The notes under the pieces were generated by a model. The model was given only the letters and a program-made list of their open reading frames with translations. It was not told the DNA's origin and searched no databases. Positions 1-35,516 of a DNA stretch of 35,516 bases are shown here, piece after piece; the stretch's first letter is position 1, and every line of letters starts with the position of its first letter. The stretch lies in IMG/VR virus record IMGVR_UViG_3300037504_000227, positions 75,201-110,716 of that record, one strand, 5' to 3'. This DNA is from a virus. Lineage: Duplodnaviria > Heunggongvirae > Uroviricota > Caudoviricetes. The position numbers were made by a program, and so were the translations under genes.

Positions 1-2
1 GG

Positions 3-314
3 GGAAGACCAACGGCTCGCCTAGAAGATCAAGTGACAACCTTGGAACTAACCAGAATGGCTCATAGCAATAATGTCCCATACAACTTCGGGAGTTGGGC
101 GCTTGCAAGAATGCGCAAGTGGATTCGTCAAAATATGCCAGAAATAGAGCGCATCATTAGTTATCAGGATGCAAGCGTGCATGATGGCACGATTTACAAA
201 GCAGACAACTGGAACATGGTCTATGAGAAGCACAGCGAGCATACCTGGACTAATAGACCAAATCGGCGTGGCACAGAAAGACAACATAAAATCAAGTGGG
301 AAAGAGAACCTTAA
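3..314 (+). CDS. 5'-truncated Mom/XF1762-like (GNAT-fold) DNA modification protein, C-terminal part
   Basis: Frame is open from the window edge: GRPTARLEDQVTTLELTRM...IISYQDASVHDGTIYKADNW, resembling the Mom-like ELTR and Y.D...H.GTIYKA.NW motifs. Confidence 0.55.
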   Translation, partial: GRPTARLEDQVTTLELTRMAHSNNVPYNFGSWALARMRKWIRQNMPEIERIISYQDASVHDGTIYKADNWNMVYEKHSEHTWTNRPNRRGTERQHKIKWEREP

Positions 315-315
315 T

Positions 316-401
316 GGAGCGTGAACTTCCCGGTGGGGGAAGCCTCGGCTTGAAACCGAGTGGGTCCGCGATGGGCTGGGTTTCGATTACTCCGCGCTCC
401 T
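316..401 (+). tRNA. tRNA-Ser(TGA) with an 8/4 tRNA-Sec-like (allo-tRNA) fold
   Basis: Acceptor GGAGCGTG/CGCGCTCC (8 bp); D stem CTTCCC/GGGAAG; anticodon arm CTCGG-CTTGAAA-CCGAG; long variable arm; T arm GGGT-TTCGATT-ACTC (4 bp). Confidence 0.8.
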
Positions 402-406
402 CTCGT

Positions 407-480
407 GGTGGCTGTGGTGTAGCGGCAAACATTCGCGTCTGTGACACGCGAGATCGTCGGTTCGAATCCGACCAGTCACC
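407..480 (+). tRNA. tRNA-His(GTG)
   Basis: G-1 and C73; acceptor GTGGCTG/CAGTCAC; CGCGT-CTGTGAC-ACGCG; T loop TTCGAAT. Confidence 0.95.
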
Positions 481-487
481 CTTTCTT

Positions 488-570
488 TGGCGCGTGGCGA
501 AACTGGAAGCCGCGTTGGTCTTAGGAATCAATGGCCTAGAGCCGTGTGGGTTCGACTCCCACCGCGCCAA
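488..570 (+). tRNA. tRNA-Leu(TAG)
   Basis: TGGCGCG/CGCGCCA; TTGGT-CTTAGGA-ATCAA; long variable arm; T loop TTCGACT. Confidence 0.93.
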
Positions 571-657
571 CTGTTATCAATCGGGGCGAAAAGGCGACGG
601 CCCTGCTTGGTGCCTATTCACCAAGATAGCCCCTTTAGTTTCCTAATAGGGGGAAAA

Positions 658-861
658 GTGAGCAGAAGAAGCTGGACAGACGAGCAATTGATAGAGGAAT
701 GCAAAACATCTGTTTCTTACGCATCTGTAATGAGAAAGCTTGGGCTGAAACCAGGTGGAGGAAGCAACAGGCTTGTAAAAGACAGAGCGGTTAAAATTTA
801 TCTTTCTGGCCCCAGTAGCCCAACTGGAAAGAGGCAGTCCGGCTTAAACCCGGAAGGTTAG
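658..861 (+). pseudogene. Truncated N-terminus of a phage HNH homing endonuclease, running into tRNA-Leu(TAA)
   Basis: SD AGGGGG then GTG; RRSWTDEQLIEECKTSVSYASVMRKLGLKPGGG resembles the N-terminus of HNH genes found in phage tRNA arrays; no HNH core follows. Confidence 0.55.
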
Positions 862-887
862 AGTTTCGAATACTCTCTGGGGCACCA
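809..887 (+). tRNA. tRNA-Leu(TAA), short variable arm, CCA encoded
   Basis: GCCCCAG/CTGGGGC-A-CCA; TCCGG-CTTAAAC-CCGGA; AGAGT-TTCGAAT-ACTCT. Confidence 0.88.
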
Positions 888-888
888 T

Positions 889-963
889 GTCGGCGTGAAG
901 GGAATTGGTATACCTAGAAAATTCAAAATTTTCTGCCTGCTGGTCCGAATCCAGCCGCCGACA
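889..963 (+). tRNA. tRNA-Leu(CAA), short variable arm
   Basis: GTCGGCG/CGCCGAC; GAAAA-TTCAAAA-TTTTC; GCTGG-TCCGAAT-CCAGC. Confidence 0.85.
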
Positions 964-968
964 CTCAA

Positions 969-1054
969 GCATCGGTATGCAAATGGAGAAGCGGCTTGGC
1001 TGTAAACCAAGTGCCACAGGCTAAACATTGCAGGTTCAAATCCTGCCCGATGCA
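969..1054 (+). tRNA. tRNA-Tyr(GTA)
   Basis: GCATCGG/CCGATGC; CTTGG-CTGTAAA-CCAAG; long variable arm; T loop TTCAAAT. Confidence 0.95.
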
Positions 1055-1147
1055 CTAGACCGGTAGTTTCCAGAATGGAGCGAAGCCGATGGGCGCATGT
1101 GATAAGCATGGCCGGTCTTGTTTCTAGCACGAACTAAGGAGGACGAG

Positions 1148-1354
1148 ATGAAGCTGAGAGGTAGTATCGTAGAGTGGAGTTACGGACTTAATATGCTTGA
1201 CCAAAGCTTCGAGGTTACTGCAAGGGTGTTATGCGACAGGTTTGGGAGGATCGGAATTACACTCCCGCGTGCAACCCCAAAGGAGATGGGTGAAATAGCA
1301 GAAGCTCTGTTCCACCACGGGGAGGTTATTATTACAATCGAGAAGGCGTCTTAG
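1148..1354 (+). CDS. Hypothetical protein (68 aa)
   Basis: Strong SD AAGGAGG upstream of ATG 1148; fills the gap between tRNAs. Confidence 0.7.
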   Translation: MKLRGSIVEWSYGLNMLDQSFEVTARVLCDRFGRIGITLPRATPKEMGEIAEALFHHGEVIITIEKAS

Positions 1355-1363
1355 GAATAACAT

Positions 1364-1436
1364 GGCTCCGTAGCTCAATTGGCCGAGCAAGCGGCCTTTA
1401 ACCGCGAGGATGTGGGTTCGATTCCCGCCGGGGTCA
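1364..1436 (+). tRNA. tRNA-Lys(TTT) with C33
   Basis: GGCTCCG/CGGGGTC; GCGG-CCTTTAA-CCGC; T loop TTCGATT. Confidence 0.88.
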
Positions 1437-1439
1437 CAG

Positions 1440-1513
1440 GCACACCAAGCTCAAAGCGGTAGAGCGCCTGCCTGAAGAGCAGGAGGTAGTCGGTTCAACT
1501 CCGACGGTGTGCA
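1440..1513 (+). tRNA. tRNA-Phe(GAA)
   Basis: GCACACC/GGTGTGC; CCTGC-CTGAAGA-GCAGG; T loop TTCAACT. Confidence 0.95.
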
Positions 1514-1517
1514 CTAC

Positions 1518-1590
1518 GCCCCCATAGCTCAACAGGACAGAGCGGGAGTTTCCTAAACTCTAGATTCGGATTCGAGTTCCGATGGGGGTT
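1518..1590 (+). tRNA. tRNA-Arg(CCT)
   Basis: GCCCCCA/TGGGGGT; GGAGT-TTCCTAA-ACTCT; D loop GGA (A20). Confidence 0.92.
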
Positions 1591-1594
1591 CAAG

Positions 1595-1951
1595 ATGCTA
1601 ACTTTAGATAAGCTTAAGCAAACAGTTGAATATTTGAGGCGAAACAAGCCTCCCGATGTTTGGTATGCGCTAGACATTCATGTGCGCCCAGGAACCTGCG
1701 TCATCTGCAGAAGAAAATCAAGGTTCGTACCAGAGAAGTATTTTGTGTTGAATCCGATAGACTTCTACGCGATACCAGACAATAGAAGGGGATTGATAAA
1801 ACACATCAGTGAGTGGAAGCATGAAAGAGAAACTTGTGGAACAAAACACCCGCGACACGATTTCCGATGTGATTTGAAGAAGGGACACGATGGACCACAT
1901 CAATGTGGCGGGATTGATAACTATCTAGAGTGGGAAAACAAGGCGTCGTAG
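1595..1951 (+). CDS. Hypothetical Cys/His-rich protein
   Basis: 118-aa ORF between tRNAs; CVIC and C..C.....H...H.C motifs; its stop lies inside the 5' end of tRNA-Lys(CTT). Confidence 0.55.
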   Translation: MLTLDKLKQTVEYLRRNKPPDVWYALDIHVRPGTCVICRRKSRFVPEKYFVLNPIDFYAIPDNRRGLIKHISEWKHERETCGTKHPRHDFRCDLKKGHDGPHQCGGIDNYLEWENKAS

Positions 1952-2016
1952 TTTAACCGGTCAAAACACCTGACTCTTAATCAGCGAGACTGGAGATTCG
2001 ACTTCTCCCGACGCCA
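1942..2016 (+). tRNA. tRNA-Lys(CTT)
   Basis: GGCGTCG/CGACGCC; CTGA-CTCTTAA-TCAG; GGAGA-TTCGACT-TCTCC. Confidence 0.93.
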
Positions 2017-2021
2017 CCTAA

Positions 2022-2094
2022 GCCCTCGTCGTCTAAGAGGATAGGACATGACCCTTTCAAGGTCAAGATGCCGGATCGTTCCCGGTCGAGGGTA
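2022..2094 (+). tRNA. tRNA-Glu(TTC)
   Basis: GCCCTCG/CGAGGGT; TGACC-CTTTCAA-GGTCA; variant T loop ATCGTTC. Confidence 0.9.
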
Positions 2095-2099
2095 CTCAA

Positions 2100-2173
2100 G
2101 CGCCCGTAATTTAATCGGATGAGAATCTGCCCCTACGAAGGGCAAGGTGCCTGTTCGAGTCAGGCCGGGCGTT
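2100..2173 (+). tRNA. tRNA-Arg(ACG)
   Basis: GCGCCCG/CGGGCGT; TGCCC-CTACGAA-GGGCA; T loop TTCGAGT. Confidence 0.93.
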
Positions 2174-2177
2174 CTGC

Positions 2178-2251
2178 GAGGGATTCGCCTAGACGGTATG
2201 GCATCTGGCTTCCAACCAGAAATGAGACGGGTTCGATTCCCGTATCCCTCT
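2178..2251 (+). tRNA. tRNA-Gly(TCC)
   Basis: GAGGGAT/ATCCCTC, U73; TCTGG-CTTCCAA-CCAGA; T loop TTCGATT. Confidence 0.95.
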
Positions 2252-2257
2252 TCTCAG

Positions 2258-2330
2258 GGAGGCCTAGCTTAATGGGTAGAGCGGCAGTCTCATAAACTGT
2301 TGTGTCAAGATTCGAGTTCTTGGGCCTCCA
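2258..2330 (+). tRNA. tRNA-Met/Ile2(CAT), non-initiator
   Basis: GGAGGCC/GGCCTCC (paired 1:72); GCAGT-CTCATAA-ACTGT; no run of three G-C pairs in the anticodon stem. Confidence 0.9.
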
Positions 2331-2440
2331 CAAATGTGGATATGTAAGAATTCTCACTCGCTCGTAGAATGACGAGCGTTCGGCTTGACCGATAGAAGCC
2401 CCTTGGGGAACATTCACAAGGCGCAGGGCATGCAACAAGG

Positions 2441-2806
2441 ATGACTATGCTAAGAGCAAAGGTAGACAGGAATCACGGTCACATGCGCGACGGGCTAAGA
2501 GAGCTTGGCGCAACGGTGTCTGACACGTCTCGCCTCGGGAAAGGGTTTCCAGATCTTGTAGTAGGATGGCACGGAATCTCCCTCCCTGTAGAGGTTAAGT
2601 GCCCAGACAATCCCGGTCTGACCGACGACGAGAAGGCGTGGTGGAAAAAGTGGGAGGGAAGTGGCATTGTCGCATTCTACATAGACGATGTTTTGAAGTG
2701 GTTTCAGGGGCAGGTGGATGACAGGGGGGCGCAAGAGATCGAGGAATTGCGCGCCAATGTATTAGCAGATGAGGTTGTGAAGTACTCAAAAAACGGATGG
2801 TTGTAG
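2441..2806 (+). CDS. PD-(D/E)XK (VRR-NUC-like) nuclease, possible Holliday junction resolvase
   Basis: AKVDRN...GKGFPDLVVG...VEVK...LT.DE..W motif pattern. Confidence 0.75.
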   Translation: MTMLRAKVDRNHGHMRDGLRELGATVSDTSRLGKGFPDLVVGWHGISLPVEVKCPDNPGLTDDEKAWWKKWEGSGIVAFYIDDVLKWFQGQVDDRGAQEIEELRANVLADEVVKYSKNGWL

Positions 2807-2824
2807 CCGGATGGGGAGGTGCAC

Positions 2825-3427
2825 ATGAAACAGCCCATGCAAGTTCTTACATCGTCCGAGACGGAGGAGTGGTATACTCCTCCTAAGTACACAGACATGG
2901 CGCGAATTGCTCTGGGACACATCTACATGGACCCAGCCAGCAATGAAGTTGCGAACAGATGGATCGGCGCCCACGTCATCTTCACCAGGGAGGACGACGG
3001 TCTTGCGCAAGACTGGCAGGACACGGTTTTCCTTAATCCACCATACGGCAAGACACGGGGGTTATCAAACCAGGACATCTGGGCGACGAAGTTCGTGAGG
3101 GAGTATGCGTCCGCTAGGATACGAGCCGGCGTCATGCTTACCAAGACAGTTCCGGGGTACGCCTGGTGGGAGCGTCTGTTCAGAACGTTCCCCGTGTGCA
3201 TGGTGGAGAAGCGAATCTCGTTTCTCCAATTGGACGAAGCCGGCGAGGTTGTGGGCGAGGGTGTAGCCAAAGCCGGGTCGTCGTTTTGGTACGCAGGAGA
3301 CAACATCCGAGTGTTTGAGGGCGTGTTCCATGAAGTTGGTCGCGTGATTTACAAACCCAGCGACTGGCTTGCGCCGTCGATGTGGTGGGGGAGCAAGCGG
3401 GTGCGTAAGTTGCTGGACGAATATTGA
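2825..3427 (+). CDS. Phage-type DNA N6-adenine methyltransferase (Dam family)
   Basis: EWYTP, MDPAS and catalytic VFLNPPYG motifs; SD GGAGGT upstream of ATG 2825. Confidence 0.87.
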   Translation: MKQPMQVLTSSETEEWYTPPKYTDMARIALGHIYMDPASNEVANRWIGAHVIFTREDDGLAQDWQDTVFLNPPYGKTRGLSNQDIWATKFVREYASARIRAGVMLTKTVPGYAWWERLFRTFPVCMVEKRISFLQLDEAGEVVGEGVAKAGSSFWYAGDNIRVFEGVFHEVGRVIYKPSDWLAPSMWWGSKRVRKLLDEY

Positions 3428-3435
3428 GAGTTAAT

Positions 3436-3521
3436 GGGGTCGTGTGGTAATTGGTAGCCGGCCTGATTGCTAATCAGGTGGTCACGAGAGTGGCTTGCGA
3501 GTTCGAGTCTCGCCGGCCCCG
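3436..3521 (+). tRNA. tRNA-Ser(GCT)
   Basis: GGGGTCG/CGGCCCC, G73; CCTGA-TTGCTAA-TCAGG; long variable arm. Confidence 0.95.
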
Positions 3522-3526
3522 CCTGC

Positions 3527-3598
3527 GGCACTGTGGCCGAATGGATATGCATGCGCCTGCAAAGCGCACTTATGGGGATTCGAGTTCCCCCGGTGTCT
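3527..3598 (+). tRNA. tRNA-Cys(GCA)
   Basis: GGCACTG/CGGTGTC, U73; TGCGC-CTGCAAA-GCGCA. Confidence 0.93.
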
Positions 3599-3641
3599 CT
3601 GGATAGAAACGTATCAACATTTCAAAAAGTATATACAACTT

Positions 3642-3713
3642 GCTCCCTTGGTGTAATTGGCAGCACAATTCCCTTGTAAGGAATCAGTGTGGGATCGTTG
3701 CCCACAGGGAGCT
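3642..3713 (+). tRNA. tRNA-Thr(TGT)
   Basis: GCTCCCT/AGGGAGC; ATTCC-CTTGTAA-GGAAT; variant T loop ATCGTTG. Confidence 0.9.
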
Positions 3714-3719
3714 TAACAT

Positions 3720-3793
3720 GGACCCGTAGCTCAGTTGGTTAGAGCGCCTCTCTTACACGGAGGAGGTCGCTGGATCGAAGCCAGCCGGGTTCA
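3720..3793 (+). tRNA. tRNA-Val(TAC)
   Basis: GGACCCG/CGGGTTC; CCTCT-CTTACAC-GGAGG; variant T loop ATCGAAG. Confidence 0.92.
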
Positions 3794-3798
3794 CTAAT

Positions 3799-3870
3799 GC
3801 ACCAGTAGGCTAGTTGGCAAACCGAAACATTGGTATTGTTTAGTCCCCGGTTCGATTCCGGGCTGGTGCT
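3799..3870 (+). tRNA. tRNA-Thr(GGT)
   Basis: GCACCAG/CTGGTGC; AAACA-TTGGTAT-TGTTT; T loop TTCGATT. Confidence 0.9.
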
Positions 3871-3887
3871 CTGGAGAGAAAAGACAA

Positions 3888-3960
3888 GCCTTGGTAGCTC
3901 AGTTGGCAGAGCGCCCGTTTCGTAAGCGGGAGGCCGAGAGTTCAAATCTCTCCCTTGGCT
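3888..3960 (+). tRNA. tRNA-Thr(CGT), two U-U mismatches in the acceptor stem
   Basis: GCCTTGG/CCTTGGC; CCCGT-TTCGTAA-GCGGG; T loop TTCAAAT. Confidence 0.85.
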
Positions 3961-3965
3961 CTCAA

Positions 3966-4040
3966 GCCCCTGTATCGGCTTTGACTTCTAATCAAAGTAC
4001 CGTAAGTGGATGGATGTGGGTTCGAGTCCCACCAGGGGTG
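3966..4040 (+). tRNA. D-armless tRNA-Arg(TCT)-like RNA
   Basis: GCCCCTG/CAGGGGT; only TATCGG before CTTTGA-CTTCTAA-TCAAAG; 18-nt extra arm; GTGGG-TTCGAGT-CCCAC. Confidence 0.75.
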
Positions 4041-4056
4041 CTAGAAAGGAGAAACT

Positions 4057-4596
4057 ATGTCATCCGTTCTAATCTTGAACAAACACTATACACCAATCGG
4101 AACCACCACGCCAAAGAACGCTGTCTCTCTGATGCTCAGGGAGAGGGCAGAAAAGGCGTGGGGTGCTGGCGTGGCACGCAAGTTCAGGACTCCGTCTGGG
4201 CATTTCGAGGTTCCCAATGTGTTGCGTCTCAGATACTATGATAAGGTTCCCAAGCTGGATGCAATCTGGACTAGGTACAACGTGCTAAAAAGGGATGATT
4301 ATACCTGTGTCTACTGTGGCAGGCGTCCCGGAGGCATCATCATCGTGGATCACGAAAGAATCACTCTGAACAAAAGCGATTTTACCGTGGATCACTTAAT
4401 TCCACAGTCCAGAGGCGGCAAGGATACGTGGGGCAACACGGCTGCAAGTTGCTACTGGTGTAACCACAGGAAAGCTGACAGAACGCCAAACGAGGCTGGT
4501 ATGCCCTTGCGTTTCGAGCCAAAGATTCCAAGGACAAAGTATCTCATTGCTAGTGGGTCAATGCCGTCTGAGTGGAAGCTGTACATCAAGCTATGA
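4057..4596 (+). CDS. HNH endonuclease (McrA-like)
   Basis: RDDYTCVYCG...TVDHLIPQSRGG...CYWCNHRK; SD AAGGAG. Confidence 0.9.
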   Translation: MSSVLILNKHYTPIGTTTPKNAVSLMLRERAEKAWGAGVARKFRTPSGHFEVPNVLRLRYYDKVPKLDAIWTRYNVLKRDDYTCVYCGRRPGGIIIVDHERITLNKSDFTVDHLIPQSRGGKDTWGNTAASCYWCNHRKADRTPNEAGMPLRFEPKIPRTKYLIASGSMPSEWKLYIKL

Positions 4597-4994
4597 AAAC
4601 AGTTCTAGCAGCTCTCTTGGTTGTTACAGGCATTGCCAGTCAATATGCCCCTGGTGTGATGCAGGAAGTGATCGGTGTCCGTCAACGCATGGGTGATCTT
4701 CCACAGGATCTTCCAGAGGCCGATTGCTACGTTGCACGTCCATATGACGAAGTGGGACAAGTCGTATACATTCGCCCCGTTGGACAATCAGAATGGAAGA
4801 AATGTCTGGTTGTTGACTGTGGCGGTGTAGCTGATGGGGGCAGACAGTGGATGCTCTCAGGGAATGTTCTTGTTGAGGTTGACTATCAACTTGCACAGAA
4901 GTGGGATACAGTTGGTCGCGCTATTGACATAGAGATGCTAACAGAACAACAGTGGAGGTTCCTGAATGCAGGACCAAGACACGAGACGCACTGA
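4593..4994 (+). CDS. Secreted RlpA/DPBB-like putative lytic transglycosylase
   Basis: ATGA overlap with the HNH stop; hydrophobic N-terminus; GIASQY...VVDCGG...EVDY pattern resembles the DPBB fold. Confidence 0.5.
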   Translation: MKTVLAALLVVTGIASQYAPGVMQEVIGVRQRMGDLPQDLPEADCYVARPYDEVGQVVYIRPVGQSEWKKCLVVDCGGVADGGRQWMLSGNVLVEVDYQLAQKWDTVGRAIDIEMLTEQQWRFLNAGPRHETH

Positions 4995-5151
4995 CTGGCA
5001 TACAGTTGACGACGCACTTAGGAGATACAGAAACCTCGCCCTATCCTTTCGACGTGGTGGACTGGGCGAGGACTACGAATTAGCCAAGGAAGCCTTGGAA
5101 GCCCTAGAACGAATTAGGAATCCGAAGCTTGGAATTCTTCAAAAGTCTTAA
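4966..5151 (+). CDS. Hypothetical protein
   Basis: SD GGAGG 7 nt before ATG; last gene of the + block. Confidence 0.55.
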   Translation: MQDQDTRRTDWHTVDDALRRYRNLALSFRRGGLGEDYELAKEALEALERIRNPKLGILQKS

Positions 5152-5503
5152 TTCTGTGTCTGTTATTCACCCACTCTTTACGTTGCGCTTGAAACTCCTC
5201 TTCTGAAAACTCATTGGAATACATTCGTGCTTGAGCAATTGTCCCCCTGTCTATCCCAAGCCATCCCCAAGTTGACATAAGCCACTCTCTTAGATCTTCT
5301 TCATTGTTGAAGCTGGGCGCTGGAATGTGTGGTTTGTCTGGATACAAGTACGGAGTAATAACTGCTCCAGAAACCCCTTTTGCATAGTATATTTTTCTGT
5401 TTGGGTGTGGTGGGCGGCGCGAGATAACCATTACAGCAATGAACTTGATTGGCTTGCCTTTGAAAATCTTTCTGCGAGCCTCACGATACCAGTTTTTCTC
5501 CAT
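5114..5503 (-). CDS. Hypothetical protein
   Basis: 129-aa ORF with a purine-rich SD, following dut. Confidence 0.7.
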   Translation of the reverse strand: MEKNWYREARRKIFKGKPIKFIAVMVISRRPPHPNRKIYYAKGVSGAVITPYLYPDKPHIPAPSFNNEEDLREWLMSTWGWLGIDRGTIAQARMYSNEFSEEEFQAQRKEWVNNRHRIKTFEEFQASDS

Positions 5504-5514
5504 ATCTCTCTCCC

Positions 5515-5946
5515 CTATCTAGCCCCAGTTGAGCCAAATCCTCCCTGACCTCTCTCAGACTTATCGAGATCGTCAACCTCAACGATCTCAGGCCGATACA
5601 CACGCCTGATTGCCATCTGAGCAATCCGATCCCCTTTCTTAACCTCGAAGCACGCAGGCCCAAGATTGCAAAGCACTACACAGATCTCACCCCTGTACCC
5701 AGCATCTATTGTGCCCGGAGAATTCAAGACTGTAATCCCGTGCTTTGCTGCCAAACCACTACGCGGGCGAATTTGAGCCTCATAATCAGGGGGAAGCTGA
5801 ATCGCAATTCCAGTTCTGACAAGTTCTGCATCATCTTTCCAGACAGATACATCCTCTACGCTTCTCAGATCCATACAGGCATCCAGCGGATTCTGAAACT
5901 CTGGCAGTTGAGCGTCTGGATGTAGCTTCTTAACGTAGATTCTCAT
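5515..5946 (-). CDS. dut: Trimeric dUTPase
   Basis: Motifs ACMDL, RPRSG, GTIDAGYRGEI, GDRIAQ, RGQGGFGSTG; ATGA overlap with the RNR stop. Confidence 0.97.
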   Translation of the reverse strand: MRIYVKKLHPDAQLPEFQNPLDACMDLRSVEDVSVWKDDAELVRTGIAIQLPPDYEAQIRPRSGLAAKHGITVLNSPGTIDAGYRGEICVVLCNLGPACFEVKKGDRIAQMAIRRVYRPEIVEVDDLDKSERGQGGFGSTGAR

Positions 5947-7850
5947 AGCTTGCAAGCCCCTCCTGCACACGCAACAACTTGAGACGCCTTTGTCCAGTCT
6001 CCTTTTTCATAAGCGTACAACTTGGAGAAGTCAATCTCAGGGAATGCAGCAATGGCTTCCTCGTATTCTTCCTCAGTGATTTCCTCGTAGGGCATAATGT
6101 CGTAAGACGCATCGGACGCCGGCAAGAAAGCCATTCCCCCAATCTCGTTTTGATGCTCCCAAACCCACTCGATTAAGTCCAAGAGTTCATCTTGCTTGTA
6201 CGTGATTGTCACAGATGGATTGTGCTCTGTCCAGTTGCGCTTGACCTGTAACCAGTATTCGCACTGTTCAATTGCAGATTTGTCTTCTTTGAGAATTGCA
6301 CCATCTGGAGCCTTGACAGGGAAATGAACCCACCAATCTGTTCCATTATCCCTTGTCATTGGCACACCGGCATCTTTAAGTACTTTGAACATCGGAGTGG
6401 AAGAATTAACTTTAATGTTGCGCATATAGTATTGGGAGTGCCAAGGGTGAATGCCACTAGAGCACCCCAACAGAACACTTGAGTTTCCGCTTGGCTTAAC
6501 GACAGTTGTTGCTGTTGATTGCTTAATCCCTAACCTTTCGGCATACTCCTTGTTAACTTTAACTGCGTGCTTGCGAAGCTCCCTCTGGACATTCGGATCA
6601 CGGGAGACAAGTGAGTCCATTTGCCCAGCAAGGTCTACGCCTAACAATCTCTCTTTCTCACAACTGCGCTTCCACTCTGGCCTCAAGCCAGGGAAGTGCG
6701 TTGCCATAGATTGAATTGTGCCTATAATGGTAGCAAGCTCAACTTTCCGCTTCAGGGAGTGGAATGTGTCATCTGGGCGCGCCACAGCCATTGTTAAATT
6801 GCATAATCCGACCGGCTCTGAAATTACACTCTCGCCACAGGGATTTATGCCATAAACACCAAACTTTCTCCGTGCTGGCTTTGTGTTGTTCGCAGCGAAA
6901 CGCGAGAAGATCCCTGGCTCTCCATTCCCGCCTTTGTCCATATCCAGCATAAATCTGGCAATCTCTGCCTGACTCTGGTAAGGTGGTAGCACAACAGAAT
7001 TGTTGGCGTTGTAGCGGTATTTCTTCTTTCTGAGATCGCCGTTTTTGGCGTGGCGCATTACATCGTCGTCGTGGTCGAACAGGGAGATCATTGCGGTTCT
7101 GCGTACACCACCACACACAGATGCTTGCCCGATGGCACACATAATGTCGTGGGCGTCGATGGGGCGCAGACACTTCCCCTGACGCTCTAGGATCGTTTCT
7201 CTGACGAAATCCAGCATCCAACGTAGTGGATCAGGACCAGAGGCTCTACCGCCCTTAGTCATCAGCGGCGCGCCGGCAGGACGTATCTCAGAGTAGTCAA
7301 ATGACAAATCCTGCCCATTCATCCAGGCGATTAACCCCTGAGTCAACGCCTCCGCCCATCCCTCAGAAGAATCAGGGATAGTAAACGTGCCAAGATACAC
7401 ACCTGTTTGTCGCTTAACCCTAGGCAACCGTTCGACGTATCGCTTCTCGACAGAGAATCCAACGCCACATCCTGACATTGAAATGATTAGGGCCTCTATG
7501 AATGCGGCTAAGCAATCCACGACAAGATACGCACAGTTGTAAATACACAGGTTGTTTCGGCGTGCTGCCGGACCTGCCATTGCCAGTAAACGCAAAGAAG
7601 GCATCACTTCCATATTCAGGATGGCATCGTGGATCTCTCTGTAAACATTGCCATCCAACTTGCTCGCGGAGAGTTCTACCAGATACGCAACAGCGCGATC
7701 CACAGTCTCAGGCCACGTCTCGCGTCTCCCCTTGCCCCAGTCGTACCGACTGTACTTGTCGAAGAATTGGAATTGCTGGATAGCTGTTGGAAAGTATAAT
7801 GCTGATTTATCAAATGCTCGTCTAACGGGTTGGGGAACGCTAGAAGTCAA
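5943..7850 (-). CDS. nrdJ: Class II (B12-dependent, monomeric RTPR-like) ribonucleotide reductase
   Basis: RRETW.E.V.R, MPS.R, NCAY, GCGVGFSV, catalytic NPCGE and LCNL, KPSG, C-terminal CAGGAC. Confidence 0.93.
   Translation of the reverse strand: MTSSVPQPVRRAFDKSALYFPTAIQQFQFFDKYSRYDWGKGRRETWPETVDRAVAYLVELSASKLDGNVYREIHDAILNMEVMPSLRLLAMAGPAARRNNLCIYNCAYLVVDCLAAFIEALIISMSGCGVGFSVEKRYVERLPRVKRQTGVYLGTFTIPDSSEGWAEALTQGLIAWMNGQDLSFDYSEIRPAGAPLMTKGGRASGPDPLRWMLDFVRETILERQGKCLRPIDAHDIMCAIGQASVCGGVRRTAMISLFDHDDDVMRHAKNGDLRKKKYRYNANNSVVLPPYQSQAEIARFMLDMDKGGNGEPGIFSRFAANNTKPARRKFGVYGINPCGESVISEPVGLCNLTMAVARPDDTFHSLKRKVELATIIGTIQSMATHFPGLRPEWKRSCEKERLLGVDLAGQMDSLVSRDPNVQRELRKHAVKVNKEYAERLGIKQSTATTVVKPSGNSSVLLGCSSGIHPWHSQYYMRNIKVNSSTPMFKVLKDAGVPMTRDNGTDWWVHFPVKAPDGAILKEDKSAIEQCEYWLQVKRNWTEHNPSVTITYKQDELLDLIEWVWEHQNEIGGMAFLPASDASYDIMPYEEITEEEYEEAIAAFPEIDFSKLYAYEKGDWTKASQVVACAGGACKL
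6406..6415. repeat. Dispersed motif TTAACTTTAA, copy inside nrdJ
   Basis: Exact copy. Confidence 0.8.
6553..6562. repeat. Dispersed motif TTAACTTTAA, copy inside nrdJ
   Basis: Exact copy. Confidence 0.8.
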
Positions 7851-8034
7851 CTCGCACGCCCCTTTCGTTTACCTTGATAATATCGTATCCTACAACCCGT
7901 TCACCGTCATAAATCCACCTAACTTCTTCGCCCTCTTCCAACACAACAGAAATCGGACCGCTTGAAGCCCGATCTTCCCACCTTGCAGACTGTGGGGCGA
8001 ACACTTCTCTTTGTCCATCACTCAATTTGGCCAT
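7840..8034 (-). CDS. Hypothetical protein
   Basis: 64-aa ORF overlapping both neighbours in the operon. Confidence 0.6.
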   Translation of the reverse strand: MAKLSDGQREVFAPQSARWEDRASSGPISVVLEEGEEVRWIYDGERVVGYDIIKVNERGVRVDF

Positions 8035-8209
8035 CGTTTATCATCCTCATAGTCCATTTCTCAGGTAGGGGAAGCTTCTCTGCACTCGACACACGCTTCA
8101 CCTTAACAGGCTGCTTGCCGTGGAGTATGACAACGTATTCCCCATACCCACTTGTTCTTTCAAAGAATCGAATCAACTCCATATACCGTTCGACAGTCTC
8201 CTTGTCCAT
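8018..8209 (-). CDS. Hypothetical protein
   Basis: TAATG coupling with the upstream stop; SD GGGGG. Confidence 0.6.
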   Translation of the reverse strand: MDKETVERYMELIRFFERTSGYGEYVVILHGKQPVKVKRVSSAEKLPLPEKWTMRMINDGQIE

Positions 8210-9588
8210 TATCCCCCCCAATTCCACTCAGGCATATCATTCCTGAGCGCATCAACGTAACTTTCACCGACCATCATCTTGCCATCATAAATCGCCGTTG
8301 CGCTGTCGTAGTCAATATGAATGCAGAACACCTGTTCTCTCTCATCTGTGTATTGAATCTCGCCAAATGACTGACGCCACTGACGCTCTCCGTTGTTTCC
8401 AGGCACTCTGTCATCCAGGTGACACAAACACCCTATCGTATATGAATAGACTGTCACTGTGCTATCTCGATAGTGCAGGGTCTTTGGCGTTTTCTCATCA
8501 CGGTGAACATGCCCATTTACCTCAGAGACACAAGCATCCTTCACAACAGCCTTGGCTGTATTGCCTGGAACACGAGCAGTATTGCCGTGCCGTATCCTGA
8601 ATCCATCCGTGAGCCAGTAGGTAGATTTACCATCGTCGTATCCACCAATCCACCTGATCCCTAATGACTCCAGATCCAACAGGTGGGGGATTGACATCGA
8701 CGGGAATACATCGCCAATGGCCGTGATCTCATACGCCGCCTCGAAGTTGTCCAGGATTAGACGCATCAGGCGGGACTCGTGGTTACCCTCAAGGAATATA
8801 ATCTCTGCCTCTGGTTGCAACATCCTGATCTTGGCAAGAATCCAGTGCATTTCTTGCAGGGCAGGCTGCGTCGTTCCTCTAAACTCAGGCGTCTTGCGGA
8901 AGTGATTTGTCCACTCTGTCCCGTCCAGTAAATCACCGTTCAAAACAATCACGTCGAACGTTTGTTCTTGCAAAACCTGGAAGATAATGTCAATCGCACG
9001 CCGGTCGTGGAACGGAGTTAGCATCGCATCCCTAGATCGCTTCAGGAACCCAACGTGTAAGTCGTTAATAACAAGGCATCGTTTGACACCACTGGTTACA
9101 TCACGCTTTGGATACCCAAATGTTACACTAGACCGTATAGGTTGAACTGTTGGGAAAATCGCCTCTGGCTCTCTGCGCACGAAGCGACACTTCACCTGAT
9201 AGTTCTGGATCTGCATCCACCCGTCATTGGTCTTGTTCTTCGCAGGCGTGGTCCAGGCATTGTACAGAGGCTTCATCGCAACCCAAACGTCTGTGTCGAT
9301 CTCGCACGCCTCGATCAGTTGCGGAAGTCTTTTGATGGCAGTTGACTTGCTCGTAACCACCATCTCATTTTGGCTAAGCTCCCTGACTGTGACTTGTTCC
9401 TGTTCTGCAAACTCTCCGCTTGCCTTGGCTGCTGCGTAGTATGCCCTACAGTTTCTCTCGCTGCGATTCACTTCATCGGAGATTTGTTCCCAAGTGAGGT
9501 CCAGATCCTCATTGTCCCTAAGAATCACCACTTGACGGGCGATCTCTTTGGTTTCGTACTGCATCGTGTCCCAGTTGTACTTAGCCAA
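8209..9588 (-). CDS. Calcineurin-like metallophosphoesterase with an N-terminal HTH-like region
   Basis: NDLHVG, NGDLLD, EGNHE, IRHG, GHVH motifs; SD GGAGG and TTG start. Confidence 0.87.
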   Translation of the reverse strand: MAKYNWDTMQYETKEIARQVVILRDNEDLDLTWEQISDEVNRSERNCRAYYAAAKASGEFAEQEQVTVRELSQNEMVVTSKSTAIKRLPQLIEACEIDTDVWVAMKPLYNAWTTPAKNKTNDGWMQIQNYQVKCRFVRREPEAIFPTVQPIRSSVTFGYPKRDVTSGVKRCLVINDLHVGFLKRSRDAMLTPFHDRRAIDIIFQVLQEQTFDVIVLNGDLLDGTEWTNHFRKTPEFRGTTQPALQEMHWILAKIRMLQPEAEIIFLEGNHESRLMRLILDNFEAAYEITAIGDVFPSMSIPHLLDLESLGIRWIGGYDDGKSTYWLTDGFRIRHGNTARVPGNTAKAVVKDACVSEVNGHVHRDEKTPKTLHYRDSTVTVYSYTIGCLCHLDDRVPGNNGERQWRQSFGEIQYTDEREQVFCIHIDYDSATAIYDGKMMVGESYVDALRNDMPEWNWGG

Positions 9589-10078
9589 AATAGCCTCCTA
9601 TTTCAGACCAGTCGTTGACTCTAGGTGAATAGTCGCCTTGATTATATGTCCAGTTAAAAAGAATGCAAGGCATGTGGCGAGCCAAGCGCCTTGCAGTCCA
9701 GAGGTTATCTTCGATAAACAATTCTAGCCCAAGAAGCAATGCTACAGCAACCTTGTCGTTACTGTGGATTACGTCAACTTCGGGGAACCTGTTCCTGCGA
9801 AGCCACTGGATCGTGTTTGGTGCTGTGTGCTTTGGGCGTGCCGTGATGAATACAAGATCGTGCTCCGAGCTTAACTTTAGTGTCGTCTCAGCAGCTCCAG
9901 GGAGAGGCAGAAGATTGTCGTAGGTGCCCGGCGAGTCCACGAAGTCCCATACCTCTCGCTTCCTGTCGGGGAACATTTGTTCTAGGGAGTAAGCATTGGA
10001 TACAGGTGTGCCAAACCGTTCTATGACTGCGGGGAAAAACGACGCGCAAACGCCGTCGATGTCTATTCCAACTTTCAT
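9581..10078 (-). CDS. 5'(3')-deoxyribonucleotidase (NT5C-like HAD)
   Basis: GIDIDGV motif I, ITAR motif II, K and IEDN motifs III/IV. Confidence 0.87.
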   Translation of the reverse strand: MKVGIDIDGVCASFFPAVIERFGTPVSNAYSLEQMFPDRKREVWDFVDSPGTYDNLLPLPGAAETTLKLSSEHDLVFITARPKHTAPNTIQWLRRNRFPEVDVIHSNDKVAVALLLGLELFIEDNLWTARRLARHMPCILFNWTYNQGDYSPRVNDWSEIGGYFG

Positions 10079-11250
10079 TTGACAGACTCTATAATTTTTT
10101 GATACATCAATGGAGGAACAGCATTGCCTATTATTTTACAAGCCAAAGTCTTTGTTTCTGGCAACATATAGCTATCTGTGAAGCTCTGGAAGCGTGCGAG
10201 TGCGCGGGGCGTCATTTTGACGACGCGGCCTAGCATTACAGACCGATAAACATTACCACCAGAACTGGTCGTGACCGTCATGCTCGGAGCATGACTGTGA
10301 CGGCACTGAAGATCCCTGTTGCCTCCAGCACGCCCCTCTGCCAAAAATGCCCTCGGAGCATTGCCAGCTCGTTTGGTGTCTCCCACAGTACGCATCGGCA
10401 TCCCATCCTTTCGGATACCAAAGCCAGAAGCGTTCCCATCGGGGACAATGAAGCCGCGAAAGTCACTTGTGCTTACCTGTGATTGTATTGTCCACACTGG
10501 CTCTTTTGCCTGGCGTTGGGTTATAGGCTGTGGTTTGTATTCACCATCGAAAAAACGTCGGCTGTTTTTGGCGTCAAACAGTGAGGTTTTCAATTCATCC
10601 GGCAACCGCTCCAACTGCCACGGTGCAAACTCAGAATCTGGCAGCGTCGGTATCAAGCCCTCAATCGCCTCGTACCAGCCAACCCACGGCTCGCGCTCGT
10701 CAAACATTGGAGCGATCTCGCCCCTCGGTCCGTGAGTGGGCATTGGTCGCTCTGGAAACTCTCCATCCTTTCTCGCAATCACGATCATTCTTTTGCGGGT
10801 TTGTGGCACACCATAATCTGCTGAATTCAAATGCCAATACTCAAACTTGTACCCCAGATCCAGCAAAGCACTCCCTATCGCATGCCAACTTTGGGATTTC
10901 CTGTACAAATAAACATTCTCAAGAGTGAACACCTTCGGCTTTAGTGCTCTCAAGAACTTGGCAGTTGCCAATGCTAAAGCAACATCCTCATCTGTTTCTT
11001 TCCCGTTTGCCTTTGCTACAGAGAAGTTTGGACACGGAGGACTAGCATGAAGAACGTCAGGAGGTTCAAAGTCGTGAGGGTTTACTTTGGTGACATCTGC
11101 TGTGATGACATTAAACCCATTGATTCTTGCCCAATTTGCAATGTCATCTTCCCACTCAATGCCCCACAGGTGCTTGAGGCCAGCAGCCCGTGCGCCACAG
11201 CCAACACCTTCACCACCAGAGAACAACGTGGATATAGTCTCTAATCTCAT
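10075..11250 (-). CDS. DNA cytosine-5 methyltransferase
   Basis: LFSGG.G (I), SPPC (IV), ENV (VI), Q.RKR (VIII), RFQSF (IX), IGNAVPP (X). Confidence 0.95.
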   Translation of the reverse strand: MRLETISTLFSGGEGVGCGARAAGLKHLWGIEWEDDIANWARINGFNVITADVTKVNPHDFEPPDVLHASPPCPNFSVAKANGKETDEDVALALATAKFLRALKPKVFTLENVYLYRKSQSWHAIGSALLDLGYKFEYWHLNSADYGVPQTRKRMIVIARKDGEFPERPMPTHGPRGEIAPMFDEREPWVGWYEAIEGLIPTLPDSEFAPWQLERLPDELKTSLFDAKNSRRFFDGEYKPQPITQRQAKEPVWTIQSQVSTSDFRGFIVPDGNASGFGIRKDGMPMRTVGDTKRAGNAPRAFLAEGRAGGNRDLQCRHSHAPSMTVTTSSGGNVYRSVMLGRVVKMTPRALARFQSFTDSYMLPETKTLACKIIGNAVPPLMYQKIIESVK

Positions 11251-11256
11251 AGAGGC

Positions 11257-11265
11257 ATTATACCA
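11257..11265 (-). promoter_or_regulatory. Extended -10 promoter (TGGTATAAT) for a leaderless C5-methylase mRNA
   Basis: TG-N-TATAAT lies 6 nt upstream of ATG 11250, with no SD. Confidence 0.65.
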
Positions 11266-11361
11266 CAAAAATCAAAAAAGCGAACTTAAAACTATCTTAG
11301 GAAGCTACCACCAGTGCCACAGTCAAAACCAGCCAAATCACGAATATCCCAAGTGCGTGAT

Positions 11362-14300
11362 TTATCCAGTGTATGGACCTCGGAGGATCCTCCCGTTGCT
11401 TCTCTTCCTCACCTTGTTGCACCTGCACGCACTCAGACATATACGCTCTCCTATTGGCTTCAACACACCGACTGGCACCCAGCCCATCTCTGCATCGCCC
11501 TCACACTCATCACACACTCTACCATCGCCTTGTGTGACAAGCTTTTCCTGAACAACGTCGTTCGGCAACGTTGCTGGGATTGCATCGTTCTGATACAGCT
11601 TGTAAATCTCACCTGAGTACATCGACACGCGATATTTCAGGGAGCGAAGCGACGCACCCACAACATCCTTGAGAACATCTAGTGGGGCTTGTGTATTCTC
11701 ATTCATAGCAACGCCAATCTTGCGTCGAATATCTGGCACAAGCTTTTCTTCGATGTACATATAGGCTCGGTTCAGATTGCGCGAGATCTTATCTAATGCC
11801 TGACGATCTGGCTCTCTACCTGTGGTCAAGGTCCAAACAAGGAATGCCGCCTCTCTCAATCGCATCCTCATTCTCTCAGAGAGCATCATCAGCATTTCTT
11901 CTACAAGTTCAGCATTGTCCTCAAGCAACCCCTGCTTTAGCTGTTCTAGCAAGAATTGAATAGATTGGTCATAATCTGCCATCAACGCTTGACCAAGTTT
12001 ATCCACCAATTCAATCGCTTGATCGTATGTTAGAGGGAACTCATACGGAACGTCTGCAAAGTTAACTTCCTCTGAGTCCTCAGATGGATTAGCCCAATCA
12101 TAACATGACCAGAAGCCTGCTGCAAATGGATCTTTCTTCGTGCTACAACTGTGGCGCGACAGGAAGTTCTTGCGAGCCTCTTTGTTGGTCCTGCGCATTG
12201 GCATATCTGGATCGGCGTAGTGAACCAGCCTTTCCTTATCCTTGTACTTGACTGTGCGCATCCACGCTTTGTCGTCTCGGCTTGAGGATCTGCGACGTGT
12301 GGCACGGCACGTCACACCGTTGTAGGTATACCTGTAGAATTTAGCGTCGCCAAACTCCTCTTCTTTGGGAGGCTCAATCGGCTCTTTGTCAGATTCGACA
12401 GGCTGATTTGCTTTCAGCAGAAGCCCAGGCTCTTGAATCTCAGGAAGCCCAATGCGACGGCGTGTTGCCTGCTCTGTCTCTAGGTCGTATGTGATCCCAC
12501 CAGCGTCCAACAAGCGCGCCACGATGTTTGCATACCCCTCAACGTCCAGCTTCGCAATCGGAACGAAGTGAATCTCAGGCATTGCTCCCTCGTGCCCGTT
12601 CAGCTTCATTAACCTTGGTATGCCGTGACGATTGATAACCGAAGCAACTTGCTGTAAGAATCCGTTAACTGCCTTAATGAACAAGGCTGACTTGTCCGCG
12701 TGCATCGCCCAAGATCCCTGATCCCCACCACCAAGCATCAGGAAGTCAGCCATAATTGTGCGCGCCATGTCGCGCTGGTGACGTGTGATCGTTTCTCCTG
12801 GACTGATTGGCGGTGAACCCTTTGGCATTTCGTAGCGGAAGCTCCAACCAAACGGCTCAGTTAGCCCCATGTCGTCGCCCAGCTTGATGTTACGCACAAT
12901 CTTCTTTGCGCGAGACAGATCAGATGTGGAATCACTGTCTGTAGTCGCCCCATCAGGCATACCCATCACAGGCGTTCCGGACATGCGCTCAATAACGATT
13001 GCCTCTTCAATCTTTAGGTTTTTAGCAAAGAACCAAGAGGTGTACGCGCCTTCGAAAATCGAGTTGTGCGTCGGTATCATTCCCTCTCCAGCAAGGAACA
13101 AATGACTTGGCCCATCTGTTTGTATACACACCGTTCTGCGTGGAGGAACCCTTTCTACTTTTGTAATATAATGATTTGTTCTTGCCCGCACGTCTTTGCA
13201 CCGCTCTATCTTTCTTGACAGTTTGAATGGAACAAAGTTGTGCGGAGTAAACTTGACTTTATATGTTATTTGACATCCGTCTCGCTCTTTTGTTGTTATT
13301 CTGGCATCGCCGCCGAGAGAGCGTATTAGTTCTGCGGCACCATATGCAAGATTCCTGTTTGTATTTGTGAATTCGCATCTGCCCCATCTGTCAACTGTTC
13401 CATCGCTGTCCATTAAGCCCTGTAGCAATTCGAGTCTTTGTTTGCGAGACGACATCAAGTATCGTCTTGGAATATGCTTGTTGTTTAACACGCCGATTGC
13501 ATTTAATTTCCAGGACACCTTGTATATTCTTATCATCCTGCCCTTGCCGCCCCGCAGGCCGTTTCTTGACACCCTTGTATCATACCCGTATGATTCAAAT
13601 ATAGCAACTGTCTCTGGAACATCTTGAACGTGAGATGTAACTATCCCACCATTGGAATGCCCGTCGCCAAGCCATTGGCCAAGCAGATATGGCTCAACTA
13701 CAAGTTCCATGTGAGGATAGTCAAGCGACTCTGCCCACGGTATGGCGTGGTTGTTTATGTAATATTGCTTGCCATTCTTTTTGCCGTGTGGCTTCTTGAC
13801 CGTCTTGGCGATTTGCTTTGTTGTTCTAACCCTGCCCCTTTTGTGATATGCTCTTTCGCGAGCATTCTCGGTATACCACTTGTGGCTTTCGTCAGCAATT
13901 ATTTCTACGCCAGTGTCAAAGGTTACTTTGTAGCAAGGTCTGTTTTCCCAATCCTTGCGACCAATAACATATCTTATTCTGCCCTTCTCATCAAACACTT
14001 TATTTCCCGGACGCAGATCGTCTATTTTTCTCCATCCATCTGGCGTAACGATGGGCGTGTTTGGGTCAAGAGCCCTTCCTTCAGGAGAATTCTTGCCGGC
14101 ACCAGTTGTGGTGAAGTGCAACATCTTCTCGATTGGGATATACGGCGGTCCCATTTTACGAGAGGAGTTGCTGATCTGAACCATTCCCTGAAGCCCACCA
14201 TTTTCGTCCAGATCCCAATGGAGTAGTGTGGTTGGGTGACGGGGTGCCCACTTGCGCCAGTAGATTCGTCCGTCGTCCCGGCGCTCATAGACCAACTCAA

Positions 14301-14649
14301 CATCGAAGAACCCATAGGCAAGGAAGTACACAATGTCACTCATTGTCTCAGAGAACGATTTAGTCATTGTCGTCAGATTCTCTTTGACAAACTGCGCCTG
14401 CTCTACATCAGCGTCATCATCTGAGGCAGGCAGAATATCCCACTCAGCCTCTCGCATGAACATGGTCGAAACCATCATCATCGCAGACCCGGTAGGGTCA
14501 AGCCTTGAGATCTCGTCCCAGATCTTAATGCGCTTCTCGTTGGTCAGTAGATCTGTAACCCACTGCTCTTTGACATAGCCTGAATACTCGTCAAGACCAG
14601 TGACGCCGATCTCACTCATCAGACGTGATTCTATCTTGTTATCTGCCAT
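11362..14649 (-). CDS. Portal protein (Mu gp29/DUF935-like) with intein, fused to a small Cys/His domain and a MuF-like head domain
   Basis: Downstream of terL; YGFFDVELVY, IP.EK.LH, N.PEGR|SIF..AY motifs; C-terminal CDEC...GW.P...C...CRC. Confidence 0.85.
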   Translation of the reverse strand: MADNKIESRLMSEIGVTGLDEYSGYVKEQWVTDLLTNEKRIKIWDEISRLDPTGSAMMMVSTMFMREAEWDILPASDDDADVEQAQFVKENLTTMTKSFSETMSDIVYFLAYGFFDVELVYERRDDGRIYWRKWAPRHPTTLLHWDLDENGGLQGMVQISNSSRKMGPPYIPIEKMLHFTTTGAGKNSPEGRALDPNTPIVTPDGWRKIDDLRPGNKVFDEKGRIRYVIGRKDWENRPCYKVTFDTGVEIIADESHKWYTENARERAYHKRGRVRTTKQIAKTVKKPHGKKNGKQYYINNHAIPWAESLDYPHMELVVEPYLLGQWLGDGHSNGGIVTSHVQDVPETVAIFESYGYDTRVSRNGLRGGKGRMIRIYKVSWKLNAIGVLNNKHIPRRYLMSSRKQRLELLQGLMDSDGTVDRWGRCEFTNTNRNLAYGAAELIRSLGGDARITTKERDGCQITYKVKFTPHNFVPFKLSRKIERCKDVRARTNHYITKVERVPPRRTVCIQTDGPSHLFLAGEGMIPTHNSIFEGAYTSWFFAKNLKIEEAIVIERMSGTPVMGMPDGATTDSDSTSDLSRAKKIVRNIKLGDDMGLTEPFGWSFRYEMPKGSPPISPGETITRHQRDMARTIMADFLMLGGGDQGSWAMHADKSALFIKAVNGFLQQVASVINRHGIPRLMKLNGHEGAMPEIHFVPIAKLDVEGYANIVARLLDAGGITYDLETEQATRRRIGLPEIQEPGLLLKANQPVESDKEPIEPPKEEEFGDAKFYRYTYNGVTCRATRRRSSSRDDKAWMRTVKYKDKERLVHYADPDMPMRRTNKEARKNFLSRHSCSTKKDPFAAGFWSCYDWANPSEDSEEVNFADVPYEFPLTYDQAIELVDKLGQALMADYDQSIQFLLEQLKQGLLEDNAELVEEMLMMLSERMRMRLREAAFLVWTLTTGREPDRQALDKISRNLNRAYMYIEEKLVPDIRRKIGVAMNENTQAPLDVLKDVVGASLRSLKYRVSMYSGEIYKLYQNDAIPATLPNDVVQEKLVTQGDGRVCDECEGDAEMGWVPVGVLKPIGERICLSACRCNKVRKRSNGRILRGPYTG
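13063..14073 (-). mobile_element. Class-3 (Ala1, WCT) intein with LAGLIDADG homing endonuclease, 337 aa
   Basis: Starts ALDPNTPIVTPDGW, ends IPTHN before Ser+1; block B ADESHKW, block F TVCIQT, block G THN; endonuclease motifs LGQWLGDG and LQGLMDSDG. Confidence 0.93.
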
Positions 14650-14673
14650 ACAACCCCCAGATAGGCGCAAATA

Positions 14674-14693
14674 CCCCTTGCGTCAGCAAGAGG
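14674..14693 (-). other. 8-bp hairpin in the portal upstream region
   Basis: CCTCTTGC-TGAC-GCAAGGGG on the minus strand, between the repeat motif and the portal SD; possible weak terminator or processing site. Confidence 0.35.
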
Positions 14694-14704
14694 CACTTGC
14701 GAGG

Positions 14705-14714
14705 TTAAAGTTAA
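14705..14714. repeat. Dispersed motif (TTAAAGTTAA on +), upstream of portal
   Basis: Exact copy just after the stop of 14717-15058. Confidence 0.8.
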
Positions 14715-14716
14715 TG

Positions 14717-15058
14717 CTACTCTTCGAGCGTGAATAGATGTGCGGCATGCGAGCTTGAGAACGAAATACCCAATAGCCAAACGCCAAGGTTAAGCCATTG
14801 TTCAAGCCCAGCAGGGAACGTCGCCCAGCCCAGTCCAACGCCAACGCTATACATCGCAAAGCTGGCAATCAAGCCAATTACATAGGCCAAAATCCGCATC
14901 ACCTGACGTGAGTTGAAGGCAAAGATCTGTGCCTGAACGTTGGTCAGCCAAGCAGCAATATTCTTGCCAATTGGCTTCTCAAGCAACCAGAACGCCACCA
15001 ATCCACCGCCGCCGCTCGTTAGAAACGGCCAAAGCAATCCCTTGAACAGTCCTTCCAT
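14717..15058 (-). CDS. Small multi-pass membrane protein (holin-like)
   Basis: 113 aa with about 3 hydrophobic segments; SD GGAGG. Confidence 0.6.
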   Translation of the reverse strand: MEGLFKGLLWPFLTSGGGGLVAFWLLEKPIGKNIAAWLTNVQAQIFAFNSRQVMRILAYVIGLIASFAMYSVGVGLGWATFPAGLEQWLNLGVWLLGISFSSSHAAHLFTLEE

Positions 15059-15067
15059 TATAGCCTC

Positions 15068-16729
15068 CTAATATGGACTCCATTTGTGCTTGCGTCCATC
15101 ACTTGTTGATCCACTTGCTCTAATCGCCTCTGGCGCACCGTGAATCCCTACAGGACCACCAACCATCCCGTACCGCCACGCATCTGCAAAGTCGTCATTC
15201 TCTTTCTCTGGCGTGTCACGGTCATACTCAAATGCACCATCAGCACTTTTCCTTCTCTTACAATGATACAGGTCAGACAAAGCTGTGATAAGGTTCTCAC
15301 AAGACGGATCGAAGTACACTGATACTGTCTCTGTCACATCCAATAAATAATCCCTGCAATACCCGATCCCATAAGCCACGTTGGAAACCTCAGTTGGGAT
15401 CGTTCGTCCATTCAACCCTTCGCGCTTCCAATCCCTTGCCTCATCCGATGCTGTGCGCTCCATCCAGAACACAGAGATGTACAGCCCGTACTTCTGCTGA
15501 ATATTCTCCCGCATCTCGCGTGCAGCCTTTCGAATTGTGGATGGAGTGGCACTGTCATCCTTCCACTCTGCAATGACGTGCCGCATCCTTTTGCCATTAG
15601 GCATAACGCCTGGGGCTTGAGCAATAACAACAATGCGCCCTCTACTTCTCAGGTCTACACCAGCGCAACAGTGCCACCTGGATATGTCGGCGTCTGGCAA
15701 TGGGAAATCCTTTACGTGCTCAACGCGGCTAAACTGAGAGTATACCATCCCCTGAGACGTTCCGCGCATCAACAAGTTCTGTAATGCGAACGTCTCTGCA
15801 TCTGTGGTCAGGAATTTAGAGACAACATCCCTGTATCTATAGTGCCCGTCTGCTCTAGCGCCTCGGCCTTGGCACAACTCCTCTCGAACATTAGTATAAG
15901 GATTGCGCCACATATACAACGGGCACTCTTTGCAATCAATCGGGTACTCTCGACCACAACTCTCCATCACGTCCAGGATGTCAAACTGATAAACTTCAAT
16001 CCTGCGCTTGCTTGCCTCAGAAACCAACGCCTGCATCGTGCCATAGCTGTGATACTGTGAAGAGGCGAGGAGCGTCATCGCGTTGTACTTACTGTCCGAC
16101 ATTGGCATCTGCAACGCTGTGTTGAGAATGTCCCACGGAATATGGTCAATCTCGTCTGCTGCCAGAATGTGAGGGTGAGGACCAGACACAGAGCGTTCAG
16201 ACCCGCCTGTTCTGATCTCTACCTTGCTCCCGCTCTTCAGGACCGTTTTCGTGACTCTTGGCTCAGAAGCCAAAGCCTTGTCAAACGGAGGTCTACGGAT
16301 CACCCCCCTTTTGCCGTCTTTCTCTGGATCGCCTGCATAGTAAGCGTACCCATCTCTGCTCTGCTCTTGTGTGCCGCCAATGTGAACGATCTCGATCCCA
16401 TCTTTGAATATGGTTTGTGCGACGTGGTGAATACCGCACAGAGTCAACGTCTTGCCGCCACCACGACAAGCCCTCATCAACATCGTCGGGTGTTTCTCGA
16501 AATAGGCGTCAGCCAAGAACTCGAATGGACTGCGATGTCCCTCCTTGGTCGTTGTTCTGGCAAGCTTGTAGCCCAAAACATCACGTGTCCACTCATACAG
16601 CTCTTTCCTGGTTCTAGGCTTCTTGAACGCCTTCTTGATACGACGGCGCTCTTTCTCTGCCTTTAGATCTTCAAGAGCTTGTAAGAGCAGGTGGGGCGGT
16701 ATCTGACTCTTCTTCAAATTCTCCGTCAA
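15068..16729 (-). CDS. terL: Terminase large subunit
   Basis: Walker A RACRGGGKT, Walker B LAADEID, RNase H-like GVD and DDFADAWRY; internal Cys-rich insert. Confidence 0.9.
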   Translation of the reverse strand: MTENLKKSQIPPHLLLQALEDLKAEKERRRIKKAFKKPRTRKELYEWTRDVLGYKLARTTTKEGHRSPFEFLADAYFEKHPTMLMRACRGGGKTLTLCGIHHVAQTIFKDGIEIVHIGGTQEQSRDGYAYYAGDPEKDGKRGVIRRPPFDKALASEPRVTKTVLKSGSKVEIRTGGSERSVSGPHPHILAADEIDHIPWDILNTALQMPMSDSKYNAMTLLASSQYHSYGTMQALVSEASKRRIEVYQFDILDVMESCGREYPIDCKECPLYMWRNPYTNVREELCQGRGARADGHYRYRDVVSKFLTTDAETFALQNLLMRGTSQGMVYSQFSRVEHVKDFPLPDADISRWHCCAGVDLRSRGRIVVIAQAPGVMPNGKRMRHVIAEWKDDSATPSTIRKAAREMRENIQQKYGLYISVFWMERTASDEARDWKREGLNGRTIPTEVSNVAYGIGYCRDYLLDVTETVSVYFDPSCENLITALSDLYHCKRRKSADGAFEYDRDTPEKENDDFADAWRYGMVGGPVGIHGAPEAIRASGSTSDGRKHKWSPY

Positions 16730-17228
16730 TTACGTCTCCAATTTTACCCGATTTCACAGCAGCCTCTATCGTCCTGATTGCATTGTTGATTTCGTCATCC
16801 GATAGTTCTGAAGTGTCATAAACCTTTGGCTCCGGCATCTTCTCAGCTTGCATCTCAAGAATCTTCAGGTAGCTCTCGCCGTGAGTAATACGACGTGCAA
16901 TGTCAATCAAGTCAGCCGGGTCCTTGTTGGTCATCGGCTTGCCAGCAGCCTCGCGCCTTCTCATCTGATCCCTAAGCATATTCTGCAATACAGCCAACTG
17001 CTTTCTCGGATCACCAAGCGGAATCGCCTCAAGCCGTTTCTCAATCTCGGCCTGGACACGCTGGCACCCTGGCTCGCCATCGCCGTTGATGATTCGACCA
17101 ACGTATGCCTTGGATGCACCAGTCTCTTCTGCGATAGCCGTAATGTCGCCGTGCTGGATAATCCCACCACGCGCAACCACAGCCTCCACTACCTTTTGCT
17201 GGATCTCTGTAAGCGGAACAATTCTCAT
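16671..17228 (-). CDS. Probable terminase small subunit
   Basis: Directly upstream of terL; N-terminal HTH (ITAIAEETGASKAYVGRII) and helical body. Confidence 0.6.
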   Translation of the reverse strand: MRIVPLTEIQQKVVEAVVARGGIIQHGDITAIAEETGASKAYVGRIINGDGEPGCQRVQAEIEKRLEAIPLGDPRKQLAVLQNMLRDQMRRREAAGKPMTNKDPADLIDIARRITHGESYLKILEMQAEKMPEPKVYDTSELSDDEINNAIRTIEAAVKSGKIGDVIDGEFEEESDTAPPALTSS

Positions 17229-17235
17229 ATCACTC

Positions 17236-17264
17236 ATTGTACCCAACCATTCAACCACTTTCAA
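17236..17264 (-). promoter_or_regulatory. Sigma70-type promoter for the packaging operon (leaderless)
   Basis: TTGAAA-N17-TACAAT, then 7 nt to ATG 17228. Confidence 0.75.
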
Positions 17265-17292
17265 GGTTTAAGCTAGATAGCCATATTCCTAT

Positions 17293-17321
17293 TTGACTTA
17301 TTTGGCTTTTTGTGATACAAT
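17293..17321 (+). promoter_or_regulatory. Sigma70-type promoter for the rightward operon (leaderless)
   Basis: TTGACT-N17-TACAAT with extended TG, then 7 nt to ATG 17329. Confidence 0.8.
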
Positions 17322-17328
17322 GCATCAT

Positions 17329-17727
17329 ATGGATAAGAAATATGAGCGGATTGTTTTGGAGAAGTTCAAGCTACGAGCACGACAGATTTCCACTTACGAG
17401 TTCATCAAGAGTGCAGGTGTAGAAGTCTGGGCTGACTTTGTAGCTTGCAGTTTGATTTCGCAGATGGACGCATTTGTGTCTGGTCAACAAGTCAAGTATA
17501 TCGAGATTGACTATCCGTTGACTTGGTGGCAGGCGCTCAAGAAAGAGTTGTACGAAAAGCGCTGGTTCCCTGAGCGGATCAAGAGGCGATGGCCCGTCAA
17601 GAGTAGGACACGCACGATTGACATCAAGCTGCTGTACCCAGACCTCGTAATTCCAGACCAGAGGATAATGTTTCCAGTGATTTTTCATCGCGGACCAGAA
17701 AAAGGATATAGAGAGCATGGGCCTTAG
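17329..17727 (+). CDS. Hypothetical protein
   Basis: Starts at the predicted transcription start; overlaps the next gene. Confidence 0.72.
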   Translation: MDKKYERIVLEKFKLRARQISTYEFIKSAGVEVWADFVACSLISQMDAFVSGQQVKYIEIDYPLTWWQALKKELYEKRWFPERIKRRWPVKSRTRTIDIKLLYPDLVIPDQRIMFPVIFHRGPEKGYREHGP

Positions 17728-18022
17728 ACAAGACGCAATAGAAGAACTAGATGAAGCCACACGCTACATTGTCATCGAACGCGATCAGGGAAAGTGTGTA
17801 GACTGCAGCAAGCCATACCACGACATTCACGAAATTGTCTCAAGGTCACACTTCGGCACCCGCCACCTAGACAAATGCTTCAAGGTCAAGAATCGGTGCT
17901 GTGTATGTCGCAGATGCCACGACTATTACCAGGGCGATCACATCAAGGAGTTGCTTGAGCTGATGCAAGAGAAGTATAGATACGATTACTCAGAGCGTCC
18001 CTGGAGTCTTCACCTTGGCTAA
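17717..18022 (+). CDS. Small HNH-type (NinG-like) endonuclease
   Basis: RDQGKCVDC...HEIVSRS...CVCRRCH. Confidence 0.7.
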   Translation: MGLRQDAIEELDEATRYIVIERDQGKCVDCSKPYHDIHEIVSRSHFGTRHLDKCFKVKNRCCVCRRCHDYYQGDHIKELLELMQEKYRYDYSERPWSLHLG

Positions 18023-18551
18023 AGAACGAGGCGAAGCCGGTCCTGAAGCTGGAATCTCTATGCGGTCGTGGGGATGGTTTGCCTACGCCGTCAGGGACGC
18101 CACGCGATGCCCATACTGCGGCAAGCTTATCTTCCCTGGGGCAACTGGCGGAACGTGGGATTACAAGAAGGTCGGTGTCCCTATTTGGCCCAGTAGAAAA
18201 GTCGCGTTTATAGATGTCGAGGTCAAGGCCGGGCACACAAGCATCCCATTCTCATCTATAGACGAGAGGAAGCGTGAGTGGGCAGAGCAAGAGAGAGATC
18301 GACAGAAGTGGCTTTGGTTCTGTATCGGGAAGAACGCTGTGAATGCGAGGGAACATCCCAGACGAACGTGGCTTTTCCCCTACAGGCTGTTCCTGAGACT
18401 AGAACAAAAGTTCGATAGAAAGTCTATTCCATATGATTGTGAGGAATTGAGGGAGTATGAACTTGAGTGGGACGGAGATAGAACGTGGGTGATTCCCAAT
18501 GGACACCCGCTTCAAAAATGGATTGGAGGCACTAATGGACAGCTCAATTAA
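18015..18551 (+). CDS. PD-(D/E)XK nuclease with a Zn knuckle (RecU-like)
   Basis: CPYC; WDY...IDVEVK..HTSIPFSSI pattern. Confidence 0.55.
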   Translation: MAKERGEAGPEAGISMRSWGWFAYAVRDATRCPYCGKLIFPGATGGTWDYKKVGVPIWPSRKVAFIDVEVKAGHTSIPFSSIDERKREWAEQERDRQKWLWFCIGKNAVNAREHPRRTWLFPYRLFLRLEQKFDRKSIPYDCEELREYELEWDGDRTWVIPNGHPLQKWIGGTNGQLN

Positions 18552-18723
18552 CTTTAAGATCGAGGCGCACAAGAAAGAGCAACTGGAAGAGCTTGCTGGT
18601 GGCGGACTCTCAAATCTGATGCGCAGAATCATTGATGAGTATCTGGCAGGCTTCGAGAATAAAGAAAACGTCGTTCTGACTAATTCTGGCAGGCGGGTTA
18701 AAGTTACAGTGGAGGAGATGTGA
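18535..18723 (+). CDS. Ribbon-helix-helix DNA-binding protein
   Basis: SD GGAGG; beta strand SINFKI, helix EAHKKEQLEELA, G turn, helix LSNLMRRIIDEYL. Confidence 0.65.
   Translation: MDSSINFKIEAHKKEQLEELAGGGLSNLMRRIIDEYLAGFENKENVVLTNSGRRVKVTVEEM
18548..18557. repeat. Dispersed motif TTAACTTTAA at the nuclease stop / RHH start
   Basis: Exact copy containing the TAA stop at 18549-18551. Confidence 0.8.
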
Positions 18724-19790
18724 AACGAAAAGACAGTTACCACGGCAGCCTGGATGATGCATTGGCATATATTGAGAAGATGTATGGTCAATATGCTGTG
18801 TCGAAGCCAGGCGAGGCACAGTTTCAGAAGGGGCAGGTTGTTTCAACAGGGTCTTTGGCGCTTGACATTGCGATTGGTGGTGGCAAGCGAGTTTCTGGGA
18901 TTGAGTTGGGCGCGATCACGATGTACTGGGGTCCGCCTGGGAGCGGGAAGTCAACTGCAATCCTACACGCTATTGCGACTGTTCAGGAGTTGGGGCGCAA
19001 GGCTGTTCTGTGCGAGACAGAACCGAAGTTGGACAGGGAATATGCAGAAGCTATTGGCGTGGATGTAGACGCCTTGTACATTATGAATATGGTGCCCAAC
19101 CCAGAGAAGTTACCCTTGGCTGCAGAGGACATTCTGACAGAGATTGAGATCCTTGCTTCTACAGGAGAGTTTGGGTTAATTGCACTGGACTCTGTAACAG
19201 GGCTTTCGCCGCGTAGAGAATTGGAGTCTGAACTAGAAGAGGAAAACCCTGGACTTCAGGCTCGCGTGGTGACGAAAGCTTGCCGAAGATTGGCTCCTAT
19301 CCTAAAATCAAATGAGTGCGGACTGTTGGTTGCAGACCAGCAACGCGCAAACTTCAAAGCCCGTGGATGGGGTGCATCTCCAACAAAGGCAGCGATGGCA
19401 AACGCCATCAAACACTATGCCAAGTTGATCGTTCGTATTAGCCGTGGCGGTGTCGAGAAAGATAGCGGAACGCCTATTGGAATCAAGTCTTATGGGTACT
19501 GCATGAAGAATCAGGGTGGCATCCCGTATCACACTGCAGAGTTTTACATTACACACGGGCTTGGGATTGATCTTGCACGGGAACTAATCGACTTCGGACA
19601 AGAGTGTGGCGCTGTCGAGAAGCGCGGGAGTTGGTACTATTTGATGAGTATTGACCCTGATACTGGTGAGGTGTCAGAAGAGCAAATAGCACAAGGACAA
19701 GAAAACTCTGCCAAGGTGCTAAGAGAAAACAGAGAAATGATGGACGATCTAAAACAGAAGGTTGTTGAAAGGATATTGGACAGTGATTGA
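18720..19790 (+). CDS. recA: RecA/UvsX-like recombinase
   Basis: STGSLALDIAIGGG, Walker A GPPGSGKS, ALDSV, GLQAR, KNQGG, GID...E, VEKRGSWY. Confidence 0.95.
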   Translation: MKRKDSYHGSLDDALAYIEKMYGQYAVSKPGEAQFQKGQVVSTGSLALDIAIGGGKRVSGIELGAITMYWGPPGSGKSTAILHAIATVQELGRKAVLCETEPKLDREYAEAIGVDVDALYIMNMVPNPEKLPLAAEDILTEIEILASTGEFGLIALDSVTGLSPRRELESELEEENPGLQARVVTKACRRLAPILKSNECGLLVADQQRANFKARGWGASPTKAAMANAIKHYAKLIVRISRGGVEKDSGTPIGIKSYGYCMKNQGGIPYHTAEFYITHGLGIDLARELIDFGQECGAVEKRGSWYYLMSIDPDTGEVSEEQIAQGQENSAKVLRENREMMDDLKQKVVERILDSD

Positions 19791-22700
19791 AAACGGAGGA
19801 TTTGAACAAGAGTGGGTAGATAATCACACAGTTACAATCTACCCTGTGGACGGTGCGCCATACGAGGCAGAGCGGGGGAACATCTTCGTGTTGCCCGGAT
19901 GGGAGGTATGGTTTAAGCATAAGGCAGGAACGTGGGACCAACCAGAGGTCACAGACATTTGGGCGTCTGCATACGATTATCGTGTAAGGTCTGGGCAAAA
20001 GGCGCAAAAGTTTTTCACCACTGGCAGGCGACACGACGGTGGATACAGACAGCAAATTAACGTTAATGCTGGGCAAAAGATTAGAGTGACAGCTTGGGGG
20101 CACGCCTGGAGTAACCACCACGACCCAGACTTATTCTATTGCTACGAGTGCTGGGAGCCAGTTCGCTTCAACCCAGACCAAGAGTTTACAGCTTGCCCCA
20201 ATTGCGACACGCCTCTGAGCAGGCAGGTTCTACACGACGCCAACCGATATGTCTTTCCACATCCCAACGACGGCAAGTGGAGCGAGGGGACAGGGATTGG
20301 GTATAACATCGTGGCCCTAAATCCAAGCGAGATTCCAGAAATGAGTGGCGATCCACAGAACGACGCCATTGGGAACATTATGCTTTCTGTTGGCATCGAC
20401 CCTACAGGCAACACAAATCCGTTTGCGTCAACAGTTGTCTGGAACTCCAAGGCTATCTACAATGGATACAAAGAGTCTATCACAGTTGAAGCTGTTGCAC
20501 AGAGCGAAACGATTACAATATTCCTGAGAAGCACAACGCTGTATGCGTTTAAGCACAATGATGTGTATTGGGACGATGTTAGCGCAGAGGTTGTGGATGA
20601 GTCTCCACTACCACCAACAGAATGGGATTATGACGTGGTAGAAACAGGGAGCAAACTGTCGGTGCACACCATCAATACAGATGGGGTTCCTGGATTTGCT
20701 CAGACCTTAAAGGACAATGGTATAGGGTTTGCCGTCATCAAGGGCGTGGACAATCTTGGGTGGCTAGTGGATGCAAAGCAAAACTATCCAGACTCAACCA
20801 TTGTCGCCAGACTGGTACACGACTACGAAAGGTGCCCAGACGTTCACTTCCCTGAGACTGACCTAGACAATCTGGCAGACAATATTTTCAGTGCGATCAC
20901 AGACGCATGCGACGCGACCAATGGACTAAAAGAGGCTGTGGATTACTGGGAGCCAATCAATGAGCCAGATCCACCTGGAACAGATGGCTATCGACGCCTG
21001 TCCGAACTGCAGTTCAAGCTTATGGATCGGGCAGAGGATTACGGTGTCAAGATTGCCATCTTCACCCTCAACGCAGGCACGCCAGAGTGGGATGAAGCAC
21101 AAGCTATGGTGGAAACAGGCGTGTTCGGCAGGGCAAAGCAGGGAGGACATATCCTAGCCCTTCACGAAGGCGTCTTTAGCCCATACGATCCTGTGGACAC
21201 GTGGTGGGGCGATGACATCCCTGGCGTGCCAGATGGGCTTGGCGAAGAGATCGGCGCGGGAGCACTGTGCTTCCGCTATCGGTATCTGTACCACCTGCTA
21301 CAAGAAAGAAACGAGGTCATTCCCCTTGTTGTCTCTGAGTGGTGCGGTTATGACCAAGGGCCACTGACGCCAGACGATGTTTTGCAACGGGTTGAGTGGT
21401 ACGATACGAAAATGCGAGAGGATTACTGGGCCTGGGGATTCTGCCCATTCACACTAGGACCAACGTCTGGATGGACAAGCCACGACTACGAGTTTGCCTA
21501 TCAGACCATCGTAGACTATATGATCTCCATTAAGGATGAACAAAATGGACTTCCAACAGAAGATCCAGCGCCGCCAGAGGAGTACTGGGGATTTCCAAGA
21601 GAGCAGTATTCACGAACATATGTTCTAATGCCACCTGGGCTTGGAGTTGACTGGTACATTCAAGCACAGATCGGAGGATTCGAGAAAAGGCTAACAGTTG
21701 GGTCCAGCGCCGACGATGCAGGCATTGGCTATCTAGATGACAAGACTGTTTTGGCAATCAACCCAGACCTATGGACAGATGACTTGCAGGCTTTCTTCAC
21801 GAAACACTACCCACACACGACGTATCGTGTTGTAAACGCTAGTACGCCAGAAGAGCTGGCATTAAAGTTAATGCCGTCTTCCGATGGCGACTTGACCGTT
21901 TCGCAAAACAACCCACTATGGGCAAACGACGATCTGGGCGAAGAGCCTGGAGGGGAAACCATTGGAGAGGCTGGGTGTTTGCTGTCGGTCGCGTGTATGA
22001 TTCTAAGAAAGGTGTACAATCGCAACATCATCCCGCCAATTCTGAACAAGTCACTTGAGCAAAGCGGGAATGCCTTCTTCGAGGACGACCTGCTTTCCTG
22101 GAACGACGCAATCAGCAAGTACCCCGCGTTTGATAATTCGGCCAAGATCAATAGCAGTTTCGCGATCTCTGATCTGGCTCAGATGCAGGACGATGGATGG
22201 GAGATCGGACTTAGAGTGAGTGGCGGATCTCACTTCGTCTACCTAGAATATGCAACAGATCAATTGCACGTCATCGACCCTTGGGATGGAGAACGCAAGA
22301 CCTGGGACATCAACGATGTGTCTGGAATCAGAGCAGCACACGTAGCAGGGGGAGAGCCAAAGCCACCAAGCGACTTAAATGTAATAGGCGTACATGGCTC
22401 GCCCATCTTGTCACCGCCTCCACGAGAAGATTGGGGTTTCTGGATCTCAGAGATGAAGGTCATGGGCGTCAAGCTCTACAAGGTGCTGGATAGCGGAGGT
22501 GCTGATAACATCGACTGGGTAAATAGACTAATGGAAAATGGGATCGAGCCAATCGTCAGAGTGTTCTGCGCACAACAATTCCCATCCAGGTTGCCACGCG
22601 GCCTGATGGACAGGGCAAAGCAACTAATTGATGCCGGCGTTAAGAAACTAGAGATCGGGAACGAACCAAACCTTCCTGGAGAATGGCAAAGCAAATTCCG

Positions 22701-23328
22701 AGATAGAGTAGATTGGCACAACTCAGATCTTGTTGCGTTGGTTGCTGAGAACTGGTGGATGGACGCCAAGGAAATAACAGACCACGGCGGGCAAATAGCA
22801 TTTATGGCTATGGCACCCACAGACCGAGGCGGAACAAACTCAAAATACTCAAGCGTGAAGTGGTACAAAGGCATTGCACAACACATAGCAAACAACCATC
22901 GCAACGAAGCACAAACACTTATCGGAAGTGGGAAGCTGTGGGTAGCGGTTCATATTTCCCCATTCAATAGAACACTGGACTTTAGCCCGTTCAGAGATGG
23001 ATACATTGACGATATGTGCCTCAGAGCATATGAAGCATACAACAAAATCTATCATGAAACGCTTGGAATCCAACCAATCGTTATTAGCACCGAAGGAGGG
23101 GCATACAGCCCCGAACACCTAGACGATCTTGGTTGGGATGCATATACAGAGGAGTATTGGGCGCAGCTGGCAGTCAGCATGTACCAATATCTAGCAGAAC
23201 ACAACGGGCCTCCTGTATGCTCTTGGGTTCTCACTGATCAGGGCGTCGATGATCCAAGGTGGAGAGATAATGGATGGTATCGTGGCAAAAGTCCGAGGCT
23301 GATTGTTCAAACGATGAAAGAGGCTTGA
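19783..23328 (+). CDS. Large multi-domain cell-envelope hydrolase: CBM-like + GH-like barrel + linker domain + C39-like peptidase + second GH-like barrel
   Basis: IENGGFE start; WEPINEPD and VVSEW; SQNNPLW...IGEAGCL...HFV...DPW; IGNEPN and ISTEGG. Start is GTG 19783 or TTG 19762. Confidence 0.75.
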   Translation: MIENGGFEQEWVDNHTVTIYPVDGAPYEAERGNIFVLPGWEVWFKHKAGTWDQPEVTDIWASAYDYRVRSGQKAQKFFTTGRRHDGGYRQQINVNAGQKIRVTAWGHAWSNHHDPDLFYCYECWEPVRFNPDQEFTACPNCDTPLSRQVLHDANRYVFPHPNDGKWSEGTGIGYNIVALNPSEIPEMSGDPQNDAIGNIMLSVGIDPTGNTNPFASTVVWNSKAIYNGYKESITVEAVAQSETITIFLRSTTLYAFKHNDVYWDDVSAEVVDESPLPPTEWDYDVVETGSKLSVHTINTDGVPGFAQTLKDNGIGFAVIKGVDNLGWLVDAKQNYPDSTIVARLVHDYERCPDVHFPETDLDNLADNIFSAITDACDATNGLKEAVDYWEPINEPDPPGTDGYRRLSELQFKLMDRAEDYGVKIAIFTLNAGTPEWDEAQAMVETGVFGRAKQGGHILALHEGVFSPYDPVDTWWGDDIPGVPDGLGEEIGAGALCFRYRYLYHLLQERNEVIPLVVSEWCGYDQGPLTPDDVLQRVEWYDTKMREDYWAWGFCPFTLGPTSGWTSHDYEFAYQTIVDYMISIKDEQNGLPTEDPAPPEEYWGFPREQYSRTYVLMPPGLGVDWYIQAQIGGFEKRLTVGSSADDAGIGYLDDKTVLAINPDLWTDDLQAFFTKHYPHTTYRVVNASTPEELALKLMPSSDGDLTVSQNNPLWANDDLGEEPGGETIGEAGCLLSVACMILRKVYNRNIIPPILNKSLEQSGNAFFEDDLLSWNDAISKYPAFDNSAKINSSFAISDLAQMQDDGWEIGLRVSGGSHFVYLEYATDQLHVIDPWDGERKTWDINDVSGIRAAHVAGGEPKPPSDLNVIGVHGSPILSPPPREDWGFWISEMKVMGVKLYKVLDSGGADNIDWVNRLMENGIEPIVRVFCAQQFPSRLPRGLMDRAKQLIDAGVKKLEIGNEPNLPGEWQSKFRDRVDWHNSDLVALVAENWWMDAKEITDHGGQIAFMAMAPTDRGGTNSKYSSVKWYKGIAQHIANNHRNEAQTLIGSGKLWVAVHISPFNRTLDFSPFRDGYIDDMCLRAYEAYNKIYHETLGIQPIVISTEGGAYSPEHLDDLGWDAYTEEYWAQLAVSMYQYLAEHNGPPVCSWVLTDQGVDDPRWRDNGWYRGKSPRLIVQTMKEA
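21862..21871. repeat. Dispersed motif (TTAAAGTTAA) within the 18-bp near-palindrome GGCATTAA-AG-TTAATGCC
   Basis: Exact copy with inverted flanks. Confidence 0.8.
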
Positions 23329-23513
23329 TGGAAGAATCAATTGAGCAACTGGTCAAGGCTGGCTATCTCAAGAAACAAGGATATAGATGCAGGCTGACCA
23401 ACAAAGGTTTGAAAGTGGCAATGGAGATCCTTGAGGAAGAGGGCGAAGAGATTCCTGAAGGCGAAGATATGTACGAGTATCTGATTGGAGTCATAATGGG
23501 AGACAAGACATGA
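23328..23513 (+). CDS. Small hypothetical protein (winged-helix-like)
   Basis: TGATG coupling; LVKAGYL...CRLTNKG pattern. Confidence 0.6.
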   Translation: MEESIEQLVKAGYLKKQGYRCRLTNKGLKVAMEILEEEGEEIPEGEDMYEYLIGVIMGDKT

Positions 23514-23692
23514 GACTAATTCTGAGAGATGTTGTGTGGACACTCGTGGCGCTTGGATTTTGGGGATTCACATTCCTCAGTATCTACAATGCACGAAGCA
23601 ATCCGTGGGAAGTTTTGATCGCAGTCGTGATGTTTGCGCTCGCGCTGTTTACAACCGTTCAAATTGGACAAGGAGGCAACGATGCTAACTGA
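23510..23692 (+). CDS. Small membrane protein (2 TM)
   Basis: ATGA coupling; two hydrophobic segments. Confidence 0.62.
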   Translation: MRLILRDVVWTLVALGFWGFTFLSIYNARSNPWEVLIAVVMFALALFTTVQIGQGGNDAN

Positions 23693-24155
23693 TCTATGGA
23701 AGGAACGGCTTGAGCTGTGCCGTCAAAGCAGCAAGGACAAGTTCTACTACGATGACTTGGCAGAGTTGTGGAATATGCCATACGAATCTGTCTCGCCATC
23801 CCTGAACACGCTAGACGCCAAGTGGTACGACAAGGACATGGACGGGCGCAAAGCTGTTGTGACGTTCTCTTACGAAGGGCTTGCCCCGGAGGACGAGTCT
23901 GTATACTCCCTGGTCACAAAGAAAACCTACAAGAATATCGTCAATAGAATGAAGAACACTGGCGCGATGCCAGAGGAGTTCCGCGTAGAGTTTGAGCCTC
24001 TGATTGAGGCGCAGCGCAGGGGATGGGATGAAGAGAAACAGCGTGGCGGGTTGATTGCTCACGTTTACGAGAAAGGTCAAAAATCCCCCTGCCTTAAGTT
24101 CACTATCCGCATTGATAACGAATACGTGGTAGGAGCACAAATCGAGGTGCTGTAG
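23682..24155 (+). CDS. Hypothetical protein
   Basis: SD GGAGG before ATG 23682. Confidence 0.65.
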   Translation: MLTDLWKERLELCRQSSKDKFYYDDLAELWNMPYESVSPSLNTLDAKWYDKDMDGRKAVVTFSYEGLAPEDESVYSLVTKKTYKNIVNRMKNTGAMPEEFRVEFEPLIEAQRRGWDEEKQRGGLIAHVYEKGQKSPCLKFTIRIDNEYVVGAQIEVL

Positions 24156-24832
24156 TGCCTGGACACAAGACCCACACAAAGATCGCATTCATAAGCGCAC
24201 CGGTTGTGGGATGGGGAGCATGGGCATTCCAGAACGGAATGTCAAGAGTCCTGGAAGAAATAGGGCAACGCCCTGAATCCTACAGGATGGACAATGCCCC
24301 TGCGATCATTGGGCGCTCTTTGCTGATCGCTGCTGGGTCTGTGTTCGGTGGAACGATGGGTAGCCCTGACCTGGACATTCCTTCTGCCCCGTACAACTCT
24401 TGGGGTCCGCTAAGGATACTGTGGCTTCCCTGGCAGGTGATGGTCAGACACAGATCGCCTGCCTCACACTGGCCTATGCTGGCTACGATGCTTAAGGCAA
24501 TCTACATCAACTTGGTGTTAATCCTGCTCGCCTTGCTAGTATCGCTGTTTTGGGATGTATCAGTGTGGACGTTCTTTCACTTGATGGGATGGGAGCATAC
24601 ACATGGCCTGTTAGTGTTGTGGATGGCAAAGCTGGTGTGGACTGTCGTGAAGTCGCCGCTATACTGGTTGTTTTTGACAGGGGACATCATCGGAATGGCA
24701 TTGCACGACGCGACAGACTTTCTTGACGGTCAACGTCGTAGACACCACCAAAAAGAGATGCCGCCTCTAGAAGATCCAGACGACGAACGCGAGAAGTCAT
24801 ACCGGGATAGACACAGGAGATACTATGACTAA
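24155..24832 (+). CDS. DUF2227-like putative metal-binding membrane protein
   Basis: MPGHKTH, SPDLD, WG.LR..W.PW, HRS..SH and H...D motifs, with TM segments. Confidence 0.72.
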   Translation: MPGHKTHTKIAFISAPVVGWGAWAFQNGMSRVLEEIGQRPESYRMDNAPAIIGRSLLIAAGSVFGGTMGSPDLDIPSAPYNSWGPLRILWLPWQVMVRHRSPASHWPMLATMLKAIYINLVLILLALLVSLFWDVSVWTFFHLMGWEHTHGLLVLWMAKLVWTVVKSPLYWLFLTGDIIGMALHDATDFLDGQRRRHHQKEMPPLEDPDDEREKSYRDRHRRYYD

Positions 24833-26237
24833 CAGGCACGACGCCCTGGAAAGAAGAATAAACATCATCGCTGGTGTGATCGAGGCTGTGTGTTTTAGTG
24901 AAGAGATTCCACTAATGATCCCAGAAGATGGTGCTGCCGTTCTGGGAGATCAGTGTCGCTTCTATGCCAAGAAGGCACGCGGGAAAGACCTGGATGCACT
25001 CAAAGCCCGTCTCAAGAAAACACAGTCAAACACATACCTGAAAGGGCACATTGCCAGTGACAGCAACCTAAAAAGACTGCGCAAGGACGTGTCAACCATC
25101 CTTGAGTGTGAGCTTGGGTGCCAGGTAGGAATCGGAGTCGGTAAGCAGAGCATTACCTTTGACTTCCGATTGTCAGACATTATGCACGGGGATTACTTCA
25201 TCCCTCTGAGCATTGCTGATCTACATATGGCGCCAAGGAAAAACAAGATCCCCATCGGTAAAACCTTGGAGGGAGACGTGATTGTGTGGTGTCCAGATGA
25301 TGGATACCATCACCACGTCCTGATTGCAGGGATGACAAGAAGCGGCAAGTCTACTCTGTGGAATACAATGATGTGGGGACTGGCGAACTCATACAGTCGT
25401 AGCGAGATGCAAATGATGCTGATGTCAGGGAAACCGGAGGATGTTGTGCTGTGGTCTGGGCTACCCCACCTAATCGCGCCTGTGACTACAACGCCTAAAG
25501 AGGCTCTGGCGATGATCTCCTGGGCTGAGGAAGAACGCAGGCGCAGAGCGGAGATCCCACACAAGGATAAAAACTTCTCGCGTCTCTTGATCTTTGTGGG
25601 CGAGATCCCATACTTTGCTGACAACTGTCCTCCTGAGTTCACGACAAATCTAGAGCGCCTTATGAAGCTGGGCGCATCAGAGAAGATTCATGTCGTGGTA
25701 ACAACCCAGTACCCGCGCTCTGACAGAGTAGGAAGCATCGACATCAAGACACAGTTCCCTCTAAGGATGTGCGGGATGGTCAACGATCCACAATCTGCCT
25801 ATGTGGCCCTCGGCGTCGGGGGCACCGGGGCAGAGCTTCTTCCCGGACGCGGCTCGTTTGTCACATCCAATGACGTTCGGTTCCAGGCTGCTTACTTCTG
25901 CGACGCCAAAGAACCAGCGCCAGCTATAAATTTAGTGAAACAGCTTCAGGCCCAGATGGGAACACCACAATATCAAGACGACATTCAAGAATACAACCAC
26001 GACGTTCAGGGGCAAACAATGACAGACGATGCCTGGGACGCAATGCAGAAGCTCATCTCAGTTGGGCGAGAAAAAACGTCGAAGAACGATCTCCAGGCAT
26101 TGATGGGATGGGGGTTCCCAAGGGCATCGCGGTGCTTCGAGACTCTGATTAAGAAGGGCGTAATCTCAGAGGACAGAGACGAGACAAGGAAGGCAGAAGT
26201 GTATCTAGATAAAGCGAAGGAGGAAGTCAATGCTTGA
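24825..26237 (+). CDS. FtsK/SpoIIIE/TraB-family ATPase with C-terminal gamma-like winged helix
   Basis: HVLIAGMTRSGKS Walker A; degenerate Walker B LIFVGE; GASEKIHVVVTTQYP; GAELLPGRG; LQALMGWGFPRASRCFETL. Confidence 0.87.
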   Translation: MTNRHDALERRINIIAGVIEAVCFSEEIPLMIPEDGAAVLGDQCRFYAKKARGKDLDALKARLKKTQSNTYLKGHIASDSNLKRLRKDVSTILECELGCQVGIGVGKQSITFDFRLSDIMHGDYFIPLSIADLHMAPRKNKIPIGKTLEGDVIVWCPDDGYHHHVLIAGMTRSGKSTLWNTMMWGLANSYSRSEMQMMLMSGKPEDVVLWSGLPHLIAPVTTTPKEALAMISWAEEERRRRAEIPHKDKNFSRLLIFVGEIPYFADNCPPEFTTNLERLMKLGASEKIHVVVTTQYPRSDRVGSIDIKTQFPLRMCGMVNDPQSAYVALGVGGTGAELLPGRGSFVTSNDVRFQAAYFCDAKEPAPAINLVKQLQAQMGTPQYQDDIQEYNHDVQGQTMTDDAWDAMQKLISVGREKTSKNDLQALMGWGFPRASRCFETLIKKGVISEDRDETRKAEVYLDKAKEEVNA

Positions 26238-26421
26238 AATCAACGGGATCTACATCATCGTCGTAGCAATCTTGTGGGCGCTGTCTCTAATTGGAGCGTT
26301 TGTTCTAGGGTTCCGCATTGGATTGTGGGGCAAGGTGCGCCAAAAAAGCGATGACATCATAGAGCAAGCGTCCAATGGTAATGGCAAGAAGTCTCGCAGG
26401 GTGAAGTTGAAGACGGCATGA
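26230..26421 (+). CDS. Single-TM membrane protein with a basic tail
   Basis: SD GGAGG; hydrophobic N-half. Confidence 0.62.
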   Translation: MLEINGIYIIVVAILWALSLIGAFVLGFRIGLWGKVRQKSDDIIEQASNGNGKKSRRVKLKTA

Positions 26422-26960
26422 TCGAGCCGCTTGTGATCCATCGTTCGGCTTGGGCAGCCGCCAAAGCCCTCAAGTACCCCACGCTTGCATTTATCGTCGT
26501 TTTGATATATACTGCATTCATGGCGCTCACAAGCGCTGTGGAGAAAGGGCTTTTGCTAGTTTGTGCTGGGCCTTGGTTCATCATATATGCTGTGGTGTTT
26601 TTCCTGGCAATTCTAGACTGGAGGGACGAGAAATATGAAGTAACTGAAGATGGGAAGTTCAAGGTGCACTATCGGAAATTGCTCCGAGTGCGCACCGAGG
26701 CTGAGGGAAACGTGAAGAACATCGAAAACATTAGAATCGTTCATCGTGGAGCAATGCAAAATGTGTTTCCCTATGGTGATATGTACGTGCAGGTGGGATG
26801 GGAAAAGAAAAAGTTTGTCCTTCGTGATGTCCCTCGCCCATCTAAAGCTAGAGAAGAGCTGCTCAAGCGGGTAGACCAAGCCAAGTCTGTCACGGAAGAG
26901 CAGGAACAAAGCACAGAGGTTTTGGATGAACTGTTACAAATGTTAGAGGAGACAGAATAG
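26418..26960 (+). CDS. Membrane-flanked bacterial PH domain protein (bPH_2/YdbS-like)
   Basis: 2 TM, then W...KYEVT...IENIRI...VFPYGD...V....F..VP.P. Confidence 0.7.
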   Translation: MIEPLVIHRSAWAAAKALKYPTLAFIVVLIYTAFMALTSAVEKGLLLVCAGPWFIIYAVVFFLAILDWRDEKYEVTEDGKFKVHYRKLLRVRTEAEGNVKNIENIRIVHRGAMQNVFPYGDMYVQVGWEKKKFVLRDVPRPSKAREELLKRVDQAKSVTEEQEQSTEVLDELLQMLEETE

Positions 26961-27145
26961 TGAAAATCACAATTGAGGATCAGTATGAATTCCACCTGAC
27001 GAAAGACGAAATGGTAGAGCTGGCAGACAGATACGGACTCCTGCGCGACCATCGACTTAGGGCCTTGTTGCTTGACGACCCAGAGGGCGACACTTGGCCT
27101 GGAAGGCCGGTGACCCTGACATTCACTGGACAGTATGTGGAATAG
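26960..27145 (+). CDS. Hypothetical protein
   Basis: GTG coupled to the upstream TAG; SD GGAG; ends just before the terminator. Confidence 0.55.
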   Translation: MKITIEDQYEFHLTKDEMVELADRYGLLRDHRLRALLLDDPEGDTWPGRPVTLTFTGQYVE

Positions 27146-27177
27146 AAAAAGCCCCCGAAAGGGGGCTTCTTCGTTTT
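27146..27177. terminator. Bidirectional intrinsic terminator
   Basis: AAAAAGCCCCC-GAAA-GGGGGCTTCTTCGTTTT between convergent operons. Confidence 0.88.
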
Positions 27178-27189
27178 ACAGCAGGCTTG

Positions 27190-28257
27190 CTACAGATGCA
27201 TTGGCATTATGATATGCCACAGGGCAGGGAACTCAGAGCACCTAACCTGAAGTGGTGTATTCTCCCCATTGCATCCCAGATAGACCTCCCCCTTCATTAC
27301 CTTGAGAGCGTCAACCAAATACTCTCCATTTAGCCCGACACGTACATCCTCGCCCTCTACTTCAGCCGGGACAAACGACACACCCTCCCCTGTGTCTGCC
27401 CACCCGCGCACAGATAGGCCGTCCTGAGTCACATTAATGATAACTACATTCTGGTAATCTGAGGCAAACAGCATCGCCGCCTCTACAGCGCTAGCAAAGG
27501 TTTCACGCTCCTGCACAGTGATGTTGATGTTGCTATCTCCACGCGCCTTGCTAACATTCGGATAATTGCCTGCCAGTAGATTGCTGAACATCCAACATTC
27601 ATCGCCCACAAACAAGAGCGAGTTTCCAACTGCCTGCAGTTCAATATCATCTGTCCTGGCATACTTCCAATTCACCAACGCCGCAGATGGAATGTTGGCT
27701 TCACCATCGCCGTAGTCGGCGAACGTTTCGTCCATCGAGGCACGAGTGCCATCCGCGCCACTAATCGTAACACGTCCCCCTTCTACCTTAACATTAATTG
27801 ATTCTAGGATAGGCATTGGGTTTTCCTTGTCGATAGTAGACAGGATATGCCGAACTCTCCTCTGAAACTCGTCATTGCTCATACGCAAGATTGTCTCGCC
27901 CCCCTCGATGTCTGGGAGAGGGAAATCACCGCCAGAGATTGGCAGCGCCATTTCAAAACTGCCACACGAAAACTTCAACTCGCTATCCGTGCTAACGATC
28001 TCGACCTCTCCATCAACTAGATTTACCCAATCGCGCAACTTCTTTGCACTAACTGCCGCTTCGCCTTCCTCTACAACATCACAATCAGAAATCGACTGCG
28101 CCCAAGTGTGACCATTTGTGCCAATGATCTGTAACGCACCATCTGCCGCAGAGAGAAAGAGTGCCTTGTAGATAGGCAAAGTGGAACGTGAAGGCGAAGT
28201 CCGATACGGGCATGCGATTGTGTCAGCCAAAACGTCAGCATTAACTTTAACTCTCAT
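27190..28257 (-). CDS. dnaN: DNA polymerase III beta sliding clamp
   Basis: 355 aa; IGTNG, GDFP, PILE.I, GADGTR, L.G.YP, GLNGEYL.DAL, IMPMHL. Confidence 0.92.
   Translation of the reverse strand: MRVKVNADVLADTIACPYRTSPSRSTLPIYKALFLSAADGALQIIGTNGHTWAQSISDCDVVEEGEAAVSAKKLRDWVNLVDGEVEIVSTDSELKFSCGSFEMALPISGGDFPLPDIEGGETILRMSNDEFQRRVRHILSTIDKENPMPILESINVKVEGGRVTISGADGTRASMDETFADYGDGEANIPSAALVNWKYARTDDIELQAVGNSLLFVGDECWMFSNLLAGNYPNVSKARGDSNINITVQERETFASAVEAAMLFASDYQNVVIINVTQDGLSVRGWADTGEGVSFVPAEVEGEDVRVGLNGEYLVDALKVMKGEVYLGCNGENTPLQVRCSEFPALWHIIMPMHL
28241..28250. repeat. Dispersed motif TTAACTTTAA at the upstream stop / dnaN start
   Basis: Exact copy; 19/20-bp identity with the 33011 site including flanks. 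Confidence 0.8.
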
Positions 28258-28423
28258 TTGAAAATGCCTCCTTTAGCAAACCAGCAGCAGTGCCTTTCCC
28301 TGTACTGCGCCAGATACGTGCAATCCTCTCGATTAGGTATACAATTAACCCTATGACATCAATTGCTGTTAACCGAGCTAGTCCATCAGCCAACTCATCC
28401 ATCTTATTGTACCACTCAATCAT
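28247..28423 (-). CDS. Hypothetical protein
   Basis: ATGA coupling; SD GGAGG. Confidence 0.55.
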   Translation of the reverse strand: MIEWYNKMDELADGLARLTAIDVIGLIVYLIERIARIWRSTGKGTAAGLLKEAFSNES

Positions 28424-28674
28424 CTCAAGCCTCCCTTCCACTGATTGTACGCATTCACTAACTCCTGTGCCGGGATAATCTGTCCCAGCCTGCGATTTGC
28501 CATCCCGTCCAAGGAAGACGACAGAGCCTCTGCATACTGAACGAGATCCACAACCCAAGGATAGCAAACTGTCCCCACGACTGTTTGTTTGCCTGTTTTG
28601 TCACAAATGCCCGTCTTGAGCAGAGGGCAATTCCGTGAGCAAAAGGCAATCCCGCCATTGATCTTAGGCTTCAC
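28420..28674 (-). CDS. Cys-rich hypothetical protein
   Basis: C...CP.....C.........C pattern; SD GGAGG. Confidence 0.6.
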   Translation of the reverse strand: MKPKINGGIAFCSRNCPLLKTGICDKTGKQTVVGTVCYPWVVDLVQYAEALSSSLDGMANRRLGQIIPAQELVNAYNQWKGGLR

Positions 28675-29395
28675 CTTCTTCCTCCATTCTTGACAACGTT
28701 CTACTTACGTGACTCTCGGAACAACCAACCTCAAGTGCAATCTTGGCTTGCGTCCACTTAGGATGCTTGGACGCAAGATAAACAATTGCCTCTTGCTTAC
28801 TCATCTTGTCTAAGTCAACTTTTGATTCCTCTTTCTTGTCTGGCTTAGGTTTTTCTTCATCGCCGCTCTTGATTTCTGCAAGAAGCTGTTGTTTCCTGGG
28901 CAAGTATTTCTTGCGGCTGTAAGGTGAAATTCCTGACAGAATCATCTCGTCAACCCGCTCCCTGTGAACCTTGCGCATCGACAATACAAACACGCCTGTC
29001 GCGCTCAGGGCAGGGAAGATCAGCAAAGCCCAATCCTGAAACTCATTGGGCGGCTCAAGGAAGACTGTAATTAAGATCACAGCAATGAAATACACCACGA
29101 CCATCCATCGCGCTGCCTTCTCTGGCGCTTTTCTCGGCTCATCCTCTGCAATGGTTCTGTTATGTTCTGAGAACTCCATAGCTGTACTGATCGCGCTGAA
29201 TCCCAACAACTCAACGACCGCCGCTGCGATCCAGGCTATCCAGGACTTAAAGTTAAGGCTGGACACAAGCGATCTCTGGACAACGTATGCTGTGGGCATA
29301 GGTGCAATCCAAGGCGAGAACCTGGCCGCGATGTCGGCGGCGAATGTCTCTAGCGCCTCTAGTGCCCTAACGAATCTTTGTAGCAACCGAATCAC
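28664..29395 (-). CDS. Multi-pass membrane protein with C-terminal HTH (SpdB/DUF2637-like architecture)
   Basis: About 4 TM segments, a charged linker, HTH WTQAKIALEVGCSESHVSRTL. Confidence 0.68.
   Translation of the reverse strand: MIRLLQRFVRALEALETFAADIAARFSPWIAPMPTAYVVQRSLVSSLNFKSWIAWIAAAVVELLGFSAISTAMEFSEHNRTIAEDEPRKAPEKAARWMVVVYFIAVILITVFLEPPNEFQDWALLIFPALSATGVFVLSMRKVHRERVDEMILSGISPYSRKKYLPRKQQLLAEIKSGDEEKPKPDKKEESKVDLDKMSKQEAIVYLASKHPKWTQAKIALEVGCSESHVSRTLSRMEEEGEA
29247..29256. repeat. Dispersed motif (TTAAAGTTAA on +)
   Basis: Exact copy inside the membrane-HTH gene. Confidence 0.8.
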
Positions 29396-30270
29396 TTGTA
29401 TCTCCTTAGCACTTTCTCGATGTCACTCACAAGATCATCGACCTCCCTTGGCCTGCGCACAGCACTTGAGAGATCCCCATAATGACACTCAAGACAGTCA
29501 ATCAACAGATCCTTAAGCGCAAGCTCGTCAGGCTCGTATCGCAAGTCGCTTGTGTGATATAACTCCTCAAGGGCAGACTCCTTTTGTGCGAACCAGTCTC
29601 TAACCCTCTGCTCTGTCCATTCTCCACGCCGGATCGCCTTGAGCATATCTGAATGCTGACGCAGATCTATATCCTTCTCTGCGAGAATCTGCTCTGCCTC
29701 AAGGACCAAGCGAACTGTATGATAGGCAAACTTGATGTCATATCCGTATTCCTGTACCATCTCGTATCGCTTGCTTTTCTTGGTTTTACCCTTCAGCCTA
29801 GACAACTGGCTATAAGCATACCCGCGAAAGCGATGGAAAGCCCCCTTGTGCAAGAACAGACTTCGGTTGTCGCGCACCATTTGCCCCACCTGTGTACTAT
29901 GCAGAACGCAATCGTGTGGGACAAAAAGACTGTCGATCATGTTGGGATTGTTATCCATGCAAAGCTGGAAATACTTGACGATAGAGTAGATTGACAGATC
30001 ATACTCACGCTCCCCGTCTACGATGTGATGTTGCTGGTATTGCTCGAAGCGCTTTTTCTGCTTGCCAAACCCAAGGATGTCGCCTGCCAGATGAGGGAAA
30101 ACAACCTCTTTGGGCGGAATGGCGAAGCCGTACACATCGAAGTCGCTGTCATCTGTTGCTACACCATAAGCCACACTCCCCATCCACACTTCGTACATCG
30201 TGTTGTCAGGGAGCCAGTCAGGGGGAGAGGCAAGCCCTTTTCCAGTCAGCTTTTTGGTTACACTAGCCAT
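29392..30270 (-). CDS. Pol-beta superfamily nucleotidyltransferase (RlaP-like)
   Basis: GSVAYG...DSDFDVYG signature; NPNMIDSL; Y..K.A.H..RL. Confidence 0.87.
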   Translation of the reverse strand: MASVTKKLTGKGLASPPDWLPDNTMYEVWMGSVAYGVATDDSDFDVYGFAIPPKEVVFPHLAGDILGFGKQKKRFEQYQQHHIVDGEREYDLSIYSIVKYFQLCMDNNPNMIDSLFVPHDCVLHSTQVGQMVRDNRSLFLHKGAFHRFRGYAYSQLSRLKGKTKKSKRYEMVQEYGYDIKFAYHTVRLVLEAEQILAEKDIDLRQHSDMLKAIRRGEWTEQRVRDWFAQKESALEELYHTSDLRYEPDELALKDLLIDCLECHYGDLSSAVRRPREVDDLVSDIEKVLRRYK

Positions 30271-30487
30271 TCTTCTCTCCTACCCACAGGTGCTTAGGGG
30301 TGATCGACTTGTTCTCCACAACCTCTATCTTTACATCTAGATCGTCAAAGTCAGGATGGTTGATGTGCGCCACCTCTGGATCTTCACCGTGCTTCTGCTT
30401 GTAATGAAGGATTGCACGTTCAACGTTCTGTTTCAGCGTCCCGCTTTGGCAAAACCACATCAGCCCTTCTCTATCGAGCATTGACAA
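30263..30487 (-). CDS. Hypothetical protein
   Basis: LMWF...VERA..HY.QKHG..P...H...K.I.P.HLWVG; family recalled from Anaerolineae genomes. Confidence 0.65.
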   Translation of the reverse strand: MSMLDREGLMWFCQSGTLKQNVERAILHYKQKHGEDPEVAHINHPDFDDLDVKIEVVENKSITPKHLWVGEKNG

Positions 30488-30680
30488 CCTCGACTAGAGG
30501 AACAAGCACTTGACCGTCATCGCTGTAGCAATATCCCACATCAAGAACCTCTGTGGACCCATCAAACCCTGCCATTTTACAAACCTTATTGTATGTGAAC
30601 CCTTCGCCCATATACCAGAACATTACGGCAACCATAACGCACAGAACCAACAAGCCGATCCGCTCACTCCAATTATCCAT
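30471..30680 (-). CDS. Small membrane protein, paralogue B2
   Basis: TM + C..AGFDG.......YCY..DG. Confidence 0.62.
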   Translation of the reverse strand: MDNWSERIGLLVLCVMVAVMFWYMGEGFTYNKVCKMAGFDGSTEVLDVGYCYSDDGQVLVPLVEVVNAR

Positions 30681-30682
30681 GT

Positions 30683-30874
30683 CTAACCTCCTCTATACTC
30701 TACGCCTAACTCTCTAGCAAGCCTCTTCAAAACATATTCGTGATTCCTAGACTCAATCTGCCGTCGCCCGTGCGTATTGTGGTGGCGACGGAGTTGCTTT
30801 TCTCCGATCTCTTTACAGCTACAAGTTTCGATTTCCCCTCCGCACGCTAGGCATTTCGTCACTGTGGCCTCCAT
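30683..30874 (-). CDS. Small Zn-finger-like protein
   Basis: CLAC...C.C; start uncertain (ATG 30874 or GTG 30862). Confidence 0.55.
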   Translation of the reverse strand: MEATVTKCLACGGEIETCSCKEIGEKQLRRHHNTHGRRQIESRNHEYVLKRLARELGVEYRGG

Positions 30875-30881
30875 TATACCA
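30873..30881 (-). promoter_or_regulatory. Possible extended -10 promoter (TGGTATAAT)
   Basis: Same 9-mer as the C5-methylase promoter; no good -35; repeat motif just upstream. Confidence 0.35.
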
Positions 30882-30901
30882 TATAATCATCGTCGCCGAC
30901 C

Positions 30902-30911
30902 TTAAAGTTAA
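30902..30911. repeat. Dispersed motif (TTAAAGTTAA on +) at the stop of 30908-31339
   Basis: Exact copy containing the TAA stop. Confidence 0.8.
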
Positions 30912-31339
30912 CCCGACTCAAGCTCCCTGTATGCTTCCAAGGCGCTTCCGTATCCACCATCATTCCTGTATGCAATCTCATTGGCAATTGCTAGCAGCAG
31001 CGCAGCCTCACATCGGTGCTCTTCATAGCAGTAGTAAATAGCAGACAACGCATTAATAATATGGTGCAAGTAATGGACGCCAACGCGCTTTCTTATTTCA
31101 CTTCCAGTCATGCCCGCAATCATGAAAGTGTCATCTTTGTTTTCTTTAACCCATGGACCAAGTTCGCTTTTTTGGCCAACCATCGCCCGAATGCGCGCAG
31201 TGAAGAACCACTTAATTCTACAAACTTCTGTGTCGAGATGGTCAATGTCAGGCCCCCTAATGGCAGACAGAATATGGTAGAACTCTTCATCATTGACCAA
31301 AACAGCCAGCGCCCTTTTCTTCTCTTCGTTATTCATCAC
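30908..31339 (-). CDS. Hypothetical protein, paralogue A2
   Basis: SAIRGPD...FTARIRAMVG...VGVHYLHH. Confidence 0.72.
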   Translation of the reverse strand: MMNNEEKKRALAVLVNDEEFYHILSAIRGPDIDHLDTEVCRIKWFFTARIRAMVGQKSELGPWVKENKDDTFMIAGMTGSEIRKRVGVHYLHHIINALSAIYYCYEEHRCEAALLLAIANEIAYRNDGGYGSALEAYRELESG

Positions 31340-31572
31340 TCCGCCTCCTTGATAAGCAATCCCAGAGAGAACATTTCCCTATCAACGCCATCGCCTTGGT
31401 AGCAGAACATCACGCCATCAGAGCGAATCGCGCCATCGTATCCAGCACTCTCGCACGCACGCCACACAGCATCGTTAGATTCACTGGTGCCCCAACTATG
31501 CCCCACGCCAAAAGAAAAAATCATCATGGCGAGCACCGCGATGAAGATCAACACAATCTTGCTATCGTCCAC
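31336..31572 (-). CDS. Small membrane protein, paralogue B1
   Basis: SD GGAGG and GTG 31572; TM + C..AGYDG.......FCY..DG. Confidence 0.62.
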   Translation of the reverse strand: MDDSKIVLIFIAVLAMMIFSFGVGHSWGTSESNDAVWRACESAGYDGAIRSDGVMFCYQGDGVDREMFSLGLLIKEAE

Positions 31573-31987
31573 TTTGTTCCTCCCATTCCATATATTTGTC
31601 CAAAACCTTAACATACTCATTGTTGCGTCGATGGGCAATGGCCCAAGCGATCCTGTACAAACACATCGCCTCTTCATCGTGCTCAGGGAAAATGTTGCCA
31701 ATCTTATGCAGCGCACTGCCAACGTGATCAAAGTAGTGCACCCCCACAATCTCGCAGATTCGATTCGCTGGGACATTCGGGATGCTGTTGTGCCACTTGA
31801 CATCACGAGTCAACACAAGAACCTCTGCGTCCATCCCGATCATCGACCGAAGGCGCGCAGTGAACAAATTCTTCACGGCATACACAACATCAGGTGGTTC
31901 AGAGGCATCTGGACCTCTGAGGGCCGTAGCGATGACGTATGCCTGCCAGCTATCCGCGACGGCTTGAATCAACTCTTTTTCATCCAT
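31562..31987 (-). CDS. Hypothetical protein, paralogue A1
   Basis: TALRGPD...FTARLRSMIG...VGVHYFDH. Confidence 0.72.
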   Translation of the reverse strand: MDEKELIQAVADSWQAYVIATALRGPDASEPPDVVYAVKNLFTARLRSMIGMDAEVLVLTRDVKWHNSIPNVPANRICEIVGVHYFDHVGSALHKIGNIFPEHDEEAMCLYRIAWAIAHRRNNEYVKVLDKYMEWEEQSGR

Positions 31988-32243
31988 TGTTGCTCTCCTT
32001 TAGGGGATGATCTTGCACTATTGGATATTCATCCCCCACGCCAATTTTTGCCTGTTCTAGTTCATCAGCGCAGATAAGGTAAGCCACTCCACAATTTGAG
32101 CATGAAAACACAGTCGTTCCGAACCCGGAAATCAAGGTGCGCCCCTGTCTCTCTCCTGTTTTGCACACAGGGCATCCATATGCCTCGTAGTCCGAGAAAC
32201 TAATAGCCATTTTGCTTGTAGGTTGCGGCCCCCATTTACCCAT
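31980..32243 (-). CDS. Zn-ribbon protein
   Basis: CPVC...CSNC. Confidence 0.6.
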   Translation of the reverse strand: MGKWGPQPTSKMAISFSDYEAYGCPVCKTGERQGRTLISGFGTTVFSCSNCGVAYLICADELEQAKIGVGDEYPIVQDHPLKESNNG

Positions 32244-32682
32244 TTTGCACCCCTTTCTCCCATTCAGCAATCGAGCCAGGAACCATCACAAACAGCGGAT
32301 GCACCAAGGGCTCAGACCAGTCAATCTGACCCAGCCATTCAGGATCACGCTCTTTCAGCTTGTCGATTAGATGCCCAAGCTCAAAGTAAAACTGCCCAGA
32401 AGTCACTGTCATTCTGTGAGCCGGGTCAGCTTCGTACTGGATCAAATCACGATTATAGTTGTATCCGCGACGGACGGCCTCTACCCAAATCCAATGTAGA
32501 TATGTCCCAATCATTTCAGGACGATCCTTGAAGCGAATGAGTTGGGGATGATTGGAATATCCAACATTTTCTTCATCGCTCTCTAGCCTTTTAAGAATGG
32601 CCTGTGCTCCAAGCCCCTCACGCCATACGGCGTTCAGTCCCAGGTAATCCAGCAGCGACGGATGCAGACTCCAAAGTCTCAC
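32236..32682 (-). CDS. Pyrimidine dimer DNA glycosylase / endonuclease V-like
   Basis: MRLWSLHP..LD..GL.A.WRE.L.AQ...GY.NHPQL.RF signature. Confidence 0.88.
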   Translation of the reverse strand: MRLWSLHPSLLDYLGLNAVWREGLGAQAILKRLESDEENVGYSNHPQLIRFKDRPEMIGTYLHWIWVEAVRRGYNYNRDLIQYEADPAHRMTVTSGQFYFELGHLIDKLKERDPEWLGQIDWSEPLVHPLFVMVPGSIAEWEKGVQNG

Positions 32683-33011
32683 TCTTGCACCTCCTCAATA
32701 CGCCCACACAGTTCATCGAATGGCAAGTTCCTCTCTAGTGCTTCCTTCACTATATCATGCACGCACCGATCTGCAAGTGACATCTGTCCTGTTTCTGAGG
32801 TGACACCTCTCCACCCATCTTGGCCGCTATCGAAGAAGTCCTTGCGCACGCTCAGGTAATGCTCTGTATCCTCAAGCTCAAGAACCTCCAAGAGTGTAGA
32901 GATTGCTGCTGTGACCGCAACCCTATCCGGTGAATTCTCGAATGGAGCGCAATCATCCAGCGCCTCAAGATATTTGTCCATCAACTCGCAGATCTCTCCA
33001 GGTGACAACAT
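32679..33011 (-). CDS. Hypothetical protein
   Basis: SD GGAG; ATGA coupling to the downstream gene. Confidence 0.65.
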   Translation of the reverse strand: MLSPGEICELMDKYLEALDDCAPFENSPDRVAVTAAISTLLEVLELEDTEHYLSVRKDFFDSGQDGWRGVTSETGQMSLADRCVHDIVKEALERNLPFDELCGRIEEVQE

Positions 33012-33020
33012 TAACTTTAA
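33011..33020. repeat. Dispersed motif TTAACTTTAA between a stop and the next start
   Basis: Exact copy covering the TAA stop and the A of ATG 33011. Confidence 0.8.
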
Positions 33021-33796
33021 CTCTCCTTGATCTCTTGCAACTTTCTCTTGGCCTTTTCCAGATCGCGCTCTAGGCCAGAAACTTCCTCCTCTGCATTCTT
33101 CACTGCTCGTTCTTTTAGCCTTTCTCTATAACCATCAGGAAGTTCAAGCCCATGCTTGTTGGCTAAGTCAGCCAAGTCCTGAGACAGTCTATCCTCAGCC
33201 ATTTCACTCAACACTCTCTGCGCTACCTCTAGCGCAACGTCGTACCCGCTACAAGGAACAACTTGATACCAAGTCTTACTACTGCCATCCTTGTATTTGT
33301 TTAGTCTCCATTGTAGATCACCGCCTGAGGCTCCAAACAGGACTAAAAGCTTCATGCCTGTTTTCTTGCGTTCCCAACTGTGACCATACTCAATCCCCTC
33401 GCCGAACTCTCGAATTTCTAAGCGCCCGTAATCATTGTAGATGACAAAGTGTGTAATCTCTCCATTCAGAAAGCTGTCAACTTGACGCAACGCCCTATGC
33501 TCTGCTTTAAGCTTTTGAACGATCTTGTCCCTTTCGTCCTGTGCCTTACGCACATCTCCCTCAACAAGGCGCAATTCTGCTCTCTTGTTCTTAATTTGTT
33601 TTTGCAAACTGACAACGCGCTGGTCCAGAACCTCTGTCGGCGCTTTGTTATACACCTTGTTAACAATGATCAAGCGTCCACTTGGTTCGCAGTATGGGCA
33701 TCCCTCATAGTTATAATATTCCATCATTGGCTCTACAAGGATGCCATTCTCAACCTCTTGATGCACAACCACTTCACGCCCGTCAGATAGATACAT
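33017..33796 (-). CDS. Conserved phage coiled-coil hypothetical protein
   Basis: 259 aa; SD GGAGG; YL.DGREVVV start and long heptad regions. Confidence 0.75.
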   Translation of the reverse strand: MYLSDGREVVVHQEVENGILVEPMMEYYNYEGCPYCEPSGRLIIVNKVYNKAPTEVLDQRVVSLQKQIKNKRAELRLVEGDVRKAQDERDKIVQKLKAEHRALRQVDSFLNGEITHFVIYNDYGRLEIREFGEGIEYGHSWERKKTGMKLLVLFGASGGDLQWRLNKYKDGSSKTWYQVVPCSGYDVALEVAQRVLSEMAEDRLSQDLADLANKHGLELPDGYRERLKERAVKNAEEEVSGLERDLEKAKRKLQEIKES

Positions 33797-33797
33797 T

Positions 33798-33872
33798 TCA
33801 GCCTCCCATTCTCTCTTTGCACTCCTCGCAATACGGTCCCCTCTTCGCCTTTTTGCAAATTGCGTTATTCAT
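33798..33872 (-). CDS. 24-aa micro-ORF with CxxC
   Basis: MNNAICKKAKRGPYCEECKERMGG; fills the gap exactly and is coupled to both neighbours. Confidence 0.4.
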   Translation of the reverse strand: MNNAICKKAKRGPYCEECKERMGG

Positions 33873-34332
33873 TTTTCACCTCGATGGCGTGTGTAACCTT
33901 CCATGTTCCATCCGACTCCGGCTCGGCCTCTGCCAGCAACCACGGCACCAGTGTGACTCGCCAGAACTCGAACGGCATCCACTGCACAGCGTTCGAGTCA
34001 TACACAAACAGCTTTTCATCTCTCCAACACGATCCTATCCAATGCGTGTGTCGCTCAGCCGCCACGCCAGACCACGGACCGCCCCACATCACTCGAACTA
34101 ATCCCCAATCGGGAAACTTGCCCGTAACTAGCTTGTAATCAACCCCAACCATGTCTAGGGTAGCAAGCATCATTTTAGGGCTTACGTACCCTTTACTCTC
34201 AAAGTCCCCGAGAAAGGGGCGAATCTCATCAGGCGTCATGTCCAGAACAGCAGTCAAAGCGCCAGGACCACAGTTAAATCCCCATTCATCCATTGCATTT
34301 CGAGCATCTGCTTTCGTGTATCTAAGCATCAT
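33865..34332 (-). CDS. Papain-fold (C39-like) peptidase candidate
   Basis: FNCGPGAL (Cys), HTHWIG (His), VYDSN (Asp) in C39 order. Confidence 0.55.
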   Translation of the reverse strand: MMLRYTKADARNAMDEWGFNCGPGALTAVLDMTPDEIRPFLGDFESKGYVSPKMMLATLDMVGVDYKLVTGKFPDWGLVRVMWGGPWSGVAAERHTHWIGSCWRDEKLFVYDSNAVQWMPFEFWRVTLVPWLLAEAEPESDGTWKVTHAIEVKNE

Positions 34333-34556
34333 GTGTCCCTCAACGCCTTCTCAGCAGCCTTGGCCTGTTCGTAGCTGACATACACCCCTCGATACGTCAA
34401 GTGCTGTCCAGGCCACATTACATGCCCCAGAGCAGCAAATGGCTCTAGCGCCTCTCGCAATGCCTTCAGTTCATCATATGCATCTTCTACTTCAGCGGCG
34501 TGCTCGTCACACAAATGCACCGTTGCCTTGTTGCTGCACAGATCACAATTGCTCAT
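34329..34556 (-). CDS. Hypothetical protein with N-terminal Zn finger
   Basis: CDLC......LCDEH; ATGA coupling. Confidence 0.6.
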   Translation of the reverse strand: MSNCDLCSNKATVHLCDEHAAEVEDAYDELKALREALEPFAALGHVMWPGQHLTYRGVYVSYEQAKAAEKALRDT

Positions 34557-34984
34557 TTGGCCTCCTTCGGGATCTCGTATGCAAGAACCCCAATCCTGTC
34601 CACTCTGTACTCATCATTCTCGGCTAACAACTTGCCCAACCTAATCGCAGACGGCGATCCTTCTTTTAACTGATACCTGCTCGTGACATACGACCCGCGA
34701 TTACGCTTGATCGCAACGTGGACAATCCTATTCTCGTAGTCGCAATCAATCTCAACAACGCGAGTCTGATCCTGTGGAACAGAGCGATGGTATGAGCGTT
34801 CGTAGTAGTCGAGATCTAGATCAATCATGCGCTTCGCGCTTTCAATTGCTACCCCCATTCTCTTGCGCACAATCGTCCGCGACTCTTCACCAACATCAAA
34901 AGTGGCTTGCCACTCGCCACTACACAGATTTTCTATCTCTATTTCCACGCCACGATGTTCAAATGCTTTTCGCCTTCTATTCAT
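34553..34984 (-). CDS. Hypothetical protein
   Basis: 143-aa ORF in the operon. Confidence 0.65.
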   Translation of the reverse strand: MNRRRKAFEHRGVEIEIENLCSGEWQATFDVGEESRTIVRKRMGVAIESAKRMIDLDLDYYERSYHRSVPQDQTRVVEIDCDYENRIVHVAIKRNRGSYVTSRYQLKEGSPSAIRLGKLLAENDEYRVDRIGVLAYEIPKEAK

Positions 34985-34988
34985 TTGC

Positions 34989-35249
34989 TTAGTAGCTCGC
35001 CGCGTCGGCTAGGTCCGCGCACTCATCCAGAACGCGGTTCGCCTCGTCAACCATTTCTCTAAGCCACGGAGTGGCACGCATGGCGTCAATCGCGCCACGT
35101 AGTTCTGCGGCTTGGTCGCGCAACTCTGCCATCTCCTTCCACTCGCTCTCGTCGCAGGGCAAGAGATGTTTGCAGTCGCGCTCGACACACTCTAAATAAT
35201 ACGATGCGTCTTCGATTCCGCCATCAATCCTGAGAATTTCTTCGTGCAT
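34989..35249 (-). CDS. Hypothetical protein
   Basis: SD GGAGGT. Confidence 0.65.
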   Translation of the reverse strand: MHEEILRIDGGIEDASYYLECVERDCKHLLPCDESEWKEMAELRDQAAELRGAIDAMRATPWLREMVDEANRVLDECADLADAASY

Positions 35250-35262
35250 GATTTACCTCCAT

Positions 35263-35514
35263 TTACTCGCCTGTGTTTATACACTTCTTTACGCTACGCA
35301 GAATGCATTCCCCACGCCCGCTAACCATCTCAGCATCCCCCGTTTCAAAGCAAGACACCAACGCCTGAGTGTGCTCCTTCAATTCGTTATACAACAAAAC
35401 CAACTGATCGTGCCTGCTCATCTGGCTGTCGCTTGCGTACACAGGGATGGGGATAGCAAGCACAACATCCTTGTTCAGCGGATCTGGGACATGCTTGTAT
35501 TCAGGCATCATCAA
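35263..35514 (-). CDS. Hypothetical protein (start near the window edge)
   Basis: 83-aa ORF on the operon strand. Confidence 0.55.
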   Translation of the reverse strand: MMMPEYKHVPDPLNKDVVLAIPIPVYASDSQMSRHDQLVLLYNELKEHTQALVSCFETGDAEMVSGRGECILRSVKKCINTGE

Positions 35515-35516
35515 CC

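Follow-up and report, generated by a model that had tools for sequence, protein, structure and literature searches.

A dispersed 10-base word in an uncultivated phage genome, a putative network of binding sites that matches an upstream promoter box

Dispersed operators and the distribution of the word

Only a few cultured phages and plasmids are known to have operator networks that span the genome. KorB of RK2, C1 of phage P1 and phiC31 are each a case in which one regulator has at least a dozen scattered sites; KorB belongs to the ParB family, the KorB and phiC31 sites are palindromic and the P1 C1 operators, to our knowledge, all lie at promoters. The pho boxes and the T4 MotA boxes are activator boxes that replace the -35 element, the pho boxes consisting of 11-bp repeats in tandem to which a phosphorylated dimer binds. 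The stoperators of cluster A mycobacteriophages occupy promoters and short gene junctions, their orientation follows transcription and reversal abolishes repression (PMC9283540). Here a genome-wide network is inferred in an uncultivated phage, from the 10-base word TTAACTTTAA.

The word is present in 20 exact copies, in either orientation, in the 110,716-bp genome (IMG/VR record IMGVR_UViG_3300037504_000227), where an order-3 Markov model expects 0.11; it is the commonest 10-mer of the whole genome, which also holds 19 one-mismatch copies. In the window, the 35,516-nucleotide stretch analysed (positions 75,201 to 110,716 of the record), nine exact copies compare with a mean of 0.04 in dinucleotide shuffles (shuffle maximum 1), TTAANNTTAA is found 11 times against 0.35 expected, and one-mismatch matches to the word number 14 against 1.28 expected. 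Genome-wide TTAANNTTAA reaches 26 copies against 2 for its reversed control. Chance and base composition are excluded as its origin by the dinucleotide shuffles, the Markov model and the reversed-word control. All nine exact copies listed in the initial annotation were recovered at the same positions and on the same strands (Table 1), together with its four variants at 9871, 18698, 20057 and 27788, the TAA stops inside the word for the genes ending at 18551, 28247, 30908 and 33017, the location of the 14705 copy 3 nt after the stop at 14717, the identity of 19 of 20 bases between the 28241 and 33011 sites, and the GGCA...TGCC bracket around the 21862 copy.

The core of the motif is TAACTTTAA, with weak flanks CAGCA...CYTCG, and the likeness among copies ends within ~5 nt of the word. 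A dimeric binder had been proposed at the outset; a symmetric dimer is not indicated because the word is asymmetric in both its centre, which is CT in 20 copies against only three of the perfect palindrome TTAACGTTAA, and its flanks. The flanks are not complementary, so as to form a hairpin or cruciform, except at 21862 and at genome position 16422, and word copies show no association with terminators. Eight gaps between copies are shorter than 400 nt where ~5 are expected by hand count, a pairing that is not significant.

The absence of strand bias reported earlier extends to the whole genome, where the 20 exact copies split 10 to 10 both between the strands and between the two orientations relative to local genes. 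Read along the genome, the strands follow no regular order (+ + - - + + - - - + - + + - + - + - - +). The proposed preference for gene junctions was also borne out, 11 of the 20 exact copies being located at junctions or in intergenic DNA, which make up 22.7% of positions (p 0.0017). Start-proximal copies are likewise in excess (9/20, p 0.0026), six copies contain a TAA stop, and the 39-kb virion/glycan block holds only three of the 20 (p 0.04). The remaining nine copies lie deep within genes. The operator-like system first suggested is supported in part, as a non-random, orientation-free signal at the DNA level that favours junctions, but not by the nine copies deep in genes.

The cluster A stoperators (L5, Bxb1, TipsytheTRex) share with this word the dispersal of more than 20 copies of one short asymmetric site, and, in part, the use of the same site in promoters and at short gene junctions; in addition to the junction copies, two exact and seven variant copies are positioned in promoters here. 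In contrast to stoperators, the word does not follow transcription, has a core of 10 bp rather than 13, and occurs deep in genes, and no cluster-A-type repressor was recognised in this genome. A tyrosine integrase is encoded by this phage, as in stoperator phages. The KorB, P1 C1 and phiC31 systems resemble the arrangement found here in placing at least a dozen dispersed sites under one regulator (putative in this phage), some at approximately -40 of promoters and some distant or in genes. The KorB and phiC31 palindromes, however, differ from the non-palindromic word, and the ParB family to which KorB belongs has no match among the families listed for this genome.

Table 1 Word copies, box promoters and associated genes (window coordinates)
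Feature	Position	Strand	Sequence	Context
Exact word	6406..6415	+	TTAAAGTTAA (sense strand)	Deep in class II ribonucleotide reductase-like gene (5943-7850, minus strand); encodes I-K-V-N; orthologues RNIRIS / RNVRIN at aligned position
Exact word	6553..6562	+		Class II ribonucleotide reductase-like gene, 147 nt from 6406 copy; encodes V-K-V-N; orthologues LRIN / IDIN at aligned position
One-mismatch variant	9871..9880	+	TTAACTTTAG	Within gene 9581-10078
Box promoter	11257..11295	-	ATAGTTTTAA (11295-11286), 20 nt, TGGTATAAT (11265-11257)	Drives C5 cytosine methylase gene (Pfam match), nearly leaderless
Exact word	14705..14714	-		Intergenic, 3 nt past stop of gene 14717-15058, upstream of portal gene; top-scoring flanks among all copies
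62-aa gene	18535..18723	+		Word at 5' end, variant at 3' end
Exact word	18548..18557	+		Contains TAA stop of gene 18015-18551; also codons 4-7 (I-N-F-K) of 62-aa gene
One-mismatch variant	18698..18707	-	GTAACTTTAA	Codons 55-58 of 62-aa gene; 22 nt before recA start
Perfect-palindrome variant	20057..20066	.	TTAACGTTAA	Within 1181-aa gene
Exact word	21862..21871	-		Deep in 1181-aa gene; encodes L-K-L; GGCA/TGCC flanks
One-mismatch variant	27788..27797	+	TTAACATTAA	Within dnaN-like gene
Exact word	28241..28250	+		Contains TAA stop of upstream gene; codons 3-6 (V-K-V-N) of DNA polymerase III beta-clamp gene (27190-28257, minus strand)
243-aa membrane-HTH protein	28664..29395	-		Transmembrane segments and C-terminal HTH_23 domain
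Exact word	29247..29256	-		Codons 47-50 (L-N-F-K) of membrane-HTH gene
Box promoter, exact word as box	30873..30911	-	TTAACTTTAA (30911-30902), 20 nt, TGGTATAAT (30881-30873)	Word at 30902 also contains TAA stop of gene 30908-31336
Exact word	33011..33020	+	AAGGAGAG-TTAAAGTTA-ATG	Minus-strand coupling junction; spans TAA stop of gene 33017-33796 and A of ATG of gene 32679-33011
20-bp sequence carrying the word			CAGCATTAACTTTAACCTCG
Promoter box sequence			GGGATAGCTTTAAGGTCG
Palindrome sequence			ATTAACGTTAAT

Box promoters and candidate binding proteins

Nine promoters without a -35 element carry the box WTAnYTTTAAGGT exactly 20 nt upstream of TGGTATAAT. The box occupies approximately -45 to -36 in a single orientation, and is joined by an invariant 20-nt spacer to an extended -10. 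The word is the perfect form of this box: it constitutes the box in two of the nine promoters, the other seven displaying variants. When a matrix is derived from the seven variant boxes alone, the word scores best at the box position and in the box orientation, and only 65 of 20,000 random 10-mers fit as well. The triplet T-C-G at +12 to +14 tends to be common to words and promoter boxes, and is strict in few promoters. No -10-like element or conserved column was found downstream of the other 18 exact copies. Hidden promoters at these 18 sites were rejected, the sole near-match being a TATAAT 22 nt after genome position 71905, in antisense. The DNA-binding reading of the word gains support because the word is identical to the upstream box of this promoter class.

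With the pho and MotA boxes this class shares a good -10, no -35 element and, immediately upstream, a conserved box whose distance is fixed, and the leading candidate for the binder has the predicted effector fold of PhoB and OmpR. In place of the tandem repeats and phosphorylated dimer of the pho system there is a single 10-13-bp box and a candidate without a receiver domain; unlike PhoB and MotA boxes, most copies of the word lie outside promoters.

This leading candidate is a predicted stand-alone winged helix of the OmpR/PhoB type, 77 aa in length (genome 62779-63012, outside the window), whose gene is the first of one box promoter. Its Trans_reg_C match has an E-value of 8e-5 with a score below the Pfam curated cut-off, its AF2 model (pLDDT 81) displays a helix-helix-long helix-beta hairpin topology, and nearly all leading Foldseek matches are OmpR/PhoB-family DNA-binding domains (TMq 0.6-0.73, E-values 4e-3 to 6e-2). 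OmpR-family domains read AT-rich half-sites, as in CtrA (TTAA-N7-TTAAC), ArcA (GTTAATTAA) and PmrA (YTTAAK). Homologues of the 77-aa protein were not found in IMG/VR, and its domain family has no match in five relatives, which also lack the word; the closest relative, G001, represented by a 64-kb fragment only, carries a similar box, with no winged-helix gene detected. The putative link between this protein and the word comes from one genome.

The 243-aa membrane-HTH protein, whose own gene contains the word, may be regarded as a second candidate. The 62-aa protein is a weak one: a strand-helix-helix pattern is seen by eye and the AF2 model (pLDDT 67) places a strand at residues 5-10 followed by helix, but it has no Pfam, PHROG or PDB match and no homologue in the relatives, and the orthologues on either side lie too close together in G005 and G006 to admit its gene. 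Further DNA-binding proteins of the genome include a 343-aa HTH_36 protein and a possible ribbon-helix-helix protein; neither a sigma factor nor the RHH_1 family gave a significant match in the genome. Two binders named in the initial annotation found no backing, the protein called RHH having no family or PDB match and the FtsK-like protein no gamma-domain match at E <= 0.001.

Apparent selection inside genes and competing readings

The word appears to be selected at the DNA level. Synonymous-codon shuffling within genes yields 0.99 copies (maximum 4 in 500 shuffles) against 13 in called genes, so that the word is not a by-product of codon usage and the enrichment originally reported survives codon control. 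The peptides [FLIV]KV[KN] and [FLIV]NF[KN] are spelled with the word in 7 of 11 and 4 of 4 cases respectively, and these peptides are in excess in their own right (11 against 2.6 +/- 1.7). The in-gene copies fall on aligned, conserved positions of the orthologues, and the residues that spell the word there are unique to this phage, through conservative changes that create it (LNL to LNF; RI or DI to KV). Together the synonymous shuffle and the peptide counts eliminate codon or amino-acid bias, and the gapless orthologue alignments, with flank similarity ending at ~5 nt, eliminate insertion scars or a mobile element. A by-product of such bias, or of the scars or ends of a small mobile element, is thus largely refuted already and scarcely credible, although the word holds TAA in one frame per strand, a natural push towards gene ends, and an inverted pair of copies brackets the 62-aa gene; the dinucleotide and Markov models, moreover, expect ~0.1 copies or fewer. 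The equal numbers of both orientations, per strand and relative to genes, favour double-stranded DNA as the target. They equally count against an RNA-level role, either in enhancing translation initiation as an AU-rich, epsilon-like element or in coupling adjacent genes as a junction cassette, since such a signal cannot work as both sequence and complement. The T7 gene-10 'epsilon' enhancer, located upstream of the Shine-Dalgarno site, is UUAACUUUAA, letter-for-letter the same 10 nt as the word (PMC9590205). Its layout is reproduced at genome position 20213 (TTAACTTTAA-cct-AGGAGG-agtt-ATG), a cassette of strong Shine-Dalgarno sequence, word spacer and ATG is found twice (genome 27795, window 33011), a third of like layout at genome 71905 having only a weak AGG, and both the proximity to start codons and the six TAA stops are as such a signal would have them. 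Nevertheless, epsilon acts in one mRNA orientation, its layout is limited to one exact copy (genome 20213) and a variant at 17543, nine copies are deep in genes and two are in promoter DNA that is not transcribed. An RNA role does not fit the distribution of the word and is very unlikely.

Within the promoters, host RNA polymerase itself could be the reader of the box, through sigma region 4 or the alpha C-terminal domain and without a phage factor, the other copies being near-promoters for weak or conditional transcription. Consistent with this are the nine promoters in which a perfect extended -10 follows the box at a constant 20 nt, the overlap of the box with the position of the proximal UP-element subsite, and the box of G001 (CTCTAAG at the same spacing). 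Against it, a -10-like element at the right distance is absent from 18 of the 20 exact copies, the copies outside promoters are more exact than the promoter boxes and half of them would point antisense. Canonical TTGACA-17-TATAAT promoters are also used in this genome and in its relatives, which means that host polymerase can do without the box, and we consider this reading improbable. Less improbable, but still unlikely, is a non-transcriptional signal read on double-stranded DNA by a phage enzyme, whether a self mark, a loading site for a DNA motor, a Chi-like recombination or protection site or the site of a specific nickase. Copies in both orientations, inside and between genes, under selection strong enough to alter amino acids would suit such a signal and resemble uptake sequences, parS/NBS-type sites and the RK2 KorB class III operators; the phage encodes RecA, two FtsK-like ATPases, a tyrosine recombinase and several HNH nucleases. 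However, KOPS, SRS and Chi have a strand bias that switches with the direction of replication or entry, whereas the word shows no genome polarity and an irregular strand pattern, a poor fit to KOPS-, Chi- or T5-nick-type signals. Relatives that lack any such word also have the FtsK-like proteins, conserved, no gamma domain was detected, and the fixed promoter position and the scarcity in the virion block would be left unexplained.

A putative regulatory network and its relatives

The word is best explained by a sequence-specific DNA-binding protein that would recognise it, and there is about an even chance that its copies are the sites of a network bound by a single protein of the phage. TTAACTTTAA would then be the high-affinity recognition site of that protein, which, bound at the box, may contact RNA polymerase at the usual place of the -35 element and either recruit the enzyme, in the manner of PhoB at pho boxes, or occlude it. 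The remaining 18 perfect copies, with no -10 downstream, could act as roadblocks or insulators, or as a reservoir that binds the same protein. If the 77-aa winged helix were the binder, it would form an autoregulatory loop, since its own gene stands first after a box promoter. A factor that acts on transcription alone leaves unexplained why copies in either orientation deep in long genes are selected. In a bolder version, which we regard as quite unlikely, a lone receiver-less winged helix of the OmpR type would read a 10-bp word written approximately every 5 kb, switch on promoters lacking a -35 element and, through the intragenic copies, mark, insulate or organise the chromosome independently of orientation, related roles being played by different words in the relatives. 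Such a system would combine a PhoB-like activator with a KorB- or stoperator-like genome-wide network, and the phage would have accepted amino-acid changes to write the word into its genome. Should the sites be bound, their freedom of orientation and intragenic copies would represent a control or marking of the phage genome distinct from stoperators. The signal is unusually clean, combining 20 exact copies, a measurable protein cost and a direct tie to a promoter class.

The phage is a deeply divergent, uncultivated 110-kb lineage. No relative above 68% TerL identity was found in the databases searched, INPHARED gave none by DNA search with 12 kb or by protein search with a 1188-aa ORF, and prophages that might assign the host matched at less than 30% identity only. 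The same promoter design was met elsewhere in IMG/VR in four single matches, approximately the estimated chance number and none enriched in the word. The word is in none of the relatives G001-G007, and three of them carry their own, different palindromes; these genome-specific words would offer a natural series for the co-evolution of a regulator and its sites.

Abundance and placement of the word

Nine exact copies of TTAACTTTAA, a 10-base word counted here in either orientation, had been reported in the window by the initial annotation, and both coordinates and strands are correct; dinucleotide-preserving shuffles averaged 0.04 copies and never yielded more than 1. For the looser pattern TTAANNTTAA the window count is 11 against 0.35 expected, and for one-mismatch matches to the word it is 14 against 1.28 expected. 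Re-examination also upheld the stop-codon details claimed for the window copies, the identity of sites 28241 and 33011 at 19 of 20 bases and the GGCA/TGCC arms around the copy at 21862. The window is the final 35.5 kb of a 110,716-bp IMG/VR record classed as complete, whose terminal repeat measures 86 bp only. Genome-wide the word is the most frequent 10-mer, with 20 copies against 0.11 expected under an order-3 Markov model, and 19 further sites are single-base variants. TTAANNTTAA is found 26 times in the genome against 2 for the backwards-read control pattern, the centre of these sites being CT/AG in 20 and perfectly palindromic CG in 3. Constraint is weakest at the first T of the word (TAACTTTAA is found 27 times in the genome). 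The flanks are modestly informative (C-A-G-C-A before, C-Y-T-C-G after), and the best-scoring ones belong to junction copies.

The proposed absence of strand bias extends to the whole genome, where each strand carries 10 copies. Relative to the local gene, 10 copies also point each way, and along the genome the two strands follow each other in no regular order. The suggested preference for gene junctions is likewise sustained, with 11 of 20 copies in non-coding DNA or at most 30 nt from a gene boundary against 22.7% of positions (p 0.0017). Proximity to a start codon (-60 to +30) is displayed by nine copies of the 20 against 16.5% (p 0.0026), while six copies in the genome contain the TAA stop of a gene. 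The virion and glycan block (39 kb, 35% of the genome) holds three copies only (p 0.04). Four TTAANNTTAA-type sites (47682, 47800, 48198 and 48961) spanning two adjoining conserved genes form the sole cluster in this otherwise sparse block.

Among known systems, the nearest are cluster A mycobacteriophage operators and stoperators, where more than 20 asymmetric 13-mers located at promoters and short junctions are bound by a monomer (PMC9283540). In contrast to stoperators, the orientation of the word is not tied to transcription and nine of the 20 copies are placed deep within genes. Thus, the word should not be classed as a stoperator system.

Selection at the DNA level and a promoter class

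Genes were called with an in-house heuristic that scores codon usage, giving 186 genes and a coding fraction of 91%. When synonymous codons were shuffled 500 times within each gene, the in-gene copies, 13 as observed, fell to a mean of 0.99 and a maximum of 4, so the enrichment withstands the codon-preserving control. The word spells seven of the 11 [FLIV]KV[KN] peptides in the proteome, with a chance per peptide estimated from codon usage at ~0.04, and all four [FLIV]NF[KN] peptides; word-type peptides are themselves in excess (11 against 2.6 +/- 1.7 in residue-shuffled proteins). An origin of the in-gene copies as insertions is ruled out by their gap-free, conserved positions in orthologue alignments with related phages. 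At these positions the residues spelling the word are unique to this phage among the orthologues compared. K-I-V-L-N-F-N-R stands here against ...N-L-x-R in five relatives (L to F), ribonucleotide reductase displays R-N-I-K-V-N and A-V-K-V-N against R-I/R-I and R-I/D-I, and the beta clamp starts with M-R-V-K-V-N spelled with the word. By-product explanations are largely excluded by the codon shuffles, peptide counts and alignments. The shuffles, together with gap-free positions occupied by phage-specific residues, argue that the word is selected as DNA, apparently strongly enough to force conservative amino-acid replacements.

The word is connected with the box of a promoter class. In nine genome promoters without a -35 element the box WTAnYTTTAAGGT, an upstream element whose perfect form is the exact word, is followed by exactly 20 nt and then by TGGTATAAT; the exact word serves as the box in two of the nine (genome 20558 and window 30902). 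A weight matrix of 50 columns was built from the seven promoters lacking the exact word, and the word matched it best where the box lies and in the orientation of the box. Scores as high anywhere in the 50 columns were reached by 65 of 20,000 random 10-mers and by 177 of 20,000 permutations of the word's own letters. T-C-G at +12 to +14 tends to recur in both word copies and promoters, strictly in some promoters only. Counted from the -10 hexamer, the box lies at roughly -45 to -36; this is too distant for a -35 hexamer and falls within the region bound by class II activators or -35-occluding repressors. This layout recalls the RK2 KorB operators, which include sites at about -40 and others far from promoters, and also the P1 C1 operators, PhoB boxes and MotA boxes. 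Ordinary TTGACA-17-TATAAT promoters are also present in the genome, and the host polymerase is therefore not dependent on the box. Downstream of the other 18 exact copies neither a -10-like element nor any conserved column was found. At genome 20164-20567 three copies lie in 400 nt around two box promoters. One is a box variant (about -41), and the other two are exact, the first at about +10 and the second forming the box of the next promoter.

The copies are best interpreted as a network of putative binding sites for one phage-encoded protein, a reading given roughly an even chance. At the nine box promoters the bound protein would act on RNA polymerase, and the other copies may provide a roadblock, an insulator or a reservoir; the protein could be either an activator or a repressor. 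The main rival, a non-transcriptional DNA-level signal (self-marking, motor loading or nicking), would account for the intragenic, orientation-free copies but leaves the promoter tie unexplained and finds no polarity in its favour, and is considered unlikely. That the box is a pure polymerase element is quite improbable, since the 18 copies without a -10 would be left unexplained. The T7 gene-10 'epsilon' enhancer is identical to the word letter for letter (PMC9590205), the copy at genome 20213 has an epsilon-SD-ATG layout and the word forms the spacer ahead of ATG in three copies; however, an RNA signal cannot be equally selected as its own complement, and an epsilon-like RNA signal is for this reason rated very improbable.

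Candidate binding proteins

The Pfam scan covered 174 of the 186 predicted proteins, with matches mapped back onto the genome.

Coordinates of promoters, candidate binding proteins and other features (L-numbers label sequence stretches from the genome or its relatives)
Feature	Coordinates	Strand	Stretch	Description
Box promoter	window 30911-30873	minus
Box promoter	window 11295-11257	minus
Candidate (a), 77-aa protein	genome 62779-63012			Trans_reg_C E 8e-5, below curated cut-off
Candidate (b), 243-aa protein	window 28664-29395			transmembrane segments and C-terminal HTH_23, above cut-off
Candidate (c), 343-aa protein				HTH_36
Candidate (d), 62-aa protein	window 18535-18723			strand-helix-helix by eye (strand INFKIE, then helices)
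Block	genome 62779-66109, outside window		L044:5779-9109	box promoter, 77-aa OmpR-type stand-alone winged helix first
Site cluster in virion block	genome 47381-49148		L043:9381-11148	TTAANNTTAA-type sites
Three word copies	genome 20164-20567		L042:1164-1567	around box promoters
FtsK-like ATPase and tyrosine recombinase	genome 13382-15838		L041
Portal gene	window 11362-14649			Portal_Mu
TTCTAGTSACTAGAA array, G005	IMGVR_UViG_3300031539_000007, 74992-87396		L038-L039	within 12.4 kb
TGTAAAATSATTTTACA array, G006	IMGVR_UViG_3300029288_000114, 63132-75091		L048	within 12 kb
TGTAACATSATGTTACA copies, G004	IMGVR_UViG_3300037826_000058		L029-L034

The AlphaFold model of the 77-aa protein (pLDDT 81, pTM 0.70) displays a topology of three helices and a beta-hairpin. 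Its leading Foldseek matches are nearly all OmpR/PhoB-family DNA-binding domains (RstA, PhoP, CpxR, ToxR, PhoB, OmpR), with TMq of 0.6-0.73 but E-values of just 4e-3 to 6e-2; a receiver domain is absent. The gene is the first behind the box promoter at 62731-62769 and starts a block (62.7-66.1 kb) missing at the corresponding place in the closest relative, G001. It is followed by five small ORFs, one of which begins on a word copy, a 468-aa N6/N4 DNA methyltransferase and a strongly basic protein of 70 aa. No Trans_reg_C match was found in the five relatives searched. AT-rich half-sites, among them TTAA(C), GTTAA and YTTAAK, are recognised by the OmpR/PhoB family, and PhoB works from boxes that take the place of the -35 element; the assignment of a candidate binder is based on one genome and such family-level knowledge.

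The gene of the 243-aa HTH_23 protein holds one word copy, and the 343-aa HTH_36 protein is likely a replication initiator. The 62-aa ORF, which has a conserved resolvase-like gene on one side and recA on the other, bears the word at its 5' end and, in inverted orientation, a one-mismatch copy at its 3' end. Pfam, PHROG and PDB gave no match to its product, and the structure model is of low confidence; the relatives yielded no homologue, and at this place G005 and G006 have no space for a gene. A search of this phage's genome for a sigma factor found none. A tyrosine integrase is encoded, making a temperate lifestyle, and with it an immunity repressor, possible. The FtsK-like ATPase adjoins a tyrosine recombinase (Phage_integrase E 1e-17) whose gene begins on a one-mismatch word copy (M-K-I-K-V-K), and together they may form an integration module or an Xer/FtsK-like resolution module. 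A LAGLIDADG domain, presumably an intein, is present in the portal gene at residues 411-469.

Repeated words in related phages

No relative was found in the INPHARED phage collection by a 12-kb DNA search or a protein search with the 1188-aa ORF. TerL homologues at 50-68% identity define a family of uncultivated phages of ~90-120 kb in IMG/VR, and the word is present in none of the seven related phages compared. G001, represented by a 64-kb fragment only, displays CTCTAAG ahead of extended -10 elements at the same spacing. Genome-specific repeated words recur in the family, TTCTAGTSACTAGAA being found 26 times in G005 and TGTAAAATSATTTTACA 21 times in G006; no repeated word of this kind was found in G007. 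The G005 and G006 arrays consist of near-identical palindromes, centred on a C or G base with one exception and mostly lying a few to ~30 nt upstream of a small gene's Shine-Dalgarno site. Both arrays occupy a region for which this phage has no homologues, immediately upstream of the orthologue of the FtsK-like gene at 13382, and resemble lambda-type 15-17-bp operators or the T4 'PeSL' cassettes that recur ahead of each early gene. The relatives' arrays are unlike the word in form and placement, and homology to it is not claimed. The 11 TGTAACATSATGTTACA copies of G004 are more dispersed than these arrays, five falling within the 26-35 kb early region and six scattered. TGTAACATSATGTTACA differs from TGTAAAATSATTTTACA by one base per half-site, a pattern that hints at co-evolution between a regulator and its sites.
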